This document shows positions 1 through 64,000 of a stretch of DNA of 64,000 nt, one piece after another; the first letter of the stretch is position 1; each line of letters starts with the position of its first letter. The translations under genes and the position numbers were made by a program. The notes below the pieces were generated by a model. The model ran no database searches, was not told the DNA's origin, and saw nothing but the letters and a program-made list of their open reading frames with translations. Location of the stretch: the NCBI GenBank assembly GCA_016710435.1, contig JADJVV010000001.1, forward strand, positions 739,912-803,911, written 5' to 3'. This DNA is from Hyphomicrobiales bacterium. GTDB lineage: Bacteria; Pseudomonadota; Alphaproteobacteria; Rhizobiales; Aestuariivirgaceae.

Positions 1-788
1 AGCCACACGTCGTTTTCCATGAGGCCCGACTTGGTATTGTCGGCGGAATCCCAGAACTGCTTCACCCAGCTCTTGTGCTCGATGGCGAAGGCAAGGATCG
101 GGTCCCAAGCCTTCTTGAAGCTGTCTTCGTCCTTGTAGCCGTCCAGCATGCGGTTGGTCGCCATCTTGCCTTCGGCATCCCACCACAAGCCGATGGTCAG
201 CAGGAAGGAATGGCCGCGGCCCTGGGTGTGACCCTTCACGTCGTCTGCCCACAGCGAGCCATAGGAAAGCTTGCTCAGGTCGCCCTTGTAGAGATCAGTG
301 CGGAAGGACAGGGCTTCAGAACCCCAGCAGTGCGGCAAATGATGCAGGCCGTCTTCCCACTTCCACAGGTCTTCCGAAGCCTTCATCATGGACGGCAGGA
401 TGGCGCCCGTGTTCTTCAGCTTGTTCATGTCATAGGCTGCGGTGACGTCGATGTCCTTGAACTGCGGGGCGCGGTTCACGGTGGGCTGGCAGAGGTCGAA
501 GCCTTCGCCGCCGGTGGCCTGCAGCTTGTTGATCTGTTCTTCGTTCTGCGAGAACGGCGTCTGGTTCACCTTGATGCCGCTGGCCTTCTCGAAGTTCGGG
601 ATGACGTCCCCGGGGAATTCGTCCGACCACATCAGGAGATTGAGTTCGCCCGACGACGACAGCGCATTCTGCGACAGCAAGGGCGCAGCGAAGCCCATTG
701 CGCCCGTGGCAGCAGCAGCCTTCATCACCGTACGGCGCGAAAGCTGGGCAGCCTTCAGCAGCTCCATCGTGGATTTGGATTTGCTCAT
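1..788 (-). CDS. Extracellular solute-binding protein, PotD/spermidine-putrescine-like; 3' end runs off the window
   Basis: Hand translation from ATG 788 (GGAGG RBS upstream): MSKSKSTMELLKAAQLSRRTVMKAAAATG...GELNLLMWSDEFPGDVIPNFEKASGIKVNQTPFSQNEEQINKLQATGGEGFDLCQP. PotD-like N-terminus with a twin-arginine motif. Not in the ORF track because it has no stop inside the window. Confidence 0.8.
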   Translation of the reverse strand, partial: MSKSKSTMELLKAAQLSRRTVMKAAAATGAMGFAAPLLSQNALSSSGELNLLMWSDEFPGDVIPNFEKASGIKVNQTPFSQNEEQINKLQATGGEGFDLCQPTVNRAPQFKDIDVTAAYDMNKLKNTGAILPSMMKASEDLWKWEDGLHHLPHCWGSEALSFRTDLYKGDLSKLSYGSLWADDVKGHTQGRGHSFLLTIGLWWDAEGKMATNRMLDGYKDEDSFKKAWDPILAFAIEHKSWVKQFWDSADNTKSGLMENDVW

Positions 789-807
789 GTTTGTTCCTCC
801 AAACTGG

Positions 808-826
808 GATTGGCCCAATGCCAATC
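808..826. promoter_or_regulatory. 7-5-7 palindrome GATTGGC-CCAAT-GCCAATC, candidate operator of the binding-protein gene
   Basis: Perfect 7-bp inverted repeat 20-38 bp upstream of ATG 788. Confidence 0.4.
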
Positions 827-1006
827 GTAAACTCCCATAGGTCCGGTTAACCCGGTTTCTGGCTGAGTTATTCACACACTATGACGCCGATGTGACGTTC
901 CGGCAATGGGGTCGTTTTCACTGGCCCCAGCCCCTGACCCAGGTTGGCCCAAGGGCATTCCCCCCGGTGTGGCGAGGGGCATCCGGACGGCCTTGTCCAA
1001 CGGGCG

Positions 1007-2209
1007 CTAGGACTTGTTCTTGAAATAGACGTCCAGGAACACGGCCAGCAGCAGGACCGCGCCCTTGATGACGAACTGCCAGTCGATGCCGATGCCCATG
1101 ATCGACATGCCGTTGTTCATGACGCCGATGATGAAGGCCCCGATGACGGCGCCCACGATCTTGCCGACGCCGCCCGTCACCGCCGCCCCGCCGATGAAGC
1201 AGGCCGCGATCACTTCCAGTTCGAAGCCCGCCCCCGCCTTCGGTGTCGCCACGTTGAGGCGGGCCGCGAAGATGAGGCCGCCCAGGCCAGCCAGCGCCCC
1301 CATGACGACAAAGATCAGGAAGGTCAGCTTCTCGGTATTGATGCCGGAGAGCTTGGTCGCCTTTTCATTGCCACCCATGGCATAGATGCGCCGCCCGAAG
1401 GTTGTCCGCGTGGTGATGAACACGAACAGCGCGATGAGCGCGAACATGACGATCAGCACGTTGGGCAGGCCCTTGTACTGCGCCATGAGGAAGGTGAAGC
1501 CCAGAAGCGCCACGGCGATGAGCAGGTTGCGGCCGAGGAAGATGACATCCGGTTCCTCGGCAACGCCATGCGCCTGCTGGCTGCGCCGCTCCTTCACGTT
1601 GAAATAGATGATCAGCGCCGTCACGGCCGCACCGATCAGCAGCGCCACGAAATTGAACGGGCCGCCCGCGAAAGTCAGCGCCAGGCCGTCCGGCACGAAG
1701 CCGGACGAGAGCAACTGGAACTCCTTGGGAAACGGACCGACCGAAGCGCCGCCCAGCACCGTGAGCGCGAGGCCCTTGAAGATCAGCATGCCGGCAAGCG
1801 TCACGATGAAGGCCGGTATCTTGTAGTAGGCGACGAAATACCCCTGCGTTCCGCCGATCAACGCGCCGAGCGCGATGCAGGCGATCGAGGTGGAGAATGG
1901 ATCGAGTTTCCAGTTGACCATCATCACCGCCGCGACGGCGCCGATGAATCCCGAGACGGACCCCACCGACAGGTCGATATGCCCCGCCACGATGATCAGC
2001 AGCATGCCCAGCGCCATGATGACGATGTAGCTGTTCTGCAGGATGAGGTTCGTCATGTTCACCGGCTTGAACAACGTGCCGTTGGTGGTGAACTGGAAGA
2101 AGATCATGATGGCGAGCAGCGACAGCAGCAAGGCATAGTCGCGGATGTTGGCCTTCACGAAGCGCAGGAGATCCGGCTTGGGCAGGGCGGGGGTGGCGGC
2201 GTCGCTCAT
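1007..2209 (-). CDS. gguB: Multiple-monosaccharide ABC transporter permease (GguB/MmsB)
   Basis: Polytopic membrane protein with [24 protein letters not shown] and [12 protein letters not shown] motifs. ATG 2209 overlaps the gguA stop (ATGA). Confidence 0.9.
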
Positions 2210-3747
2210 TGTGAAGTGTCCCATGATTTCATGATGGCCCGCATGATCTTTTCCTGGCTGGCGTCCCTGGCAGGCATTTCGGCAACAAATCGGCCTTCGT
2301 TCATGACGTAGATGCGGTCCGAGATGCCGAGCAGTTCCGGCATTTCAGAGGAGATCACGATCACCGCCTTGCCGCTTTCGGCGAGCTGGTTGATGATTTC
2401 GTAGATTTCATACTTGGCGCCGACGTCGATGCCGCGCGTCGGCTCGTCGAGGATCAGGACCTCGGGCCCCGAGAACAGCCACTTCGACAGCACCACCTTC
2501 TGCTGGTTGCCGCCCGAGAGGTTGACTGTCGTCTGGAACACGCCGGAACAACGGATGCCCAGGTCCTTGCGGTACTTGTTGGCTACCGAAAGCTCGTGCA
2601 GGTCGTTGATGACGCCGCGGCTCGACACGCCTTCGAGATTGGCCAGCGTGACGTTGTGCTTGATGTGGTCGATGAGCACGAGGCCATAGGTCTTTCGGTC
2701 CTCGGTGGCATAGGCGAGGCCCGCGTCCATGGCGCGGGGGATCGTCGAGACATCGATGGGCTTTCCGTGCAGCTTCACCTCGCCGGTGATCTTCTGGCCA
2801 TAGGCGCGGCCGAACACCGACATGGCAAGTTCCGTGCGCCCTGCCCCCATCAGCCCCGCGATGCCGACGACTTCGCCCGCCTTCACATGGAAGCTGACAT
2901 TCTTGATCATCTGCCGGTCGGCATGAAGCGCGTGATAGACGCTCCAGTCGTTCACCTCGAAGATCGGATGGCCGATCTTGGCGTGACGCGGCGGGAAGCG
3001 GTCGGTGAGTTCACGGCCGACCATGGCTTTGATGATGCGGTCCTCGTCCACGGTGCCCGTGCGGGCATCCAGCGTGTCCACCGTCATGCCGTCGCGCAAC
3101 ACCGTGATGCGGTCCGCGACCTTGGTGACTTCATTCAGCTTGTGGGTGATGAGAATCGAGGAAATGCCCTGCGCCCGGAAACCCTTGAGCAATTCGAGGA
3201 GCGCGTTGGAATCGGTCTCGTTGAGACTGGACGTGGGTTCGTCCAGGATCAGCAGCTTCACCTTCTTGTTCAGCGCCTTGGCAATCTCGACGAGTTGCTG
3301 CTTGCCGGTGCCGATGTTGGTGATGAGCGTGTTGGGATGTTCCTTCAGCCCGACCTTGTCGAGGAGTTCGCGCGTGCGGGCAAAGGCTTCATACCAGTTG
3401 ATGACGCCGCGTGTCGCCGGCTCATGACCGAGGAAGATGTTTTCCGCAATCGAAAGGAGCGGCACCAGCGCCAGCTCCTGATGGATGATGATGATGCCGG
3501 TGTTCTCGCTGTCGGCAATGGTGTGGAAGCGCCGCTCGGCGCCTTCGAACTGGATGGCGCCCTCATAGCTGCCCGCCGGATAGACACCCGACAGCACCTT
3601 CATCAGCGTCGACTTGCCGGCCCCGTTCTCGCCCACCACGGCATGGATTTCCCCCGGCATGACCGAGAGATTGACGTTCGTCAGCGCTTTCACGCCGGGA
3701 AACGTCTTGGTGATGTCCTTCATTTCAAGGATCGGCTGCATGCCCAT
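2206..3747 (-). CDS. gguA: Multiple-monosaccharide ABC transporter ATP-binding protein (GguA/MmsA)
   Basis: Two ABC domains: [38 protein letters not shown]. Start placed at ATG 3747 after GGAGG. Confidence 0.9.
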
Positions 3748-3852
3748 CCCGGTCCTCCCACCCCTGCAGCGCGTCCGGCCATCCGGCGGACCAGCTTTGC
3801 GCCGCATCTTGCGCTGTTTGCATCTTGCGTGCTTCGCGCAACGCTACACATG

Positions 3853-3889
3853 AAAAGGCGGGCCCCGCAAGTGAACTTGCAGGGCCCGC
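3853..3889 (-). terminator. Stem-loop with U-tract between chvE and gguA (terminator/attenuating or mRNA-stabilising hairpin)
   Basis: On the minus strand: GCGGGCCCTGCAAG-TTCA-CTTGCGGGGCCCGC followed by CTTTT. Confidence 0.7.
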
Positions 3890-3901
3890 TTCCATGACGT
3901 C

Positions 3902-4969
3902 TTACTTCAGGTCGTCGGCCTTGATGTAGCCCGAGTCGACGAGGAGCTTCTGGATGTCGTCCTTGCCCACGTCATGCGGCGTGAGGAGATAGGACGGTAC
4001 AACCTTGACTTCGTTGTTGTAGGTCTTGGTGTCGTTGATTTCGGGTTCCTTGCCCTGCAGCACGGAGTCCACCATCTTGGCCGTGACCTTGGCGAGTTCG
4101 CGCGTGTCCTTGAACACGGTCGAATACTGTTCGCCGGCCATCATGCCCTTGACCGACGGCACTTCGGCGTCCTGGCCGGTGACGATCGGCATTTCGGCGC
4201 CCGGTGCATAACCCACGCCCTTGAGCGACGAGATGATGCCGCGCGACAGGCCGTCATAAGGGGCGAGAACACCGTGGACCTTCTTGTCGGTGTAGTTGGC
4301 CGACAGCAGGTTATCCATGCGGGCCTGCGCCACGGCGCCGTCCCAGCGCAGCGTGCCGACCTTGTCCATGCCCATCTGGCCCGACGGGATGACGATGTCA
4401 CCCGAGTCGATCAGCGGCTTCAGCACCGACATGGCGCCGTCGTAGAAGTAGAAGGCGTTGGTGTCGTCCGGCGAACCGCCGAACAGCTCGACGTTCCACG
4501 GCTTCACGCTCGGGAAGCGCTCCTTGAGGCCCTTCACCAGCGAGTTGGCCTGCAGCACGCCCACGCCGAAGTTGTCGAACGTGGTGTAGTAGTCAACGTC
4601 GCCCGTCTTGGTGATCAGGCGGTCATAGGCGAACACCTTGGCGCCGGCTTCGTGGGCCTTCTTGAGGATGTCCGAGAGCGTGGAGCCGTCGATCGCGGCA
4701 ATGATCAGGACCTTGGCGCCCTTGGTGACCATGTTCTCGATCTGGGCGAGCTGGTTGGGAATGTCATCTTCACCATACTGGAGATCGGTGTCGTAGCCGA
4801 GCGCGGTGAATTCCTTCACCATGGATTCACCGTCGGAAATCCAGCGCGTCGACGACTTCGTCGGCATGGAGATGCCGATCAGGCCCTTGCCTTCGGCCAA
4901 TGCCGGGCCAGCCGCGGCGATGACGGCAGCGGCAACGGTTGCCATCATGAAATGTCTGCGGTTTGTCAC
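3902..4969 (-). CDS. chvE: Multiple-monosaccharide-binding periplasmic protein ChvE/SbpA
   Basis: [54 protein letters not shown] match ChvE; GTG start after GGAGG; order chvE-gguA-gguB. Confidence 0.9.
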
Positions 4970-5071
4970 GAGTAGTCCTCCCTGAAAGAGCCGCTGTGCC
5001 TGGCCCTATGCCGGGCTTGCGCGGTTCTTGAGGCCGGACCTTAGTGGCACGTCAAAAACTGATCAAGAATT

Positions 5072-5105
5072 TTGTATGACAAATAGCCCGTCCCTTGTAT
5101 GACAA
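5072..5105. promoter_or_regulatory. Two copies of palindrome TTGTATGACAA (5072-5082, 5095-5105), FadR/GntR-type operators
   Basis: TTGT-N3-ACAA twice, 23 bp apart, in the divergent chvE/regulator intergenic region. Confidence 0.7.
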
Positions 5106-5134
5106 TTGCGAAGGGACAATTGCGGCAGCGCAAC

Positions 5135-5860
5135 ATGAGCGGCAGAGGCAAGACCAGGTCCAGCGGCAACGTTCACGCCAAGATCGAACGCGCCATCGGC
5201 GAGCGCATCCTCAGTGGCGAGTTCACGCCGGGCGCACTCCTGCCCAACGAGGCGGAGTGGGGACGGACCTATGACGCCAGCCGCACCGCCGTGCGCGAAG
5301 CCATCAAGAGCCTCACCGCCAAGGGCCTGATCCAGTCCCGCCCCAAGATCGGCTCGCGCGTGGAGCCCCGGACCCGCTGGAACATGTTGGACCGCGACGT
5401 GCTGGCCTGGCACCGCGCCGCCATGGACCGCAAGGCCTTCCTCGCCTCCACCCAGGAAGCCCGCCGTCTCGTCGAGCCCGGCATCGCCGAACTCGCCGCG
5501 CGCAAGCACACGCCCCTGCAACTGGAGCGCCTCGCCGCGGCCTGCCACGGCATGGCGACGGCGAGTGAAGCCCAGGCGATGGTGGCCGCCGACGTGGAAT
5601 TCCACGAGGCCCTGCTGGCCTGCGCCAACAACGAACTTCTGGTGCCCTTCTCCATCATCATCGAACAGGCGCTGACCAACCTGTTCGATTACACCACCCG
5701 CAAGAACCCCCATTTCAACCGCGCCCTGAAACTGCACCAGAACATCGTCCGCGCCGTGACCGCCGCTGACGGCCCCGCCGCCCGCAAGGCCATGCTGGAC
5801 CTGCTGGCCGACACCGACACCATCATCAAGGTCTATCCCGCCCCCCGGAAAAAGCGTTAA
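5135..5860 (+). CDS. FadR/GntR-family transcriptional regulator (DgoR-like)
   Basis: wHTH LLPNEAEWGRTYDASRTAVREAIKSLTAKGLIQSRPKIGSRV plus FCD domain (ADVEFHEALL, NELL, LHQNIVRAV). Start set at ATG 5135; the track start is 5099. Confidence 0.88.
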   Translation: MSGRGKTRSSGNVHAKIERAIGERILSGEFTPGALLPNEAEWGRTYDASRTAVREAIKSLTAKGLIQSRPKIGSRVEPRTRWNMLDRDVLAWHRAAMDRKAFLASTQEARRLVEPGIAELAARKHTPLQLERLAAACHGMATASEAQAMVAADVEFHEALLACANNELLVPFSIIIEQALTNLFDYTTRKNPHFNRALKLHQNIVRAVTAADGPAARKAMLDLLADTDTIIKVYPAPRKKR

Positions 5861-5935
5861 CGGGTTGCACAACCGCAGGGGTGACGGGGCTTGGCTGTTC
5901 TGCTATCTCGCAGCCGCGAAACAGCGGGAAAAGCC

Positions 5936-6529
5936 ATGCGCACAGCCACCATCAGCCGCAAGACAACCGAAACCGGCATCACCTGCACGGTCAACCTGGA
6001 CGGCACCGGCACCTATGACGTGAAGACGGGCGTCGGCTTCTTCGACCACATGATGGAGCAACTGGCCCGCCATTCTCTCATGGACATCACCCTCAAGGCC
6101 ACGGGCGACCTGCACATTGACGCCCACCACACGGTGGAGGATTCGGGCATTGCCCTGGGCCAGGCCGTGGCCAAGGCCCTGGGCGACCGCAAGGGCATCC
6201 GCCGCTACGCCTCCTGCGACCTGCCCATGGACGAAACCCTGACCCGCGTCGCCATCGACGTCTCGGGCCGTCCCTTCCTCGTCTTCAATTGCGAGTATCC
6301 GCGCGACAAGATCGGCGACTTCGACACAGAACTGGTGCGCGAATGGTTCCAGGCCTTTGCCATGAACGCAGGCATCACGCTGCACCTCGAGAACACTGCG
6401 GGCGGCAACGCCCACCACATCGCCGAGTCCAGCTTCAAGGCGCTGGCGCGCTCGCTCCGCGACGCCCTTGAAATCGATCCGCGCCAGAAGGATCGCATTC
6501 CCTCCACCAAGGGGTCGCTCGCCGGATGA
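5936..6529 (+). CDS. hisB: Imidazoleglycerol-phosphate dehydratase
   Basis: [38 protein letters not shown]. Confidence 0.96.
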
Positions 6530-7179
6530 TGAAGACCGTCATCATCGACTACGGCTCCGGCAACCTCCACTCGGCCCTCAAGGCCTTCGAGCGCGCCGCG
6601 GCGGACAACGGCATCAAGGGCAAGATCATCGTCAGCAACAAGGCCGACGAGGTGGCGACCGCCGACCGCATCGTGCTGCCGGGCGTCGGTGCCTTCAAGG
6701 ATTGCCGCGACGGCCTGAATGCCGTGGAGGGCATGCGCGAGGTTCTGCAACAGCAGGTGATCGCGCGCGGCCGCCCATTCCTCGGCATTTGCGTCGGCAT
6801 GCAGTTGATGGCCACGCGCGGGCTGGAACACCAGACGACGCAAGGCCTGGGATGGGTGGCGGGCGACGTGGTGCGCATCACCCCCGATGACCCCGCCCTG
6901 AAGATCCCGCACATGGGCTGGAACACGCTGAAGCTCCACTCCGGCCATCCCGTGATGCAGGACATCGCCACGGGCGAAAGTGGCCTGCACGCCTATTTCG
7001 TACACTCCTATCACCTCCAGCCAACGCTGCCGGAAGACCTGATCGCCACGACCGATTACGGCGGCGCCGTCACCGCGATCGTCGGCTATGAAAATCTGGT
7101 GGGCACGCAATTCCATCCCGAGAAGAGCCAGGAACTGGGCCTCCGCCTCATCGCCAATTTCCTGCGCTGGAAGCCCTGA
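6526..7179 (+). CDS. hisH: Imidazole glycerol phosphate synthase, glutaminase subunit
   Basis: [36 protein letters not shown]. Confidence 0.96.
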
Positions 7180-7910
7180 TGATCCTCTTTCCCGCCATCG
7201 ACCTGAAGGACGGCAAGTGCGTGCGCCTGAAGCTGGGCGACATGAACCAGGCCACCATCTACAACGAGGATCCCGCCGCGCAGGCACGCGACTTCGAGCA
7301 GCAGGGATTCCGCTGGCTGCATGTGGTCGATCTCAACGGTGCCTTCGCCGGACAATCGGTGAATGGTGCCGCAGTGGAAGCGATCATCAAGGCGACGAAA
7401 AATCCTGTGCAACTGGGTGGCGGCATCCGTACGCTGGCCCACATCGAAAGCTGGTTGTCGAAAGGGCTTGCCCGCGTCATCCTCGGCACCATCGCCGTAC
7501 GTGATCCGGCCTTGGTGAAGGAAGCCTGCCGCCTTTTCCCCGGCAAGGTTGCCGTCGGCATTGATGCCAAGGGCGGCAAGGTGGCGGTCGAAGGCTGGGC
7601 CGAGGCCTCCTCGCTCGGCGTCATCGAAATGGCGCGGACCTTCGAAGGCGCGGGCGTCGCCGCCATCATCTACACCGACATCGACCGCGACGGCGTGCTC
7701 ACCGGCATCAACTGGGATGCTACCATCGCGCTCTCCAATGCCGTCTCCATTCCGGTGATTGCCTCGGGCGGGCTTGCCTCGCTCGCCGACATTCGCCGCA
7801 TGGTGCAACCTGACGCCTGCAATCTCGCAGGCGCCATCACCGGCCGCGCCCTCTACGACGGACGCATCAATGCAGGCGAAGCCCTGAAACTCATCGCGGA
7901 GGCCACATGA
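7179..7910 (+). CDS. hisA: ProFAR isomerase
   Basis: [39 protein letters not shown]. Confidence 0.96.
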
Positions 7911-8656
7911 CAAAAGTGATGCTCATCACCGGCGGCAGCCGTGGCATCGGGGCGGCGACGGCGCGCATGGCGGCAAGCCGCGGCTACCGTGTGGTCGTGA
8001 ATTATGTCGCCGACCGCGCCGCAGCCGAAGCCCTGTGCGAGGACATCCGCAGCGATGGCGGCATGGCGCTGGCCTTCCAGGGCGACATGGCAAAGCTCGG
8101 CGACATCGAGCGCCTGTTCCGCCAAACAATCCTCAGCTTCGGTGCCATTGATGTCGTCGTGAACAATGCCGGCATCACTGGCAAGTCGAGCCGCCTCGAT
8201 CAGGCCGACCCGCAGGTGATCGCCGATACCATCGCCATCAACACCACGGGCGCCATCTACGTGGCGCGCGAGGCGGTGAAACACCTTTCGACGCGAAACG
8301 GCGGCAAGGGCGGCGTCATCGTCAACATTTCCTCCGCCGCCGCCCTGCTGGGCAGCCCCGGTGAATATGTCTGGTATGCCGCCAGCAAGGGCGCCATCGA
8401 TTCCCTGACGACCGGCCTCGCCAAGGAAGTGGCGATGGAGGGCGTGCGGGTCGTCTCCGTGACGCCGGGCATGACCGAAACCGAAATCCATGAGCGCTCC
8501 ACCGGCGATGCCGCCCGTGTCGAACGCATCCGCCCCGGCATTCCCATGCAGCGCATTGGCAAGGCGGAGGAAATGGCGGAAGCCATTCTCTTCCTCGCCA
8601 GCGATGCCGCAAGCTACATCACGGGCACGACATTGCGCGTGGCGGGAGGCCGCTGA
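7907..8656 (+). CDS. Short-chain dehydrogenase/reductase (classical SDR)
   Basis: [21 protein letters not shown] (YxxxK), [18 protein letters not shown]. Confidence 0.9.
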
Positions 8657-9426
8657 TGCTGAAGATGCGTGTCATCCCCTGCCTCGATGTGAAGGACGGG
8701 CGCGTCGTCAAGGGCGTGAACTTCGTGAACCTCGTCGATGCCGGCGATCCCGTGGAAGCAGCCAAGGCCTATGACAAGGCCGGCGCCGATGAACTCTGCT
8801 TCCTCGATATCACGGCCACCCACGAAGGCCGCGGCATCATGCTCGACGTGGTGACACGCACCGCCGAAGCCTGCTTCATGCCGCTCACCGTGGGTGGCGG
8901 CGTGCGCACACTCGAAGATATTCGCGCCCTTTTGCTGGCGGGCGCGGACAAGGTCTCGATCAATTCCGCCGCCGTCGCCAACCGTCAATTCGTCAAGGAC
9001 GCGGCCGGGAAGTTCGGCAGCCAGTGCATTGTCGTCGCCATCGACGCCAAGGAAGTCTCGCCCGGAAAATACGAAATCTTCACCCATGGCGGGCGCAAGG
9101 AAACCGGCATCGACGCCGTGCAATTCGCCCGCGAGGTGGAAGCACTTGGAGCAGGCGAAATCCTGCTCACCTCCATGGACCGCGACGGCACCGGCAAGGG
9201 CTTCAACCTCGCCCTTACCCGCGCCATCGCCGATGCTGTGACCATCCCCGTGATCGCCTCGGGTGGTGTAGGCACGCTCGACCACTTGGCCGAAGGTATA
9301 ACGGAAGGCCACGCCACGGCGGTGCTCGCCGCCTCGATTTTCCACTTCGGAACCTTTACGATTGCCCAGGCAAAGGAAGCCATGGCGAAGGCGGGGATAC
9401 CCGTCCGCATGGCAGCGGGTTCGTGA
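8656..9426 (+). CDS. hisF: Imidazole glycerol phosphate synthase, cyclase subunit
   Basis: [44 protein letters not shown]. Confidence 0.96.
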
Positions 9427-9752
9427 TGACAACATTCAGCCAGCTGGAAATTCTCGCCAAGGAGATTGAGGCCAAGGCCTTCTCTTCCCCCGACTCTTCC
9501 TATACCGCGAAGCTGCTCTCCAGGGGCGTGGACAAATGCGCCAAGAAACTGGGCGAGGAAGCGGTGGAACTGGTGATCGCCGCCGTTGAGAAGAACAAGG
9601 CCGAGGTCACGAAAGAAGCCGCCGATGTTCTCTATCACCTGCTGGTGCTGCTGCAGGCCGCCGGCGTGTCGCCATCGGCCGTGATGGACGAGTTGAAGCG
9701 TCGCGAAGGCACCTCGGGCCTCGCGGAAAAGGCAAGCCGCCCGCATGATTGA
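9426..9752 (+). CDS. hisE: Phosphoribosyl-ATP diphosphatase
   Basis: [40 protein letters not shown] 9426 overlaps the hisF stop. Confidence 0.93.
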
Positions 9753-10707
9753 CCTCGCCGAGGACTTCGCCCGCGAAGTCTCTCCTTTCCGCCGCTTCTC
9801 GCGCAGCGAATGGGCCGAACTCCGCGCCGACACGCCCATGACGCTGACCAGCGCCGACCTCGACGAGGTGCGCTCGCTCAACGACAAGATCGACCTTGCG
9901 GAAGTGGAGGCAGTGTATCTGCCGCTGTCGCGCCTGCTCAATCTTTATGTGCAGGCCAGCCAGAAGCTGTTCCACGCCTCCAACCAGTTCCTCCACATCC
10001 GCGATCTGAAGGTGCCCTATGTGATCGGCATCGCGGGCAGCGTCTCCAGCGGCAAGAGCACCACGGCGCGCATCCTCCGCCGGCTGTTGTCGCGCTGGCC
10101 GTCGCATCCGAAGGTGGACCTTGTCACCACTGATGGTTTCCTCCTGCCCAACGCCGTGCTCGACCGTGAGGGCCTGATGCAGCGCAAGGGCTTCCCCGAG
10201 TCCTACGACCTCCAGCGCATCCTCCGCTTCATGTCCGACATCAAGTCCGGCGAGCGCGATGTGGAAGCGCCGGTCTATTCGCATCTCACCTATGACGTGA
10301 TCCCCGGCCAGACGCAGGTGGTGGACCAGCCCGACATCCTCATCGTCGAAGGCATCAACGTGCTGCAGACGGGCCGCCCGCCCCGCGATGGCCGCGGCAT
10401 TCCCAACACCTCCGACTTCTTCGATTTCTCGATCTTCATCGACGCCGAAGAATCCGACCTGAAGAGCTGGTACATCGAGCGCTTTTTCACCCTGCGGAGC
10501 GGCGCCTTCCAGAACCCCAGGTCCTACTTCCACCGCTACGCCAAGCTGAGCGACGACGAGGCGCGCGATACAGCAACGCGCATCTGGAACGCCATCAACC
10601 TGGTGAACCTGAAAGAAAACATCCTCCCCACCCGCCCCCGCGCCGACCTGGTGCTGCGCAAGGGCACCGACCACATGGTCCGGAGCGTCTTCCTGCGAAG
10701 GCTGTAG
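9745..10707 (+). CDS. coaA: Type I pantothenate kinase
   Basis: [45 protein letters not shown]. Confidence 0.95.
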
Positions 10708-10794
10708 GGGAAGCTGTTCAACGTCAACCTGCTTGCTTTGCGTTCCGGGCGGGCGACATGCTAACCAAGGGAAAAACAGGGGCTCACGCACATC

Positions 10795-11310
10795 ATGCCG
10801 ATCGGAAAACCATCCTATTCCTACGAAGAAATTCTGGCCTGTGGGCGGGGCGAGTTGTTTGGCCCCGGCAACGCGCAGCTTCCGTTGCCGCCCATGCTGA
10901 TGTTCGACCGCATCACCGAGATCAGCAAGGATGGCGGCTCGTCGGGGCTGGGCAAGGTCGTCGCCGAATTCGACATCAAGCCCGATCTCTGGTTCTTCCC
11001 CTGCCATTTCCAGGGCGACCCCGTGATGCCCGGCTGCCTCGGTCTCGATGCGCTGTGGCAGTTGACGGGCTTCTTCCTCGGCTGGCTGGGCGAACCCGGC
11101 AAGGGCCGTGCCCTCGGCGTGGGCGAAGTGAAGTTCACCGGCATGGTGACGCCCAAGGTCAAGACCGTGACCTATGAGGTCGATGTCACCCGCCTGATCC
11201 TCCGCAAGCTGAAGCTCGCCGTCGCCAACGGCGTGATGAAAGCCGATGGCGAACCCATCTATCAGGTGACCGACATGAAGGTCGGCCTGTTCCAGCCGGA
11301 AGCCAAGTAG
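10795..11310 (+). CDS. fabA: 3-hydroxyacyl-ACP dehydratase/isomerase
   Basis: [31 protein letters not shown]. Confidence 0.95.
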
Positions 11311-11325
11311 GGGACGGCCCCTTTT
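11309..11325 (+). terminator. Short GC hairpin + T-run after fabA (possible weak terminator)
   Basis: AGGGG-ACGG-CCCCT-TTT. Confidence 0.35.
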
Positions 11326-11401
11326 AACGCATGGAATGGCCCGCGCCGTCCTGCTAGAAGACGGTGAAGACCGGTTCATTGTTCCACGGAGTGTGAAGAG
11401 A

Positions 11402-12616
11402 ATGCGGCGAGTCGTCGTCACAGGCATGGGGATCATCTCCTCGATCGGCAACAATGTGCAGGAGGTGACTGCTTCCCTGCGTGAGGCCAAGTCGGGCATT
11501 GTCTCGGCCGACAAGTACAGGGAACTGGGGTTCCGCTGCCAGGTGCATGGTGCCCCCCATTACGATCTCGATACCGTGGACCGCCGCGCCCGCCGCTTCA
11601 TGGGAGATGGCGGGGCCTGGAACTACGTGGCCATGCAACAGGCCATCGCCGATGCAGGCCTTGAAGAAAAAGACGTCAAGAACGAGCGCACCGGCATCAT
11701 CATGGGTTCGGGCGGCCCCTCGACCAAGACAATTGTTGCCGCCGCCGACACCACCCGCGAGAAAGGCCCAAAGCGCGTCGGCCCCTTCGCCGTGCCGCCA
11801 TCGATGTCCTCGGCCCACTCGGCCGTGCTGGCCACGCCGTTCGGCATTCGCGGCGTGAACTACACGATCTCCAGCGCCTGCGCCACGTCGGCCCACTGCA
11901 TCGGCAATGCCGCCGAAATGATCCAGTGGAACAAGCAGGATGTGATGTTCGCCGGTGGCGGCGAGGAACTGGACTGGACTCTTTCGGTACTCTTCGACGC
12001 CATGGGCGCCATGTCGTCCAAATACAACGACCGGCCGGCCTCCGCCTCCCGCGCCTATGACAAGAACCGTGACGGCTTCGTGATCGCCGGCGGGGCTGGC
12101 GTCGTCGTTCTCGAAGAACTTGAGCACGCCAAGGCGCGTGGCGCCAAAATCTACGGCGAACTCGTGGGCTATGGCGCCACGAGCGACGGCTACGACATGG
12201 TCGCCCCCTCGGGCGAAGGTGCTGTACGCTGCATGCGCATGGCCATGAAGGACGTGAAGGGTGAGATCGACTACATCAACCCGCACGGCACCTCGACGCC
12301 CGTGGGCGATGCCAAGGAAATCGAAGCGATCCGCGAGGTTTTTGGCGCGAAGATTCCGCCGATTTCCTCTACCAAGTCGCTGACCGGCCATTCGCTCGGA
12401 GCAACCGGCGTGCAGGAGGCGATCTATTCCCTCCTCATGATGAAGAATGGCTTCCTCTGCGAGAGCGCCAACATCGAGGAACTCGACCCCGCATTCGAAG
12501 GTGTGCCCATCCTGCGCAAGCGGGTGGACAACGCCAAGGTCGATACCGTGATGTCGAACTCCTTCGGCTTCGGCGGCACCAATGCCACCCTCGTCTTCCA
12601 ACGTTACAACGGATAA
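11402..12616 (+). CDS. fabB: Beta-ketoacyl-ACP synthase I
   Basis: [46 protein letters not shown]. Confidence 0.95.
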
Positions 12617-12623
12617 GCAGAAC

Positions 12624-13424
12624 ATGACCGACGGACTGATGAAGGGCCGCCGCGGCCTCGTAATGGGTGTGGCCAACGATCATTCGATCGCTTGGGGCAT
12701 CGCCCAGAACCTGGCGAAGCATGGGGCGGAACTGGCCTTCACCTACCAGGGCGAGGCGTTCGGCAAGCGTCTGGCGCCGTTGGCGGAAAGCGTCGGTTCG
12801 AAGATCCTGATCAACTGCGACGTGGAAGACATTGCCTCCGTCGATGCCGCCTTCGCCGAACTGAAGAAGCAGTGGGGCAAGATCGACTTCCTCGTCCATT
12901 CCATCGGCTTCTCCGACAAGAACGAGTTGAAGGGCAAATACGCCGACACGACGCGCGCCAATTTCTCCCGCACAATGGTGATCTCGTGTTTCTCCTTCAC
13001 GGAAATCGCCAAGCGCGCCGCCGAGATGATGCCCGACGGCGGCTCGATCCTCACCCTCACCTATGGCGGCTCACAGCGCGTGATGCCGAACTACAATGTG
13101 ATGGGCGTGGCCAAGGCGGCGCTGGAAGCCAGCGTCCGCTATCTCGCCGCCGATTTTGGCCCGCAGGGAATTCGCGTGAATGCGATTTCCGCAGGCCCCA
13201 TGCGCACCCTCGCAGGCGCCGGCGTGGGCGATGCCCGCGCCATGTTCAACTACCAGCATGCGCACGCGCCGCTCCGCCGCACGATCACGCTGGATGAAGT
13301 GGGCGGCTCGGCCGTCTACCTGCTCTCGCCGCTGTCCGGCGGTGTCACTGGCGAAATCCATTACGTGGATTCCGGTTACAACATCATCTCGATGCCGCGG
13401 CCTGAAGACCTCGCCAAGGTCTGA
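12624..13424 (+). CDS. fabI: Enoyl-ACP reductase
   Basis: GVANDHSIAWGIA, PNYNVMGVAKAALE, NAISAGPMRTLA. Confidence 0.95.
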   Translation: MTDGLMKGRRGLVMGVANDHSIAWGIAQNLAKHGAELAFTYQGEAFGKRLAPLAESVGSKILINCDVEDIASVDAAFAELKKQWGKIDFLVHSIGFSDKNELKGKYADTTRANFSRTMVISCFSFTEIAKRAAEMMPDGGSILTLTYGGSQRVMPNYNVMGVAKAALEASVRYLAADFGPQGIRVNAISAGPMRTLAGAGVGDARAMFNYQHAHAPLRRTITLDEVGGSAVYLLSPLSGGVTGEIHYVDSGYNIISMPRPEDLAKV

Positions 13425-14432
13425 TCACCAACCCTCAAGCGCCAGCTTGCCGATCATGCGGCCTTCTTCCAGCGCCGCGTGCGCCGCGATGAGGTTGGCC
13501 GCGTTGATCTTGCCCATGCGTTTCGTGAGCGTCGTGCGGAGCTTGCCGTCGTCCACGAGGCGCGCCACCGCATCAAGAAGCCGCGCCTGCTCGCTGATGT
13601 CGGCGGTCTTCTCCACGGGCCGCGTGAACATGAATTCCCAGTGGAAGGAAATGCTCTTCGTCTTGAAGGGCGACATGTCGAGCCCGTCGGCAATCAATCC
13701 AAGCCGTCCCTGCGGGGCAATGAGAGCGGCAATGTCCGGTCCATAGGGCTGGGCATTGCTGGTGCAAAAGACCAGGCCAGGCGCTCCGACACCGAGTGCC
13801 GCAATTTGCGGCGTCAACGGCTGGCTGTGGTCGATCACGTGATGCGCACCCATGTTGCGGCACCACGCCTGCGTTTCCGCCCGTGACGCCGTGGCGATGA
13901 TGGTGAGGCCGGTCAATTGCCGCGCCAGCTGGATGGCAATGGAACCCACGCCACCGGCCCCGCCGATGATCAGGATCGCAGCTGCGGCACCAGGCACAGG
14001 CCGCGCCACGTCCAGCCGGTCGAACAGCATCTCCCAGGCCGTGATGGCGGTCAGCGGCAGAGCAGCGGCCTCTGCCCAATCGAGCGACGCCGGCTTGTGG
14101 CCCACGATGCGGGCATCGACAGCCTGCCGCTCCGCGTTGCTGCCCGGGCGGTCAATGGCGCCCGCATACCAGACCTCATCGCCCACCTTGAACAGCCCCG
14201 CCGCATCCGGACCGACGGCGCGCACAACGCCCGCTGCATCGTATCCCAGCACCTTTGGCCCCGCCGCAGGAGCAGAGCGCTTGCGCACCTTGGTATCGAC
14301 CGGGTTCACAGAGACGGCCTTCACATCGACAACAATGTCGTGGCCCGTGGCCACCGGTTCAGGCACGGTCACATCCTCCAGCGCCTTGGGGTCCGTGACG
14401 GGGAGAGACGTGACGTAGCCGGCAGCGCGCAT
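13425..14432 (-). CDS. Zinc-binding alcohol dehydrogenase family / quinone oxidoreductase-like (MDR)
   Basis: AVSVNPVDTKVR, LGYDAAG, PLTAITAWEMLFDRL, GGAGGVGS, SFHWEFMFTR. Confidence 0.88.
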   Translation of the reverse strand: MRAAGYVTSLPVTDPKALEDVTVPEPVATGHDIVVDVKAVSVNPVDTKVRKRSAPAAGPKVLGYDAAGVVRAVGPDAAGLFKVGDEVWYAGAIDRPGSNAERQAVDARIVGHKPASLDWAEAAALPLTAITAWEMLFDRLDVARPVPGAAAAILIIGGAGGVGSIAIQLARQLTGLTIIATASRAETQAWCRNMGAHHVIDHSQPLTPQIAALGVGAPGLVFCTSNAQPYGPDIAALIAPQGRLGLIADGLDMSPFKTKSISFHWEFMFTRPVEKTADISEQARLLDAVARLVDDGKLRTTLTKRMGKINAANLIAAHAALEEGRMIGKLALEGW

Positions 14433-14571
14433 GAAGAAACTCCAGAAATTGCAGGGGCAGGAAGAAGAATGTGGAAGCCCGAATATCAGGCTGCGACCCT
14501 AACACAATCGTTGCGCCCCGTGACAACAGCCGCGATAATTCACCTGAAACCAGCTTCAGTGAAAGTGCACC

Positions 14572-15807
14572 ATGACCAGCCACGACCAGCTTCTCGACAG
14601 GTATGCCGAACTCATCATCCGCTCCGGCCTCAACGTGCGGGCGGGACAGCAGGTGCTGATGACGGCGCCTTTGGAGGCCGTGGACCTGGTGCGCCGCGTC
14701 ACCTTCCATGCCTACAAGGCGGGCGCTTCTCTTGTGACCACGCTCTACAGCGACGAACAGACCTCGCTCATGCGCTTCCGCCACGGGGCGGAAACTGCCT
14801 TTGATGCCGCTCCCGGCTGGCTGTTCAACGGCATGGCGGAGGCCTTCCGCGATGGTTCCACGGCACGCCTCGCCATCATCGGCGAGGACCCGTCCCTCTT
14901 GTCGAAGGAGGACCCGGAACACGTCTCGCGTGCCAACCGCGCCCGCTCCAGGGCCTACAAGCCGGTGATCGAGCAGATCACGGGCTTTGCCACAAACTGG
15001 TGCGTCGTCTCGGCGGCGACGCCTTCGCATGCGAAGTCGGTCTTCCCCCAGCTGCCGCCGGAACAGGCGCTCGCCGCCCTCTGGGCCGCCATTTTCAAAT
15101 GCACCCGCGCCGACCAGCCTGATCCCGTCGCCGCATGGAAAGACCACAACGCGGCGCTGCATGCCCGCGTGCAAATGCTGAACGCAAAGCGCTACGCCGC
15201 GCTGAAATACAAAGGCCCGGGAACGGACTTCACCCTCGGCCTCGTCGACAATCACGTCTGGGCGGGTGGTGCATCGACGGCGCGCAACGGCATTCTCTGC
15301 AATCCCAACATCCCGTCGGAAGAAGTCTTCACCATGCCGCACCGCGAGCGCGCCGACGGCATCGTGCGGTCGACAAAGCCGCTCTCCTATCAGGGCTCGC
15401 TGATCGACGGCATCTCGGTACGCTTCGAGAAGGGACGGATCGTCGAAGGCACGGCGGAAAAGGGCGGCGACGTCTTCCGCAAGATGATCGAAACGGATGA
15501 AGGGGCCGCCCGCCTCGGCGAAGTGGCGCTGGTGCCGCACTCCTCGCCCATCTCGGCGTCCGGCATCGTCTTCAACGAAACCCTCTACGATGAAAACGCC
15601 GCCTCCCATATCGCCGTGGGCCAGGCCTACGCCCAGAACATGGAAGGCACGGCGGAGATGTCGGCAGAACAGAAACTCGCCGCCGGCATGAACACCTCAC
15701 TCATCCACGTGGACTGGATGATCGGCTCGGGCGAACTGAACGTCGATGGCGTGACGAAGGACGGGAAGGCGGAAGCATTGATGCGCAACGGCGAATGGGT
15801 GGCGTGA
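14572..15807 (+). CDS. Aminopeptidase, peptidase M29 (AmpS/PepS)
   Basis: NPNIPSEEVFT, LGEVALV, LYDENAASHIAVG, SLIHVDWMIG. Confidence 0.92.
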   Translation: MTSHDQLLDRYAELIIRSGLNVRAGQQVLMTAPLEAVDLVRRVTFHAYKAGASLVTTLYSDEQTSLMRFRHGAETAFDAAPGWLFNGMAEAFRDGSTARLAIIGEDPSLLSKEDPEHVSRANRARSRAYKPVIEQITGFATNWCVVSAATPSHAKSVFPQLPPEQALAALWAAIFKCTRADQPDPVAAWKDHNAALHARVQMLNAKRYAALKYKGPGTDFTLGLVDNHVWAGGASTARNGILCNPNIPSEEVFTMPHRERADGIVRSTKPLSYQGSLIDGISVRFEKGRIVEGTAEKGGDVFRKMIETDEGAARLGEVALVPHSSPISASGIVFNETLYDENAASHIAVGQAYAQNMEGTAEMSAEQKLAAGMNTSLIHVDWMIGSGELNVDGVTKDGKAEALMRNGEWVA

Positions 15808-15854
15808 AGAGGCAGGTGAAATAGATCGCCGGGTAGACAATTACAAATGGTCCT

Positions 15855-15891
15855 CACCCTGAGGAGCCCACGCAGCGGGCCTCAAGGGGTG
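15855..15891. repeat. REP-like imperfect palindrome between convergent genes
   Basis: CACCCTGAGGAGCCC-ACGCAGC-GGGCCTCAAGGGGTG folds into a bulged stem; resembles rhizobial intergenic CCTGAGGAG..CTCGAAGG repeats (recalled, not searched). Confidence 0.5.
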
Positions 15892-15904
15892 TGCAACCCA
15901 CGCC

Positions 15905-16357
15905 TCAGTCCACCGCCTTCACCTGCAACGTCGCATCTTTCACGCCGGTCACGATCACGGGTGTGCCCTGCGCCATGTCGGGGCCTGTCACGTCCCACAC
16001 GCTGTCATCGATCTTCACCTTGCCGGAGCCGTTGCTGATTGCCTTGAGCAGCGTGGTGCGGCGGCCGATGTAGCCGGTCTGGCGCTGGTTCAGGTCGGGC
16101 TGGTCGCTTTTGGGCCGGTGCTGACCCCGCACATATCGCCAGGACGCCATCACAAGGATGATGGAAAGAACTGCAAAAACAGCAAGTTCACCCTGCCAGC
16201 TCATATTGTAGGCCGCATTGACGAAGCCCGTAAGCCCCGCCGCGATGGCAAGCCACAGGAGGAAGATACCCGGCATCAGCAACTCGCCAATGAGCAGCGC
16301 AAGGCCGACGACGAACCAGAACCAGTTGTCGCCGAGGAGAGGGAAGAGATCACCCAT
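15905..16357 (-). CDS. NfeD family membrane protein (short form)
   Basis: Hydrophobic N-terminus; C-terminal OB-like region GKVKIDDSVWDVTG; paired with SPFH gene. Confidence 0.88.
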   Translation of the reverse strand: MGDLFPLLGDNWFWFVVGLALLIGELLMPGIFLLWLAIAAGLTGFVNAAYNMSWQGELAVFAVLSIILVMASWRYVRGQHRPKSDQPDLNQRQTGYIGRRTTLLKAISNGSGKVKIDDSVWDVTGPDMAQGTPVIVTGVKDATLQVKAVD

Positions 16358-16382
16358 GGACGTATCCTTTCAACCCAGCGCC

Positions 16383-17342
16383 TCAGGGCATGCTGCGCGG
16401 GCGGCGCGGAGCTTCGGGCGCGGGCGGCGCGCCGAAGGCTTCCTTGGCGATTTCCGCGATGCCGCCGATGCTGCCGAGAATCGACGTCGCATCCACGGGC
16501 ATCATCAGCACCTTCTGGTTCGGTGACTTCGCAAGAGACTCCAGCGCCTTCACGTAATTGTTGGCGACGAAATAGTTGATGGCCTGCACATTGCCCTTGG
16601 CAATGGCCTCGCTCACCACCTGTGTCGCCTTGGCCTCGGCCTCGGCTGCGCGTTCGCGGGCTTCGGCGTCACGGAAGGCGGCTTCCTTGCGGCCTTCGGC
16701 TTCCAGCACGAAGGATTGCTTCTCGCCTTCGGCCTTGAGGATGGCGGCGCTGCGCATGCCCTCGGCTTCGAGAATGGAAGCGCGCTTGTCGCGCTCGGCC
16801 TTCATCTGCCGTGCCATGGAGTCCACGAGGTCGCGCGGCGGGTTGATGTCCTTGATCTCGATGCGTGTCATCTTCACGCCCCACGGCTGCGTGGCCTGGT
16901 CGACGACGCCGAGCAACGAATGATTGATCTGGTCGCGCTGTGACAGAAGGCTGTCCAGCTCCATGGAGCCCATCACGGTGCGGATGTTGGTCATTGTCAT
17001 GTTGATGATGGCGTTCTCGACGTCATGCACTTCATAGGCCGCGCGCGCCGCGTTCAGCACCTGGAAGAAGGCCACGCCGTCCACTGTCACCATGGCATTG
17101 TCGCGGGTGATCACTTCCTGCGACGGCACCGGCATCACACGTTCCATCATGTTGATCTTGTGGCCCACGCGATCGATGAACGGCACGATCAGCCCGAGGC
17201 CCGGCTCCAGCGTGTGCACATATTTGCCGAAGCGCTCGACCGTGTAGTTGTACCCTTGCGGCACCATGCGGATGGCCCGCAGCAGGTAGAACACCACCAC
17301 CGCAAGCAGGATGATGACGAAAATGCCAAGGCCTTCAGGCAT
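16383..17342 (-). CDS. SPFH/band-7 (QmcA/stomatin-like) protein
   Basis: [39 protein letters not shown]. Confidence 0.92.
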
Positions 17343-17402
17343 GCGAACCTCCGGTTGAATGTCCCGACAATATGGGACGCCCCGGTGAATCGCACAAGAT
17401 TG

Positions 17403-18440
17403 TCAGACCCAGCCGGTGAGTTCTTCCCCGGCAATGGTTTGCAGCATCTGAATGGAACGCGGGGAATCGTTAAGACAAGGCACCACCGAGAACTGCTCGC
17501 CGCCCTTTTCCAGGAAGGTTTCCTTGAGCCCGATCGCCAGTTCCTCCAGCGTCTCCACGCAATCCGAGGCGAAGCCCGGCGAGATGAGAAGCAGCTTCTT
17601 CACCCCCTGCGAAGGAAGCTCTTCCACCGTGTCCTGGGCGTAGGGCTTGAGCCATTCCGCCTTGCCGAAGCGCGACTGGAAGACGACCTGCAGATCATTC
17701 TTCGACATGCCCAGCCGCTCCCGCAGCAGCCGCGCCGTCTTCTGGCACTGGCAATGATAGGGATCGCCCTTGTCGAGATATTCCCTGGGCAGGCCGTGGA
17801 AGGCGACGAGGATGCGGTCCGGCGTCCAGCCCAACTGGTCCATGTGGGCTTTCAGGCTGTCGGCAATGGCGGCGACATAGGCGGGGTGCGCGAAATAGGG
17901 CGGCACCACGCGGATCATCGGCTGCCAGCGCATGGTCAGGAGCTTCTCGTAGACCTTGTCCAGTGCCGTGGCCGTGGTCGCTGCGGAATATTGCGGATAG
18001 AGCGGAAACAGCACGATGCGGTCGCAGCCCTGGTCCTTCAGGGCCTGCACCCGCTCCGCCACGGGCGGCAGTCCGTAGCGCATGGCCCAATCCACGACCA
18101 GAGTGCCGGCACGGCCCAGCGCCGCCGCCAGTTTTTCGGCCTGGGCGCGCGTGAAGGTCTTGAGCGGCGACTCGTTCCGCTCCCGATTCCAAATCTGCTC
18201 ATAGGCATGGCCGGATCGTTTCGGCCGCGTTGTGAGAATGATGCCGTTGAGGATCAGCCACCACAGCACCCGGTTCACCTCGATCACGCGCCTGTCCCAG
18301 AGGAACTCCCTCAGGTAGCGGCGCATCGACCAATAATCGGTCGCCTCCGGCGTGCCGAGGTTCAACAGCAGCAGCCCGGTCTTGCGCGAGGGGATGGGCG
18401 GATGGCCCGGCGGCAGGTGGGGATTGGAAATGTCTGGCAT
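17403..18440 (-). CDS. hemH: Ferrochelatase
   Basis: LLLNLGTPE, FPLYPQYS, VAFHGLP, FQSRFGKAEWLKP, GFASDCVETLEE. Confidence 0.95.
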   Translation of the reverse strand: MPDISNPHLPPGHPPIPSRKTGLLLLNLGTPEATDYWSMRRYLREFLWDRRVIEVNRVLWWLILNGIILTTRPKRSGHAYEQIWNRERNESPLKTFTRAQAEKLAAALGRAGTLVVDWAMRYGLPPVAERVQALKDQGCDRIVLFPLYPQYSAATTATALDKVYEKLLTMRWQPMIRVVPPYFAHPAYVAAIADSLKAHMDQLGWTPDRILVAFHGLPREYLDKGDPYHCQCQKTARLLRERLGMSKNDLQVVFQSRFGKAEWLKPYAQDTVEELPSQGVKKLLLISPGFASDCVETLEELAIGLKETFLEKGGEQFSVVPCLNDSPRSIQMLQTIAGEELTGWV

Positions 18441-18656
18441 GATCAACTTCAACGGACCGGATTGAGCGCCGGATTGCGCCTCCCTTAGCGCGGACGACGC
18501 GCTCTGCGAAGCCATTGTGCAACACGGCGCGCGCCCCATCGGCACGCATGCCACGCCGTCGGCGCGCACGAATGGCAGCGCCCTCCGCCGCAAGTCGCGC
18601 TAAGCTGCCGCCTGATTCGTTGCCACGGGGGGCCGTGTGATGGACGGGCTGGGATC

Positions 18657-19661
18657 ATGAGGGACACAATACCGGACGGGCTGGAACATGCCGGAGCACT
18701 GACGCGCCATTGGCGCCAGTTGTTCGCGGCGGCGCTGCTGCTGCTCACAGGCCTCGTCTTCACGGCGGCCGGACGCTTCAACCGCGTCGACGTGCCGGAC
18801 CTTCTTTGGCTCGCGCTCATCATCTTTGCCGCCCTCGCGGTGGCGGCCCAACCCGCCCCTCTCGCCCGCACGCGAACGCCAGCGGCCGAACCGGTGCGGG
18901 AGACCGCCGGGGAGACGCCCGCATCGCAGGTCATCTTCGCCGCCGCCAGTCATGAACTGCGCACGCCGCTCAACGCCATCGTGGGATTTTCCGAGTTGTT
19001 GCGCGATGCGGAGACATCCGGCACGGGCGGGCGCCAGCGCGAGGAATTTGCCGGCGCCATCGTCAGCAATGCCCGCCAGTTGCAGCAGCGCCTGAATGAC
19101 GTTCTGGATGCCAACCGCCTGTCCAGCAAGTCCCTGAACCTCGCCGAGCAGGCCTGTGATCTGGCGGAGATCATCGAGGTGGTGTGCCGCGACCGCTATG
19201 ATGCAGCCGCAGCGCGCGGCGTCACCATCGTGGCGCGGATCGCCGATGGCATCGCCTGTCACGGAGACGCCAACCGCCTGCGCCAGGCCATCGCCTGCGT
19301 GATTGACAACGCCATCGCCTTCTCGCCGGGAGATGGCATCATCAACGTCAACATGCTGCGCGGCGAAGGCGGCGGCCTTGTCGTCACGGTGACGGATGCG
19401 GGGCCTGGCATTTCCCCCGAAGACAGCGCCCGCGCCTTCGAACCTTTCCGCCAACTGGATGAAGGTGCTGCGCGCCACCATGCCGGATTGGGTCTCGGCC
19501 TTTACATCGCCCGGGGCATCCTGCGCCTTCACGGAGGCGACGTGACGCTGGAGAGCAGTCCTGCCGCCGGCACCGAGGTGCGGCTGTTTATTCCCGCCGC
19601 GCGGGTGAACTGGATGACACTTCCCGCAGCCCCCCTTGCACAAGCAAGCCACGTTGCCTGA
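18657..19661 (+). CDS. Membrane-anchored sensor histidine kinase (HisKA + HATPase_c), orphan
   Basis: H-box ASHELRTPLNAIVGFSELL; DNAI, TDAGPGI, AFEPF, GLGLGL; two N-terminal hydrophobic segments. Confidence 0.85.
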   Translation: MRDTIPDGLEHAGALTRHWRQLFAAALLLLTGLVFTAAGRFNRVDVPDLLWLALIIFAALAVAAQPAPLARTRTPAAEPVRETAGETPASQVIFAAASHELRTPLNAIVGFSELLRDAETSGTGGRQREEFAGAIVSNARQLQQRLNDVLDANRLSSKSLNLAEQACDLAEIIEVVCRDRYDAAAARGVTIVARIADGIACHGDANRLRQAIACVIDNAIAFSPGDGIINVNMLRGEGGGLVVTVTDAGPGISPEDSARAFEPFRQLDEGAARHHAGLGLGLYIARGILRLHGGDVTLESSPAAGTEVRLFIPAARVNWMTLPAAPLAQASHVA

Positions 19662-19689
19662 CTGCTGATTCTCCGGCACACTTCGTGCC

Positions 19690-20679
19690 ATGGCAAAGAC
19701 ACCGAAACCGTCACCGCGCCGCAAGAATGCGGCCAAGCCCTCCCGCACACCGGCTGCGAAGGCAATCCGCCGCCGCGCCTCCGCCATGATGGGTGCAGTC
19801 TACGCCGCATCAGCCAAAGGCACCCAGGCCGCGATCTTTGGCGCGCCCCATGGCACCCCCTACAAGACCATCGACAACCGTCCCCATGCCGGTGCCGCCG
19901 ACGCGGTGCGAACCGCCCTGGCAAGTGATGCGCTGTGGCTCGACCATTGGGACTTCGATTTCGGCAGCAGGCTTCTGCCCGATCAAGGCTTCAAGGCCGT
20001 CGACCTCGGCGATCTGGCAACAGCAGCAAAGGACGGCAAGGGCAACCGCCGCAAGATCGAGGCACAGACGAAGGCCATCCTCGATGCGGGCGCCGTGCCC
20101 ATCATGGTGGGCGGCGACGACAGCGTGCCCATCCCCTTTCTCGCGGGCTTCGCAGGCGGACCACCCATCACCATCGTGCAGATCGATGCCCATATCGACT
20201 GGCGTCAGGAACGCGAGGGCGAGCCCCTCGGCTTTTCCTCCACCATGCGCCGCGCTTCCGAGATGCCCCATGTCTGGCGGATCGTGCAGGCGGGCGCGCG
20301 CGGCATCGGCAGTGCCCGGCAGGGTGAAGTGGACACCGCCATCGCCTGGGGTGCGCGCATCGTGCCCGGAAACACGCTGCATCGCGACGGCGTTGAAAGC
20401 GTGCTGCAACATGTCGAGCCGGATTCGACCTGTGTCATCTCCCTCGACCTTGATGTGCTGGATTCCTCGGTGATGCCGGCGGTGGCCTATCCGTCGCCTG
20501 GCGGTCTCTCATTCCTGCAGGTGACAAACCTGATCGCCGGCATTGCCGCCAAGGCGCGGATCGGCGGTTTTGCCATGGTGGAATTCGTACCCGCCAAGGA
20601 CCGCAACAGTGTTGCCGCCCTGGTGGCGGGGCGGATTGCCATGCATGTGCTCCACCACATCGCCAAGCAGGCGCGGTGA
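19690..20679 (+). CDS. Ureohydrolase (arginase/agmatinase family)
   Basis: GGDDS, QIDAHIDW, SLDLDVLD, YPSPGGL, VEF. Confidence 0.85.
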   Translation: MAKTPKPSPRRKNAAKPSRTPAAKAIRRRASAMMGAVYAASAKGTQAAIFGAPHGTPYKTIDNRPHAGAADAVRTALASDALWLDHWDFDFGSRLLPDQGFKAVDLGDLATAAKDGKGNRRKIEAQTKAILDAGAVPIMVGGDDSVPIPFLAGFAGGPPITIVQIDAHIDWRQEREGEPLGFSSTMRRASEMPHVWRIVQAGARGIGSARQGEVDTAIAWGARIVPGNTLHRDGVESVLQHVEPDSTCVISLDLDVLDSSVMPAVAYPSPGGLSFLQVTNLIAGIAAKARIGGFAMVEFVPAKDRNSVAALVAGRIAMHVLHHIAKQAR

Positions 20680-21941
20680 CGGAGGCCTCGCCCTCGCCAA
20701 CGCGTGTGTTCCTGCGGATCGGCCTCCTCTCTTTCGGCGGGCCTGCCGGCCAGATTGCGCTGCTTCACCGGGAACTGGTGGAGGAGCGGCAGTGGTTGCG
20801 CGAACGGGATTTCCTCGCCGCCCTCAATTTCTGCATGCTGCTGCCGGGTCCGGAAGCGATGCAGCTTGCGACCTATGCCGGATGGAAGCAGGGCGGCGTG
20901 CGCGGCGGACTGATCGCCGGGCTTCTCTTCGTCCTGCCGGGCGCGGCCGTGATCTTCGCGCTGGCAGCGGTCTACATCCTGTTCGGCACCGTGCCTTTCG
21001 TCGCCGCCATTCTGTGGGGCATGAAGGCGGCCGTGCTGGCGATAGTGCTGGAGGCCCTGCTGAAGGTATCGCGCCGCGCCCTCACGTCGGCGGCCGACTG
21101 GATCACGGCGGCGCTGGCCTTCGTCGCCCTCTTTGCCTTCGCGCTCCCCTTTCCGCTTGTCGTGCTGCTGGCGGGAATGGCGGGTTTCCTGCAACGCGGG
21201 GATGGAGCGCCTGATGTCATTGCCGTCCCGCGTCCCTCCCGCACGGCCACGCTGCGCACCCTCGCGACAGGGCTGTTCGTGTGGCTTGCGCCGCTGGCGG
21301 CCCTGCATCTCCTGCCCGGCAGCGATCACATCTATGCAAAACTGGGCCGCATGTTTTCCGTGCTCGCCATCGTCACCTTCGGCGGAGCCTATGCCGCCCT
21401 CACCTCGCTCGGTCAGACCATGGTGGAGCAGACGGGATGGCTCACCACCCGCGAGATGGTGGACGCCTTGGCGCTGGCGGAAACAACGCCGGGACCGCTC
21501 ATCCTAGTGGGCCAGTTCGTGGCCTTCCTCGCCGCCGCGAAACAGGAGGGCAGCCTGTGGTCTGGCCTCGCGGGCGGAGTGGTTTTCCTGTGGATGACTT
21601 TCGCGCCCTGCTTCCTGTGGATTTTTGCGGGCGCCCCCTGGATCAATTACCTGCAATCGCGCCCGCGCCTCGCCGCCGCCCTCTCCCGCATCACGGCGGC
21701 GGTTGTCGGCGTCATCCTGAACCTCAGCCTCTGGTTCGGCCTGCATGTGCTCTTTGCGAAAGTGGAACGCCTGCCGGGACCCGTGCCCCTGTGGTGGCCG
21801 GAGCTTGCGGGCTTCGACCCGGCTTCGGCCGTGCTGGCGCTGCTGGCCGGTGTTGCCCTGCTCTGGGCGAAGCTGGGCATTCCCAAAACGCTGGCCTTGG
21901 CGGCAATGGCCGGGCTAATATGGCAGCTTGTCGTCAACTGA
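20676..21941 (+). CDS. chrA: Chromate ion transporter (CHR) family, long-chain two-domain form
   Basis: GLLSFGGPAGQ, MLLPGPEA, TFGGAYA, AETTPGP: two homologous CHR halves. Confidence 0.9.
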   Translation: MTEASPSPTRVFLRIGLLSFGGPAGQIALLHRELVEERQWLRERDFLAALNFCMLLPGPEAMQLATYAGWKQGGVRGGLIAGLLFVLPGAAVIFALAAVYILFGTVPFVAAILWGMKAAVLAIVLEALLKVSRRALTSAADWITAALAFVALFAFALPFPLVVLLAGMAGFLQRGDGAPDVIAVPRPSRTATLRTLATGLFVWLAPLAALHLLPGSDHIYAKLGRMFSVLAIVTFGGAYAALTSLGQTMVEQTGWLTTREMVDALALAETTPGPLILVGQFVAFLAAAKQEGSLWSGLAGGVVFLWMTFAPCFLWIFAGAPWINYLQSRPRLAAALSRITAAVVGVILNLSLWFGLHVLFAKVERLPGPVPLWWPELAGFDPASAVLALLAGVALLWAKLGIPKTLALAAMAGLIWQLVVN

Positions 21942-21954
21942 CCTGGAGATCAAG

Positions 21955-22752
21955 GTGAAGTCGCGCGCGCCCTCGTCAAAGCCGTTGGTCGGCCTTCCGG
22001 CTGATACCTATGAGAAGGATGGCTTCCTGTTCCATTCACTCGGCGACAAATATGTCCGTGCACTGACGGATGTCGCCAATGTCGATGCGGTGATGATCCC
22101 TTCGCAGCTCGATCACGGCAATCTCGACGGCATGCTCGCCCATTTCGACGGTATTCTCATGACGGGTGCGGTCTCCAACGTGCATCCCCCGCATTATGGC
22201 GAAGATCCCACGGCGGACCACGAACCCTACGACCACCGCCGCGATGCCACCACCCTGCAACTCATCAAGGCCGTGATCGCGCGCGGTATTCCCCTGTTCT
22301 GCATTTGCCGCGGCTTCCAGGAACTGAACGTCGCCATGGGCGGGTCGCTGGAGACGGAATTGCAGCGCGTCGAGGGCCGTCTCGACCACCGCGCGCCCAA
22401 GTCCGACGATGTGGACGTGCGCTATGCGCCGCGCCATTCCATTGCCATCACACCCAACGGCTTCCTGCACCGCGTGCTCGGCAAGGACGAAACCATGGTG
22501 AACACCATCCACCGCCAGGGCATCAAGCGCCTGGGCGAGGGACTGGCCGTGGAAGCAACCGCGCCGGATGGCGTGATCGAGGCCGTGTCGGTGAAGACCG
22601 CCAAAGCCTTCGCCTTCGGCACCCAATGGCACCCGGAGTTCAAGGCCGCGAACAATCCCGACTCGGTGAAGCTCTTCACCACCTTCGGCGATGCCGTGCG
22701 CGCCCACGCCCGTTCGCGTGGCGAGACGCATTTCGTGGGGCGCGTGGCGTAA
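21955..22752 (+). CDS. Gamma-glutamyl-gamma-aminobutyrate hydrolase family (peptidase C26, PuuD-like)
   Basis: ICRGFQELNVAMGG (catalytic Cys), VNTIHRQG, QWHPE; GTG 21955 after GGAG. Confidence 0.88.
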   Translation: MKSRAPSSKPLVGLPADTYEKDGFLFHSLGDKYVRALTDVANVDAVMIPSQLDHGNLDGMLAHFDGILMTGAVSNVHPPHYGEDPTADHEPYDHRRDATTLQLIKAVIARGIPLFCICRGFQELNVAMGGSLETELQRVEGRLDHRAPKSDDVDVRYAPRHSIAITPNGFLHRVLGKDETMVNTIHRQGIKRLGEGLAVEATAPDGVIEAVSVKTAKAFAFGTQWHPEFKAANNPDSVKLFTTFGDAVRAHARSRGETHFVGRVA

Positions 22753-22756
22753 GCCA

Positions 22757-25700
22757 TTAGTGAAAATCCCGGCTCCTCGGCAGCACGCGGATGTTGCGGG
22801 GATGGCGGGTTGAGCTTTGCTGGTGTTGCGCGGGGTCTGGCCCCGGCTTCTTCACTTCATCGGCACGCGCCGTGGTGCTGCGCAACGTCAGGCCATCCTC
22901 GGTGAGGGACGAGAGCCAGTGCGTCTTGTCCTCGATGCGGTTGGCGACGACGTGGATGATGTCGCCAGCCCGCTGCACCCGTCCCCGGATCAGCATCAGC
23001 CGCGCCCCCATCACGGTGGACCTGTGCGCCTCCAGCACATCCGGCCAGATCACCGCGTTGCACACCGAAAACTCGTCCTCGAGAGTAAGGAAGACAACCC
23101 CCTTCGCCGAACCCGGCCGCTGACGCACCAGCACCACGCCCGCAACCGATACGGCACGGCCGTTGCGCAGGGATTTCAGCGCCCCGTTGTTCGTCACCTT
23201 TTCCGCCGCGCAGCGCGCCCGCAGGAAGTGCATGGGATGCGCTTTCAGCGACAGCTTCACCGTCTGGTAATCGTTCACCACATGCTCGGAGAGTGGCATC
23301 TCGGGCAGCGGCACGGGCTGCTCCGCCCCCTGGTCCCGTTCCTCAGCGAAAGCAAAGAGCGGCAAGGGCGCCCGCGCCTTGGCCAGCGCCGTCACCTCCC
23401 ACAGGCCCTGCCGCCGGTCGAGACCGAGGGAGCGGAAGCAATCGGCGGCGGCCAGTTTCTCCAGCGCCGGAACAGGAAGGCCGAGGCGCAGAAGATCCGT
23501 CATTCCCGACAGGCGCCGCTGCCCCGCAGGGCAGAGAAGCGGAGTGGCATCCCGTTCCCGCAAACCATCCACCTCACGAAAGCCGAGTCGCACGGCAATC
23601 GCTCTGCCGCGTTTCTCCAGCACGGAATCCCACTGTGAGAAGCTCACATCGACAGGCAGCACCTCGACGCCATGTTCGCGGGCGTCGCGGACGATCTGGG
23701 CCGGCGCGTAGAAGCCCATGGGCTGCGAATTGAGCAGCGCGCAGGCGAACACCGCCGGATAGTGGCACTTGAGCCAGGCCGAGACGTAAACGAGATGCGC
23801 GAAACTTGCGGCATGGCTTTCCGGGAATCCATATTCGCCAAAGCCCTTGATCTGGTTGAAGCAGCGCGCGGCAAAGTCCGGGTCGTAGCCGCGTTCCACC
23901 ATGCGGCTCACCATTTTCTGTTCCAGCCGCCCGATGGTGCCGCGCCGCCGGAATGTGGCCAAAGCCTTGCGCAACTCGTTGGACTCCGCCGGCGTGAATT
24001 CCGCCGCCACCATGGCAAGTTTCATCGCCTGTTCCTGGAACAGCGGCACACCCTTGGTGCGGCCCAGCACCTGGCGCAATTCATCCGGCGGCCCGAAATC
24101 CGGGTGGGGCGCGGGATAGTCCTCGGGCTCAAGACCATCGCGCCGCCGCAGATAGGGATGCACCATGTCGCCCTGGATGGGACCGGGCCGCACGATCGCC
24201 ACCTCGATCACCAGATCATAGAAGCGCCGCGGCTTGAGGCGTGGCAGCATGTTCATCTGCGCCCGTGACTCCACCTGGAACACGCCGATGGAATCCGCCT
24301 TGCACAGCATGTCATAGACGGCCGCATCTTCGCGCGGCACGGTGGCCAGAACATATCTGTGCCCATACCACGCCTCGATGAGCTCGAAGCTCTTGCGGAT
24401 GCAGGTGAGCATGCCCAGCGCCAGCACATCGACCTTCAGCATGCCGAGCGTATCGATGTCGTCCTTGTCCCACTCGATGACGGTGCGGTCATCCATCGCC
24501 GCATTGCCGATGGGCACCGTCTCGTCCAGCCGCTCGCGCGTGAGAATGAAGCCGCCCACATGCTGCGAGAGATGACGCGGGAAACCGGCAATCTCGGCGG
24601 CAAGTTCCAGCACGCGGGCGAGATGCGGATCATCCGGATCAAGGCCGATCTCCTTCAGCCGCTTCTCCTGCAACTCTTCCGGCATCATGCCCCAGATGCT
24701 TCCGGCCAATACGCCCGTCACGTCTTCGGAGAGCCCCATGACCTTGCCCACCTCGCGCATGGCCGAGCGCCCGCGATAGGTGATGACGGTGGCGGCAAGC
24801 CCGGCACGCTCGCGCCCGTAGCGCCGGTAGAGATACTGGATCACCTCCTCGCGCCGCTCATGCTCGAAGTCGACGTCGATGTCGGGCGGCTCCTTGCGCT
24901 CTTCCGAGATGAAACGCTCGAAGAGAAGATCGATCTGGTTGGGATCAACCGCGGTGATGCCGATCACGTAGCAGACCGTGGAGTTGGCAGCGGAGCCCCG
25001 CCCCTGGCAGAGGATGGGTGGATCGAGGCTGCGGGCGAAGCGCACGATGTCATGGACGGTAAGGAAATACGGCGCGTAGTCGAGCTTCTCGATCAACACC
25101 AGTTCCTTGGCGATGTTGCTTTTGATCTTGGCGGGGAATGCCCTCGGGGTAGCGCTCCCGGGCGCCCTCCCAGGCCAGATGCGAGAGATAGGCCTGCGGA
25201 TCGAGTCCCGCCGGCACCGGCTCTTCAGGATATTCGTAACGCAGTTCATCGAGCGAGAAGAGGCACGCCTCCGCAACCGCGACGGTGTTGGCAATGGCGT
25301 CGGGATAGGCGCGGAAGAGCCGCGCCATTTCATCCGGCGTCTTGAGGTGCCGCTCGGCATTGGCCTGCAGCTTGTAGCCCGCTTCCGCCAGCGTCACCTT
25401 CTCGCGGATGCAGGTGAGCACATCCTGCAGGGGCCGCCGGTCGGCATGATGGTAGAGCACGTCGTTGATGGCGAGCAGCGGCACGCCGGCGCTGCGCGCC
25501 CGCGCGGCACTCTCGGCCAGCCGCGCCGTGTCGCGCCCGTCGAAACGGCAGGAGAGCGCCAGGTGAAGCGGCGCGGCGATGATGGCCTTGACCTCCTCCA
25601 GCCGCACCGCGTGGTCCTGCGGCAAGGCAAAGAGCGTGCCCTCGGAAAAATCCCGCACATCTTCCAGCGTGAGCAGGCATTGCCCCTTCTCCGCCCGCCG

Positions 25701-25991
25701 CTGCCCCAGCGAGAGAAGCCGGCACAGGCGCCCATAGGCCTTGCGGTCCGTGGGCCAGGCAAACAGGTCCAGGCCGTCGCGCATCACCAGCCGCACACCC
25801 ACCAGGAAACGCAGGCCCGCATCCTTCGCCGCACCATGGGCGCGCACGATTCCCGCAAAGCTGTTGCGGTCGGTGACGGCGAGGGCCGAAAGCCCCAGGT
25901 GCTTCGCCTGCAGCACAAGTTCCTCCGCATGCGATCCGCCCTGCAGGAAGGAGAAGTTGGAAGCGCAGGCGAGTTCGGCATAGCGGTTCAT
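22757..25991 (-). pseudogene. dnaE2: Error-prone DNA polymerase DnaE2 with one +1 frameshift at ~25133-25136
   Basis: N-part MNRYAELACASNFSFLQGGSHAEELV (PHP) reads to ...YPEGIP. The C-part continues [11 protein letters not shown]...[10 protein letters not shown]...PPDIDVDFE...LKVDVLALG...SRDFH in another frame. Removing one G from GGGG gives 1077 aa with no internal stop. Real lesion or sequence error cannot be distinguished. Confidence 0.9.
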
Positions 25992-26013
25992 GATGCAGCC
26001 CTCTCGTGGTTCC

Positions 26014-27523
26014 TCATGCCGATAGTCCGTGTACGAACCATTTGGGCGGCGGGCCTGAGTCTTCACCATAGAGACCTTCGCGGAAGATCCAGTAGCGCCG
26101 GCCCTGCTCGTCCTCGATCATGTAGTAGTCGCGCGGCCGCGTGCCCGTGTCGCCGCGCCACCATTCCGGCGCGATCCGTTCCGGCCCGGCATGGCGCAGG
26201 ATGCGCCGCGTGACACGCCGCCAGGTGAGTGACATGGGCGGGCCATCCGGGCACCGCGGCGATGACGCGGGCGGGCTGCGGCGGCACGAAGATCATCAGC
26301 GGCCGCTCCGGCAATCCGCCGCCTCCCGCCGGTGGCAGGGGCATTCCCAAGGCCTGCGCCTCTTCCGACCGCTCCGGCAGATGGCTTTCGACAGCGGCAA
26401 GCTGCGTGATCGCCCGTTCCTGCCGGTTCATCACCCGGTCGTTGAGCTGGGCAAGGTTGCTGGCCGTGTTCTCCTCCATGAAGCCGTATTGCCGCGCCAC
26501 GGCAGAGCCCGCCTCGCGCACCTCAAGCGTCATGGCATCGATGCCGAAGCCCGCATCCAGCGTCTCCAGCCGGGGCGAGAGCAGGCGGAACAGATGTCCG
26601 CCGTCATGCGACGGCACCGTGAGGCCAATGGGCACCTGCACCCGCCCGCCATCACTGCGGAAGAGCTTGAGAATGAGCCGCAAGGCCCCTTCACCCTTGG
26701 CCTCCAGCGCCCGCGCCACCTCGGCGGAAAGGGTGCGCAGCACCGTTACCAGCCCTTCATGGGTGATGACCGGCTCCAGGAACCCGCGGTGCGCCATGAC
26801 CGAGGTTTCAGGATTGACCGCATTGAGCGGTTCGGCCCTCTGGCCCAGCAGTTCATCAAGGCGGAGCAGCACGTTTTCATGGATGCTTTCCCCACGGAAG
26901 CGCCGCGCCAGGCTCGCCCGCGGCAGGCTGGTGAGGGCCCCGATGGTCTTCAGCCCCAGCCGCCGCAGGGTGCGGGCGGCATCGGCATTGATGCGGAGCG
27001 CCTCCACCGGGAGGTCCTGCAGGCTGTCCTCGCCCTCGCGTCCATAACGGGCCAGCGCCCAGGCGGCTCCGATGGTGGCGGCACAGGAAATGCGGGCGGT
27101 AAAGCCATAGCCCGCCAGCCGCGCCTTCATGCCCGCCATCATGGCGGCCTCCCCGCCGAAGAGGTGGGGAATGCCCGTCACCTCCATGAGGATGCCATCC
27201 GGCACATCCGGGGCGACCCATGGGCTGTAGCGTTCCATCCAGCGGCACAGCCCAAGCAGACTGGCGATGTCCTGCTCCGGCTCATGGGCCTCGCTCAGGA
27301 GATCGGGCACGGCGGCGCGCGCATCCGCCAGCCGCTGCCCGCGCATGAGTCCGAATTCCCGCGCCGCCGCATTGACGGCCGCGAGCCGAAGCCCCTTGGC
27401 GCCCCGTTCAACCAGCGCGAAGGGCAGGCTTGGGGGCGGCACGGGGGCCCGCCTCTTCCGCCGCGCCCGAATGAAGCGCTCCACCGGAAAGGCCGGGAAC
27501 CAGAGTGAAACGAGACGGCGCAT
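26014..27523 (-). pseudogene. imuB: ImuB (Y-family polymerase-like) with one +1 frameshift at ~26249-26251
   Basis: MRRLVSLWFPAFPVERF...YSPWVAPDVPDGILMEVTG. The C-terminal GPERIAPEWW...RDYY...WIFREGLY...HGLSA is in another frame. Removing one G restores VPDGPPMSLTW and gives 502 aa. Confidence 0.88.
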
Positions 27524-28376
27524 GATCCTTCTGCCAGTTGAGTGTCCAGGAACCGGGGCGGCCGCCCCGGATGCGGGTAAGGGCCACCTGCCAGGCGGGA
27601 AGTCCGGGGGCGCGGAGATCGGATGCGGCCGGGGGCGAGCGTGATGCTGCAATGCACCATCGACTGGAGCTGGCCGTCGAATCCATACTGTATCGAGTCA
27701 ATACAATAAGGCCGGCAGAGCCTCCGGCCTGCCCCGCCAGAGCCAGCCGACGGGTCGCCGTCAGATCAGCAGTGTGCGCTGCAACATCACCCAGAACCAC
27801 GGATAAACAGCCGGATTTCAGAGCCTCCTCCAGGGTCCACAACAGGGCCACGGGACGCTTCAGGCTGAGCGTGAGAAAGCGGGCCCGGGGAAGGCCAATG
27901 GCCGCCACGCCATGACCAAAAACATGACCATACTCCCGCTGTTCAGTTTCGAGACGACACCATAAAACGGGGCGTTTCTCCCGCGGGTCTGTCAGGCGCC
28001 GAACCGCCAGCGCCAGGGCAAAGCCACAGGCCGCCGGGAAGTCGCCATAGGCGGCAGGCGAGATGTCATGAAGGCCTGTCCCGGCCAATCCCTCGCCCGG
28101 CAGGAACCTGTCGAGGTCCGGAAGGCCCAAGGTCCAGGGTACGCTGTCCCGGCGCGATGCCCGTCGCCCGGGAGACGGCTGGACCCCTGCGTCTCCCTGC
28201 CGGGCCAGATGCTCCCGCAGGCGGGCGATCAGGGCTTGCGCCTCCTCCCGCTCCGGCAGAACCCGGGCCACGGCAGGCATGGCGGCAGGCTCCCCTGCAG
28301 GAGAGCCGGTGAGTGAGGCAGACGCCGGGCGCGAAAACGCCCCCGCCGCCCGAAGGGGCATCGGGTTGATACGCAT
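27408..28376 (-). CDS. imuA: ImuA (RecA/SulA-like mutagenesis accessory protein)
   Basis: LHDISP, LWTLEEALKSG, LTATRRLALA, TASSSRWCI, PGLPAWQVALTRIRGGRPGSW; first gene of the cassette; start uncertain (28376 or 28280). Confidence 0.85.
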   Translation of the reverse strand: MRINPMPLRAAGAFSRPASASLTGSPAGEPAAMPAVARVLPEREEAQALIARLREHLARQGDAGVQPSPGRRASRRDSVPWTLGLPDLDRFLPGEGLAGTGLHDISPAAYGDFPAACGFALALAVRRLTDPREKRPVLWCRLETEQREYGHVFGHGVAAIGLPRARFLTLSLKRPVALLWTLEEALKSGCLSVVLGDVAAHTADLTATRRLALAGQAGGSAGLIVLTRYSMDSTASSSRWCIAASRSPPAASDLRAPGLPAWQVALTRIRGGRPGSWTLNWQKDHAPSRFTLVPGLSGGALHSGAAEEAGPRAAPKPALRAG

Positions 28377-28393
28377 GACAGGATGTCCAGAAT

Positions 28394-28408
28394 GTTCTGT
28401 ATTTGTTC
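28394..28408 (-). promoter_or_regulatory. Alphaproteobacterial LexA (SOS) box GTTC-N7-GTTC
   Basis: GTTCTGTATTTGTTC (GAACAAATACAGAAC on minus), 18-32 bp upstream of the imuA ATG. Confidence 0.9.
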
Positions 28409-28477
28409 TGTCACGCACAACCGCAAGAGTCAAGCCCGCAAATGTGCCTTAATTCTTAATAAGGGAATGAACCCTCA

Positions 28478-28936
28478 TCAATTCAGCATGAACAACGCCG
28501 CATTGAGCGCGGTGGCGAAGCTGACCCAGGCGAGATAGGGCACCATCAGGAAGGCGGCGAGGCGGCTTCTGAAGGAATAGGCGAAGATCATCGCCGCGAT
28601 CGCAATCCACAAGGGGATGATGTCGAGCAGCCCCAGCCCCGGCGAACGGGCTCCGAAAAACAGGAACGACCAGGCGAGGTTCAAGAGCAGCTGCGCCGCG
28701 AAGATGAGCATGGCGCCCCGCGCATTGCCCTTGCGCCAGACCAGCCACGCCGCAATGCCCATGAGAACGTAGAGCGTCGTCCACACCGGCATGAACAGCC
28801 ACGGTGGCGGCGTCCACGAGGGCTTGGCCAGGGTCGGATACCAGTCCGCCACCGATTGGGCCGTGGCCCATCCGCCCAGCGCGCCCACCGCGAGGCACAG
28901 CACGATGAACCCCAGAAGTGCCAGAAAATCCCGCAT
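28478..28936 (-). CDS. tspO: TspO/MBR family tryptophan-rich sensory protein
   Basis: WYPTLAKPSWTPP, VWTTLY, LNLAWSFLFF, MVPYLAWVSFATALN. Confidence 0.93.
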   Translation of the reverse strand: MRDFLALLGFIVLCLAVGALGGWATAQSVADWYPTLAKPSWTPPPWLFMPVWTTLYVLMGIAAWLVWRKGNARGAMLIFAAQLLLNLAWSFLFFGARSPGLGLLDIIPLWIAIAAMIFAYSFRSRLAAFLMVPYLAWVSFATALNAALFMLN

Positions 28937-28945
28937 GATCAACCT

Positions 28946-30073
28946 TTACATCATCCCGTTGACGCTGCCGAGCGAGGCCCAGAACATGAGCCCGCCAAGT
29001 GCCGCGATGCCTGCTCCGGCGAGCAGGCGTACAACCAATACGACACGCTCCAGCATTTGGTTCCCCAATCCGGCAAACCGCAATGCCGCACCCTTGGCAA
29101 ACACCGCCAGCGCAGCGATGGCCGAGATGGTGATGAACACCCCGAGCCCCATGGCCAGCGTGGACAGGATTCCCGCCCAGTAGAGCCCCATGCCCCAGGA
29201 AAACAGCAGCACCAGCAGCGCCCCCGAACAGGGCCTGAGGCCCACCGCCAGCGCCAATGACAAGGCCCGCCGCCACGACCAGTCTCCCCGGACATCAGCC
29301 GCCGCCGGCACATGGGCATGGCCGCAGCCGCACTCCGGCCCGTGCACATGACCAGCAGGAAGTGATGCGGACATGGGCTCCGCCAATTCGAAGCGGAAGC
29401 CATCGTCTGCGCCCATCGCCACGCCTGCCGGCACGGGTGCCGGTGCGGGTGCCGGTGCGGGTGCCGGTGCGGAAACCGCCACCGCCGGCCGCCGCAGGCC
29501 GGTCCAGATCAGATAAAGCCCGAGTCCCGCGATCATGAGATAACTGGCGCTTTCCAGGAAGCCCGCCACGTCTCGCGCCATGCCGGCAGCACTTCCCACC
29601 AGCGCCAGCAACGCGGTCACGATGATGATCGCCGTCAGGGCCTGGAACAGGGCGCTCAGGGCGGCGATGGCGATGCCGCGCTTCAGGTCGTTCTGCGTGG
29701 CAACGAGCCAGCCCGAAATCACCACCTTGCCATGCCCCGGACCGGCAGCGTGGAAGACGCCATAGAGGAAGCTCACGAACACCAGCGTCCATCCCGCCTG
29801 CAGCGGCGAATCGGACGCAAGCCCGCGGATCGCACCGGAGAGCCTGTGATAGAAATTCTGCTGCTTGTCCCGCGCCCAGCGCACCGGGTCCTCGCTGAAC
29901 GGCGTCTCGATGATCGACCCGTCGGGATTGCGGGGAGGCACCAGCAGTTTGCGCTTGTCGATCACGATCTTCGGCGGCGGTGGCGATGATGCACCCTCCT
30001 GCGCCAGCACCGGCAGCGAGAACCCTCCCGCCAGCATCATCAGCACCAGAACCGCGCGGATCAGGAGCCGCAT
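28946..30073 (-). CDS. Nickel/cobalt transporter family (NiCoT/RcnA-like, ZevB-like) membrane protein
   Basis: FHAAGPGHGKVV, His/Cys-rich loop GHVHGPECGCGHAH, GLRPCSGA. Confidence 0.85.
   Translation of the reverse strand: MRLLIRAVLVLMMLAGGFSLPVLAQEGASSPPPPKIVIDKRKLLVPPRNPDGSIIETPFSEDPVRWARDKQQNFYHRLSGAIRGLASDSPLQAGWTLVFVSFLYGVFHAAGPGHGKVVISGWLVATQNDLKRGIAIAALSALFQALTAIIIVTALLALVGSAAGMARDVAGFLESASYLMIAGLGLYLIWTGLRRPAVAVSAPAPAPAPAPAPVPAGVAMGADDGFRFELAEPMSASLPAGHVHGPECGCGHAHVPAAADVRGDWSWRRALSLALAVGLRPCSGALLVLLFSWGMGLYWAGILSTLAMGLGVFITISAIAALAVFAKGAALRFAGLGNQMLERVVLVVRLLAGAGIAALGGLMFWASLGSVNGMM
29435..29470. repeat. In-frame 12-bp tandem repeat (GGGTGCCGGTGC x3) encoding a Pro-Ala linker
   Basis: Three exact copies at 29435, 29447, 29459; translates as APAPAPAPAPAP in the NiCoT protein. 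Confidence 0.85.
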
Positions 30074-30717
30074 GTCACCACCATCGGGCGCGCGAAGAGC
30101 GAGCCAAAATCCTCGCCCGTGTCATTCACCCAGTCCGTGCCCTTGTCGGCCAGGAAGTTGCGCTTCTTCTCCAGTTCCTCATCGCTGAGGAACGGCTTCA
30201 GTTCCCAGCTGCAGCCCTGCGGCAGCGTTCCCTCCACATCGACGGGATCATCCTTCACGTAATCGAAGGAGATGAAGAAGTCGGGGTCATAGACCTTGTA
30301 GTCGAACACGCCCTTGCGCGGATCGGCCGGTGTCACCAGCGGGAAGACAAAGGCCAGCGTCAGGCGGTTGTTCTCGTAGATCTGCGTGTAGTCCGTGACC
30401 TTGCCATGCGGCAGCGGCTTGTTGTTCTGCCGCATCACGGCGAAGTAGTCGGACTCCGCGAGGTTTGCGATATTCTCGTCGGTGAGCGGCTTGATTTCTT
30501 CCGGTCCATAGGTGCCGTCACCGTTCACATCGAGTCCATCGAGTGCGAAGCCGCTGTAGGCTTCATCGAAGGTCCACTCCATGCGCACACCGGTGATGAG
30601 GCCCTGTGCGTCCACCATCAGGCTCGTGCGCACATCGGCCCACACATGCGGATGCGCCGACGCCGAAGACAGGCCCACGCCGCAGAGAAAGACGAGAGAA
30701 AGGATGGGCCGCCGCAT
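30061..30717 (-). CDS. DUF1007 family periplasmic protein (ZevA-like)
   Basis: Signal peptide then AHPHVWAD, WTFDEAYS, YDPDFFISF; overlaps the NiCoT start by 13 bp. Confidence 0.88.
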   Translation of the reverse strand: MRRPILSLVFLCGVGLSSASAHPHVWADVRTSLMVDAQGLITGVRMEWTFDEAYSGFALDGLDVNGDGTYGPEEIKPLTDENIANLAESDYFAVMRQNNKPLPHGKVTDYTQIYENNRLTLAFVFPLVTPADPRKGVFDYKVYDPDFFISFDYVKDDPVDVEGTLPQGCSWELKPFLSDEELEKKRNFLADKGTDWVNDTGEDFGSLFARPMVVTCGS

Positions 30718-30780
30718 GTCGCTCCAAAATCCGATTCGACGCCTGCAATGATCGGAGAATGGGGCGAGAAAGTGAAGGCC

Positions 30781-31719
30781 TCACCCGGCGAGGCAGTCTT
30801 TCAGGCTCTGCGCCAAAGTGCTCAGCAATGTGCCGTAGGCCTGCTTGCCCGGCACCAGCGTGCTGCCGATGCCGTCGACAACACCACTGCGGGCGGGCGT
30901 GTCCTCCGTCACGGCATCTGCGGCGCGCGCCGAGAACTGCGGCTCACGGAACACACACACGGCACCCGATTCCTTGACGATGTCGCGCACCTCCTTCAGC
31001 CGCTGCGCCGACGGTTCGCTCGCGGCAAAATCCGTGATGCTTCCAGCCGCCGTGAGGCCAAAGCGCCTTTCGAAATACTGGTAGGCGTCGTGCTGCACGA
31101 GGAACGGTTTGCCGCGCACATCCGCAAGGTCGCGGCGCAACGCGGCTTCCAGTGCATCAATCTCCGCCGACAAGGCCCTGGCATTCGCAGCGTATTGCGA
31201 GGCATGATCCGGATCGGCTTTCGCCAGCGTCCCGGCAATCGCCGCCCCCATCAGCTTGGCATTCTCGGGATCAAGCCAGAGATGCGGGTCGTAGGCCGCC
31301 GTGCCGTCGGCATGGCCGTCCTCCGCTTCGCCCGCGTCATGCACATGTGCCGGAAAGGTGGCCCCCACACGGATCGGCAGCTTCGTCAGGCCCGGCGTGT
31401 CCGAAAGGGCGACGAATGTCCGGCGGTTCACCGCTTCGCTGCCGCTCAATTCATCAAGCTTCAGTTCAAGGCCGTGACCGATCATGAACACCACATCAGC
31501 GGACCCCAGCGCCTCGATCTGCCGCGGCGCGTAGGAGGCCTGGTGTTCACTGCTCAGCCCCTGCAACAGAAGTTCCGGCTCCCCCACGCCGTCCATGATC
31601 GATGCCACGAGGGAATGTACCGGCACGATGGACGCAATGACGCGGGGGCCGGCGAGTGCGCCGGGCGTAGAAATCGCGGTCCCGAGTGCGAGCGCTGCAA
31701 GGCAGGTATTCAGGCGCAT
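30781..31719 (-). CDS. znuA: Zinc ABC transporter substrate-binding protein (ZnuA-like)
   Basis: ASIVPVHSLVASIM, SEHQASY, His/acidic loop HVHDAGEAEDGH, DPHLWLDP, QHDAYQYFE. Confidence 0.88.
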   Translation of the reverse strand: MRLNTCLAALALGTAISTPGALAGPRVIASIVPVHSLVASIMDGVGEPELLLQGLSSEHQASYAPRQIEALGSADVVFMIGHGLELKLDELSGSEAVNRRTFVALSDTPGLTKLPIRVGATFPAHVHDAGEAEDGHADGTAAYDPHLWLDPENAKLMGAAIAGTLAKADPDHASQYAANARALSAEIDALEAALRRDLADVRGKPFLVQHDAYQYFERRFGLTAAGSITDFAASEPSAQRLKEVRDIVKESGAVCVFREPQFSARAADAVTEDTPARSGVVDGIGSTLVPGKQAYGTLLSTLAQSLKDCLAG

Positions 31720-31735
31720 TCACCCTCCCATGGTT

Positions 31736-31760
31736 GGATATGTTATAACATAACATATCC
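31736..31760. promoter_or_regulatory. Zur box (perfect 11-3-11 palindrome)
   Basis: GGATATGTTAT-AAC-ATAACATATCC, 17-41 bp upstream of the znuA ATG; matches the proteobacterial Zur consensus core ATGTTATA-N-TATAACAT with one deviation. Confidence 0.88.
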
Positions 31761-31867
31761 AGGCGATCGATCAAGTCCGGTTTTCCTCCCCCTGCGCACG
31801 CGATCGTGACGCCCCCGCGACGCTGCCTGCCTTGCGCCACGGCCAATCCCCTGCCAGAGAGCCGGGC

Positions 31868-32611
31868 ATGGATTTGAATGTCAGCATCGGCGCGGCTCTT
31901 CTGGCGGGAGCTCTCAGCTTCCTCTCCCCTTGCGTGCTGCCGCTGGTGCCGCCCTATCTCTGTTACATCAGCGGCGTCTCGCTGGACGATCTCTCCGGAG
32001 AAGAAGTAAAGGTACAGAACCATCATCGCCTCCGCGTGATGCTGGCGGCCCTGTGCTTCGTGCTCGGCTTCACCACCGTCTTCGTGCTGCTGGGGGCCAC
32101 GGCCTCCGCCGCCGGGCAGATGCTGCGCCAGTATCTTCCCGTGCTGACGCAGGTGGCCGGCATCGCCATCATCGTCATGGGGCTGAACTTCCTCGGACTC
32201 TTCCGCCTCTCCTTCCTCGCGCAGGAGAAGCGCTACCATCATCCCGGCGAAGGCGTGACGCTGATCGGCGCTTACGGCATCGGACTTGCCTTTGCCTTCG
32301 GCTGGACGCCCTGCATCGGGCCTGTGCTGGCCGCCATTCTCTCAGTGGCAGGATCGACGGAAAGCGTCAGCAAGGGCATGAGCCTGCTCGCCATCTATTC
32401 GCTGGGCCTCGGCATTCCCTTCCTCATCGCCGCCTTCAGCCTTGATACGTTCCTCGGCTTCTCCCGCAAGTTCCGCCGCCACATGCCGAAGGTGGAGCGC
32501 ATCATGGGACTGCTGCTCGTGATCACCGGCGTCATGTTCCTCACAGGCTCCATGCAGACGCTCTCCTACTGGCTGATCGAGTGGTTCCCCGGCCTTGCAT
32601 CCATCGGCTGA
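31868..32611 (+). CDS. ccdA: Cytochrome c biogenesis protein CcdA
   Basis: SFLSPCVLPLVP and FGWTPCIGPVL (two redox Cys), six TM segments. Confidence 0.92.
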   Translation: MDLNVSIGAALLAGALSFLSPCVLPLVPPYLCYISGVSLDDLSGEEVKVQNHHRLRVMLAALCFVLGFTTVFVLLGATASAAGQMLRQYLPVLTQVAGIAIIVMGLNFLGLFRLSFLAQEKRYHHPGEGVTLIGAYGIGLAFAFGWTPCIGPVLAAILSVAGSTESVSKGMSLLAIYSLGLGIPFLIAAFSLDTFLGFSRKFRRHMPKVERIMGLLLVITGVMFLTGSMQTLSYWLIEWFPGLASIG

Positions 32612-32687
32612 TCGTCCAGGAAAATCTGCGCTCTGACGGGACCGCCAAGATTCAGGCGAATGGATCGGCATCAATAACCCAAGGCGA

Positions 32688-32714
32688 TTTTGATGGTTCT
32701 GCAAAACATCAAAA
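32688..32714. promoter_or_regulatory. 8-11-8 inverted repeat TTTTGATG...CATCAAAA upstream of the HAD gene
   Basis: Perfect 8-bp arms at 32688-32695 and 32707-32714. Confidence 0.4.
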
Positions 32715-32746
32715 CGCTGTAGTGTCCGGCACGAGGACCAAGACCC

Positions 32747-33430
32747 ATGGCAGCGGCGAAACTGGAAGGCATTCAGGCCTGCGTCTTTGACGCCTATGGC
32801 ACGCTGTTCAACGTCGCCGCTCCGGTGGAAAAACTCGCAGGCGAAATTGGTGACAAGGCGGTGGACCTGGCGCCTCTCTGGCGCCGCAAGCAACTGGAAT
32901 ACACCTGGCTCCGCAGCCTCATGGGCGTGCATGCCGATTTCTGGCATGTGACGCGCGAGGCGCTCGACTACTCCCTCAAGCAACTCGACATCAATGAAGC
33001 CGGCCTCGCCGATGAATTGATGACGCTCTATCTCAAACTCGATCCCTACCCCGATGCGCTGGAGGGTCTCGCGGCGCTGAAGAAGAAGGGCAAGCGCACG
33101 GCCATTCTCTCCAATGGCTCGCCATCGATGCTCGATTCAACCGTGCGCCACGCCGGGATGGACAAGCTCTTCGATCACGTGCTGTCGGCCGAGGAAGTGG
33201 GCATCTACAAGCCAAGCCGCCGCGTCTACCGTCTCGCCATGCAGAAGCTGGTGATCCACGACACGCCATCGATCTGCTTTGTATCCGCCAACACCTGGGA
33301 TGCACAGGCCGCAGCCCAATTCGGCTTCCAGGTGGTGCGGATCGCCCGCCAGCCCACCATCGACGACAACATCCCCGGCAAACCCGCCCGCGTGATCACC
33401 AGCCTCGTTGAGTTGGCGGAACTGGTTTAG
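32747..33430 (+). CDS. Haloacid dehalogenase type II (HAD superfamily)
   Basis: FDAYGTLF, WRRKQLEYTW, ILSNG, YKPS, FVSANTWD. Confidence 0.9.
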   Translation: MAAAKLEGIQACVFDAYGTLFNVAAPVEKLAGEIGDKAVDLAPLWRRKQLEYTWLRSLMGVHADFWHVTREALDYSLKQLDINEAGLADELMTLYLKLDPYPDALEGLAALKKKGKRTAILSNGSPSMLDSTVRHAGMDKLFDHVLSAEEVGIYKPSRRVYRLAMQKLVIHDTPSICFVSANTWDAQAAAQFGFQVVRIARQPTIDDNIPGKPARVITSLVELAELV

Positions 33431-34068
33431 CGCACCCTCAAAACCAGCCCGCGGCTGGGGGTGGTCCCGGTTTCGCCGGGCATCGACACGTAAGGCTCCG
33501 TCTCTTCGGCGCGGCTCACACGTCCTTCTGATTCGAGGGCCGCCACGCGCTCCGCGAAGCCTGCCTCCCACAGGGTGTTCTTCACGGTCAGCACGATGAT
33601 GCCGCCGGGCCGCGTGATGCGGATCAGCTCATCCAGGCCTTCCGCGCCAACGTGACCGGAGGTGAAGACGCCCGCCGAGATGACGCCGCCATAGCTGTCA
33701 TCGGCAAAGGGCAAGGGCCCGCCCAGCGCCAGCACATGAAAGGCGGAATAACAGCGCTTCGTCTCGGCCACCTTCAACATGCCCTCGGAAATATCCAGCG
33801 CTTCGACTTGCGGGTAGCCCATGATCTGCAACCATTCCCCGATCAGGCCCGTGCCCGCTCCGGCGTCCAGCAGGGGCGCTGTTCCTTTTGGCAGGTGGCG
33901 CGCCAGCAGGGCGAGGCAGATGGTGGGATGGCGGTAGCCCGCCTGCGCCATCTCGGCGTCATAGGTGGCCGCCCACTTGTCGTAGAGGGCCGCAACGTCC
34001 GTCGTGCTTCGGGAGTCATAGACAGCTCCGAGAAAGCCGTCGTGCTTCGCGCCGTCACCTTGCCCCAT
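33427..34068 (-). CDS. Class I SAM-dependent methyltransferase
   Basis: LYDKWAATYD, LLDAGAGTGLIG, LDISEGML, AGVFTSGHV; start ATG 34068 (upstream extension in the track is spurious). Confidence 0.85.
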   Translation of the reverse strand: MGQGDGAKHDGFLGAVYDSRSTTDVAALYDKWAATYDAEMAQAGYRHPTICLALLARHLPKGTAPLLDAGAGTGLIGEWLQIMGYPQVEALDISEGMLKVAETKRCYSAFHVLALGGPLPFADDSYGGVISAGVFTSGHVGAEGLDELIRITRPGGIIVLTVKNTLWEAGFAERVAALESEGRVSRAEETEPYVSMPGETGTTPSRGLVLRVR

Positions 34069-34110
34069 GATCTCTTCCCAAAGTTGTTTTTTGCATGTTA
34101 GCGTTTTGCC

Positions 34111-35013
34111 ATGACGCCAGAAGAAGAAAAAGACGCCCGCGACGCCATGCGCGTCATTCCCACCCTCTCGGCCTATTCCGGCCCCATTGAGCGCCTGGGT
34201 GGCCTGACCAACCGGGTCTACCGCGCCGGGGGCCATGTGCTGCGCATCCCCGGCAAAGGCACGGAGGAATACATCAACCGGACCCATGAGGCGGAGGCAG
34301 CCCGTGTCGCCGCCACGGCGGGCGTGAGCCCCGAAGTGATCCACGCCGATCCACAGACCGGTGTGATGGCGACCGTGCTGGTGCCCGATGCCGTGACCAT
34401 GTCGCCCGACGCCTTCCGAAGCCGCAAGGGCTCACCCGCCCGCGCCGGACTGGCACTCCGCCGCCTGCACACCTCGGGCGGACTCTTCCCGTTCCGCTTC
34501 GAACTCTTCGCCATGATCGACGACTATCTCAAGGTGCTGGCAACCAAGGATGTGGACCTGCCGGACGGTTATCATGACGTGGTGCGCGAGGCCGATGCCA
34601 TCCGCGCCGCACTGGCGCGCAAACCCGCACCGCTTGTTGCCTGTCACTGCGATCCCTTGTGCGAGAACTTCATCGACACCGGCAGCCGCATGTGGATTGT
34701 CGATTGGGAATACTCCGGCATGAACGATCCCATGTGGGACCTCGGAGATTTGTCCGTCGAGGCAGGCTTTGACCAGACGCAGGAGATGGAGATGCTGTCG
34801 GCCTACTTCGATGGCGCGCCCGCCGCCGCCGATCACGGCCGCATGGTGATCTACAAGGCCATGTGCGATCTGCTGTGGACCCTGTGGGGCCTGATCCAGC
34901 ATGCCAACAAGAATCCCGCGGATGATTTCGCGGCGTATGCCCTCAACCGCTTCAACCGCTGCAAGACTCTGATGGCAGCGCCGGGGTTTGCCCGGCATCT
35001 TGCCGCCATCTGA
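34111..35013 (+). CDS. Choline/ethanolamine kinase-like phosphotransferase
   Basis: LGGLTNRVY, LRIPGKGT, Brenner motif CHCDPLCENF, IVDWEYSGMND. Confidence 0.87.
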   Translation: MTPEEEKDARDAMRVIPTLSAYSGPIERLGGLTNRVYRAGGHVLRIPGKGTEEYINRTHEAEAARVAATAGVSPEVIHADPQTGVMATVLVPDAVTMSPDAFRSRKGSPARAGLALRRLHTSGGLFPFRFELFAMIDDYLKVLATKDVDLPDGYHDVVREADAIRAALARKPAPLVACHCDPLCENFIDTGSRMWIVDWEYSGMNDPMWDLGDLSVEAGFDQTQEMEMLSAYFDGAPAAADHGRMVIYKAMCDLLWTLWGLIQHANKNPADDFAAYALNRFNRCKTLMAAPGFARHLAAI

Positions 35014-35015
35014 TC

Positions 35016-35498
35016 TCAGGCGGCTTCGCCCCGCACCGCCGCCTCGATCGCGGCAACGTCGATCTTGCGCATGGGCATCATCGCATCGAAGGCCCGCTTG
35101 GCAACGGCACCACCCTTGGCCATGGCATCCGTCAGGACGCGCGGCGTGATCTGCCACGACACGCCCCACTTGTCCTTGCACCAGCCGCAGGCGCTTTCCT
35201 CGCCGTGATTGTCCACGATGGCGTTCCAGTAGCGGTCGGTTTCAACCTGGTCGTCGGTAGCGATCTGAAAAGAGAACGCCTCGTTGTGGCGGAAGGCCGT
35301 ACCGCCGTTGAGGCCGATGCACGGAATGCCGCAGACGGTGAATTCAACGAGCAGTACCTGGCCCTTCTTTCCATCCGGAAAATCCGAGGGCGCGTAGTGG
35401 ATGCCCGTCACCTTGCTGTCGGGAAATGTCTCCGCATAGAAATTCGCGGCCTCTTCGGCGTCGTGGTTGTACCACAGGCAGATTGTGCTCTTGTTCAT
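35016..35498 (-). CDS. VOC family protein (3-demethylubiquinone-9 3-methyltransferase/PhnB-like)
   Basis: ICLWYNHDAEEAANFY, GLNGG, EAFSFQI, CGWCKDKWGVSWQI. Confidence 0.9.
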   Translation of the reverse strand: MNKSTICLWYNHDAEEAANFYAETFPDSKVTGIHYAPSDFPDGKKGQVLLVEFTVCGIPCIGLNGGTAFRHNEAFSFQIATDDQVETDRYWNAIVDNHGEESACGWCKDKWGVSWQITPRVLTDAMAKGGAVAKRAFDAMMPMRKIDVAAIEAAVRGEAA

Positions 35499-35557
35499 CG
35501 CAAGTCCTCCTCGGCCGCCGGGGCTTCAACGCCGAAGGCCCGCGTGCGGTTCCACCG

Positions 35558-36661
35558 TTACACCCAGCGCACCGCATAGATCTGTGGAAGCGTGGAACTG
35601 ACCTGCTTCCACCCCTCGCCACCGTTTTCGCTGACCCACAGGTTGCCCGTCGTCGACCCCATGGCAAGGCGCTTGCCGCTGCCGTCAATGGCGAGGCCGT
35701 GGCGGAAGACGAGATCATAGGCATTCTTCTGCGGCAGGCCCTTGCTGAGGCTCTTGAACGTCCGCCCGCCATCCTGCGTGCGCGTGACCACCAGCGCACC
35801 GCCCACGGGGATTCGCTTTTCATCCTTGATGCCCGGCACGAACCACGCCGTGTCAGGGTCTTGCGGATGAACAGCAACGCCGAAGCCGAATGAAGAGGGC
35901 TTGGCCTTCACCTCGCGCCACGTCACGCCATCGTTGACTGATTTGAAGATGCCGGCGTGGTGCTGCACCCAGAAGCACGACGGGTCTCCGGCACATTGCA
36001 CCATCATGTGCGGGTCTTGCGTCTCGGGGTTGGCCACTTCTTCCGGCGGACCATCGCCAAAGCGCATGCCATGGGCCGACTGCGCCCAGGTCTCGCCGCC
36101 ATCCTTCGTGACCCACACGCCGCCGCACGAGACCGCAACGCGAACCGTATCCGGATCGCGGGGGTCAACGCAGATCGAGTGGATGCCCGGAATGTCGGCA
36201 CCGCCGCCCAGCCACTTGTTGCGCGACGGGTGACGCCACAGGCTTTCCATCAACTCCCAAGTCTCGCCCCGGTCACGCGAGCGAAAGAGACCGCCCGGCA
36301 AGGTGCCGGCCCAGAGCGTGCCCTTCTGGTTGGGACCACCCGTCTCCATCGACCAGATCAGTTGCGTGGACCAGGTGACGGGCTTGCCCCAGCCATCAAG
36401 ATCGACAAGCGTCTCCGGCTTCCTGGGATAGGCGGGCGTGGTGATTTCCTTCCAGCTTTTGCGGCCCCTGTCGCGGCGATGCAGTTTGATGCCGAAATGC
36501 CCGTGGTTCAGCGCCGCATAGTCGGCCCCGTCACGGGGGTCGTGCAGGGTGAGGGTGACGTTGTCTCCCAGGAAATGGGCATCCCGCACCATCCATCCCC
36601 GGCTTCCCTTCGCCACATCGAACAAGCCCTTGCGGGTGGAAACCATGAGGGATGGTGCCAT
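35558..36661 (-). CDS. BNR/Asp-box beta-propeller protein (sialidase-like fold), no signal peptide
   Basis: Five Asp-box-like repeats: SRDRGETW, TKDGGETW, SVNDGVTW, TQDGGRTF, SENGGEGW. Confidence 0.85.
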   Translation of the reverse strand: MAPSLMVSTRKGLFDVAKGSRGWMVRDAHFLGDNVTLTLHDPRDGADYAALNHGHFGIKLHRRDRGRKSWKEITTPAYPRKPETLVDLDGWGKPVTWSTQLIWSMETGGPNQKGTLWAGTLPGGLFRSRDRGETWELMESLWRHPSRNKWLGGGADIPGIHSICVDPRDPDTVRVAVSCGGVWVTKDGGETWAQSAHGMRFGDGPPEEVANPETQDPHMMVQCAGDPSCFWVQHHAGIFKSVNDGVTWREVKAKPSSFGFGVAVHPQDPDTAWFVPGIKDEKRIPVGGALVVTRTQDGGRTFKSLSKGLPQKNAYDLVFRHGLAIDGSGKRLAMGSTTGNLWVSENGGEGWKQVSSTLPQIYAVRWV

Positions 36662-36662
36662 T

Positions 36663-36932
36663 CTAGCCTCCCGAGAGGGCCTGCATGACCCAGATTTGCG
36701 AAGTGGGCGTCACGATGTCGGAGAGATGGTGCCGGTCGTTGATGGCCTGGCCGTCGATGAGGATGCGCATGTGCTTGCGCAGCGCCCCCTGGTCATCCAG
36801 CAGATAGTGGCGGAGCTGCGGATTGGCCGCGAAGGCGCCATCCAGCACGGCCCTGACCGTACCTCCGGTGCTCTCCACGCGCGCGCAATCCACATGGCGC
36901 CGCAGGTTCGAGGTGAAATGGACAGTGGCCAT
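36663..36932 (-). CDS. MoaD/ThiS family ubiquitin-like protein with C-terminal Gly-Gly
   Basis: 89 aa beta-grasp pattern (TVRAVLD..NPQLRHYLLDDQGALRKHMRILIDG), ends ALSGG. Confidence 0.9.
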   Translation of the reverse strand: MATVHFTSNLRRHVDCARVESTGGTVRAVLDGAFAANPQLRHYLLDDQGALRKHMRILIDGQAINDRHHLSDIVTPTSQIWVMQALSGG

Positions 36933-37018
36933 GGGCCAAAGGCTAACACGGCTTTTGTCCTTTGACCAATCCCGCCCGCGACCCTAAGGGAAGGCCACGC
37001 AATCTCCGGGAGCATCAG

Positions 37019-37435
37019 ATGAAAGCCAAAATCACCTGGATCAACGGCCGCGCCTTCCTGGGCGAGTCGGGCTCGGGTCATGCCGTCGTCATGGATGGTG
37101 CGCCGGAGGCGGGAGGCCGCAACATCGGCGTGCGCCCCATGGAAATGCTGCTGCTCGGCCTCGGCGGCTGCACCGCTTTCGACATCGTGATGATCCTCGA
37201 AAAGGCGCGCGAGAAAGTGACGGGCTGCGAAATCGAACTCGACGGTGAACGCGCCACGGAAGACCCCAAAGTTTTCACGAAAGTCACCATGACCTACGTG
37301 CTGAAGGGCCACGGACTGAAACCCGCCGTGGTGGAGCGCGCCGTCAAACTTTCGGCGGAAAAATACTGTTCAGCCTCCAAGATGTTCGAGAAGACCGCGG
37401 AGATTTCCCACGCATGGAAGATCATCGAAGCCTGA
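37019..37435 (+). CDS. OsmC family protein (YhfA-like)
   Basis: RPMEMLLLGLGGCT ... KYCSAS (two conserved Cys). Confidence 0.9.
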   Translation: MKAKITWINGRAFLGESGSGHAVVMDGAPEAGGRNIGVRPMEMLLLGLGGCTAFDIVMILEKAREKVTGCEIELDGERATEDPKVFTKVTMTYVLKGHGLKPAVVERAVKLSAEKYCSASKMFEKTAEISHAWKIIEA

Positions 37436-37872
37436 GCCCCGGCGCTGCCGCCATCGCCCTGCCGCTGCTCATGCTGTGGCTGGCGGACAGCGCGACGGTC
37501 ACGACTGCGCCCAGGCTGCTGCAGGGCCCCGACATAATTTCCGCCTTCGAGGGCAAGACGGTGGAAGGCGCCTACAATGACGGCTTGGCTTTCCGCGAAA
37601 CCTATTTCAGCGGCGGCAACATCGACTACTGGGATCCCCGCGCCTCAAGCGGCGGGCAATGGTCCGTCGTCAACAACCTGTTCTGCACCTTCTACACGGC
37701 GATGACCGGCGGCTGTTTCCGCATCGTGCAGGTGAGCGCCAACTGCTTCGATTTCTACGCCGCCGCCGACAGTGAACGGGAGGCGATGGACCCGGCAAAG
37801 CGCTCCGACTACACCGCCCGGGGCGCGGTGAAGGGAACGGCGTCCACCTGCCCCGACGAATTGCAGGCCTGA
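37414..37872 (+). CDS. Hypothetical exported protein, Cys-containing
   Basis: Hydrophobic N-terminus, FEGKTVEGAY..GQWSVVNNLFCTFY..GGCF..NCFDFY; start uncertain. Confidence 0.6.
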   Translation: MEDHRSLSPGAAAIALPLLMLWLADSATVTTAPRLLQGPDIISAFEGKTVEGAYNDGLAFRETYFSGGNIDYWDPRASSGGQWSVVNNLFCTFYTAMTGGCFRIVQVSANCFDFYAAADSEREAMDPAKRSDYTARGAVKGTASTCPDELQA

Positions 37873-37914
37873 GCCCGTCTTGTCACGGCGCGCCCTGCGT
37901 TCCATGCTGGGCCC

Positions 37915-38703
37915 ATGTTTGACGATCAATCCGCCCGCCGCGCCGCCTCCATTCTCATCGGACATTGGCGCGAGGAGAGCCGCCTCGACCGGCTGCCCCC
38001 TGCCTGCGCTCCCGCCACGAGGGCCGAGGGCTATCGCGTGCAACGTCACTGGCAGGATCAGTCCTCGCAACCGTTGGCGGGATGGAAGATCGCCGCCACC
38101 AGCATTGCCGGGCAGAAGCATATCGGTGTTGATGGTCCACTCGCCGGTCGCTACATCGCGGAGCGCGTCGTCTCCTCGGGCGGCCACATCCCCTTCGGCA
38201 ACAATCACATGCGCGTGGCGGAGGTGGAATTTGCCTTCCGCCTCGGACGCGACCTGCCGCCACGGTCCGCGCCCTATCGCGACGACGAGGTCTTCGCAGC
38301 GGTGGCCGCCCTTCATCCCGCGATCGAAATTCCCGACAGCCGCTACGATCACTTCGAGACAGTGGGTGCAGCAGCCCTCATTGCCGACAATGCCTGCGCC
38401 CACTGGCTCTGCGTCGGCGAAGCAATGCCGGACACATGGCGCACGCTGGACCTTGCGCGCTTTGTGCCGGTGGGCCGCGTCTCGGGCAAACCTGAGGTGA
38501 AGGGCCTCGGCGCAAACGTGCTGGGCTCACCCCGGACCGCCATGACATGGCTCGTCAATGAACTGTCCGCCCATGGCATCACCGCACGGGCGGGCGAGGT
38601 TGTCACCACCGGCACCTGCCTTGTTCCCATGCCCATCGCCGCAGGCGATACCGTAGAGGGCGACTTCGGCACGTTGGGTCGCGTGACCGTCTCCCTCACC
38701 TGA
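37915..38703 (+). CDS. 2-keto-4-pentenoate hydratase-like / fumarylacetoacetate hydrolase family
   Basis: GWKIAATS, AEVEFAF, PAIEIPDSR, IADNA, VVTTGT. Confidence 0.88.
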   Translation: MFDDQSARRAASILIGHWREESRLDRLPPACAPATRAEGYRVQRHWQDQSSQPLAGWKIAATSIAGQKHIGVDGPLAGRYIAERVVSSGGHIPFGNNHMRVAEVEFAFRLGRDLPPRSAPYRDDEVFAAVAALHPAIEIPDSRYDHFETVGAAALIADNACAHWLCVGEAMPDTWRTLDLARFVPVGRVSGKPEVKGLGANVLGSPRTAMTWLVNELSAHGITARAGEVVTTGTCLVPMPIAAGDTVEGDFGTLGRVTVSLT

Positions 38704-38809
38704 GGCCTGCCTCACCCGCATGGCAAGTGTGTGTGCATTGCCCTTGCGATTAAGCGCACAATTTGGAAAAGACCGTTCACCTCAACCCCCGCCCCACAAG
38801 GACCTGCCC

Positions 38810-39502
38810 ATGCCTGCGATTTCCGACCTCGCCGAACGCCGCGAGATGGTTGCCATTTGCCGCAAGATGAATGCCAGCGGCATCAACCAGGGCACCGCCG
38901 GAAATCTCTCGCTGCGCATCGGCGACAAATTCCTCATCACGCCGTCATCACTGCCTTACGACACCATGACGCCCGAGGACATTGTGGAGATGGCCTTCGA
39001 CGGCACCTATGTCGGCCGCCGCCCGTCTTCGGAATGGCGCTTCCACCGGGACATCCTCAAGCACCGCACCGACATTGACGTCGTGCTGCATTGCCATTCC
39101 GTCTACGCCACCACGCTGGCCGTGCACCACAAGACCATTCCGTCCTTCCATTACATGACCGGCGTTGCCGGCGGCACCACCATCCGCTGCGCCCGCTATG
39201 CCACCTTCGGCACGCAGGCACTGTCCGATGCGGCGATCGAGGCGCTTGAGGGCCGCCTCGCCTGCCTGCTTGGCCAGCATGGGCAGATCTCGCTCGGCAA
39301 GACGCTGGACAGCGCATTGTGGCTTGCCACGGAAGTGGAAACGATCTCGCGCCTTTACGTGCAGGCCCTCACGCTGGGCGATCCGCCCATCCTGCCCGAC
39401 GACGAGATGGAACGCGTCATCGCCCAGATGAAGCGCATGAGCTATGGCCACGGGCCCGAAGCGGAAGGCTCCAACGACGTTGCCCGCCCGCGCAAGGTCT
39501 GA
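38810..39502 (+). CDS. Class II aldolase/adducin family (FucA/Ald2-like)
   Basis: GINQGTAGNLS, PSSEWRFH, HCHS, GQHG (Zn ligands and catalytic Glu). Confidence 0.9.
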   Translation: MPAISDLAERREMVAICRKMNASGINQGTAGNLSLRIGDKFLITPSSLPYDTMTPEDIVEMAFDGTYVGRRPSSEWRFHRDILKHRTDIDVVLHCHSVYATTLAVHHKTIPSFHYMTGVAGGTTIRCARYATFGTQALSDAAIEALEGRLACLLGQHGQISLGKTLDSALWLATEVETISRLYVQALTLGDPPILPDDEMERVIAQMKRMSYGHGPEAEGSNDVARPRKV

Positions 39503-39614
39503 CGTCCGGGCGGCCGCTCGCATCCCTAAAATTTGAGGCAATCTGTTTCGGAAGCATTCGCATTCCCTCTGTAGGATCATCCCTGACCTGAAGGGGCACC
39601 CAGGGACTGCGAAA

Positions 39615-40847
39615 ATGCTTACGAACTTGACGAACTTCCGCGCTTCCACGGCCGGAAATACTGGCGTTATGTTTGCGCTTGTCCTCGTGCCCTTGTTGCT
39701 GGGCGTGGGCGCCGCCGTTGACTACGTACGCCTGAGCGACCGGCAAACCGAGTTGAGCGCGGCACTGGATGGCGCGGCACTCGCTGCGGCAACGGCCAAG
39801 GACGCCACCGAAGCCGACCGCATCAGCATTGCGCGCGACTATTTCGCCAAGAACGTCACCGGCTCCGGCCGTGCCCCTGAGTTGTCCGTCGAGATGAGCG
39901 GCAATTCCATCATGGCGACGGCAAAGGAAGACGTGCCGACGATCCTGATGCAGTTGGGTGGCATTCCCACCATGACCGCCAAGGCCACATCGGAAGTGAT
40001 GCTGCCCAGCGCCGGCAAGGCCGAGGTGGCGCTCGTCCTCGATTATTCCGGCTCCATGTCGGAGTCCGGCAAGTACGTCCGCATGGCCGCTGCTGCCAAG
40101 GACATGGTCACCCGCCTCGCCACCGCCACGGAGCATGGCAACCTCAAGGTTGGGCTCGTGCCGTTTTCCGCCATGGTGCGCACCAGCATGCCATCGGCGA
40201 TGGTGACGCAGGCCGCAGCGGGAGAAACATGGAACGGCTGCACCCAGGACCGCGCCTATCCCAACAACACGGGCGTGGCCAGTCCATCCGGTGGTGCAGA
40301 CAGCAAATGGGGTTATTTCGACAACACGTCCGAGAACAAGGGGGCCTACGATTGCAATGCCTATGCCGCCAAATCGCTGGATATTCTTCCGCTCACGGAT
40401 GATTTCGTCAAGGTCGGCAAGAAGCTCGATGCCATGAGGCCGCTTGGCAACACCAACATCGCGCTGGGCGCCGAATTCGGCTGGAACCTTCTGGATGACG
40501 CCGCTCCCTATGCCCAGGCCGTGCCCTATAACGACAAGGAGACGCGAAAGTACCTGGTGCTGCTGACCGATGGCGTGCAGACGTCCAAGGAGTGGGGACC
40601 AGGCAAGAGCCGCAACATCGAACACGGCCAGAAGAACCTGGTGACGCTCTGCACGGGCATGCGCGCCAAGGGCATCACCGTCTTCACCATCGCCTATGAC
40701 GTGACCGACAAGCAGGTGACGACGCTGCTCAAGAGCTGTGCCCCCGGCAAATATTTCGAGCCGGACGTGGGCGGCAATTCGATCAACCTGGTCTTCTCGG
40801 AAATCACCGCCCAGATCAGCAATGAACTGGTGCGACTCGTCCGCTGA
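39615..40847 (+). CDS. TadE/TadG-like pseudopilin with vWA domain
   Basis: GNTGVMFALVLVPLLLGVGAAVDY, LDGAALAAA; MIDAS LVLDYSGSM, TNIALG, LLTDG. Confidence 0.85.
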   Translation: MLTNLTNFRASTAGNTGVMFALVLVPLLLGVGAAVDYVRLSDRQTELSAALDGAALAAATAKDATEADRISIARDYFAKNVTGSGRAPELSVEMSGNSIMATAKEDVPTILMQLGGIPTMTAKATSEVMLPSAGKAEVALVLDYSGSMSESGKYVRMAAAAKDMVTRLATATEHGNLKVGLVPFSAMVRTSMPSAMVTQAAAGETWNGCTQDRAYPNNTGVASPSGGADSKWGYFDNTSENKGAYDCNAYAAKSLDILPLTDDFVKVGKKLDAMRPLGNTNIALGAEFGWNLLDDAAPYAQAVPYNDKETRKYLVLLTDGVQTSKEWGPGKSRNIEHGQKNLVTLCTGMRAKGITVFTIAYDVTDKQVTTLLKSCAPGKYFEPDVGGNSINLVFSEITAQISNELVRLVR

Positions 40848-40853
40848 CCGTCC

Positions 40854-42479
40854 TCAGCTGCTTTCCGGCACCATGTCGATTGCCCCGCAGGGGCATTCGG
40901 CGGCGCACAGGCCGCAGCCCTTGCAATAGTCGTAGTCGATGCGGAAGCGGTTGCCCGCCCCCAGCTTGATGATGGCGTTGTCCGGGCAGACGCCATAGCA
41001 ATTGTCGCATTCGAAGCAGTTGCCGCAGGAGAGACAGCGCCGCGCCTCGTAGAGCGCGTTCGTCTCGTCAAGCCCGCCCTGCACCTCCGCAAAACTGCGC
41101 ACGCGCCGTGCCGCCTCCAGCATTGGCCGCACCGTGGGCGAGGCATCCTCGTAGTACCAGGTGTTGAGGCGCTCGGGTGACGCGAGTCCATGCTTTTCAG
41201 CCGGCACATAGGGTGCTGCGCGCAGATACCCGTCGATATGGCGCGCGGCTTTCTTGCCGTGCCCCACGGCCACGGTCACGGTGCGTTCGGAGGGCGCCAT
41301 GTCGCCACCCGCGAACACGCCGGCACAACCCGTCATCATGTCGGGACCGACCTTGACCACGCCGTTCTCGATCACCACACCCGGCGCTTTCTCCAGCAAT
41401 GACAGGTCCACGTCCTGCCCCAGCGCGAGCACCAGGCTGTCGGCATCAAGCGTTTCGTATTCGCCCGTCGGCTGCGGAAAACCCTTGTCGTCCAGTGCCA
41501 TCTTTTCGATCTGCAGGGTGCCGCCGTCGATGGTCTTGATGGTGGAGAGCCACTTCATCGAGACGCCCTCTTCCAAAGCCTCTTCCACCTCGAAGTCATG
41601 GGCCGGCATCTTCTCGCGGGTGCGGCGATAGACGATGATTGCTTCCTCGGCCCCAAGACGGCGCGCCGTTCGGGCCACATCGATGGCCGTGTTGCCGCCG
41701 CCATAGACGACGACCTTGCGGCCGAGAAGCGGCGGTGCCTCGCCTTCCATGGACCGTAGCAATTGCACCGCATCCAGCACCTTGGCGGCGCCCGCAGCGG
41801 GAATATAGGCACGCTTGGCAATATGCGCGCCGACGGCGAGGAATGCCGCATCATATCCGCCCGCGATCATCTCCTGCTCGATGTCGGCCACCTTGCTGTC
41901 GAGATGAAGCGTCACGCCCATGTTGGTAATGCGCTTTACTTCCGCGTCGATGATGTGGCGCGGCAGGCGGTACTTCGGGATCCCGAAGCGCATCATGCCA
42001 CCGGCGAGCGGCCCCGCCTCGCGCAACGTGACGCCATGGCCCATGCGCCGCAGGTGATAGGCCGCCGACAGCCCGGCAGGCCCTGCCCCCACCACCAGCA
42101 CCGTCTTGCCGCTTTCAGCCGCAGGCGGATCGAACTGCCAGTCCTTCTCGATCGCAAGATCACCCAGGAAACGTTCCACCGAATTGATGCCGACCGCCTC
42201 GTCGATGCTGGCGCGGTTGCAGGCGCCTTCGCAGGGGTGGTAGCAGACACGGCCCATGATGGCGGGCAGCGGATTGTTCAGCGTGAGGGCGCGCCAGGCC
42301 TTTTCATAGTCACCCGCCTCTGCGTGGAAGAGCCAGGCCTGAATGTCCTCGCCTGCCGGGCAGGCGGCATTGCAGGGCGGCAGGCGGTCCACGTATTCGG
42401 GCCGCACGGTGCGCCAGGAGCCCGTCAGGTTCCGCTTGCTGGTGCCCACATCGAGCGCGATCGCATAGGGATGTTTCAT
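40854..42479 (-). CDS. GltD-like FAD/NAD(P) oxidoreductase fused to a C-terminal 2x[4Fe-4S] (PorD/delta-like) domain
   Basis: CNAACPAG, GRVCYHPCEGAC, GAGPAGL, GGGNTAID; C-terminal CGNCFECDNCYGVCP and CKGCGLCAAECP. Confidence 0.88.
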   Translation of the reverse strand: MKHPYAIALDVGTSKRNLTGSWRTVRPEYVDRLPPCNAACPAGEDIQAWLFHAEAGDYEKAWRALTLNNPLPAIMGRVCYHPCEGACNRASIDEAVGINSVERFLGDLAIEKDWQFDPPAAESGKTVLVVGAGPAGLSAAYHLRRMGHGVTLREAGPLAGGMMRFGIPKYRLPRHIIDAEVKRITNMGVTLHLDSKVADIEQEMIAGGYDAAFLAVGAHIAKRAYIPAAGAAKVLDAVQLLRSMEGEAPPLLGRKVVVYGGGNTAIDVARTARRLGAEEAIIVYRRTREKMPAHDFEVEEALEEGVSMKWLSTIKTIDGGTLQIEKMALDDKGFPQPTGEYETLDADSLVLALGQDVDLSLLEKAPGVVIENGVVKVGPDMMTGCAGVFAGGDMAPSERTVTVAVGHGKKAARHIDGYLRAAPYVPAEKHGLASPERLNTWYYEDASPTVRPMLEAARRVRSFAEVQGGLDETNALYEARRCLSCGNCFECDNCYGVCPDNAIIKLGAGNRFRIDYDYCKGCGLCAAECPCGAIDMVPESS

Positions 42480-43501
42480 GACGCCGCTCCCGTCGTTGCC
42501 TGCGCCACGGCCTCGGTCAATCCGAACTCCGCGATATGACGGTCGGCAATGGCCTGGATGCGCGCCACCCGCGGGTCCGTGACACCCCCCTTGAACAGAT
42601 GGGCAAAACGGCGCTGGAGCCTGAGATACTCCGTCACCGGCTTGGGCTGCCTGATCTTGCGCACATGGGTGATGTGTCCGCCTTCCGCCTCGAAGATGGG
42701 GAACAGGCCTGTTTCAATGGCAAGCCGGGCAAGGCGGATCGTGTCATGCGAGGCCGCACCCCAACCGAGGGGGCACGGCACATTGATCTGGATGTAGCGC
42801 GCACCGCGAATGCCCATCGCCTTTGTCACCTTGGCTTCGAGATCATGCAGGTCGGCGACACTTGCGGTGGCCACATAGGGAATGTCGTGGGCAACCGCGA
42901 TCTTGGGAACAAACTTGCCCGTGCCGAAGACATTGCCGGGCTCATCGCCCAGTGTGGGCGTCGTCGCCGTGCGCGCCGCCGGCGGCGTGGCGGACGAGCG
43001 CTGCACGCCCGTGTTCATGTAGCCTTCGTTGTCATAGCAGATGTAGAGAACGTCATCGTTGCGCTCGAACATGCCGGAGAGGCAGCCGAAACCGATGTCG
43101 GTGGTGCCGCCGTCTCCGCCCTGGGCAACGACGCGCGTGCCCGCGCGCCCCGTGACGCGCATCGCCGCAGCGACGCCCGTTGCCACAGCCGCCGCATTGC
43201 CGAAGAGCGAATGCATCCACGGCATCTGCCACGACGTTTCCGGATAGGGCGTGGTGAAGACCTCCAGACAACCCGTCGCGTTGACGGCGATGAGATTGCC
43301 GCCACTCGCCCGCATGGCGGCATCAATCGCGTAGCGCGCTCCTAGCGCCTCGCCGCAGCCCTGGCAGGCGCGGTGGCCGCAGGTGAGCGAGTTGGAGCGC
43401 GACAGGCTGGCCTGAACATTGCGTTCCGTTTCGTCAATGAGGCGGTTGCCGACAGTGAGCGTACCCTTCTGGTAGAATTTGAGCTTCTGGATCTCGTTCA
43501 T
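42476..43501 (-). CDS. 2-oxoacid:acceptor oxidoreductase beta subunit (TPP-binding, PorB-like)
   Basis: GHRACQGCG, NATGCLE, GGDGGTTDIG, YDNEGYMNTG, VPCPLGW; TGATG coupling with the alpha subunit. Confidence 0.9.
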   Translation of the reverse strand: MNEIQKLKFYQKGTLTVGNRLIDETERNVQASLSRSNSLTCGHRACQGCGEALGARYAIDAAMRASGGNLIAVNATGCLEVFTTPYPETSWQMPWMHSLFGNAAAVATGVAAAMRVTGRAGTRVVAQGGDGGTTDIGFGCLSGMFERNDDVLYICYDNEGYMNTGVQRSSATPPAARTATTPTLGDEPGNVFGTGKFVPKIAVAHDIPYVATASVADLHDLEAKVTKAMGIRGARYIQINVPCPLGWGAASHDTIRLARLAIETGLFPIFEAEGGHITHVRKIRQPKPVTEYLRLQRRFAHLFKGGVTDPRVARIQAIADRHIAEFGLTEAVAQATTGAAS

Positions 43502-44808
43502 CACGATGTCTCCTTCTCCGCCGCTGCCTGGCGTTCGGCGTCGGCGCGCTGGGCCCGCTCGGCCCGCTCGCGCTCGAGAATCTTCAACACATTCTCCGCC
43601 GATGGGCCCGACCGCCGCGCCTTGCCCTTGCGATGGATTTCCCGCGCGATGACACGCTCGTTGAGGTCCATGAAATGCGGACCTTCCCACGGCTGGATCA
43701 GCGCCTGGCGGAAGACGCGGTGCAGCGATGCCTTGGTGACGGGACGGCCACCCAGCCCTGCGATCACCGCGTGCATGTGGGGCGATTGCGGCATGTCGCG
43801 CAGCGCGATGGCGATGTTGCTCGCCAATGGTCCGCCCATTCCCGGATCGAGGCTCTTGTCGATCACGATCACGTCGCGCGCCTGCGTCAGCACCTCGCGC
43901 AACGCCTTGGCCGGGAACGGCCGGAAGGTGACGAGACTGACAAGGCCGATGAGAATGCCTTCGCCCCGCATCTCATCGATGACATCCTTGATGGTGCCGT
44001 TGATCGAACCCATCGCAACGACCACCGTCTCGGCATCGTCCATGGCGTAGCTCCGCAGCAATCCCCCGGCTTCGCGCCCGAAGCGCTGCCTGAAATCGCG
44101 CGCCATCTGCTCGATCAGGCGAAACGCCGTCTGCTGCTTGTAGAATTGCAAGTAGCGCACCTCCGTGAAGGCATCGGGCCCCACCATCGCGCCGATGGAG
44201 ATCGGATCTTCCGGGTCCAGCACCTGCACCGGTTCATAAGGAGGCAGGTAGGCATCCACATCCGCTTGCGCGGGAATGTCGATCCGTTCCATGGCATGCG
44301 TGAGGATGAAGCCATCCACGCAGACCATCGTGGGCACGGACAATTCTTCCGCCAGCTTGAAGGCGATGACGTGAAGGTCGGCTGCTTCCTGGTTGTGCTC
44401 GGCAAAAAGCTGTATCCACCCCGACTCGCGGAGCGCCATGGCATCGGAGTGATCGTTCCAGATGTTGATGGGCGCGCCGATGGCACGGTTGCCCAGCGTC
44501 ATCACGATGGGAAGGCCGAGCCCCGCCGCGTTGTAGACCGCCTCCGCCATGAACAGGAGACCCTGGCTGGCCGTGGCCGTATAGGCGCGGGCTCCCGCCG
44601 CAGAGGCGCCGATCGCCACCGACAGGGCCGCGAACTCGCTTTCCACATTGATGAACTCGCAGTTCTGCACATCACCCGTGCGGACCAGTTCACCCAGTCC
44701 TTCCACGATATGCGTCTGCGGCGTGATCGGATAGGCACAGACCACCTGAGGGCGGCAGAGGCCGATCACCTTCGCCATGGCCTTGGAGCCTTCGATTTGC
44801 TCAAGCAT
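43501..44808 (-). CDS. 2-oxoacid:acceptor oxidoreductase alpha subunit (PorA-like)
   Basis: AYPITPQTHIVE, VESEFAALS, TATASQGL, WNDHSD, DGFILTH. Confidence 0.9.
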   Translation of the reverse strand: MLEQIEGSKAMAKVIGLCRPQVVCAYPITPQTHIVEGLGELVRTGDVQNCEFINVESEFAALSVAIGASAAGARAYTATASQGLLFMAEAVYNAAGLGLPIVMTLGNRAIGAPINIWNDHSDAMALRESGWIQLFAEHNQEAADLHVIAFKLAEELSVPTMVCVDGFILTHAMERIDIPAQADVDAYLPPYEPVQVLDPEDPISIGAMVGPDAFTEVRYLQFYKQQTAFRLIEQMARDFRQRFGREAGGLLRSYAMDDAETVVVAMGSINGTIKDVIDEMRGEGILIGLVSLVTFRPFPAKALREVLTQARDVIVIDKSLDPGMGGPLASNIAIALRDMPQSPHMHAVIAGLGGRPVTKASLHRVFRQALIQPWEGPHFMDLNERVIAREIHRKGKARRSGPSAENVLKILERERAERAQRADAERQAAAEKETS

Positions 44809-45403
44809 GGAGAGCCTCCCGTGCAGCGGCCGCCGGACGGCCCAAGGCTGCGGCAACAATGTCATGGGCGGCGCGGGCGGCAATCACGTTGGCCTCGCCC
44901 ACCTTGCCGGGAAACGTGCGGCGGATCGCTTCCAGCACGGACGCGAGCGAGACAAGTCCTGACATCGCGGTGAACGCACCAAGGAGCGAGGTATTGGGCG
45001 CGGGCCTGCCCACGTGGCTGAGCGCCAGTTCCGTGGCAGCGACGGTTTGCGCATGGCCTTGCGACAGCCGTGCGGCAATGGCGTCCTGATGAAGGTCCGC
45101 GAAGCTCTTGCCGGTGTTGACCAGCAAATATCCGCTCGGCGAGAGGCCCTCCAGCACATCCATGGCACGGAAAAGGGTGGCATCCTGCACGATCAGCGCA
45201 TCAGGATTCTGGATCGGTTCGCGCAGGCGGATTTCGCGATCGGAAATGCGGCAGAAGGCAACAACCGGTGCGCCCATGCGCTCGGAGCCGAAACTGGGAA
45301 AGGCCTGGGCGTGTTTGCCTTCGATGAAGGCCGCAACCGAGAGCATCTCCGCCGCCGTCACGACTCCCTGCCCGCCCCGTCCGTGAATCCGAACCTGAAA
45401 CAT
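44801..45403 (-). CDS. 2-oxoacid:acceptor oxidoreductase gamma subunit (PorC-like)
   Basis: RIHGRGGQGVVTAA, FPSFGSERMGAPV, PNTSLLGA. Confidence 0.9.
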   Translation of the reverse strand: MFQVRIHGRGGQGVVTAAEMLSVAAFIEGKHAQAFPSFGSERMGAPVVAFCRISDREIRLREPIQNPDALIVQDATLFRAMDVLEGLSPSGYLLVNTGKSFADLHQDAIAARLSQGHAQTVAATELALSHVGRPAPNTSLLGAFTAMSGLVSLASVLEAIRRTFPGKVGEANVIAARAAHDIVAAALGRPAAAAREALHA

Positions 45404-45461
45404 CAGCGTCTCCCATCGGCCGTCAACCGGGGGAGTTGTAACATCCGTCGGGTGGCGCGAC

Positions 45462-45475
45462 TTGACTCACATCAA
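45462..45475 (-). promoter_or_regulatory. FNR/FixK (CRP-FNR family) box
   Basis: TTGACTCACATCAA (minus: TTGATGTGAGTCAA), 9/10 match to TTGAT-N4-ATCAA, centred 65.5 bp upstream of the gamma-subunit ATG. Confidence 0.75.
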
Positions 45476-45512
45476 GCCGCCAGCGCGGAGCACGTGCTTT
45501 GCAGGAGGCCCG

Positions 45513-46574
45513 CTAGACTTTCTCGCGGAATTTCTCGACGTAGACGTTGATGACAAGGGCCGCCAGCAGGATGAGGCCGCGGATCAGGATTTTCTGGAAC
45601 GAATCCATCTGGATATGATCCAGTCCGTTGTTCACCACGCCAAGCACAAGGAGACCGATGATGGTATTCCCGATCCCGCCCCTTCCGCCGAACAGGCTGG
45701 TGCCGCCCACCACAACGGCGGCAATGGCATCCAGCAAGTATGTATCGAACTGGTTCTGCTGGGCCGAGCCGAAGTAGGCCACGCCCAGCATGCCGGCGAT
45801 GCCAGAGCACAACGCGCTGATGACCATGACGGAGCCGATGACCAGCTTCACGTTGACGCCCGAATATTCCGCCGCCTCGCGGTTGCCGCCCACCATGTAA
45901 ACGTAGCGCCCGAAACGCGTGTAGGTCAGCACCAGATGCCCGACGATGAAGAAGATGAGGCAAACGATGATGGTCCAGCCCACGGGAATGAACAGCGCCT
46001 TCCCAGCCGCATCGACGCCCAGCGGAATCTGGAATGCCGTCTTGGCACCAAGCAGAGTCACGAGGTCCGGATACTGGTAGGCAATCTGGCCCCGCACCAG
46101 CAGCGCCGAAACGCCATTGGCAATCTGCATGATGGCGAGCGTCATGATGAAGGACGGGATGCCGATCGATGTCATGCCGAAGGCCGTGATCAGCCCGAAG
46201 GCCAGCGCCGACATCAGCGTCAGGATGATCGCCAGTGCACCATTCAGCGGAATGTTGGCGATGTTCACGTAGTCCGGCTGTATGGTGAAATAGGCGACCG
46301 TGATGCCGACGGCATTGGCGACGGCGGCCACCGACAGATCAATCTCCGCCGTGAGAATGACGAAGGTGAGGCCAACCGCGATGATGCCCGTGATGGACAT
46401 CTGCCGGATGATGTTCACCGCGTTGTCGAGCGTGGCGAAAGTCGTGGTGGTGGAAGAGAAGAACACCACCAGCGCCACGAGGGTGAGCAGCGGCGCCAGC
46501 GTACGCAGCTTGTCGGCGATGGCCCGCTTGGGATTGAAGCTCTTGGCGGCGGCGGTATCTGTGCTCACGTTCAT
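45513..46574 (-). CDS. Sugar ABC transporter permease (CUT2)
   Basis: AEIDLSVAA, PSFIMTLA, YMVGGNREAAEYSGV, LDAIAAVVVGGTSL. Confidence 0.9.
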   Translation of the reverse strand: MNVSTDTAAAKSFNPKRAIADKLRTLAPLLTLVALVVFFSSTTTTFATLDNAVNIIRQMSITGIIAVGLTFVILTAEIDLSVAAVANAVGITVAYFTIQPDYVNIANIPLNGALAIILTLMSALAFGLITAFGMTSIGIPSFIMTLAIMQIANGVSALLVRGQIAYQYPDLVTLLGAKTAFQIPLGVDAAGKALFIPVGWTIIVCLIFFIVGHLVLTYTRFGRYVYMVGGNREAAEYSGVNVKLVIGSVMVISALCSGIAGMLGVAYFGSAQQNQFDTYLLDAIAAVVVGGTSLFGGRGGIGNTIIGLLVLGVVNNGLDHIQMDSFQKILIRGLILLAALVINVYVEKFREKV

Positions 46575-46584
46575 CTGGCCTTTC

Positions 46585-48105
46585 TCAAGCTGCCGTCAAC
46601 AGGTCGGATTTGGTGACAGTGCCCGACGTCATTTCACTCACCACGGTCCCGCGCTTCACCACATAGATCTTGTCGGCCAGCGTCAGGATGGTTTCGGGTT
46701 CCGTGGAGAGGACGAGGATCGACACACCCTTGTCGCGCAACGCCTTGATGATGCGGATCACGTCTTCCTTGGCGCCCACGTCCATGCCGCGCGTCGGCTC
46801 GGACAGGATCAGGATTTTCGGAAGGCTGGTCAGCCACTTCGCCAGGGCCACCTTTTGCTGGTTTCCGCCCGAAAGTGAACCGAGGTCGATGTCCGTCAAC
46901 GGCGGCCTGATCTGCAGGTCCTTGATCTGGTGTTGGGCCACAACGCGCTCCTGCTGCGGCTTGAGCAGGATGCGGTGAATGCGCCCCAGCATTGAGATGC
47001 TGACATTCTTGAACACGGGTTCATTGCGGAACAGCATCATGCCGCGGTTTTCGGGAACGAAGGCAAGGCCTGCCCTGCGTGCCGCGGCGGTGGATCGGAA
47101 ATGCGCTGGCTTGCCTTCCAGCGTGATGTTGCCCCGCGTGAAGGCGTGCCGCCCGAACAGCGCACGCGCGAATTCGATCAGGCCGCTTCCCATGAAGCCA
47201 TACATGCCCGTGATTTCGCCGGGGCGGAGTTCGATCGATACACCGTTCAGCGACCGGCCATCGCCCACCTCGCGCGCCACGAGAATGGGTTGCGCGTCCG
47301 GCGCACCCCGAAGAACTGCCGTTTCGCCCATGTGCATGTCGGCCGAGCCGCGCCCGATCATGTGGCCGATGATCTTGTCCTTGTCGAGATTGGCGCGCGG
47401 CTCCGTGGCAACGCGGCGGCTGTTGCGGAACACGGTGATGCGGTCGGAGATGTCGAGCACGTCATCGAGGAAATGCGAAATGAAGACCAGGCCGCGGCCT
47501 TCGGCGCGCAACTTGCGCAAGGCCGAGAAGAGGCGCGCCACTTCCGGGGGTGAGAGTGCGGACGTGGGTTCGTCCAGGATGATGGTGCGGGCGCCGGAGA
47601 ACAGCACGCGCGACAACTCGATGAGTTGCTGGACTCCGACCGGCAATGTGCTCACCCGCGTGGACGGATCGATATCCACACCAAGGCTGCCGATCAGGGC
47701 CCGCGCCTGTTGCTTCATGCCGGACCAATCGATGATGCCGCCCGCCTTCACGGGCTGCACGCCAAGAAAAACGTTCTCGGCCACCGACAGGTCGGGAACC
47801 ACCGACAATTCCTGGTGCACCATGCCGATGCCGGCGGCGATGGCATCGCGCGCGGAGCGGAATTGCACCACGCGGCCCTCGACGCGCATCTCGCCCTCGT
47901 AGCCCGTGTGCAGGCCGGCGATGATCTTCATGAGGGTTGATTTACCGGCGCCGTTCTCGCCGACGAGACCATGGATCTCGCCGGGGAAGACAGAGAAGTC
48001 CACGTTCTGCAGCGCCGTCACGCCGCCGAACGTCTTGGAGACGCCTTTCAACTCGATCAACGGCACAGACGTGCCGTTGATCGCGTCGTGTGTGGGAGGA
48101 ACCAC
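46585..48105 (-). CDS. Sugar ABC transporter ATP-binding protein (CUT2)
   Basis: [38 protein letters not shown]. Confidence 0.9.
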   Translation of the reverse strand: MVPPTHDAINGTSVPLIELKGVSKTFGGVTALQNVDFSVFPGEIHGLVGENGAGKSTLMKIIAGLHTGYEGEMRVEGRVVQFRSARDAIAAGIGMVHQELSVVPDLSVAENVFLGVQPVKAGGIIDWSGMKQQARALIGSLGVDIDPSTRVSTLPVGVQQLIELSRVLFSGARTIILDEPTSALSPPEVARLFSALRKLRAEGRGLVFISHFLDDVLDISDRITVFRNSRRVATEPRANLDKDKIIGHMIGRGSADMHMGETAVLRGAPDAQPILVAREVGDGRSLNGVSIELRPGEITGMYGFMGSGLIEFARALFGRHAFTRGNITLEGKPAHFRSTAAARRAGLAFVPENRGMMLFRNEPVFKNVSISMLGRIHRILLKPQQERVVAQHQIKDLQIRPPLTDIDLGSLSGGNQQKVALAKWLTSLPKILILSEPTRGMDVGAKEDVIRIIKALRDKGVSILVLSTEPETILTLADKIYVVKRGTVVSEMTSGTVTKSDLLTAA

Positions 48106-48119
48106 GACAGAGGCCCTGA

Positions 48120-49175
48120 TCAGATCAGGAAGTTCTTCTGCAGCCAGAGATGACCTGCAGCCGTATCCTTGGTGATGACGGGACCGTCGGCGAGGATGAA
48201 GTTCGGAATGTCCTTGCCCGCCTTCTCTCCACCAGCGACCGCAGCGACGCCTGCCGCAACAGCCCAGCCATGGATGCGGCAGGACGGGTTGCGCACCGTC
48301 GCCACCATGGTGCCGTCGAGAACGGCGTTCACCGCCGGCGGCATCGCGTCGACGCCCGCGATCAGGATGTCGGTGCGGTTCTTGGCCTTCATCACGTTAT
48401 GGGCAGCGAGCGCCATGTCGTCGTTGTGGAAGAATGCACCCTTGATGTCGGGATGCTGCGTGAGCAACGAATCCCAGATGCGCGTCACTTTCGTCACGTC
48501 CCAGTCGGCGGGTTGCTCGTCGAGCAGCTTGATCTTGCCGTTGCCGTCGATCACCTGATGGAAGCCCTTGGCGCGTCCCTGTGCGCCGGAATGGCCCAGT
48601 GCGCCTTGCGTCATCACCACATTGCCCTCGCCGCCGATGGCGTTGATGAGCGCCGCGGTCACGACCGATCCCATCATCTGGTTGTCGGGCGCGATGAAGG
48701 TGTGGAGCGCAAGCTGGCCTTCGGGCGCCATCATCGTGTCCATGGCGATGACGGGCGTGCCCGCATCGATGACGCGCTGGATCGGCTCATTGAGTGTGCC
48801 GATGCCGAACGTCTGCAGCGCCACGAAATCCCACTTCTGCGTCGCCAGGTTTTCAACCGTGGCGCGCTGCTTGGTGGCCGACAGTTCTCCGTCGAACCAT
48901 GTGATTTCCACGTTCATCAGCTTGGCCCACGCTTCCGCCGCCTGCTTGCCCTGCGCGCACCATGTGGCCTGGAGACCGGCGTTGCCCATGGCAGCCTTCA
49001 AGGGCTTGCCAGACGGCTTGAGTTCCTGCGCGATCGCGGGATCGAAGCCCGCTTCCGCCAACATGATGGCGCCAAGCGCCGCCGCTCCGCCCATTGCCTT
49101 GAAAATGTCCCGGCGCGACGCATCCTCAAAGAGTTTGCGGTCGTCCAGAATCGTTTCTTCCTTCTTGCGTGCCAT
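48120..49175 (-). CDS. Sugar ABC transporter substrate-binding protein, Tat-type leader
   Basis: SRRDIFK twin-arginine motif, ITWFDGELS, QPADWD, FFHNDDMA, AGVDAMP. Confidence 0.88.
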   Translation of the reverse strand: MARKKEETILDDRKLFEDASRRDIFKAMGGAAALGAIMLAEAGFDPAIAQELKPSGKPLKAAMGNAGLQATWCAQGKQAAEAWAKLMNVEITWFDGELSATKQRATVENLATQKWDFVALQTFGIGTLNEPIQRVIDAGTPVIAMDTMMAPEGQLALHTFIAPDNQMMGSVVTAALINAIGGEGNVVMTQGALGHSGAQGRAKGFHQVIDGNGKIKLLDEQPADWDVTKVTRIWDSLLTQHPDIKGAFFHNDDMALAAHNVMKAKNRTDILIAGVDAMPPAVNAVLDGTMVATVRNPSCRIHGWAVAAGVAAVAGGEKAGKDIPNFILADGPVITKDTAAGHLWLQKNFLI

Positions 49176-49283
49176 TTGGGTCTCCCAATCTGATGTTCGT
49201 TTACGTGAAAAGCGAATTCAGTACGTCGACCGGCAGGTATGCCTGCTCTTCAAATTGTCGTCCTCTGCGGGACGAGGTGGAAA

Positions 49284-49314
49284 TATTTGTCATACAATAG
49301 GTGAAGGCTGTCAA
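49284..49314 (-). promoter_or_regulatory. Sigma70 -35 (TTGACA, 49309-49314) with an overlapping TTGTATGACAA operator (49287-49297)
   Basis: Minus strand reads TTGACA-gccttcaccta-TTGTATGACAAATA; the operator is identical over 14 bp to 5072-5085. Confidence 0.65.
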
Positions 49315-49353
49315 GCACACTGCGCGCGTCGCATGGTGACTGATGTGATTCCT

Positions 49354-50643
49354 TCATGCGTTCGGCGGTGCGCCTTGAGAGTGTTGCGTTGCATTCACGT
49401 GATCCCGCGCTGCAGCAACGACCTCTTCGATGCCGTTGAATGATGTAGCGTTGAGAACGAGGCTGCGCGCGAAGCCAAGTGCAAGCAACTCGCAACCCGC
49501 CCGCACACGCTCATCCGCTATGCTCTCCATGTCTTCCACATGGGCAAGGCCGAGGATGCGGCGGATCATCTTGCATCCGGCGAAGCCAAGCGAATCGCGG
49601 AAGAGCTTGTCCATGAAATCCGCCCGGTATCGCGCCAGCGCGGCCAACGCCGCATCATCCTTGAACAGGCCTTGCCCGAATGTTTCTCCATCCGCATGAT
49701 GTTCCCACGTGTGCAGGAACTCCGCCTTGAATGCGGACCACACGATTTTCGTCTGTTCGAGCAGCCAGTCACAATAGGGATCGGGCCGGCCTTGTCCCTG
49801 CCCCGCATGGGCGAAGAAGGACAGGAGATAGTTGGCGATGATGGCGCCCACATCGAAGGCCATGGGGCCGACGAAGGCAAATTCCGGGTCGATGACGCGG
49901 GTTTCCGTTTCCGTCACCATCACTGAACCGGTGTGCAGGTCTCCGTGGATCACGGCCTGCGCCTCCGTGATGAACTGCCACTTCTTTTCCTGCACGGCGA
50001 TCTTGAGTGCGGCGTCGGCCTCAAAGGCGGACTTGATCCCATCGAGATAGGGCCTGGTCCAGCGGTTGAGTTCCGCCACGCGGTAGGGATCGGTGAAGAC
50101 GAGGTCTTCTGTGATCCGGCACAGCGCCGTGTTGGAGGCAAACAGCTCGATCCGCGCCTTGTGCGCCTCGGCGGAGGACGCCAGCATGGAGGTGTGGAAC
50201 AGCGTCCGCGCCATGAAGATCGCGATGTCCTGCGCCGCGCGTGGATAGATGCGGCGCCGGATCAGCCCCTTGCGCAAGGTGATGTGCGGCGTGAGGTATT
50301 CCATGACGATGAGCGCCATGTCGTTGTCGTAGTGAAAGACCTGCGGCGTGAGCGCCGGCGCATGTTGCGCCTGAATGGCAAGGGCGCTGCTCTCGAAGAA
50401 GGACCGCTTCAGCGGCAAGGGCCAGCTTTCGCCCACAAGCCGGACGTACGGCAATGCCTGCTTGACCACGAGGCCGCCTGCGCCGCCCTCGATGATGAAG
50501 ACGAGATTGAGGTTGCCGTCACCCACTTCACGGATTGTCCACGCCTGCGCCGTTCCACCCAGCCGTTCCCGCGCAATTGGCAATCCATTGAGATAGTCAC
50601 GCAACCGGCTTGTATCCAAAGCATGATAGTGAGCGTCGGGCAT
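49354..50643 (-). CDS. mtnK: S-methyl-5-thioribose kinase family
   Basis: EVGDGNLNLVF, VKQALPYVRLVGESWPL, HGDLHTGS, IDPEFAF, MIRRILGLAHVED. Confidence 0.9.
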   Translation of the reverse strand: MPDAHYHALDTSRLRDYLNGLPIARERLGGTAQAWTIREVGDGNLNLVFIIEGGAGGLVVKQALPYVRLVGESWPLPLKRSFFESSALAIQAQHAPALTPQVFHYDNDMALIVMEYLTPHITLRKGLIRRRIYPRAAQDIAIFMARTLFHTSMLASSAEAHKARIELFASNTALCRITEDLVFTDPYRVAELNRWTRPYLDGIKSAFEADAALKIAVQEKKWQFITEAQAVIHGDLHTGSVMVTETETRVIDPEFAFVGPMAFDVGAIIANYLLSFFAHAGQGQGRPDPYCDWLLEQTKIVWSAFKAEFLHTWEHHADGETFGQGLFKDDAALAALARYRADFMDKLFRDSLGFAGCKMIRRILGLAHVEDMESIADERVRAGCELLALGFARSLVLNATSFNGIEEVVAAARDHVNATQHSQGAPPNA

Positions 50644-50679
50644 GATGCAGGTGGTCCCCCAATTTCCGCACTAAAGACC

Positions 50680-50700
50680 AAAATCTTCCAGCGTGGAAGA
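50680..50700 (-). terminator. Hairpin + T-tract after the epimerase gene
   Basis: Minus strand TCTTCCA-CGC-TGGAAGA-TTTT. Confidence 0.5.
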
Positions 50701-50704
50701 CACC

Positions 50705-51676
50705 TCAGCCCGGGTACCAGATCTTGCGCGGTTCCTCGGGCCTGCGCACATGGTCATAGGCACGGTCAATGAGTTGCGGCAGGTCGACGGCGGGCCGCCA
50801 GCCCAGATCAAACTTCGCGGCGGCATTGTCCATCCAGTTGGAATGATAGGAACTGGGAATGGCAATGCTCTTCAACCCCCGCGTTGCCAGCAGGTAGGCG
50901 GCCACTTCGCCGTAGTCGACAGCTTCATTCATGCAGATGTTGTAGGTGCGCCCCGCCGTATCCTCACGGCCCAGCGCCTTGCCGATGGCATCCACCAGAT
51001 CATCCACATGCACGAAGTTGCGCCTCAGCGGCCGGCCCTTCGCATCCAGCAGCAGCGGAACCGTGCCGTCAAGCGCTGCGGCCGCGGCCACATCGGGCGC
51101 CACCAGTTCTTTCCAGCGCGGACCGCCGAACACATCATCACCGAAGGACAGGGTGTATTTGAAGTCGTCTTTCTCCATGATCCACGGCGCCCGCAGACAG
51201 CAGGCATTGATGCCGTATTGTATGACGAACTGGCGAAGCATCACCTCCTCCAGCACCTTGGAGAGCGCATAGCAGCCGGGATAGGCCATGTGTGGTGTCT
51301 GCTCGGTGACAGGTGTGCCGTGATCGTAGAAGAAATGACCCACCGCCGCATCGCCGCCGATCAGGATGAACTGGCGCGCCGTCTTGCTCTGGCGGAATTC
51401 CTCCAGCATCCAGAACAGGCCCTTCACCGTCACGTCCATCACATCGTCAGGCGTTTCCTTGCAGGTCGCCATGTGGATGACGTGCGTGACGCCTTGCATC
51501 GCACGCGCAACACAATTGCGGTCTGCAATGGTGCCGTGGATTGCTTCGATGCCTGCAATGCTCCTGGTGTGGCACAGGGCCCGCATGGCCGAGCGCGGCA
51601 TGCCGAGCGCCGACTCAAGATGCGCAATGAACCGCGTTCCCACCTTGCCGGTTGCGCCTGTGATGAGAAGTTTCAT
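50705..51676 (-). CDS. NAD-dependent epimerase/dehydratase family (extended SDR)
   Basis: LITGATGKVG, VIHMAT, YALSK (YxxxK), FVHVDDL. Confidence 0.85.
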   Translation of the reverse strand: MKLLITGATGKVGTRFIAHLESALGMPRSAMRALCHTRSIAGIEAIHGTIADRNCVARAMQGVTHVIHMATCKETPDDVMDVTVKGLFWMLEEFRQSKTARQFILIGGDAAVGHFFYDHGTPVTEQTPHMAYPGCYALSKVLEEVMLRQFVIQYGINACCLRAPWIMEKDDFKYTLSFGDDVFGGPRWKELVAPDVAAAAALDGTVPLLLDAKGRPLRRNFVHVDDLVDAIGKALGREDTAGRTYNICMNEAVDYGEVAAYLLATRGLKSIAIPSSYHSNWMDNAAAKFDLGWRPAVDLPQLIDRAYDHVRRPEEPRKIWYPG

Positions 51677-51714
51677 GTTCATCTCCTGATCGCGGCACCG
51701 GACGGCGCGGCTTG

Positions 51715-52737
51715 CTAGGGTTGGCTGGAGGAATTCCGCACGACGAGCGGACATTCGGACTTGAGTTGCGCCGGAGGCACGCCGGGCTGGTCGATCTGTT
51801 CGAGCAGCAGTTCCGCCGCCAGCGCGCCCATCTCGAAATGCGGCAGCAGCACGGTTGTCAGCGGCGGATGGGTGAACTGCGCGATCTCGCGGTCGTCGTA
51901 GCCGACAACGCTGACATCGCCGGGAATGGCCTTGCCCAGTTCCCGCAATGCCTCAAGGCAACCGAGCGCCATGAGATCATTGCAGCAGAAAATCGCCGTG
52001 GGCGGATGGGGCAACTGCATCATCTCTTTGGTTTGCGCATAACCGGCGGACGGCTCCCAGTTGCCGGGCCGCACGAGATCTTCATCGAAGGCGATATCCG
52101 CCGCTGCGAGGGCCTGGCGATAGCCCTTGAGCCGGTCCTTGGAGGCATCCATCCAGTCTTCGCCCTGGATGATGGCGATGCGGCGGTGGCCCAGTTCGAT
52201 GAGGTGACGCGTGGCCGTACGCCCGCCAACCACCTCGCCCGGCGTGACCGATGCCACGCTGCGGTCCATGACATAACAGTTGAGCAGTACCGTGGGCTGG
52301 CCCAGCACCGCCTGCGATGGCGTGACCGCACGGGTCTGGATCGTGCCGTAGACGAGTCCCCTGAGATTGATCCTGGCCAGCGTGCGAATGGCCATCTCTT
52401 CCGCTTCCGCATCGCCGCTGGTGACGAAGGTCAGGATGTCGAGGCTGCTCGATGCCGCTTTCTCCCGCAACCCGTCGAGCGCAATCGCCATCCACGGATC
52501 GGTGGACATTTCATCGACAAGAAATCCAATGACGCCGCTGTCGGGACGCGCGCCGTTTCCATTGCGGCGGCCGGCATGGAGATAGCCCAGCGATTTCGCC
52601 GCCTTCTTCACACGCGTGATGGTGTCGTCTGACACCCGGGCCTCGGCAATGCCGTTCAGCACCAGCGACACGGTGGTCTGCGACACCCCCGCCAATGTTG
52701 CCACGTCAGTCATGGTCGGGCGGCGTTGTTCAGTCAT
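51715..52737 (-). CDS. LacI family transcriptional regulator
   Basis: TMTDVATLAGVSQTTVSLVLN, GHRRIAII, CCNDLMALG, SVVGYDD, PPLTTV. Confidence 0.93.
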   Translation of the reverse strand: MTEQRRPTMTDVATLAGVSQTTVSLVLNGIAEARVSDDTITRVKKAAKSLGYLHAGRRNGNGARPDSGVIGFLVDEMSTDPWMAIALDGLREKAASSSLDILTFVTSGDAEAEEMAIRTLARINLRGLVYGTIQTRAVTPSQAVLGQPTVLLNCYVMDRSVASVTPGEVVGGRTATRHLIELGHRRIAIIQGEDWMDASKDRLKGYRQALAAADIAFDEDLVRPGNWEPSAGYAQTKEMMQLPHPPTAIFCCNDLMALGCLEALRELGKAIPGDVSVVGYDDREIAQFTHPPLTTVLLPHFEMGALAAELLLEQIDQPGVPPAQLKSECPLVVRNSSSQP

Positions 52738-52822
52738 GGATTATCCCCCAGGTCTTTCGCCTGCCAATGCAACCACACCGTCGGACATCCTCAAACTGCA
52801 ATGTTTCCCCCTCCACAACTTC

Positions 52823-52863
52823 CAACAGTAATGTTGACTGATATTAGTAATAGTGATTACGTT
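52823..52863. promoter_or_regulatory. AT-rich divergent promoter with three abutting palindromes and a TTGACT-N18-TACGTT candidate promoter
   Basis: CAACA-gtaa-TGTTG (52823-52836), ACTGATATTAGT (52837-52848, imperfect), GTAAT-agtg-ATTAC (52847-52860). Confidence 0.4.
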
Positions 52864-52933
52864 AACTCACGGCCCTGCCGTCTGGCAAGCCGGCAAAGAC
52901 GATGACGACAACATTTTGAATGGGAGACGCCTG

Positions 52934-53881
52934 ATGAAACTGAGATTTGCTGCAGCCGTGGCTGCCGGCCTGATGCTTTCAGTCACACCCGGACTGGCAC
53001 AGGAGAAGAAGCAACTGGCCTTTATCGTGAATGCCGCCTCGGACTTCTGGAAACTTGCGGAAGCGGGCGTGAAGAAGGCGCAGGCCGAACTGCCCAACTA
53101 TGAATTGCAGTTCAAATACCCCGCACAAGGCACTGCCGCCCTGCAGAACGCCCTGATGGACGACCTCGTGGCCGCGGGCACCGACGCCATCATGATCTCG
53201 TCGGTCGATCCCAAGACCTCGATCGACGCATTCAACCGCATTGCCGCCCAGGTGCCGCTCTTCACCACGGACAGCGATGCACCTGCCAGCAACCGCATTG
53301 CCTACCTCGGTTCTTCCAACACCGATGCGGGTGTGCAGGCTGGTGAAGTGGCTGTGAAGGCTCTGCCAAACGGCGGCAAGTGCATGGGCTTCGTCGGCTT
53401 CCTCGATGCCGACAACGCCAAGGAACGCATTGCCGGATTCAAGCAGGCCGTGGAAGGCAAGGGCATCGAACTCGTTGATACACGCGGCGATGACGTGGAC
53501 TTCGCCCGCGCCCGCAGCAACGTGGACGACGTGCTGGCCGCCAACCCCGAGATCAACTGCATGGTCGGTTTCTATTCGTACAATCCCCCGAAGATCTACG
53601 AAGCCCTGCAGGCCGCCAACAAGCTCGGCCAGATCACGGTCATCGCCTTTGACGAAGACCCGATCACCCTTGGCGCCGTGCGCGACGGCAGCTTTGCCGG
53701 CACCGTGGTGCAGCAGCCCTTCGAATGGGGCTATCAGGGCATGAAGCTGATGGCCAAGTACCTTGAGGGCGACAAGTCGGGCATTCCCGAAAACAAGCTC
53801 ATCATTGTTCCCACCAAGGTGATCGACAAGGCCAACGTCGATCAGTTCGAAGCCGACCTGAAAGCCGCAATCGGCAAGTGA
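52934..53881 (+). CDS. Sugar ABC transporter substrate-binding protein
   Basis: Signal peptide, IVNAASDFW, FTTDSDAP, YLGSSN, AFDED, VVQQPFEWG. Confidence 0.9.
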   Translation: MKLRFAAAVAAGLMLSVTPGLAQEKKQLAFIVNAASDFWKLAEAGVKKAQAELPNYELQFKYPAQGTAALQNALMDDLVAAGTDAIMISSVDPKTSIDAFNRIAAQVPLFTTDSDAPASNRIAYLGSSNTDAGVQAGEVAVKALPNGGKCMGFVGFLDADNAKERIAGFKQAVEGKGIELVDTRGDDVDFARARSNVDDVLAANPEINCMVGFYSYNPPKIYEALQAANKLGQITVIAFDEDPITLGAVRDGSFAGTVVQQPFEWGYQGMKLMAKYLEGDKSGIPENKLIIVPTKVIDKANVDQFEADLKAAIGK

Positions 53882-53889
53882 GGGTTGGA

Positions 53890-53925
53890 GAATGGCTGGC
53901 GGAAACCTCCTGGCGCCAGCCATTC
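53890..53925 (+). other. 12-bp perfect stem-loop between binding-protein and ATPase genes
   Basis: GAATGGCTGGCG-N12-CGCCAGCCATTC. Confidence 0.65.
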
Positions 53926-53968
53926 CTTCACGCTTGTGACCAAAGCCACCTTGGGGCAAAGATCATCC

Positions 53969-55489
53969 ATGACGGCGGCACTTCTCGCACTGCGGGGCGT
54001 TTCCAAGCACTTCGGCCCCGTGGTCGCCCTTGAAGACGTCTCATTCAGCGTCGGCCGCGGGGAAGTGATCGGGCTCGTTGGCGAGAACGGTGCCGGAAAA
54101 TCGACCCTGATGAAGATCCTCGGCGGCGTCATCGCGCCATCGGCCGGGCGCATTCTGCTGGATGGTGCGGAAGCCGTCTTTGCCACGACACGCCAATCCA
54201 TGGACAGGGGCATTGCTTTCGTCCACCAGGAGCTCAACTCCTTCACCAATCTCAGCGTTGCGGCGAACATCCTCATCGGCCGCGAACCGCGCCGCGGGCC
54301 TTTCAATGTGTTCGTCGATCAACGCCAAAGCGAAGCACAGGTGGAACCGCTGTTGAAACGGTTGCGCGCCGACTTCCGGCCTTCCACGCCCGTGGCGGAA
54401 TTGTCGATCGCCCAGCGTCAGCTTGTGGAGATTGCCCGCGCACTCTCCTTTGATGCGCGCCTCGTCATCATGGATGAGCCCACCTCCAGCCTCACTCTCA
54501 GCGAGTCCAGCCGGCTTCTGGAAATCGTCCGTGAACTGAGGGAAAGTGGCGTCAGCGTCATCTTCATCACCCACCGGCTCAACGAGGTGGTGGAGATTGC
54601 CGATCGTGTCGTCGTTCTGCGCGACGGCAGGCTTGCGGGAACACTGGCGAAGCAGGAGATCACCCCGCAGGCCATGATCGCCCTCATGATCGGCCGCGCC
54701 TTGCAAACGCTCTACCTGCCGCCCGCCACGACGCGCGGCGAACACGGCCTCACACTCTATTGCGCGCGCACCCGCAGCTTCCCCGCCGAGGAAGTGAGCC
54801 TTGCCGTGCGCAAAGGCGAAATCCTCGGCCTTGCCGGGCTGATCGGTGCGGGGCGGTCGGAACTCGCCCGGGCCGTCTTCGGCATTGAACCGTTGCTTGC
54901 CGGCGAAATCCGGATCGATGGCATGCCCCTGCGAGCTGCGACGCCGCAGGACGCCATGGCGGCGGGTGTGGCCCTCATCCCCGAAGACCGCAAGCAATCC
55001 GCATTGATGCTGGGCGAATCCATCGCCGAGAATATCGCCCTCAACAACTGGCGGGACTTCTCCCACCGCGGCATGGTCGAAACTTCGCGGTTGCAAGCGC
55101 ATGCCGAGACGCAGATTGCTGCCTTCGCGGTGCACGCGCCGGGGCCTGAGACACAGCTTGCCGCTCTTTCTGGCGGCAATCAGCAGAAGGTCATTCTCGC
55201 GAAGTGGCTGCCACGCAAGCCGGCCGTGCTCATCTGCGATGAACCCACGCGCGGCGTCGATGTGGGTGCCCGCCACGAAATCTACGCCCGCCTGCGAAAG
55301 GCTGCCGATGAAGGTGCGGCCGTGCTGCTCATTTCCAGCGACATGGAGGAAGTCCTCGGCGTCAGCGACCGCATCGCCGTCATGCATGAAGGGCGGATCA
55401 GCGGCACGCTGGAGCGCACGGATTTCTCGGAACAGAATGTGCTGCAACTGGCCGTCGGACGCGCCCACCTGGAGGATACCCCCCGATGA
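53969..55489 (+). CDS. Sugar ABC transporter ATP-binding protein (CUT2)
   Basis: [37 protein letters not shown]. Confidence 0.9.
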   Translation: MTAALLALRGVSKHFGPVVALEDVSFSVGRGEVIGLVGENGAGKSTLMKILGGVIAPSAGRILLDGAEAVFATTRQSMDRGIAFVHQELNSFTNLSVAANILIGREPRRGPFNVFVDQRQSEAQVEPLLKRLRADFRPSTPVAELSIAQRQLVEIARALSFDARLVIMDEPTSSLTLSESSRLLEIVRELRESGVSVIFITHRLNEVVEIADRVVVLRDGRLAGTLAKQEITPQAMIALMIGRALQTLYLPPATTRGEHGLTLYCARTRSFPAEEVSLAVRKGEILGLAGLIGAGRSELARAVFGIEPLLAGEIRIDGMPLRAATPQDAMAAGVALIPEDRKQSALMLGESIAENIALNNWRDFSHRGMVETSRLQAHAETQIAAFAVHAPGPETQLAALSGGNQQKVILAKWLPRKPAVLICDEPTRGVDVGARHEIYARLRKAADEGAAVLLISSDMEEVLGVSDRIAVMHEGRISGTLERTDFSEQNVLQLAVGRAHLEDTPR

Positions 55490-56460
55490 TCCCCTACAAG
55501 AAAGATATCGGTTTGCTCATCCTCATCCTGCTGGTCGGCAGCACGGTGGCGCTGATCAACCCGCTGTTCCTCTCGCCCACCAACATGGCCAACACGGCAA
55601 ACCTCATCGGCCTCTTCGGCATCTTCGCCATCGGCCAGGCCATCGTCATCATCACTGGCGGCATTGATCTTTCCGTCGGCTCCGTCATCGCCCTTCTCGG
55701 CGTGCTCATGGTGGACCTGATGGCGGGCGTGGAACTGCCCTGGCCCTTCGTGCTGATGCTCATTCCGGTCTTCGGCGCGGTGATCGGCCTCATCCACGGC
55801 CTGCTGGTGGTCAAGCTCCGGATTCAGCCGTTCATCGTGACCCTCTGCGGCCTTCTCATCTACCGGGGCGCGGCCCGCTTCTTCACCGCCGATGCGACCG
55901 CCGGCTTTGGTTTCGGCCAGAGCTTTCCCGCCGTGGAATGGCTCACCGTGGGCCGCAGCTTCGGTGTGCCGCATTCCTTCGTCGCCCTCGTCATCATTGG
56001 TGCGGTGATGTGGACGGTCCTGCACCGTACCGTCTTTGGCCGCTACCTCTATGCCGTCGGCAAGAACGAGGAGGCGGCCCGCTATTCCGGCATCAACACC
56101 GGCGCCGTCGTGGTCGCGGCCTATGTGATCTGCGGCATCCTCACCGCCATCTCGGCCATGTTCTTCGCCATGTACACCCGTTCCATCTCTCCCTCGTCGC
56201 ACGGAAACTTCTACGAACTCTACGCCATTGCCGCAGCGGTGCTGGGTGGCTTCTCCCTGCGCGGTGGTGAAGGCTCGATCCTCGGCGTGATCCTCGGCGC
56301 GGTGCTGCTGCAGATCCTGCAAAACCTGGTGAACCTCCTCGGCATTCCCAGTTCGTTGAATTTCGCGGTGATGGGTGCTGTCATCCTCTTTGGCGTTCTG
56401 GTGGACAGCCAGCTGGCACGTTTCCGGCCCATGCTGTCGTCACTCAAGGGAACTGCGTGA
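55486..56460 (+). CDS. Sugar ABC transporter permease (CUT2)
   Basis: GGIDLSVGS, QPFIVTL, YAVGKNEEAARYSGI, ELYAIAAAVLGG. Confidence 0.9.
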   Translation: MIPYKKDIGLLILILLVGSTVALINPLFLSPTNMANTANLIGLFGIFAIGQAIVIITGGIDLSVGSVIALLGVLMVDLMAGVELPWPFVLMLIPVFGAVIGLIHGLLVVKLRIQPFIVTLCGLLIYRGAARFFTADATAGFGFGQSFPAVEWLTVGRSFGVPHSFVALVIIGAVMWTVLHRTVFGRYLYAVGKNEEAARYSGINTGAVVVAAYVICGILTAISAMFFAMYTRSISPSSHGNFYELYAIAAAVLGGFSLRGGEGSILGVILGAVLLQILQNLVNLLGIPSSLNFAVMGAVILFGVLVDSQLARFRPMLSSLKGTA

Positions 56461-56467
56461 GGCGGAG

Positions 56468-57463
56468 ATGGCTGTTGCCGATGACCAGGACGTCCGGAGC
56501 ATCACCATCGCGGCGGGGCGGCTCTCCGCCACGATCCTGAATGTCGGTGCGGCCCTCATGGATTTCGCGGTGGACATGCCAAGCGGACGCCGTCCGCTGA
56601 TCTTGTCGCTCAGCGATGCCAACGCCTATCGCACCAATCCCCATTATCTCGGCGCCATTGCCGGCCGCTGCGCCAACCGCATCCGTGGCGGCGCATGCAT
56701 CATCGACGGCCGTCTTCACCAACTGGACCGCAACGAAAACGGTGAAACGCATCTGCACGGAGGCTCAAAAGGTTTCTCCCGCAAATTCTGGAATATCGTC
56801 GCGCACACACCTGAGAGCGTCGACCTCGCGCTCCATTCTCCCGATACCGACCAGGGGTACCCCGGAAATCTCGATTGCACCTGCCGCTACGAACTGCTGC
56901 CGGGGAACCGCCTGCGCATCACGCTCTCGGCCACGGCGGACGCAACGACTCTCGTCAACCTCGCGGCCCATGCCTATTTCACTCTCGCGCCACAGTCGTC
57001 GGTGCTGGACCATGCGTTGCAGATTGCGGCTGAGCACTACACGCCGGTTGATGCCAATCTCATTCCGGATGGGCGCCAACTCGCCGTACGCGGAACGGGT
57101 TTTGATTTCACGTCGCTGTCGCGGATCGGCACGCAAAGAGAAGGCACACCCGCGGGCTTCGATCACAACTTCATCCTCGCGGGTGCCCCCCGGCACGAAC
57201 CTGCTTTTGCCGCACGATTGCGTTCGCCCTTGCAGGATCTCTCGCTTGAAATCTGGACCACGGAACCGGGCCTGCAATTCTACGACGGCGCGAAACTGCA
57301 GGATGATCCCACAAATCCCTCCGGCACCTTGCGGCCCTTCGCCGGCTGCTGTCTGGAGCCGCAACGCTTCCCCGATGCCATCCACCATCCCCATTTCGCC
57401 GGAGCGCTGCTCCCGGCAGGTGCAGTCTACCGGCAGGTGACCGAATACCGGCTCTTTGCATGA
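56468..57463 (+). CDS. galM: Aldose 1-epimerase (mutarotase)
   Basis: GRCANRI, HLHGG, NLAAHAYF, FDHNF, QFYDG, CLEPQ. Confidence 0.88.
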   Translation: MAVADDQDVRSITIAAGRLSATILNVGAALMDFAVDMPSGRRPLILSLSDANAYRTNPHYLGAIAGRCANRIRGGACIIDGRLHQLDRNENGETHLHGGSKGFSRKFWNIVAHTPESVDLALHSPDTDQGYPGNLDCTCRYELLPGNRLRITLSATADATTLVNLAAHAYFTLAPQSSVLDHALQIAAEHYTPVDANLIPDGRQLAVRGTGFDFTSLSRIGTQREGTPAGFDHNFILAGAPRHEPAFAARLRSPLQDLSLEIWTTEPGLQFYDGAKLQDDPTNPSGTLRPFAGCCLEPQRFPDAIHHPHFAGALLPAGAVYRQVTEYRLFA

Positions 57464-57550
57464 GACAGCATCCAATCGCACAAAAATCAGCGCTAAAGCA
57501 CAAAGGCCTGGTGGTGGGCGTACTCGGTGACGAACCGGTGTCAGGTGTGA

Positions 57551-57593
57551 ATTCCCTGAAGTGAATAACATTCCCGCTCACAATACAGGGAAT
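57551..57593. repeat. Inverted repeat ATTCCCTG-N27-CAGGGAAT near the island left end
   Basis: Perfect 8-bp arms at 57551-57558 and 57586-57593. Confidence 0.6.
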
Positions 57594-58075
57594 CCGCGCT
57601 TGCGCGAACACATGGCCTATCTCGACGCCCTTCTTGTTAAACGGCGGCGCTATCGGGCCACGAACGCGGAGGGCACATGACATAAGTCCGACTGCATGGT
57701 TGACTTACGGGCCGCAACTTTCCTATGTCGCCACCCCCGCTCAAGGAGGGCGGTTGTCGTGACGCACCAGGACCCGCCGGAAGAAAACATCGTGCCGCCC
57801 TTTGAAATTCCAGTGGGTGAGACAGATAGCTTTCCCGCCAACAGGGTTGCATTCTACGGTGACTTCGAGACGGACGGGGTGTGGAGCGCGGGTGGCATGT
57901 GCTGCTCGGCCGATGCACTTCGCATACCTGTGGCTTTACAACAGGCGATCGGTGAATGGGGAACAGTGGTTCGACCAGCGCGGCATCTCTCTCGCCTGGC
58001 AAGTGAGAAATTCGTATGTATTGGACGTTGAGCAATTTTTCCGAACGCTATGTCACCCCGTATTGGTAGCTTAAA

Positions 58076-58339
58076 ATGAAAAGCAATAAGACTCTTTCTT
58101 GGGCAATAGTGATGATCTTTGCCAACGGTTTGCTACCCATTGTCCATGCTCAAGGCGCACGTGTGATTCTTGGGGACACATGGGTGCAGCAGCACACGCT
58201 TCGCCTTGCCTGGTTTTGGTCAGTCGCAATTCTGATTAACTCGCTCAACCTTTTTGCGACGGTGAGCACTACGAACCATAAGAGAGCGATCAACTTTGCA
58301 ATGCTCGTGCTCAACGTCGTGTCTGGCTGGACGCACTGA
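58076..58339 (+). CDS. Possible small hydrophobic (membrane) protein in the island
   Basis: 87 aa ATG-started ORF with about three hydrophobic stretches; no family recognised. Confidence 0.25.
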   Translation: MKSNKTLSWAIVMIFANGLLPIVHAQGARVILGDTWVQQHTLRLAWFWSVAILINSLNLFATVSTTNHKRAINFAMLVLNVVSGWTH

Positions 58340-58551
58340 TCACCGACGCACACCATACCACCCACAGCCTTGCAAACCTGAATGGGCTCTCTGAGCGGAG
58401 CGCCAGATCAACTACCAACCTCGCCCTGCTCGCACCTGACATTGTTGAAGCCGCTATCGAAGGCCGACTTCCTCGCGGTATCACCGTCACGCAGATGACC
58501 GATCTTCCCCCGTGCTGGACAGAGCAGAGACGCTCGCTCGGGCTGGCCTGA
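58282..58551 (+). pseudogene. C-terminal fragment of a large serine recombinase-family protein
   Basis: Hand translation VWLDALITD...LSERSARSTTNLALLAPDIVEAAIEGRLPRGITVTQMTDLPPCWTEQRRSLGLA*. Resembles the LAFLAPDLVKAAIEGRLPRG..W..Q..LG tail of rhizobial tRNA-adjacent recombinases (recalled). In-frame TAA at 58279, no start codon. Confidence 0.65.
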
Positions 58552-58881
58552 TTCTCTTCACCGCACGTCCCAAGCACCCGGCATCCTGTCGGGTCTTGCT
58601 GTTTCGGGGTACAGATAGCGCAGCCATCAACGCCCCACGGCAGCTCCAACACCATCCAATGCGAACCAGTCTCAGCACAGTGACGAACAGGTCTCTGTTT
58701 GGTCTGTCTCCGAGATCTGGAAAAAGAGTTGGAGGTCCTGAGACCGGCACCAGAACTGCCTTTAGAAGCCCGCACGGAGACCGCTCCAGAGACCAATCCG
58801 CTGCTCCCGGACACGAAAAAGCCCTCCAAATGCGGGCCATTCTGCAGAACTGGTGTAAATCGCGTCCGCCACGGGACTGCC

Positions 58882-58957
58882 TGGTGGAGCGAAGGGGGAT
58901 CGAACCCCTGACCTCGGCATTGCGAACGCCGCGCTCTCCCAACTGAGCTACCGCCCC
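58882..58957 (-). tRNA. tRNA-Ala (anticodon CGC), CCA encoded
   Basis: GGGGCGGTAGCTCAGTTGGGAGAGCGCGGCGTT-CGC-AATGCCGAGGTCAGGGGTTCGATCCCCCTTCGCTCCACCA; 76 nt; G3:U70 pair. Confidence 0.97.
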
Positions 58958-58975
58958 TTCCAAGAAGGTGAGGCG

Positions 58976-59004
58976 CTTTTAGAAGGGGGTTTTTGCGCCG
59001 TCAA
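58976..59004 (-). promoter_or_regulatory. Sigma70 promoter of tRNA-Ala
   Basis: TTGACG (59004-58999), 17 bp spacer, TAAAAG (58981-58976), GC-rich discriminator CGCCTC. Confidence 0.75.
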
Positions 59005-59066
59005 GGCGGTGGCTTGCGCGCGGACGCGCCAGCCCTTACATCCGGGGAAACGAAACCTGGTGCAAC

Positions 59067-59357
59067 ATGAATCCCTTCATCTGGCTTATACTTACCATTC
59101 TCGACATCTATTTCTGGATCATCCTCGCCACCGTGGTGTTGAGCTGGCTCGTCGCCTTCGGCATCGTCAACCGGCAGAACCCCTATGTCCGCCAGATCGA
59201 CTATGCCCTGCACCGGTTGACCGATCCGGTGCTCGGTCCGATCCGCCGCGTCATGCCGGATCTGGGCGGCCTCGACATCTCGCCGATCATTGCGTTGCTG
59301 GGCCTGCAGTTCCTGCAATACCTGGTGGCCTATTACCTGCCCCGCCTGCTCGTGTGA
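59067..59357 (+). CDS. YggT family membrane protein
   Basis: LSWLVAFGIVN, LTDPVLGPIRRVMPDLGGLDISPII. Confidence 0.92.
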   Translation: MNPFIWLILTILDIYFWIILATVVLSWLVAFGIVNRQNPYVRQIDYALHRLTDPVLGPIRRVMPDLGGLDISPIIALLGLQFLQYLVAYYLPRLLV

Positions 59358-59671
59358 CAGGGCCGCTCCGCACCTCGGCCAAGGGCTTGCACCTTCACGT
59401 CAAGGCCACGCCCAAGGCCTCGCGTGACAGCGTCACGGGGATTGTGCCGCTGGCCGATGGCAGCACGGCGCTGGCCGTGAAGGTCACTTCCGTGCCCGAG
59501 AAGGGCAAGGCCAATGCCGCCATCGTGGCGCTGATCGCCAAGACTGCACGCATCCCCAAATCCGCGCTCGAACAGGTCGCAGGCGAGACCGACCGTCACA
59601 AGGTCTTCCGCATTGCCAGCCATGGCGAAGCAGTCCAGACTTGGATCGAGGGGCTCGCGCGGGAGGATTAG
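59354..59671 (+). CDS. DUF167 (YggU) family protein
   Basis: VKATPKASRD, KVTSVPEKGKANAA, AGETDRHK; GTG overlaps the yggT stop. Confidence 0.88.
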   Translation: MTGPLRTSAKGLHLHVKATPKASRDSVTGIVPLADGSTALAVKVTSVPEKGKANAAIVALIAKTARIPKSALEQVAGETDRHKVFRIASHGEAVQTWIEGLARED

Positions 59672-60280
59672 ATGCGCCGGACATGCTTTGCTGCCGCGCT
59701 GGGACTGGCCATGGCAACCATATCGCCTGCCTTCGCCGGAAGCAGCAGCGCCTACACGGCCCTCGATCTCAACGACAAGAAAGCCTGCATGATCACCAGC
59801 CCCGCCCCGCAACCCGGCGAGGGCGAGGGCAGTGCGACCTATGAATGCCGGGGCTATGGCGACTATGTCGTCACCTTTTTCGAAGGCGACCTTCGCAGCT
59901 ACATCACCTTCGGCACGGACACCGCCGATCAATGTGCGGTCCGGCAAACCTTCAGCGGCTTCAACAGCATCGGCAACAAGATCGAATGGCGGCTGCGCGA
60001 CGGAAAGCCCATCGCCACCATCCTGCGCTGGACAGTGTCCTATGATCCGGAGAACGCCGAGAAGACCAAGACCTGGCTGGTGGTGACGAAGCTTGATGGC
60101 GATGAGGCCTGCCACATGGGCTACGTCGAGGGGGCAGCACCGAATGCGAATGAAGCCGCACAGAAACTGGCGGACGATTTCGCCACCAGTTTCTCATGCA
60201 AGACCAGCAAGCCCATCATCATCGCAAACAGCGGCACGGTGACGGAAAATATCGCCGCCAACGACGGCTGCCAGCGCTAG
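59672..60280 (+). CDS. Hypothetical secreted protein
   Basis: Signal peptide ending AFA, six Cys in the mature part, IGNKIEWR..PIATILRW. Confidence 0.7.
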   Translation: MRRTCFAAALGLAMATISPAFAGSSSAYTALDLNDKKACMITSPAPQPGEGEGSATYECRGYGDYVVTFFEGDLRSYITFGTDTADQCAVRQTFSGFNSIGNKIEWRLRDGKPIATILRWTVSYDPENAEKTKTWLVVTKLDGDEACHMGYVEGAAPNANEAAQKLADDFATSFSCKTSKPIIIANSGTVTENIAANDGCQR

Positions 60281-60286
60281 ATCACT

Positions 60287-62113
<1,827 letters not shown>

Positions 62114-62238
62114 GGGGTGCGCCTGACTTTCTCTACAAGCTCAAGGGGAATTGGCCCGGGCGTTAGCACAGGCCGCAAGCCTTTGGCAATTTTTCTCGGC
62201 TAGCCTCCCCGGCCCCGGAACCCTGCAGGAAACCAGCC

Positions 62239-62703
62239 ATGTTCGAGAAAAGCGGCCCGCAACGATCCCTCGTCATCCTGACCATGGCCGACGGGCGGAC
62301 CCTGATGGCCAGCGTCAAGCTCGCCATGTCCGGAAAACTGGCGGACATCCTGAACAATGCCGACCGCTACCTGGATGTGCTGGGGCCGGAGGGCGAGCAG
62401 TTCTTCCTCTCCAAGGATCTCGTCCACCGGGTCGCCGCCGCCAACCCGCCCAAGGCGGAACTGAACTTGCAGCGCCGCAACTCGGACCAAAGCGGCTTCA
62501 ACCCCTGGGCCGTGCTCGGCGTGAGCCGGGAGGCCTCACCGGATGACATCAAGACCGCCTACCGCACGCTGGTGAAGATGTACCATCCCGACCGTTTCGC
62601 CAATCTCGACCTGCCCGTTGAGATGAAAGACTATGCGGCCGCAATGTTGGCGCGCATCAACATCGCCCACGATCAGCTGGTGGCGTCGGCCACGCCAAGG
62701 TAG
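62239..62703 (+). CDS. Small protein with a C-terminal J-domain (HPD)
   Basis: NPWAVLGVSREASPDDIKTAYRTLVKMYHPDRF...LARINIAHDQL. Confidence 0.85.
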   Translation: MFEKSGPQRSLVILTMADGRTLMASVKLAMSGKLADILNNADRYLDVLGPEGEQFFLSKDLVHRVAAANPPKAELNLQRRNSDQSGFNPWAVLGVSREASPDDIKTAYRTLVKMYHPDRFANLDLPVEMKDYAAAMLARINIAHDQLVASATPR

Positions 62704-63611
62704 CTGTCGAGACCCGCCAGGAACTCCTGGCGGATGACGTCGCGCTCCATCAGGATTTCGTGCAGGGCGTCCTGGATATAGACCAGCGACACGCCCGGCA
62801 CCCTGCGCGCGAAAGTTTGCGCGGCGGCATTGTTCACCACCCGGTCGCGGCCCGCCAGCACCATGAGCACCGGGCATTTGGGACCCTTCGGCCAGTTCCC
62901 GCCGAGCGAGGCGATGCTGTCCATCGTCGCATTGAGCCAGCCGAAGGTTGGCCCGCCGAGGCCCAGTTCGGGATGGCGCTGCAAGGTGATCTGGTCGCGT
63001 TCCCAGCGTCGCGGTTCCAGCGTCAGCGGGTTGTCCACGTAGTCGCGGGCCATGAAGGGCTCACGCCGCATGCCAGGCAGCAGGATCCACGAGAAGCGGC
63101 CCTGGGTGAAGACATAGCTGAGGAAGCGCGCCATCCAGCGCGGCCAGAGATTGTAGTTGAGGTCGATGAGCGGGGCCGTGAGAATGGCCTTCGAGAACCA
63201 CGTCTCGCGCAAGATGCTGCGCAAAAGGATGTGCCCGCCGGTGGAGTGGGCCAGCGCATAGTAAGGCCCAGGACAATGGGCCCGCACCAGTTGGTCCATC
63301 GCCGTGCGCAGGTCCTCGTCAAAGGAGCGGAAATTGCCGATGTGGCCGCGCAGGCGGTCCTTGAGCAGGCGTTCGGAGCCGCCCTGCCCGCGCCAGTCGA
63401 AACTCGCCACGCAGAACCCGCGGGCCGCAAGGTCGCGCATGGTTTCGAAGTAGCGTTCCATGAAGTCGCTGCGGCCGGTGAGCAGCAGGATGGTGCCGCG
63501 CTCGCCTGTGCCGCATTTCATGCCGCGCAGGTCATAGCCATCCGCCGTCTTGAGCGGAATGACTTCCGCCCCGGGGGGCAGACGGTTTTCCAGTGTGGGA
63601 TAAAGCTCCAT
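62673..63611 (-). CDS. Alpha/beta hydrolase, lysophospholipase L2 (PldB)-like
   Basis: LLTGRSDFMERY, FDWRGQGGS, AHSTGG nucleophile elbow, LAGRD, ALHEILME. Confidence 0.88.
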   Translation of the reverse strand: MELYPTLENRLPPGAEVIPLKTADGYDLRGMKCGTGERGTILLLTGRSDFMERYFETMRDLAARGFCVASFDWRGQGGSERLLKDRLRGHIGNFRSFDEDLRTAMDQLVRAHCPGPYYALAHSTGGHILLRSILRETWFSKAILTAPLIDLNYNLWPRWMARFLSYVFTQGRFSWILLPGMRREPFMARDYVDNPLTLEPRRWERDQITLQRHPELGLGGPTFGWLNATMDSIASLGGNWPKGPKCPVLMVLAGRDRVVNNAAAQTFARRVPGVSLVYIQDALHEILMERDVIRQEFLAGLDSYLGVADATS

Positions 63612-63657
63612 GCCGGGCCAAGCTATAGGCAAGGCCACGGCAGGGGACAAGACGGAG

Positions 63658-64000
63658 TTATTTCAGCTTCTGGACGTCGCTGATTTCGCCCGTGGCCGAT
63701 GACACCTTGATCAGATAGGCGTTGGCGGCGCGCGTGGCATCAAAGGTGTAGGTGGCGCCCGAACAGGTCCGCGGCTTCACGCTGGTGAAGCCATAGCCCG
63801 AGACGATCTCGGCACCCTTGCTGCAACCGATGCCGGCACCCGCCGGGGCCGCAGCCTTGGCAGCCGTTGCCGCAGTCGCCACCTTTGCCGGCGGAGGCGT
63901 CACAGTCTTGGCCGCCGGAATCGGAGGTTTCGCCACAACGGCCGCGCTGGTCAGCGGCGGATTGGCCTTGATCGCTGCCGTGCTGGTCGGTGACTTTACA
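63658..64000 (-). CDS. C-terminal part of a protein with a Pro/Ala/Lys-rich linker and a small two-Cys terminal domain; 5' end outside the window
   Basis: Frame is open to the window edge (VKSPTSTAAIKANPP...); ends CSKGAEIVSGYGF...CSGATYTFDATR...SATGEISDVQKLK. Confidence 0.65.
   Translation of the reverse strand, partial: VKSPTSTAAIKANPPLTSAAVVAKPPIPAAKTVTPPPAKVATAATAAKAAAPAGAGIGCSKGAEIVSGYGFTSVKPRTCSGATYTFDATRAANAYLIKVSSATGEISDVQKLK

Follow-up and report, generated by a model that had tools for sequence, protein, structure and literature searches.

Gene Content of Two Transporter Loci 44 kb Apart

Two ABC transporter loci lying 44 kb apart in the window (the whole 64-kb stretch of DNA that we analyzed) share a short palindrome upstream of their coding regions, which raises the question of whether one regulator controls them both. 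The first locus comprises chvE (3902–4969; GTG start, with GGGAGGA 5′ of it), gguA (2206–3807) and gguB (1007–2224), all on the minus strand in the order chvE-gguA-gguB and encoding the substrate-binding protein, ATP-binding protein and permease of a multiple-monosaccharide ABC transporter. All three products scored above their NCBIfam equivalog cut-offs (ChvE, NF040907, 512 vs. 460 bits; GguA, NF040905, 859 vs. 810 bits; GguB, NF040906, 538 vs. 450 bits). On the plus strand, at 5135–5860, lies a gene for a DgoR-like regulator of the GntR/FadR subfamily, whose start matches the gene call at a related locus (L109) and whose neighbors are chvE-gguAB and hisBHA-SDR-hisF. Its 241-aa product joins an N-terminal GntR winged helix-turn-helix (PF00392, 56.3 bits against a cut-off of 27) to a C-terminal, all-helical FCD effector domain (PF07729, 69.8 bits against 24.3).

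The second locus, also on the minus strand, encodes a CUT2 (ribose/allose/galactofuranose-like) substrate-binding protein, sbp2 (48120–49175; Pfam Peripla_BP_4), an ATP-binding protein with two ABC_tran domains (46585–48105) and a BPD_transp_2 permease (45513–46574). The sbp2 product fell under all NCBIfam equivalog cut-offs, and its relatives in the PDB bind ribose or allose. A conserved neighbor of sbp2 is a gene for an MtnK-family kinase (49354–50643, minus strand; TIGR01767, 492 vs. 275 bits at the cut-off), an equivalog match from which sequence cannot separate MTR from 5-deoxyribose as the substrate. The gene calls of the initial annotation therefore hold, namely chvE-gguAB (by NCBIfam), a regulator with GntR and FCD domains, and a CUT2-type transporter beside an MtnK-family kinase.

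Exact Operator Copies in the Window

The initial annotation had also reported a 14-bp operator at 5072–5085 with its exact reverse complement at 49284–49297 and a third, 11-bp copy at 5095–5105, all of which were recovered by exact search. The 14-mer TTGTATGACAAATA, with the core TTGT-ATG-ACAA, occurs at 5072–5085 on the plus strand (O1) and at 49284–49297 on the minus strand (O3), and a motif search of the window placed the 11-mer TTGTATGACAA at 5072–5082 (+), 5095–5105 (+; O2) and 49287–49297 (−). O2 lies 23 bp from O1, center to center, and 30 nt 5′ of the regulator ATG. Since the likeness between the O1 and O3 loci ends after these 14 bp, the two do not represent a duplicated segment.

At the base composition of the window (63.3% GC), the exact 11-mer is calculated to occur on either strand at ~8e-8 per position, which amounts to ~0.005 copies per 64-kb window and ~0.3 per 3.4 Mb. 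A fourth copy with one mismatch, at 51218, falls inside an epimerase ORF; dinucleotide shuffles gave 0.29 expected sites at ≤1 mismatch (0 of 100 shuffles reached four), and for this reason we took that copy to be a chance occurrence and rejected it as an operator. A direct repeat, ACAATTGCG (5102–5124), was likewise dismissed because relatives do not conserve it. When the window was scanned with a position weight matrix (PWM; TTGTATGAYAAWTR) trained solely on sites from orthologues of the first locus, O3 scored 27.5 bits, equal to the regulator's own sites, and the next unrelated site in the 64 kb scored 9 bits.

Conservation of the Palindrome at Both Loci

At 15 related loci (L001–L015), with regulator identity as low as 44%, the motif TTGTATGAYAA or a variant of it lies in the gap that separates chvE-gguAB from the divergent GntR/FCD gene, 25–80 nt upstream of the latter; chvE-gguAB was the neighbor wherever the contig reached far enough. 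The pairing of regulator and chvE-gguAB itself is conserved at at least 13 related loci. In the intergenic alignment (A1), no invariant block is longer than O1. The chvE-side operator reads TTGTATGATAA or TTGTATTATAA in L008, L010 and L012–L015, and the center of the chvE-side sites is always TAT[G/T]A. A second copy at the O1–O2 spacing was present in the closest relatives only (L001–L003 and L109–L111).

On the other side, 17 of 73 sbp2 orthologues (non-redundant upstream regions) carry the palindrome TTGT-N3-ACRA 85–141 nt upstream of the gene, the background frequency being 0.0014 per 170 nt. The exact 11-mer is present at both loci in three genomes, those of the window, GCA_016792865.1 (L108/L109) and GCA_020161855.1 (L112/L004), the latter two being MAGs whose regulators are 81% and 71% identical to that of the window. 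All 25 exact copies in related DNA fell at the chvE/regulator or sbp2 position, with no background copy in 1.02 Mb. A plasmid collection yielded only distant chvE matches, and the sbp2 contexts found there, in Skermanella and Roseomonas, were uninformative.

It is hard to credit that the motif recurs by chance, or that it is a promoter element instead of a protein-binding operator. It is AT-rich and partly resembles −10 and −35 hexamers (TATGAC, TTGTCA, ATGACA), but this reading must contend with the small number of copies expected per window, the clean background in related DNA, and fixed positions that are conserved while their flanks diverge. Moreover, the site upstream of sbp2 occurs in both orientations, being flipped at several loci, which fits a palindromic operator and would not be allowed for a directional promoter element. 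The sites exist far beyond chance expectation and are conserved at both loci, jointly in three genomes. Given this recurrence, and the retention of the operator at both places in related genomes, the shared palindrome most likely marks a small regulon of two operons, real but of an ordinary kind.

Comparison of the Regulator With E. coli DgoR

The FadR-subfamily consensus consists of TKGT/ACMA half-sites with a 3-nt gap (PMC4494728). The sites beside the regulator gene conform to it, with TTGT-ATG-ACAA at 5072 and 5095, near the regulator's own gene and kept at 15 loci, and are the predicted binding sites of this protein. The closest solved relative of the regulator is E. coli DgoR, the D-galactonate repressor (PDB 7C7E; E = 2e-31, ~34% identity over 212 residues), which shares its winged helix-turn-helix and FCD architecture and aligns with the FCD domain end to end. 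The DgoR metal triad D146/H150/H195 is conserved in the window regulator, as is R102. By contrast, ligand-pocket residues are changed (Q173L, R179Y, W181T, T191A and S221T, with R224 outside the alignment). We rejected an assignment as DgoR orthologue: R102 is the only member of the D-galactonate-contact set that is kept, and no dgoK, dgoA, dgoD or dgoT adjoins the gene.

[quoted passage not shown] The window regulator resembles it in its paired, closely spaced repeats and its predicted autoregulation, and differs in its targets, which would be ABC importers, one of them unlinked at 44 kb, where those of DgoR form a sugar-acid catabolic operon. FadR-subfamily regulons for sugars and sugar acids (UxuR/ExuR, LldR, PdhR, GlcC) combine autoregulation with a TKGT-N3-ACMA palindrome and are small, with unlinked transporter operons among their members (Suvorova et al., 2015; PMC4494728); the regulon proposed here has the same type of palindrome and would share the autoregulation and the unlinked transporter. 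Such a mechanism, in which a FadR-type repressor acts through a palindromic operator on a small regulon that includes an unlinked transporter, is textbook.

The literature that we searched held no paper connecting chvE or gguA to a GntR/FadR regulator, and described no regulon joining chvE-gguAB to an mtnK-adjacent CUT2 transporter. "GguR" was considered as a related regulator and rejected, since in the literature it is an unrelated galactarate/glucarate regulator. In Agrobacterium, chvE-gguAB is best known for its control by GbpR, a LysR-type regulator, and for virulence sensing. As with GbpR and chvE in A. tumefaciens, the regulator gene in the window is divergent from chvE-gguAB and its product is presumably sugar-sensing, but it belongs to the GntR/FadR and not the LysR type. 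Our reading would place chvE-gguAB under a FadR-type regulator in an Aestuariivirga-like lineage, and gives a testable regulon for these Hyphomicrobiales of wastewater and freshwater, which are uncultured or have been little studied.

Candidate Promoters and Proposed Mechanism

A strict sigma-70 scan and a terminator scan both came up empty at the chvE/regulator locus and at the sbp2 locus. A search for RNA data on transcription starts found the locus in DNA metagenome runs only, apart from one RNA run with 4% of the sampled words. Alignment nevertheless suggested a candidate chvE promoter on the minus strand (5039–5067), with a −35 hexamer CTTGAT (5062–5067), a 17-nt spacer and a −10 hexamer CTAAGG (5039–5044), hexamers and spacing being kept in the seven intergenic regions aligned in A1. 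O1 lies just upstream of this −35 candidate, 4 bp separating the two, and O1 and O2 are centered at about −45 and −68 relative to the candidate promoter. A −10-like hexamer for the regulator gene (TATGAC/TATGAT/TATTAT) overlaps the center of the chvE-side motif.

At sbp2, the claim that the distal copy sits just downstream of a TTGACA was borne out: the hexamer lies at 49309–49314 on the minus strand, within a CTTGACA (49309–49315) that is the candidate −35 and stands 11 nt upstream of O3. CTTGACA, 11 nt and operator form an invariant arrangement in the window and three related loci (L019, L028 and L108; alignment A2), in which the CTTGACA is unchanged while the spacer sequence diverges. O3 in the window falls inside the candidate promoter spacer and −10 region, a placement that fits repression, as had been proposed.

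Taken as a whole, the explanation that we consider best, and on balance probable, is that the protein encoded at 5135–5860 serves as one regulator for chvE-gguAB, itself and the sbp2 operon. It would be the local regulator of chvE-gguAB, its dimer recognizing the palindrome TTGT-N3-ACAA, here TTGTATGACAA, which matches the FadR-subfamily TKGT-N3-ACMA. O1 and O2 would lie over or beside the promoter of the regulator gene, implying autoregulation, and abut the chvE −35 candidate. O3, 44 kb off, would lie in the promoter of the sbp2-ATPase-permease operon, between the conserved CTTGACA and the place where the −10 is expected, and a protein sitting on it would block RNA polymerase. Free of effector, the regulator would keep both importers and its own gene down; it would let go of the DNA, in the manner of E. 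coli DgoR, once a ligand derived from a sugar had bound in its metal-containing FCD pocket. A compound related to L-arabinose, to D-galactose or to the acid of either is the probable effector; in L013 and L014, araB-araA-araD and galT-galK come next downstream of the regulator orthologue. That one protein binds and represses both loci is inferred from sequence, as are the identity of that protein, the direction of its effect and its effector.

The same regulator could instead be an activator or have a dual role, activating chvE from about −45 and −68 when ligand-bound and repressing only its own gene and/or sbp2, which we regard as improbable. O1 and O2 do not cover the conserved chvE −35 candidate but lie upstream of it, a placement also typical of activators; a second group of sbp2 loci has the palindrome upstream of a TGGACA −35-like box; and E. 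coli FadR activates fabA. However, a dimer bound at O1 would probably clash with RNA polymerase because O1 ends so close to the −35 hexamer, O3 occupies the spacer and −10 region in the window, and the sugar-acid FadR-type regulators UxuR, ExuR, LldR and PdhR are repressors. DgoR is a repressor as well (PMC11705089).

One Regulator or Two

Counting against a single regulator is the fact that TKGT-N3-ACMA half-sites are common to many FadR paralogues, and a paralogue sharing these generic half-sites is a possible binder. Two regulators could then use one vocabulary, O1 and O2 belonging to the chvE-linked regulator and O3 to a FadR-subfamily paralogue encoded elsewhere and serving the mtnK-linked transporter, with the identity of O1 and O3 arising from the narrow space of FadR half-sites. 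We think this unlikely, while giving it real weight. The centers of the sbp2-side sites elsewhere vary (CCT, CGG, CTG, CGT), and some sbp2 orthologues have TGGT-N3-ACCA in place of the TTGT palindrome, so that a different, unlinked regulator is possible in at least some lineages. The sbp2-side sites also follow mtnK adjacency and not any known chvE trait, and no regulator orthologue was found among the matches listed for the 3.96-Mb contig that carries L019.

Against this, O1 and O3 agree at 14 of 14 positions, the non-palindromic ATG center and the AATA on the 3′ side included; O3 shares its PWM score with the regulator's own sites; and three genomes have kept the exact 11-mer at the two loci despite regulator divergence to 71%. 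The invariance of the chvE-side center, for its part, is explained by the overlapping −10-like hexamer of the regulator gene. Nor did a candidate second regulator emerge: the window holds no FadR-type gene besides that at 5135–5860, and among 89 sbp2 loci none had one within 5–8 kb of sbp2 bar a single locus, from which the motif is absent.

The mtnK-Linked Transporter

Co-control of both loci by the FadR-type protein, as the initial annotation proposed, stood in so far as a genuine, conserved FadR-type operator is present at both, the sole FadR-type gene of the window adjoins two of the three copies, and the arrangement recurs in two other genomes. What did not stand was the exclusion of methionine salvage, that is, the claim that the regulon ties the transporter to sugars rather than to that pathway. 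Of 73 orthologous sbp2 loci, 23 are flanked by mtnK, in three different gene arrangements, and the operator is enriched there, mtnK being nearby at 13 of the 17 loci with a site. As the link between mtnK and the transporter is itself conserved, the regulon supplements that link and does not replace it; judged from these gene neighborhoods, the mtnK link is real and coexists with the proposed regulon link.

In the window, mtnK lies upstream of O3 and so outside its control. In E. coli, the DHAP-shunt operon mtnK-mtnA-ald2 is under MtnR/CRP control (PMC12632272). The two systems are alike in that an mtnK-linked function would be under a sugar-type repressor and regulated as a carbon-source pathway. 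They differ in that MtnR is of the DeoR family and encoded beside its own operon, where the window has a FadR-type operator and a remote candidate regulator, and in that O3 would control the transporter and not mtnK. A further step, which we offer as speculative and rather doubtful, is that the DgoR-like regulator couples two importers that are not known to have been linked before, the broad ChvE-GguAB monosaccharide importer and the mtnK-neighboring CUT2 importer, the latter kept beside mtnK across many Hyphomicrobiales and dedicated to 5-methylthioribose or 5-deoxyribose (or another C1-phosphorylated furanose) as a carbon source within a sugar regulon. The shared operator provides a first regulatory handle on this widespread mtnK-linked importer, and simple binding screens could reveal which ligand sbp2 takes and which effector the regulator responds to.

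Between O3 and the sbp2 start lies a conserved 5′ leader of ~110 nt (49176–49283, minus strand; A2), which had no match in Rfam. Its fold has a z-score of −2.0, and this structured leader might provide a second, RNA-level control of sbp2.

A Motif Shared by Two Sugar Transporter Loci

We found that TTGTATGACAAATA at 5072–5085 (+) recurs as its exact reverse complement at 49284–49297 and that 5095–5105 carries a further copy of the 11-mer TTGTATGACAA, its third in all, so that both the 14-bp identity and the 11-bp third copy reported in the initial annotation were borne out. An exact 11-mer is calculated, from a GC content of 63.3%, to occur in ~0.005 copies per 64 kb and ~0.3 per 3.4 Mb. With ≤1 mismatch to TTGTATGACAA, the sole further site in the window lay at 51218–51228, within an ORF; dinucleotide shuffles gave 0.29 expected sites at this threshold, and none of 100 shuffles contained four or more. 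Identity between the loci is limited to 14 bp, so the shared motif does not reflect a duplicated segment. The copy at 51218–51228 (+), TTGTATGACGA, lies inside a minus-strand NAD-epimerase/dehydratase ORF (50705–51754) and is probably there by chance, since 0.29 such sites are expected; this one-letter variant is also the conserved site upstream of sbp2 in L028, L047, and L051.

The first locus comprises gguB (1007–2224), gguA (2206–3807), and chvE (3902–4969), all on the minus strand and above their NCBIfam equivalog cut-offs, and, divergent from chvE, a regulator gene encoding GntR and FCD domains (5135–5860, +), which is followed by hisB-hisH-hisA-SDR-hisF; the window has no other FadR-like gene. 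The short-chain dehydrogenase gene between hisA and hisF (7907–8656, +) is an insertion kept in L002–L004, L006, L109, and L110. The second locus, entirely on the minus strand, encodes a permease (45513–46574), an ATPase (46585–48105), and the CUT2 binding protein gene sbp2 (48120–49175), separated by a 178-nt gap containing the motif from an MtnK-family kinase gene (49354–50643; TIGR01767, 492 bits vs. a cut-off of 275).

Conservation and Candidate Promoters at chvE

A regulator-protein scan, with one genome per species, yielded 18 loci. Among the first 15, the regulator gene was divergent from chvE-gguAB in 13 (in L007 and L010 the flank on that side was too short to show chvE), and the motif or a close variant (TTGTATGACAA, TTGTATGATAA, TTGTATTATAA, TTATATGACAA) lay upstream of the regulator gene in all 15, at regulator identities as low as 44%. 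The longest invariant block in a seven-sequence intergenic alignment was TTGTATGACAAATA; the second copy, 23 bp downstream, was confined to the closest relatives (L001–L003, L109–L111).

The alignment also keeps ATCAAG (5062–5067) and, 17 nt off, CCTTAG/CCATAG (5039–5044), which read on the minus strand as CTTGAT-N17-CTAAGG/CTATGG, a candidate chvE promoter; with CTTGAT as its −35, the motif at 5072–5085 would end 4 bp upstream of that element. The palindrome centre on this side is invariably TAT[G/T]A[C/T], directed toward the regulator gene, which would fit an overlapping −10-like hexamer (TATGAC, TATGAT, or TATTAT) of the regulator's own promoter. A strict sigma-70 scan called no promoter at these candidates. 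On the plus strand, CTTGCG-N18-CTTAGT (5016–5045), kept in six of seven relatives, overlaps the chvE −10 candidate and could be a promoter toward the regulator gene, in which case the copies at 5072–5085 and 5095–5105 would serve as a roadblock.

Many public gene calls for the regulator family are 253–258 aa long, as expected for a start at an ATG inside the operator (5099, giving 253 aa); conservation of TTGCGGCAGCGCAAC-ATG and the gene call in L109 favour a start at 5135 (241–246 aa). Both chvE and the regulator gene in L012 (8826–10447), and mtnK in L021 (6463–7739), seemed to be in pieces, likely reflecting frameshifts, or indel errors of long-read sequencing, in these MAGs.

Conservation Upstream of sbp2

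Close homologues of sbp2 are very numerous in Hyphomicrobiales, and our sample comprised 91 loci from exact-protein look-ups and one metagenome scan. TTGT-N3-ACRA or its mirror lay 85–141 nt ahead of the start codon in 17 of 73 non-redundant upstream regions, compared with ~0.1 expected from the TTGT-N3-ACRA background in the remainder of the same loci (4 matches in 494 kb). The fetched flank of 13 of these 17 loci contained mtnK. The window, L019, and L108 have it upstream and co-directional, L021, L024, and L028–L031 have it divergent, and L027 has it convergent and downstream. At loci of the divergent type, the palindrome is often in the other orientation, TTGTCATACAA, a flip compatible with a predicted palindromic operator and incompatible with a directional promoter element. 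In the window's subgroup (L019, L028, L108), CTTGACA followed after 11 nt by TTGTATGAC is invariant and the spacer has diverged, from which the predicted operator spans the spacer and −10 region.

Loci lacking the site stand in other contexts (L022, L025, and L026, the last with LacI-type repeats). In L033, L035, L044, and L045, TGGT-N3-ACCA palindromes (TGGTATGACCA, TGGTCGGACCA, TGGTCCTACCA, TGGTCAGACCA) some 45–130 nt ahead of sbp2 take the place of TTGT-N3-ACAA, which suggests either that operator specificity has shifted or that another regulator of the GntR type is at work. No FadR-type gene was found ≤5–8 kb from sbp2 in 89 loci, except in L026, which is without the motif; the binder of the sbp2 site would thus be encoded elsewhere.

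A second sbp2 group (L021, L024, L029–L031, L038, L049, L064, L112) carries a conserved (C/G)T(G/A)GACAA(A/T) box 6–9 nt past the palindrome, possibly a −35-like element or else an additional half-site similar to the GACAAA arm. The ~110-nt leader between operator and sbp2 start (49176–49283, −) is far better kept than the promoter spacer in the window, L019, L028, and L108; its first hairpin (loop CGCAGA) is maintained across differing stem sequences, its fold z-score is −2.0, and it had no match in Rfam.

A Candidate Two-Operon Regulon

A position weight matrix built from chvE-side sites alone gave the sbp2 site 27.5 bits, the same score as the sites beside the regulator gene, with the next unrelated window site at 9. 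In GCA_016792865.1, whose regulator is 81% identical, two copies of TTGTATGACAA lie between chvE and the regulator gene (L109) and another precedes sbp2 (L108). In GCA_020161855.1 (71%), a single copy lies between chvE and the regulator gene (L004) and an inverted one precedes sbp2 in L112, where no mtnK is nearby. The 1.02 Mb of related DNA that was fetched contained 25 exact copies, every one of them at one of these two positions. A conserved two-operon regulon thus has good comparative support, short of proof that one protein binds both loci. The sites are almost certainly genuine cis-regulatory elements, and very probably FadR-type operators, the subfamily consensus being TKGT/ACMA with 3 nt separating GT from AC (PMC4494728). 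We lean toward the same chvE-linked regulator binding both loci and, if it does bind, repression of sbp2 would be the likely outcome.

Regulator Relatives and Putative Ligand

The regulator's best solved relative was PDB 7C7E (E 2e-31), E. coli DgoR (PMC11705089). Its metal ligands D146, H150, and H195 are kept, as is R102, whereas Q173, R179, W181, and T191, required for D-galactonate binding (PMC7674646), are replaced by L, Y, T, and A. From these residues, the protein is predicted to be DgoR-like in its working; it is no DgoR orthologue, and its ligand probably differs. In L013 and L014, two related MAGs with an orthologous regulator (44–52% identical) and operator TTGTATGATAA, araB-araA-araD follow the regulator gene and galT-galK lie on the opposite strand (L013 10677–16930, L014 10638–16812), forming a cluster of chvE-gguAB, regulator, and arabinose-galactose catabolic genes; these neighbours hint at L-arabinose, D-galactose, or their derivatives as ligand.

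The Second Transporter and mtnK

The second transporter fell below every NCBIfam equivalog cut-off; its relatives in the PDB are binding proteins for ribose, allose, or galactofuranose, and the neighbours of plasmid-borne orthologues were uninformative. Its linkage to mtnK recurs in rearranged forms, which argues that it would import an MtnK substrate, e.g., 5-methylthioribose or 5-deoxyribose. The proposal that it serves sugar use rather than methionine salvage could not be upheld in the face of this linkage: the E. coli mtnK pathway is under carbon-source-type regulation (PMC12632272), so the regulon link supplements the mtnK link and does not replace it.

Follow-up and report, generated by a model that had tools for sequence, protein, structure and literature searches.

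Small proteins of the MoaD/ThiS type are the prokaryotic roots of ubiquitin, and the pathways known for them include those of thiamine, molybdenum cofactor (Moco), cysteine, methionine and thiosugars, together with tRNA thiolation and SAMPylation. To our knowledge, each new dedicated partner of such a ubiquitin-like protein (Ubl) has to date led to a new sulfur-insertion or tagging pathway. In CysO-CysM, ThiS-ThiG, HcyS-MetY and the QbsE system, a Ubl ending in Gly-Gly is encoded beside an enzyme that consumes its thiocarboxylate; operons of the CysO-CysM type usually add an E1, a JAMM protease or both, and the acceptors are PLP or TIM-barrel proteins. Some carriers have residues beyond the Gly-Gly, which are removed by a protease. 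In Escherichia coli the moaD and moaE genes are separated by 1 nt and moeB, which encodes the E1, lies 45 kb away from them, while MoaX of mycobacteria is a fused and cleaved MoaD-MoaE in which the Gly-Gly is kept at the junction. SAMP1 of Haloferax volcanii has a dual role as sulfur carrier and protein modifier.

As for the propeller studied here, its closest characterised relatives with a single propeller (sortilin Vps10, Ycf48 and DAIP) are binders, not enzymes. The protein YP_299179.1 (Reut_B4987) was solved by structural genomics as a "glycosyl hydrolase, BNR repeat" (PDB 3b7f). A crystal structure from the wider family has been available since 2007, and PMC2716378 treats the protein as a separate family whose function is uncharacterised. 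We found no paper on a MoaD/ThiS protein paired with a BNR/sialidase propeller, including among papers on 3b7f and PA1355/PA1356. The COG4447 literature deals with another family, Ycf48-like and periplasmic, whose links are to DUF1302, DUF1329 and RND exporters, and one transcriptome paper assigns PA1356 to colonisation and biofilms, evidently on no other ground than its sialidase name.

Here we describe a Ubl and an Asp-box propeller encoded side by side in a 64,000-nucleotide stretch (the window) of the genome of a Hyphomicrobiales bacterium. By surveying the pair across genomes, and by examining both proteins through profiles, alignments and fold models, we arrive at a tentative reading, to which we give a probability of roughly 45%: the two may form a self-contained module of carrier and partner, similar to MoaD-MoaE, with an E1 encoded elsewhere and a Gly-Gly thiocarboxylate delivered to a pocket of the propeller.

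Locus organization and genomic context

The open reading frames and translations of the two genes (Table 1) agree exactly with what a sequence-only reading of the window had reported: an 89-residue protein, ending VMQALSGG before its TAG stop, then a 1-bp gap and a 367-residue propeller. The gap has the length of that in E. coli moaD-moaE and suggests translational coupling. Both genes are covered by RNA-library contigs, and two of these span the junction (X26, 36516-36917; X27, 36598-36742). An apparent RNA joint from 34961 to 36086, supported by an unrelated contig through matches of 21 nt, was rejected as an artefact; "conserved ORFs" in alternative frames within the propeller gene were likewise discarded as high-GC artefacts.

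Table 1. Features of the Ubl-propeller locus (window coordinates).
Feature	Position	Strand	Description and basis
VOC/PhnB-like gene (PF06983)	35016-35498	-	59 nt downstream of propeller; Pfam
Propeller gene	35558-36661	-	cytoplasmic seven-bladed Asp-box beta-propeller, 367 aa, YP_299179.1/3b7f family
Span of five Asp-boxes	35609-36280	-	regex on translation; Pfam BNR
Span of invariant polar residues	35702-36637	-	T9, K11, R147, H161, H218, Q233, H235, R283, R320; candidate pocket
Codons of T9, K11, R147, H161, H218	36635-36637, 36629-36631, 36221-36223, 36179-36181, 36008-36010	-	alignment
Codons of Q233, H235, R283, R320	35963-35965, 35957-35959, 35813-35815, 35702-35704	-	alignment
Junction TAG-A-ATG	36659-36665	-	1-nt gap between Ubl stop and propeller start; single spacer base 36662
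Gly88-Gly89 codons	36666-36671	-	directly 5' of TAG stop (36663-36665); sequence
Ubl gene	36663-36932	-	MoaD/SAMP1-like beta-grasp protein, 89 aa, QALSGG-stop; ORF and profile matches
OsmC-family gene	36962-37435	+	divergent; shares short intergenic region with Ubl gene; Pfam

The window holds none of the machinery that usually accompanies such proteins. Pfam searches of 62 ORF products from it revealed no ThiF, MoaE, ThiG, PALP, JAB or rhodanese domain, and tblastn with E. coli MoaD, MoaE, MoeB, ThiF, ThiS and ThiG gave no match better than E = 0.03, which bears out the earlier statement that E1, MoaE, ThiG, CysM, JAB and rhodanese are missing here. By tblastn, E. coli MoaA, MoaC and MoeA, and the cysteine desulfurase, SufU and XdhC of a Chondrinema plasmid, were likewise absent from the window, and the whole set of queries matched almost nothing in the other loci. 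Across about 165 loci there was no linked E1, rhodanese or JAMM protease, a linked cysteine desulfurase was absent save in the Chondrinema plasmid locus, and MoaE lay near the pair in only three. The lack of such linked genes fits an E1 acting in trans and also fits a system without sulfur chemistry.

A conserved third gene was not found either. In the 80 split-type loci, all-against-all ORF clustering and Pfam searches of 150 immediate neighbours gave 223 neighbour families, the commonest of which (PCuAC, 7 of 150) reflects lineage synteny; in the 82 loci of the fused type (80 from metagenomes, together with L083 and L084) lineage synteny was again the only pattern, involving an alpha/beta hydrolase, NadA and WS/DGAT. 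The VOC/PhnB-like gene downstream is possibly co-transcribed with the propeller gene, and its family occurs in only 3 of the 150 neighbours and is not a conserved partner. The OsmC-family gene adjoins the pair in just six closely related loci, a case of lineage-specific synteny. PADLOC defence models (Bil, CBASS-Cap2 and others) matched neither the Ubl nor the propeller nor their fusion.

The Ubl

With its C-terminal Gly-Gly and its size, the Ubl has the marks of a beta-grasp protein of the MoaD/ThiS superfamily (about 70-100 residues); the strand and helix order of the beta-grasp type is seen in the homologous Ubl domain of an AlphaFold2 (AF2) model of a fusion protein. Its match to Pfam ThiS (PF02597) covers residues 16-89 and scores 22.4 bits where the cut-off is 22.5, and many close homologues, as well as the fused forms, carry a precomputed PF02597 match. 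The best named profile is NCBIfam SAMP1 (NF041918; 41.7 bits, E = 1.3e-10, residues 6-89), with a score below the equivalog cut-off of 60 bits; the MoaD profile TIGR01687 gave 17.8 bits against 49.5. Neither profile orthology nor pairing with MoaE thus marks it as MoaD proper, and tblastn detected no similarity between E. coli MoaD or MoaE and the window pair. It shares its length class and its SGG end with SAMP1, and presumably also an Asp...His motif within the chain (in the window Ubl, D46...H54), but it is bacterial and tied to a propeller, whereas SAMP1 has none, and no conjugation machinery lies near it.

Close homologues number 731, all of about 89 residues. Among the 73 orthologues that adjoin propellers, 72 have the terminus (A/S)LSGG with the stop exactly after it; the remaining one has two extra residues (SGGQQ), which recalls the carriers with residues beyond the Gly-Gly. 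Across 240 relatives, G88 and G89 reach a conservation of 1.00 in the split Ubls; in the Ubl domains of fusions the value is 0.98. As judged from these alignments, the Gly-Gly end of the carrier is under absolute selection.

Conservation and fusion of the pair

The split-pair survey covered 80 genomes from at least eight phyla. Wherever upstream DNA was available (77 loci), the Ubl gene stood directly upstream of the propeller gene; these 77 loci come from Alpha-, Beta- and Gammaproteobacteria, Planctomycetota, Acidobacteriota, Gemmatimonadota, Verrucomicrobiota, Bacteroidota and Myxococcota. The intergenic gap is mostly -4 to +40 nt in 72 other two-gene loci. The pair is present in Pseudomonas aeruginosa, Ralstonia solanacearum, the Burkholderia cepacia complex and Cupriavidus metallidurans, and the P. 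aeruginosa and Ralstonia annotations give the same arrangement. Arthrobacter has the reverse gene order, and there too the Ubl ends AGG-stop. Propeller homologues without a nearby Ubl exist in Streptomyces, Marivivens and Rhodobacter and on plasmids, the plasmid-borne ones being about 38-40% identical to 3b7f.

In a sister clade of more than 100 clusters, Ubl and propeller are joined in a single protein of 440-485 residues; the best 120 matches to one such query, P0310, are all fusions of this kind. The motif AISGG is invariant at the fusion junction (I83, G85 and G86 in 46 fusion proteins) and is followed by a variable linker of 4-27 residues, with Ala directly after the Gly-Gly in 92 of 121 proteins. 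When a natural fusion was modelled as a single chain with AF2, the linker was disordered (pLDDT below 50) and the Ubl tail was placed without confidence.

Adjacency in all 77 loci, together with fusion, excludes coincidence. Gene order and fusion lead us to conclude that the Ubl has its dedicated partner in the propeller, whatever chemistry is inferred for the two. The sequence-only reading had taken the propeller for the partner in an uncharacterised system and had suggested counting the pair across genomes; the count, the fusions, the invariance of the Gly-Gly and the lack of any other conserved neighbour all support it.

The propeller and its conserved pocket

The propeller belongs to the YP_299179.1/3b7f family. 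It aligns with 3b7f over its full length (residues 5-365, E = 2.9e-48, about 31% identity); its AF2 model (pLDDT 89, pTM 0.89) has 3b7f as the top Foldseek match (TM 0.85, rmsd 2.7 Å), and the two have in common seven blades, five Asp-boxes and the invariant pocket residues described below. The five Asp-boxes that had been read from the sequence (pattern S/T-x-D/N-x-G-x-x-W/F) are found in the translation at residues 128-135, 185-192, 241-248, 295-302 and 344-351. Homologous propellers form more than 7,900 clusters at 90% identity and 386 at 50% identity with E <= 1e-30; members from different phyla are 55-60% identical, and one homologue is a Ser/Thr-kinase-propeller fusion. No signal peptide is apparent, in agreement with the sequence-only reading: residues 4-9 already form a propeller strand in the AF2 model, and homologues begin at the same position.

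Pfam assigns BNR and Sortilin-Vps10 (40.3, above the cut-off of 33). The Asp-box propellers sortilin Vps10 and Ycf48/HCF136 are among the fold matches, including peptide-bound entries, at 12-15% sequence identity, and their binding of C-terminal tails would fit a receptor for a Gly-Gly tail. Sortilin differs, however, in its ten blades, its 10CC modules and its extracellular location, and Ycf48 in being lumenal or periplasmic; the Ycf48/HCF136 profile NF010237 reached 17.7, its cut-off being 326.

The propeller is not a sialidase. GH33 sialidases are six-bladed and usually secreted, whereas here there are seven blades and a cytoplasmic N-terminus; Pfam BNR_2 gave no match at E <= 1, solved sialidases in the PDB matched only at E = 0.6-0.8, and none was among the best 50 fold matches. 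GH74 xyloglucanases have two tandem seven-bladed propellers with a cleft between them, as opposed to the single propeller of 367 residues here; GH74 fold matches extend over no more than one propeller (TM about 0.3 when normalised to the target), and the sequence match is confined to residues 110-195. The F510_1955 glycosylhydrolase profile (NF045728) scored 59.6 against 175.

Nine residues (T9, K11, R147, H161, H218, Q233, H235, R283 and R320) are invariant in alignments that took in split, fused, reversed-order and unpaired propellers. Going by DSSP strand order rather than by coordinates, we infer that they lie in the loops from strand 2 to strand 3 and at the starts of inner strands; the same topology would place the Lys/Arg/His/Gln constellation on the top face, round the axis. 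The Asp-boxes, turns with a structural role that connect strands 3 and 4 (placement as in PMC2716378), would be on the face opposite the conserved pocket. The propeller N-terminus, to which the Ubl is tethered in fusions, is likewise predicted to be on that opposite face. The His/Cys-rich motifs noticed in the sequence-only reading are all present, and among them only H161, H218, Q233, H235 and R320 are conserved; the cysteines (C164, C179 and C223) vary across the family, so the metal site suggested there finds no support in that form. From its residues, the conserved site has more the look of a pocket for binding anions or for acid-base chemistry, although it might also hold a metal.

Discussion

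As in MoaD-MoaE, the gene for a small beta-grasp protein of the MoaD type, ending in Gly-Gly, immediately precedes that of its partner; the partner here is a seven-bladed propeller and does not have the MoaE fold. Pairs of the CysO-CysM type differ in both the acceptor and the linked genes: here the pair has no further linked gene, and the partner is of the propeller fold, for which we know of no precedent as a sulfur-acceptor enzyme. By analogy with these systems, we infer a module working like MoaD-MoaE, ThiS-ThiG or CysO-CysM, in which the Gly-Gly C-terminus is probably delivered to the propeller pocket as a thiocarboxylate. A housekeeping E1 of the MoeB/MoeZ type, encoded elsewhere, would adenylate the Gly-Gly C-terminus and bring about the thiocarboxylate; the thin tail would then enter the positively charged top-face pocket near the propeller axis (K11, R147, H161, H218, Q233, H235, R283 and R320), where the sulfur would be passed to an anionic small-molecule substrate. 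In the fused forms the Ubl would first be cut off after the Gly-Gly, as in MoaX; the linker goes down to four residues and is predicted to join the propeller on the face away from the pocket. Against this module weigh that tether on the far face, the low confidence of the Ubl tail in the fusion model, the single-propeller relatives that are binders, and the propeller homologues with no Ubl nearby. A bolder idea, which we consider unlikely, is that the propeller is a new enzyme or receptor that acts directly on the Gly-Gly C-terminus of its own Ubl and needs no E1 dedicated to the task. Cleavage of the fused precursor after Gly-Gly-Ala might come first, and the freed tail might then be held, modified or used in the axial Lys/Arg/His pocket.

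It is also conceivable, if somewhat unlikely, that the Arg/Lys cluster recognises the C-terminal carboxylate of the Ubl in a tail-receptor or regulatory complex free of sulfur chemistry, with the Ubl as lid, adaptor or stabilising subunit and with some other activity or ligand belonging to the propeller. The fold relatives do bind C-terminal peptides or proteins (Ycf48 the D1 peptide, sortilin neurotensin and PGRN, DAIP a thermolysin fragment), the kinase fusion suggests a role in sensing or binding, and a receptor would agree with the lack of linked E1 or sulfur genes, with abundant fusions that have no linked protease, and with pocket residues that stay unchanged in unpaired homologues. Yet Gly-Gly ends that are exact in all but one of the split Ubls, and in reversed order too, are hard to explain by binding alone; as a hallmark of C-terminal activation chemistry they argue against a receptor that only binds, as do three invariant His and a Gln that look catalytic, and the fusions offer no free carboxylate unless they are cleaved. 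In a SAMP-, Urm1- or TtuB-like scheme, the Ubl would be joined through its Gly-Gly to target lysines and the propeller would be the main target, a reader, a ligase-like specificity factor or a deconjugating or processing enzyme. SAMP1 as best profile match, the conserved Gly-Gly, fusions that resemble linear precursors of a Ubl and its target, with GG-Ala conserved where the two join, and the invariant Lys11 at the N-terminal turn of the propeller are in its favour; we nevertheless hold it to be improbable, as the SAMP1 score is under its cut-off, no locus has a linked E1, E2 or JAB/DUB gene, neither PADLOC nor known bacterial ubiquitination-like systems gave a match, and a propeller shows no sign of protease or ligase chemistry.

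Two further readings lean on neighbouring genes and database names. The Ubl could be an extra MoaD that also serves MoaE, and the propeller an accessory factor for the sulfuration, repair or delivery of molybdopterin or molybdenum enzymes: the Chondrinema plasmid locus runs cysteine desulfurase-SufU-MoaE-XdhC-Ubl-propeller, one fusion gene adjoins CoxS/L/M-like molybdenum hydroxylase genes, and a canonical moaD-moaE lies within 5 kb in two fused loci. But such loci are 4 of about 165, the other neighbour families are unrelated, and the MoaD comparisons (no detectable similarity to E. coli MoaD, and a MoaD-family NCBIfam score far under cut-off) make this Moco side branch quite improbable. As for an ordinary glycosidase or sialidase beside a MoaD paralogue by chance, which the sequence-only reading had named as a refuting case, the database names ("exo-alpha-sialidase", "glycosyl hydrolase, BNR repeat") and the weak F510_1955 match are set against a single cytoplasmic propeller where GH74 needs two, the failure of the BNR_2, fold and NCBIfam comparisons, and an adjacency and fusion beyond coincidence; this case is highly improbable.

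Carrier and partner, as we prefer to read them, make up a large and very well conserved pair found in well-studied, genetically tractable bacteria. Databases label its members "sialidase" beside "MoaD/ThiS family protein", and working the pair out would correct thousands of annotations. Its function is likely to be either a new step that involves a thiolated metabolite or cofactor, or a novel mode of Ubl-tail recognition. If the propeller does act on the tail of its own Ubl, the pair would amount to a minimal Ubl system, self-contained in its two components and spread across bacterial phyla, and it would provide the first functional link between beta-grasp Ubls and Asp-box propellers of the sortilin/Ycf48 type.

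Results

The gene pair and its surroundings

Just one base lies between the Ubl and propeller genes (TAG-A-ATG). The Ubl falls just short of the Pfam ThiS cut-off (22.4 against 22.5 bits); among named profiles it scores best on the archaeal SAMP1 equivalog (41.7 bits, cut-off 60), its score against the archaeal MoaD profile lies well under the cut-off, and its best matches of solved structure are to SAMP1 and a Thermus MoaD-related protein (E about 0.1). The propeller matches Pfam Sortilin-Vps10 and BNR and carries five Asp-boxes (residues 128-135, 185-192, 241-248, 295-302 and 344-351; propeller numbering counts Met1, which the window model and alignments A1, A2, A4 and A6 lack, their printed numbers being one lower). 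No ThiF/MoeB, MoaE, ThiG, CysM-type, JAB or rhodanese protein was found by Pfam among 62 ORF products from the window, and searches of its DNA with E. coli MoaD, MoaE, MoeB, ThiF, ThiS and ThiG gave a best E-value of 0.03. Because the ORFs, Asp-boxes and partner searches agree, the sequence-only reading was correct in describing two ORFs with a one-base gap, an LSGG end and five Asp-boxes, and in claiming that sulfur-transfer machinery is absent from the window.

Features of the window discussed in the text
Feature	Position	Strand	Remarks
Ubl ORF	36663-36932	-	89 aa, MATVHFTSNLRRHVDC...IWVMQALSGG
Propeller ORF	35558-36661	-	367 aa
VOC/PhnB-like gene	downstream of pair	-	Pfam
Choline-kinase-like phosphotransferase	downstream of pair	+	Pfam
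Methyltransferase	downstream of pair	-	Pfam
HAD hydrolase	downstream of pair	+	Pfam
DsbD_TM	downstream of pair, within 28478-32611	+	Pfam
ZnuA-DUF1007-NicO-TspO metal cluster	downstream of pair, within 28478-32611	-	Pfam
DnaE2-type DNA polymerase III alpha and ImuB-like (IMS family)	downstream of pair, 22757-27652	-	error-prone 'mutasome' cassette
OsmC; uncharacterised 152-aa protein; FAA-hydrolase-family; class II aldolase; Tad/vWA	upstream of pair	divergent	Pfam
2-oxoacid:ferredoxin oxidoreductase genes	beyond these upstream genes		
Two adjoining small ORFs	57802-58339	+	90 and 87 aa, no Pfam match

None of the pair's neighbours in the window is conserved with it outside close relatives; the cluster that includes the metal genes keeps its synteny with the pair in Aestuariivirga-like MAGs and not elsewhere. 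The two small ORFs stand out by a third-position GC of about 0.60, where the remainder of the window has about 0.8; they may have been inserted from a foreign source or form a toxin-antitoxin-like pair.

The region recurs in activated-sludge and wastewater metagenomes at 74-93% word identity, the closest genome being an uncultured alphaproteobacterial MAG, followed by Aestuariivirga-like MAGs. Contigs from wastewater RNA libraries span both genes, two of them crossing the junction (X26, 36516-36917; X27, 36598-36742), and fragments from a true metatranscriptome (X30) fall in both; these contigs fit co-transcription, with the proviso that the libraries may hold carried-over DNA. Other RNA contigs (depth about 110, two wastewater runs) touch 21-nt stretches at 34941-34961 and 36086-36107; the apparent 1.1-kb joint was rejected as splicing or deletion, being a chance match of contigs that are otherwise unrelated.

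Conservation of the pairing

Co-occurrence across genomes, a check proposed on first reading, was borne out: with one genome scanned per species (80 loci, propeller 55-98% identical to that of the window), 77 loci have an orthologue of the window Ubl immediately upstream in the same orientation by tblastn, and in the other three the contig stops where the propeller begins. These loci come from Alpha-, Beta- and Gammaproteobacteria, Planctomycetota, Acidobacteriota, Gemmatimonadota, Verrucomicrobiota, Bacteroidota and Myxococcota. Most separate (split) pairs are spaced by -4 to +40 nt, and the 73 Ubl ORFs recovered end in ALSGG (69), SLSGG (3) or SGGQQ (1). Together, Ubl and propeller make up a single functional unit, and selection on the Ubl's free Gly-Gly end is strict.

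More distant homologues include a Bacteroidota plasmid locus whose propeller is just 38% identical, with a Ubl ending in ALSGG immediately upstream, and Arthrobacter sp. StoSoilB13 (L089:3992-5417; 30% identical propeller), in which the order is reversed and a Ubl ending in SVAGG lies about 20 nt downstream. Burkholderia and Cupriavidus replicons also carry homologues. In P. aeruginosa and on the Ralstonia solanacearum megaplasmid the pair is labelled 'MoaD/ThiS family protein' and 'exo-alpha-sialidase' in RefSeq; judging from the adjoining pmpM gene, we infer that the P. aeruginosa pair is PA1355 and PA1356. Propeller homologues lacking an adjacent Ubl were seen on a Rhodobacter sp. CZR27 plasmid (L171:1083-4610), divergent from egtB-egtD (ergothioneine biosynthesis), and in Streptomyces and Marivivens.

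All-versus-all ORF clustering of the 80 split loci revealed no third conserved gene, just Ubl and propeller (and internal alternative-frame artefacts) being widely shared. Pfam assigned 150 immediate neighbours to 223 different families, the commonest of which, PCuAC (7 of 150), is limited to organisms closely related to the one carrying the window. Among 82 loci encoding Ubl and propeller as one protein (80 metagenomic, plus L083 and L084), common neighbours are lineage-specific only; two fusion loci on long contigs have unrelated contexts. In the flanks of about 165 loci no MoeB/ThiF homologue was found; MoaE lies near the pair in three, and canonical moaD-moaE lies within 5 kb of it in two fused loci. 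The Chondrinema litorale plasmid NZ_CP111049.1 (L086:488-5074) carries a cysteine desulfurase-SufU-MoaE-XdhC-Ubl-propeller block; at no other locus seen are sulfur-mobilising and Moco genes next to the pair. At L083:3272-9362, CoxS/CoxL/CoxM-like molybdenum hydroxylase genes and a DUF1326 gene directly precede the gene for the fusion P0310.

Propeller identity and pocket

Over its full length the propeller matches PDB 3b7f (Reut_B4987, YP_299179.1; E = 2.9e-48), and its AF2 model (pLDDT 89, pTM 0.89) superposes on it with a TM of 0.85. This seven-bladed structure has five Asp-boxes and is described as the sole representative of a family whose function is uncharacterised (PMC2716378). The next fold matches are single propellers of two-propeller GH74 enzymes and the protein-binding DAIP, along with Ycf48 (including D1 C-terminal peptide complexes) and sortilin Vps10 domains holding C-terminal peptides. 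No GH33 sialidase is among the 50 best fold matches and no sequence match to a sialidase is significant; 'exo-alpha-sialidase', the name used in databases, therefore derives solely from the Asp-box repeats and was rejected. A transcriptome paper assigns PA1356 a role in promoting colonisation, adhesion and biofilm formation (PMC11538994), apparently because the gene is annotated as a 'sialidase'; should PA1356 be this propeller, as gene order suggests, that role is probably unfounded.

T9, K11, R147, H161, H218, Q233, H235, R283 and R320 are invariant in split, fused, reversed-order and locally unpaired members and in 3b7f, whereas the cysteines C164, C179 and C223, singled out in the sequence-only reading, are variable. 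Asp-boxes sit between strands 3 and 4 and face away from the active site (PMC2716378); since the conserved residues, by the strand order of the model, would lie at innermost-strand starts and in 2->3 loops, they are predicted to line a pocket around the axis on the opposite, 'top' face. The C-terminal strand and three N-terminal strands together complete the last blade, which would place both chain ends on the face away from the pocket; in fusions with a 4-5-residue linker, an uncleaved Gly-Gly would therefore be unable to reach the pocket.

Fused proteins

Two representative-library entries about 90 aa longer at the N-terminus are Ubl-propeller fusions. The best 120 matches to one of them, P0310, all have 441-485 aa, nearly all with PF02597 and PF15902, and P0310-type fusions occur in NCBI, JGI and ENA assemblies from Actinomycetota, Thermoanaerobaculia and others. 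An alignment of 46 fusions shows no variation at I83, G85 and G86 in the AISGG motif, and a linker of varying length and composition leads to the first propeller strand, ELLVGTRKG. Across 121 fusions this Ala/Glu-rich linker has 4-27 residues (mode 5, median 11), with Ala directly after Gly-Gly in 92. The P0310 AF2 model (pLDDT 85, pTM 0.76) has a beta-grasp-like N-domain and a propeller, pLDDT being under 50 at residues 82-95 (Gly-Gly and linker). Ubl residues L10, G23, T25, L40, D46, R52, H54, S87, G88 and G89 are at least 90% conserved in split and fused forms alike. Another library protein, P0370 (704 aa, no obvious membrane segment), has a Ser/Thr protein-kinase domain at its N-terminus fused to a propeller of the same family, an architecture hinting that the propeller may serve as a cytoplasmic ligand- or protein-sensing module.

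Discussion

The organisation of the pair would be that of MoaD-MoaE, ThiS-ThiG or CysO-CysM, and we tentatively favour, as the most economical reading (probability roughly 0.45), activation of the Ubl tail by a general E1 and its delivery to the propeller pocket. The E1 would be encoded elsewhere; the tail, most likely as a thiocarboxylate, would enter the cationic His-rich pocket, and the propeller would act on an anionic substrate. A layout with no linked E1 is not odd for a carrier-plus-enzyme pair: in E. coli, a gap of 1 nt likewise separates moaD from moaE, and moeB, the gene for their E1, lies 45 kb off. On this reading the fused forms would represent precursors that are cleaved behind Gly-Gly, like mycobacterial MoaX.

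The lack of linked sulfur or E1 genes, together with the propeller's fold relatives, speaks for a receptor of the tail, or a regulatory complex, that works without chemistry in the manner of sortilin or Ycf48; we consider this fairly unlikely, though it is the leading rival. SAMP/Urm1-like conjugation, in which the propeller would be the target, the reader or a processing enzyme, appears quite improbable, and a Moco-related side function slightly more so: the Chondrinema block, the fusion beside CoxSLM-like genes and the two fused loci near moaD-moaE are its sole hints. That a propeller with no GH33 relative among its best fold matches should be a plain glycosidase is hardly credible.

The component superfamilies and the solved structure of the wider propeller family are already known; the literature searched yielded no description of the obligate partnership, its fused precursor-like form or its breadth. 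The pair is a Ubl carrier plus a dedicated partner, and there is a real chance that its mechanism is itself new.

Follow-up and report, generated by a model that had tools for sequence, protein, structure and literature searches.

A putative low-oxygen pyruvate:NADP+ oxidoreductase whose delta subunit is split by a permuted GltD-type flavoprotein module

Introduction

Textbook pyruvate:ferredoxin oxidoreductases (PFORs) supply electrons to a pool of low-potential ferredoxin and are regarded as a hallmark of anaerobes. In the Euglena-type enzyme, a single PFOR chain carries a cytochrome-P450-reductase-type FMN/FAD domain at its C-terminus. The NADP-linked enzyme of Azoarcus has its flavoprotein as a subunit of its own rather than inserted in PorD.

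A November 2026 review of PFOR diversity (PMC13768988) describes only one-, two-, four-, and five-subunit forms. It cites the pyruvate:NADP+ oxidoreductase of Euglena and Cryptosporidium (Rotte et al. 2001). The Azoarcus evansii enzyme is a 2-oxoglutarate:NADP+ oxidoreductase (Ebenau-Jehle, Boll and Fuchs 2003, cited in PMC10134865), and PMC10134865 places its NADP subunit among GltD homologues. A GltD domain also occurs as an insertion in StnC, where it is described as a non-bifurcating domain with two [4Fe-4S] clusters and bound NADPH and FAD (PMC10482914).

Here we describe a four-gene locus of a Hyphomicrobiales bacterium (assembly GCA_016710435.1). The window, to which all coordinates refer, is the whole stretch of 64,000 nucleotides that was analysed (contig JADJVV010000001.1, positions 739,912 to 803,911).

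Results

The cluster occupies 40854-45403 on the minus strand and encodes, in this order, gamma, alpha, and beta subunits and a 541-aa Fe-S flavoprotein. The PorC-like gamma subunit (200 aa; 44801..45403, minus strand) matches Pfam POR with 139.5 bits and NCBIfam TIGR02175 PorC_KorC with 200.8 bits (cut-off 81.1). Against the PorC equivalog models it reaches 203-207 bits, under their cut-offs (207 vs 225). The PorA-like alpha subunit (43501..44808, minus strand) has 435 aa, counted from the ATG that overlaps the gamma stop. It matches POR_N (229.8 bits) and PFOR_II (88.9 bits) and ends in a charged tail that runs ~65 residues past the PorA core. The PorB-like beta subunit (341 aa; 42476..43501, minus strand) matches TPP_enzyme_C with 65 bits and has a TPP site and one [4Fe-4S] site. 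The flavoprotein gene (40854..42479, minus strand) encodes Fer4_20 and Pyr_redox_2 domains and a C-terminal 4Fe-4S dicluster. These Pfam and NCBIfam matches agree with the subunits and domains named in the original prediction.

That all four genes overlap was also borne out. The gamma/alpha junction, read from the sequence, is ATGCTTGA (8-nt overlap), the alpha/beta junction is TGATG (1 nt, or 4 nt with the GTG as start codon), and the beta/flavoprotein junction is ATGA (4 nt). The POR_N domain and domain II of alpha, the TPP domain of beta, and the POR domain of gamma, all with Pfam scores well over cut-off, place the proteins in the 2-oxoacid:ferredoxin oxidoreductase superfamily. The delta-type 2x[4Fe-4S] signature of this superfamily is present as two CxxCxxCxxxCP motifs with eight invariant Cys. 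The four gene products most likely assemble into a single complex, which, as in other superfamily enzymes, is probably a dimer of alpha-beta-gamma-delta' units.

The flavoprotein had been described as a delta ferredoxin fused to a GltD-like module. The fusion stands, but it is not a simple append: by alignment, the delta subunit is split around a permuted flavoprotein module rather than joined to it end to end. Residues 1-34 (42378..42479, minus strand) correspond to the PorD N-terminal arm, with a TGSWR..RP motif (PorD_Arch positions 5-30, E 3.3e-4). For the first 40 residues, the sole PDB match is PorD 9bt4_G, residues 8-30. Residues 35-420 (41220..42377, minus strand) form a GltD/NfnB-type module with an Fe-S domain and two dinucleotide folds. 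The Fe-S domain (Fer4_20 model positions 30-112) contains C36, C40, C79, C83, C87, and E102. The dinucleotide folds (Pyr_redox_2, 116.8 bits) comprise an FAD fold with GAGPAG at 131-136 and an NAD(P)H fold with GGGNTA at 260-265, followed by Y284-R285-R286. The module aligns with NfnB chains 4ylf_B and 5jca_L and with StnC 8oh5_C. The Fer4_20 score of the flavoprotein is 74 bits, and 2vdc_G is matched besides the two NfnB chains.

Pfam Fer4_20 matches this gene in two pieces, with model positions 2-41 at residues ~460-503. The displaced first segment, located by NfnB N-terminus alignments, spans residues ~452-486 (41022..41126, minus strand) and ends R-C482-x2-C485; NfnB N-terminal residues 15-43 and 12-58 align to flavoprotein residues 458-486 and 452-500. 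Because the first Fer4_20 segment is placed after the flavin domains, the module is a circular permutant. There is no contiguous N-terminal Fer4_20 starting with RCxxC in this protein; the order is the permuted one of StnC. In permuted form the module aligns contiguously with StnC 99-574 (query 31-492) and with Nfn-ABC 9bov_A 99-575. The insert comprises ~450 residues and has two [4Fe-4S] sites beyond the two of the PorD core.

The PorD 2x[4Fe-4S] core follows at residues ~487-541 (40854..41021 with the stop codon, minus strand) and matches TIGR02179, PorD_Arch positions 26-84, and 9bt4_G residues 32-83. Its ligands are C488, C491, C494, and C498 and C519, C522, C525, and C529. TIGR02179 PorD_KorD scores 69.4 bits over residues 485-539 (cut-off 60.05), and the PorD_Arch equivalog is missed (75 bits vs 120). 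Fifteen Cys, including all eight of the PorD core, and E102 are invariant among 50 diverse relatives (mean identity 40%). Foldseek searches with an AF2 model of the flavoprotein (pLDDT 93, pTM 0.91) returned 9bov_A, 8oh5_C, and 9n5u_A as top matches (TMq ~0.8, probability 1.00). The closest solved relative of the inserted module is the NADPH domain of StnC.

The flavoprotein family is already catalogued as NCBIfam NF009410 (PRK12771, 'NAD(P)-binding protein'), and the architecture is common in genomes. The protein scores 766.1 bits against this model (cut-off 516); the match runs from residue 8 to residue 539 and covers positions 22-565 of the 566 in the model. A literature search found no biochemical study of the NF009410 family or of an enzyme of such architecture.

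Regarding the substrate, which the original prediction gave as unknown, the assignment to 2-oxoacid oxidoreductases holds, and the acid is probably pyruvate. The alpha subunit scores 367.7 bits to 9bt4_B and the beta subunit 303.9 bits to 9bt4_C, both from the Methanosarcina acetivorans PFOR. The residues that contact pyruvate in the Desulfovibrio africanus PFOR (T31, R114, I123, and N996) are identical here: alpha has T29 (in a YPITP motif), R108, and I116, and beta has N163. An alpha-side pocket stretch, APINIWNDH, matches that of the solved M. acetivorans enzyme. The beta subunit also has a GDG...N motif, and four of its Cys align with the cluster-binding residues of 9bt4_C and 1b0p_A. Por models score above Vor, Pad, and oxalate models; the Vor models reach 298 bits (alpha) and 285 bits (beta), and Por is ahead by 146 and 44 bits. 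Pyruvate is not assured, since alpha, beta, gamma, and delta all fall under the NCBI Por equivalog cut-offs (PorA_Arch 444 vs 550 for alpha; PorB PRK11865 328.8 vs 405 for beta), and the contact residues that we checked may be shared with 2-oxoisovalerate enzymes too. Going by the motif rule alone, the nucleotide is probably NADP, given the Y284-R285-R286 sequence; position 286 is Glu in 12 of the 50 diverse relatives.

The genome is 99.6% complete. The claim that there is no separate delta gene holds throughout it: no stand-alone PorD was found genome-wide, and the sole PorD match over cut-off lies inside the flavoprotein gene. The alpha gene is the only POR_N gene, and the genome has no other 2-oxoacid:ferredoxin oxidoreductase (OFOR). 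Pyruvate-dehydrogenase-type E1 genes are already present, so a physiological need for the oxidoreductase is an argument, not a result. The genome has GltD-type genes of its own elsewhere. There are no amino-acid catabolic genes flanking the operon, and a nitrogenase was not found in the genome.

Upstream of the operon, in a 109-bp gap after an ABC permease gene, is an FNR/FixK-type palindrome, TTGATGTGAGTCAA (45462..45475, minus strand), that starts 72 nt upstream of the gamma ATG. Of 67 related loci, 15 have a TTGA-N6-TCAA pattern in the 250 nt upstream of gamma (expected 0.0086 per 250 nt), and all 15 box-bearing loci are non-actinobacterial. The same box type is found ~100 nt upstream of ccoN in this genome, which encodes a cbb3 oxidase. 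The site suggests that the operon may be induced when oxygen is low, although most of the 67 related loci lack such a box. The cbb3 oxidase and the FNR/FixK-type box mean that the earlier description of an 'aerobic lineage' needs qualifying.

Within the limits of each contig, all 80 related loci, which span Pseudomonadota, Actinomycetota, and Acidobacteriota, keep the gamma-alpha-beta-flavoprotein order. The cassette is present in ~7% of sampled species of the same order (Hyphomicrobiales/Rhizobiales), and also in Betaproteobacteria, Actinomycetota, and one oxygen-minimum-zone Pelagibacteraceae genome. No fifth gene and no ferredoxin gene is conserved in the cassette across the 80 loci. Covalent fusions occur in other organisms, as gamma-GltD-delta and IorA-like-GltD proteins. 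A two-gene form, [gamma-GltD-delta][alpha-beta], adjoins LarA and Ldh_2 genes. The conserved order, the retained PorD arm, and the fusions argue strongly for the view that the flavoprotein is a true subunit of a self-contained NAD(P)-linked 2-oxoacid oxidoreductase, as originally proposed.

Discussion

We favor, with reasonable though not high confidence, a low-oxygen-induced pyruvate:NADP+ oxidoreductase in which the four genes make one complex and the flavoprotein serves as delta'. The analysis documents the genes with their domains and their ligand and contact residues, the split and permuted layout, the synteny, the fusions in other organisms, and the promoter box; complex formation, substrate, nucleotide, direction, and regulation are what we infer. 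Pyruvate would undergo oxidative decarboxylation to acetyl-CoA and CO2, and NADP+ would receive the electrons without their leaving the complex. In this scheme electrons would move from TPP in beta to the beta [4Fe-4S] cluster and then to the two [4Fe-4S] clusters of the PorD core. From there they would pass via the two [4Fe-4S] clusters of the inserted GltD-type module to FAD and NADP+. The delta' subunit would thus be a PorD with a permuted NADPH-flavoprotein between its anchoring arm and its cluster core; because both are kept, it is predicted to dock on the catalytic core as PorD does. Given a drop from ~-500 mV to -320 mV, the reaction would be effectively one-way, towards oxidation. Under low oxygen, the enzyme could replace NADH-sensitive pyruvate dehydrogenase and yield NADPH.

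The same machine with the same NADP link might act physiologically on another 2-oxoacid, such as 2-oxobutyrate, branched-chain 2-oxoacids, or glyoxylate. We regard this as unlikely but worth keeping in mind. The missed Por equivalog cut-offs of all four subunits and the still considerable Vor scores are consistent with it, and many characterised superfamily enzymes take several 2-oxoacids (PMC13768988, section 5). Against it, Por is well above Vor, particularly for alpha, and both the APINIWNDH stretch and the contact residues are conserved. Further, the fused two-gene variant adjoins genes for lactate racemase and lactate/malate dehydrogenase, enzymes that lead to pyruvate. The operon here has no amino-acid catabolic genes beside it. 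It seems scarcely credible that the flavoprotein is an independent enzyme merely beside an incomplete three-subunit oxidoreductase. In databases it goes under names such as 'glutamate synthase' and 'NAD(P)-binding protein', which imply a stand-alone protein, but the gene overlaps beta by ATGA, holds both PorD halves, and is always the fourth gene in related loci. Elsewhere the module is covalently fused to gamma or IorA-like chains, and this genome has separate GltD-type genes.

Two other possibilities concern the direction and destination of the electrons. Distinctly improbable, in our judgement, is a flavoprotein that runs in reverse, with NADPH reducing the clusters to activate or repair the enzyme, or a complex that mostly serves soluble ferredoxin or flavodoxin. 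The homologous module does take NADPH electrons in GltS, Nfn, and Stn, and PorD clusters normally face soluble ferredoxin. However, thermodynamics favour flow from pyruvate to NADP+, and the cassette has no conserved ferredoxin gene. The insertion site also coincides exactly with the PorD cluster domain, and the resulting protein takes the place of a separate delta throughout the genome, so that the module would lie on the exit path itself rather than to one side of it. We give very little weight to the idea that the NfnB-like flavin bifurcates or confurcates, coupling NADPH to a second, unseen partner, for example in pyruvate synthesis from acetyl-CoA and CO2. If the flavin had kept or regained bifurcation, NADPH and a high-potential acceptor could push electrons uphill into the clusters, and the complex would be an NADPH-driven pyruvate synthase in facultative aerobes; this, too, we consider very unlikely. 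Homology of the module to NfnB, which has a bifurcating FAD, speaks for bifurcation, and a synthase role would need it because NADPH alone is unable to drive the reverse reaction. The closest solved relatives, though, are StnC and the NfnA chain of Nfn-ABC, and the StnC flavin is reported to be non-bifurcating and to feed a linear cluster chain (PMC10482914). The operon lacks an NfnA-type [2Fe-2S]/FAD partner or HydBC-like module, and the 80 related loci provide no conserved fifth gene. Nor is there a sign of an autotrophic ferredoxin economy; no nitrogenase was found, and the OFOR is the sole one in the genome.

If the favored reading, a pyruvate:NADP+ oxidoreductase, is true, the cassette would join the Euglena-type fusion and the three-subunit Azoarcus enzyme as a third, independent way of linking an enzyme of this kind directly to a pyridine nucleotide. 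Many soil, water, and gut bacteria that live aerobically or microaerobically have the cassette. Metagenomic 'PFOR' counts would then overstate ferredoxin-based metabolism, and the hosts would have an NADH-insensitive, NADPH-yielding pyruvate dehydrogenase bypass for low oxygen. The permuted GltD module would be a portable NADP plug in unrelated Fe-S scaffolds (StnC, PorD, and IorA-like chains).

Comparison with known systems

The nearest solved relatives of alpha, beta, and gamma are in the PorABCD of M. acetivorans (PDB 9bt4). The TPP motif, beta cluster Cys, pyruvate-contact residues, and PorD arm and cluster core of that enzyme are all kept here. Unlike PorABCD, the delta subunit is interrupted by the ~450-residue flavoprotein module rather than being small and stand-alone, the NCBIfam Por equivalog cut-offs are all missed, and the predicted acceptor is NADP+, not free ferredoxin. 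The gene order is C-A-B-delta', versus porC-porD-porA-porB in most four-subunit enzymes (PMC13768988).

In principle and in module type, the nearest precedent is the Azoarcus enzyme, which also combines a superfamily oxidoreductase with an NADP-reducing GltD-type subunit. It differs in its 2-oxoglutarate substrate and its two-subunit KorAB-type core, which the proteins here do not resemble (alpha OAFO_sf 104.7 vs 482.75; beta Kor/Oor models 30-51 bits). Its GltD-like subunit is separate, whereas here the flavoprotein belongs to delta itself. StnC of the Sporomusa ovata StnABC transhydrogenase and the NfnA chain of Nfn-ABC (8oh5, 9bov, 9n5u) share the permuted GltD-type module, again inserted into a host protein and passing electrons to a linear chain of clusters. 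There, the scaffold is NuoG/FdhF-like, on a bifurcating HydBC-type module and not a 2-oxoacid oxidoreductase, and electrons run from NADPH inward.

The parallel first drawn, with phenylglyoxylate:NAD+ oxidoreductase (PadEFGHI), survives as one of function only, and the Azoarcus enzyme is nearer. Pad likewise has Por-like gamma, delta, alpha, and beta subunits and a nucleotide-binding flavoprotein, but its delta is a separate protein. Matches to the Pad equivalogs are partial and far under cut-off (PadE 146 vs 300, PadG 285 vs 700, PadI 188 vs 700, PadF 36 vs 150). The PadH model has no match at the flavoprotein gene, and its best matches are elsewhere in the genome; the Pad nucleotide module is thus not homologous to the one here beyond the Rossmann fold. 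Finally, the enzyme of Euglena and Cryptosporidium also ties pyruvate oxidation to NADP+ by a covalently attached flavoprotein. Pfam finds no cytochrome-P450-reductase-type domain in these four proteins, and the Euglena-type fusion and the cassette described here look like independent solutions.

Operon structure and gene content

Four open reading frames lie head to tail on the minus strand, running from 45403 to 40854. They encode a gamma subunit (44801-45403; 200 aa, Pfam POR), an alpha subunit (43501-44808; 435 aa from the ATG within ATGCTTGA, POR_N and PFOR_II), a beta subunit (42476-43501; 341 aa from the ATG of TGATG, with AAGGAG seven bases upstream, TPP_enzyme_C) and a flavoprotein (40854-42479; 541 aa from an ATGA overlap, with Fer4_20, Pyr_redox_2 and a C-terminal 4Fe-4S dicluster). 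The overlaps at successive junctions (8, 1 and 4 nt) are consistent with translational coupling. The NCBIfam model NF009410 (PRK12771, 'NAD(P)-binding protein') spans the flavoprotein end to end, at 766 bits versus a cut-off of 516, and the last 55 residues match the NCBIfam PorD_KorD model over its cut-off. Together, the reading frames, Pfam domains and these two matches bear out the four genes described in the original prediction. That account also held that there is no separate delta gene. A whole-genome search of the host (4.37 Mb, 99.6% complete) recovered one POR_N gene and one PorD match over the cut-off, both within the operon, so the genome indeed has no delta gene elsewhere.

A TadG/vWA-like gene (39615-40847, plus strand) is convergent with the operon; its end and the flavoprotein stop codon are only 6 nt apart, with no terminator-like hairpin detected in the interval. 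A scan of 40600-45700 for sigma-70 promoters and intrinsic terminators gave no signal exceeding shuffled background.

A permuted NAD(P)H module inserted into PorD

In the flavoprotein, the delta ferredoxin had been described as fused to a GltD-like module. The fusion stands, but the C-terminal, end-to-end arrangement does not: we rejected a simple C-terminal fusion on the strength of PorD_Arch, PDB, NfnB and Fer4_20 matches, which place pieces of a split PorD on either side of an inserted module. Residues 1-40 correspond to PorD_Arch positions 5-30 (E 3.3e-4), and their sole PDB match among 177,635 sequences is residues 8-30 of the PorD chain 9bt4_G, from the solved four-subunit pyruvate:ferredoxin oxidoreductase of Methanosarcina acetivorans; the match is weak (E 0.29) and its position is right. 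The C-terminus matches PorD positions 26-84. This core and the N-terminal arm are collinear with a single PorD, and the GltD/NfnB-type module lies between them.

The inserted module is circularly permuted. Residues 35-420 align with NfnB (4ylf_B, 5jca_L) from its 'PC..GCP' motif on, and the NfnB N-terminus, bearing the RCLQC segment, aligns with residues 452-500. Likewise, Fer4_20 matches the gene twice: residues 34-113 correspond to model positions 30-112, and residues of about 460-503 to positions 2-41. The permutation is indicated because the NfnB N-terminus and Fer4_20 positions 2-41 both map after the flavin domains. It joins the two ends of the module, making it suitable for insertion.

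The same permuted order is also contiguous in StnC, a chain of Sporomusa ovata StnABC (8oh5_C, 99-574), and in the Nfn-ABC chain 9bov_A (99-575). These two chains are the best structural matches (TMq about 0.8) of a confident AlphaFold2 model of the flavoprotein (pLDDT 93, pTM 0.91). As described for StnC (PMC10482914), the domain (residues 102-565) separates an N-terminal [2Fe-2S] part from the remainder of a NuoG-like scaffold. With bound NADPH and FAD and two [4Fe-4S] clusters, it supplies a linear cluster chain, and its flavin is non-bifurcating.

Across 50 diverse relatives of the flavoprotein (mean identity 40%), seven cysteines (36, 40, 79, 83, 87, 482 and 485), E102 and the eight cysteines of two CxxCxxCxxxCP motifs are invariant in every sequence. 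This set fits two GltD-type and two PorD clusters.

The flavoprotein as a probable subunit of the oxidoreductase

Three lines of evidence argue that the flavoprotein is a subunit of the oxidoreductase: retention of the PorD arm, conserved gene order, and covalent fusions in other lineages. By analogy with the 9bt4-type architecture, the arm would tie delta to the core. The order gamma-alpha-beta-flavoprotein is kept without exception, wherever the contig extends far enough, at 80 genome loci encoding a relative of 61-84% identity; these span Alpha-, Beta- and Gammaproteobacteria, Actinomycetota and one Bryobacteraceae genome.

Gamma-GltD-delta fusion proteins of about 750 aa occur in other lineages. 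A metagenome locus (L082, 5001-11796) carries a two-gene version, with a 755-aa gamma-GltD-delta gene followed by a 707-aa alpha-beta fusion. Genes for a lactate racemase (LarA-type) and an Ldh_2-family dehydrogenase lie directly after it. In the operon studied here, alpha extends about 65 residues past the PorA core at its C-terminus (residues ~371-435, 43501-43695), in a strongly charged tail rich in Arg, Glu and Ala, and beta is about 30 residues longer at its N-terminus. Since alpha and beta form one protein in L082, these extensions may correspond to the fusion linker.

Covalent linkage recurs in IorA-like chains of about 1,000-1,130 aa (P0187, P0225 and P0200), in which POR_N and TPP_enzyme_C are joined to this GltD module and a terminal dicluster. 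The NADP plug apparently entered a second superfamily branch too. P0246, a 914-aa protein, carries the GltD module after a DHO_dh domain and resembles a single-chain dihydropyrimidine dehydrogenase in which the domain order is reversed.

Substrate, nucleotide and direction of electron flow

The closest solved relatives of alpha and beta are chains of the M. acetivorans enzyme (9bt4_B, 368 bits; 9bt4_C, 304 bits), followed by oxalate oxidoreductase. In alignment with the D. africanus PFOR, YPITP with T29 (=T31), R108 (=R114) and I116 (=I123) are conserved in alpha; in beta, so are N163 (=N996), the four cluster cysteines and the GDG...N thiamine motif. Subfamily placement used NCBIfam model scores in place of a reference phylogeny with named Por, Vor, Kor and Pad sequences. 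Por models scored highest for both alpha (Por 444, Vor 298, Pad 285, oxalate 251) and beta (Por 329, Vor 285, oxalate 230, Pad 188). None of the NCBIfam Por equivalog cut-offs was reached, so the scores place the cassette in a distinct subfamily nearest to Por. Pyruvate is our best guess for the substrate.

The second dinucleotide fold of the flavoprotein ends in Y284-R285-R286-T-R288, which aligns with the YRR of NfnB and StnC. By the usual rule for dinucleotide folds, such basic residues point to NADP(H), and in dihydropyrimidine dehydrogenase they reportedly hold the 2'-phosphate. Given this rule and precedent, the motif points to a preference for NADP(H). A Glu at the position of R286 is an NADH-type signature; it is found in 12 of the 50 diverse relatives (alignment A1), often with Leu at 285. 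The family probably includes NADH-linked and NADPH-linked members, the flavoprotein here being of the NADP kind. Because pyruvate oxidation lies near -500 mV and NADP+ at -320 mV, electrons should flow from pyruvate to NADP+; NADPH alone cannot feasibly reverse the reaction.

Regulation and genomic setting

An FNR/FixK-type box, TTGATGTGAGTCAA, occupies 45462-45475 (minus strand) in the 109-bp gap upstream of the operon and starts 72 nt before the gamma ATG. Among 67 related loci, 15 carry the same TTGA-N6-TCAA pattern in the 250 nt preceding gamma, versus 0.0086 expected per 250 nt, and all 15 loci are non-actinobacterial. The host genome contains 73 such sites versus 19 expected from composition, suggesting a sizeable FNR/FixK-type regulon. 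One of these sites, TTGATCTGAATCAA at C1:1863988 outside the window, precedes the probable ccoN start of a cbb3 oxidase operon by about 100 nt.

The genome carries six E1-type dehydrogenase genes, a PHA synthase and an acetate kinase. We hypothesize that, when oxygen is low, the enzyme could bypass pyruvate dehydrogenase and yield NADPH, the acetyl-CoA being directed to polyhydroxyalkanoate or acetate. A role in nitrogen fixation was also considered and rejected: no nitrogenase was found in the host genome, and the only NifH match was a 26-bit P-loop hit rather than a real NifH.

Distribution

The nearest named relatives are from Aestuariivirga (83-84%). Other carriers among the related loci include Azospirillum formosense, Rubrivivax sp., Aquabacterium humicola, Sulfurisoma sediminicola and Magnetovibrio blakemorei. 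At a threshold of E below 1e-150, orthologues were detected in 22 of 301 sampled genomes and 13 of 129 genera of the order, and in three of seven genomes of the host's own genus. A FastTree of 81 flavoproteins sets Actinomycetota apart from Pseudomonadota; within the latter, Alpha-, Beta- and Gammaproteobacteria are intermixed. The cassette looks accessory and mobile. One carrier was unexpected: a streamlined Pelagibacteraceae genome from 300 m in the eastern tropical North Pacific (L059), which encodes the flavoprotein (65% identity) preceded by beta.

Comparison with known systems

The original prediction drew a comparison with Pad. We rejected membership, as the PadH model has no match to the flavoprotein gene and the remaining Pad models score far below cut-off. 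The Azoarcus 2-oxoglutarate:NADP+ oxidoreductase, whose NADP subunit has been placed among GltD homologues (PMC10134865), resembles the cassette in working principle, but the cassette is not a member of that group. The same holds for the Euglena-type pyruvate:NADP+ oxidoreductase. A November 2026 review of PFOR diversity gives only one-, two-, four- and five-subunit forms, with porC-porD-porA-porB as the usual gene order (PMC13768988), and our literature search found no characterised GltD-PorD enzyme or biochemical study of such an architecture. The cassette is real and well conserved, and allows a fairly confident prediction of function. It has been catalogued already; the predicted enzyme represents a known kind of enzyme in a new architecture.
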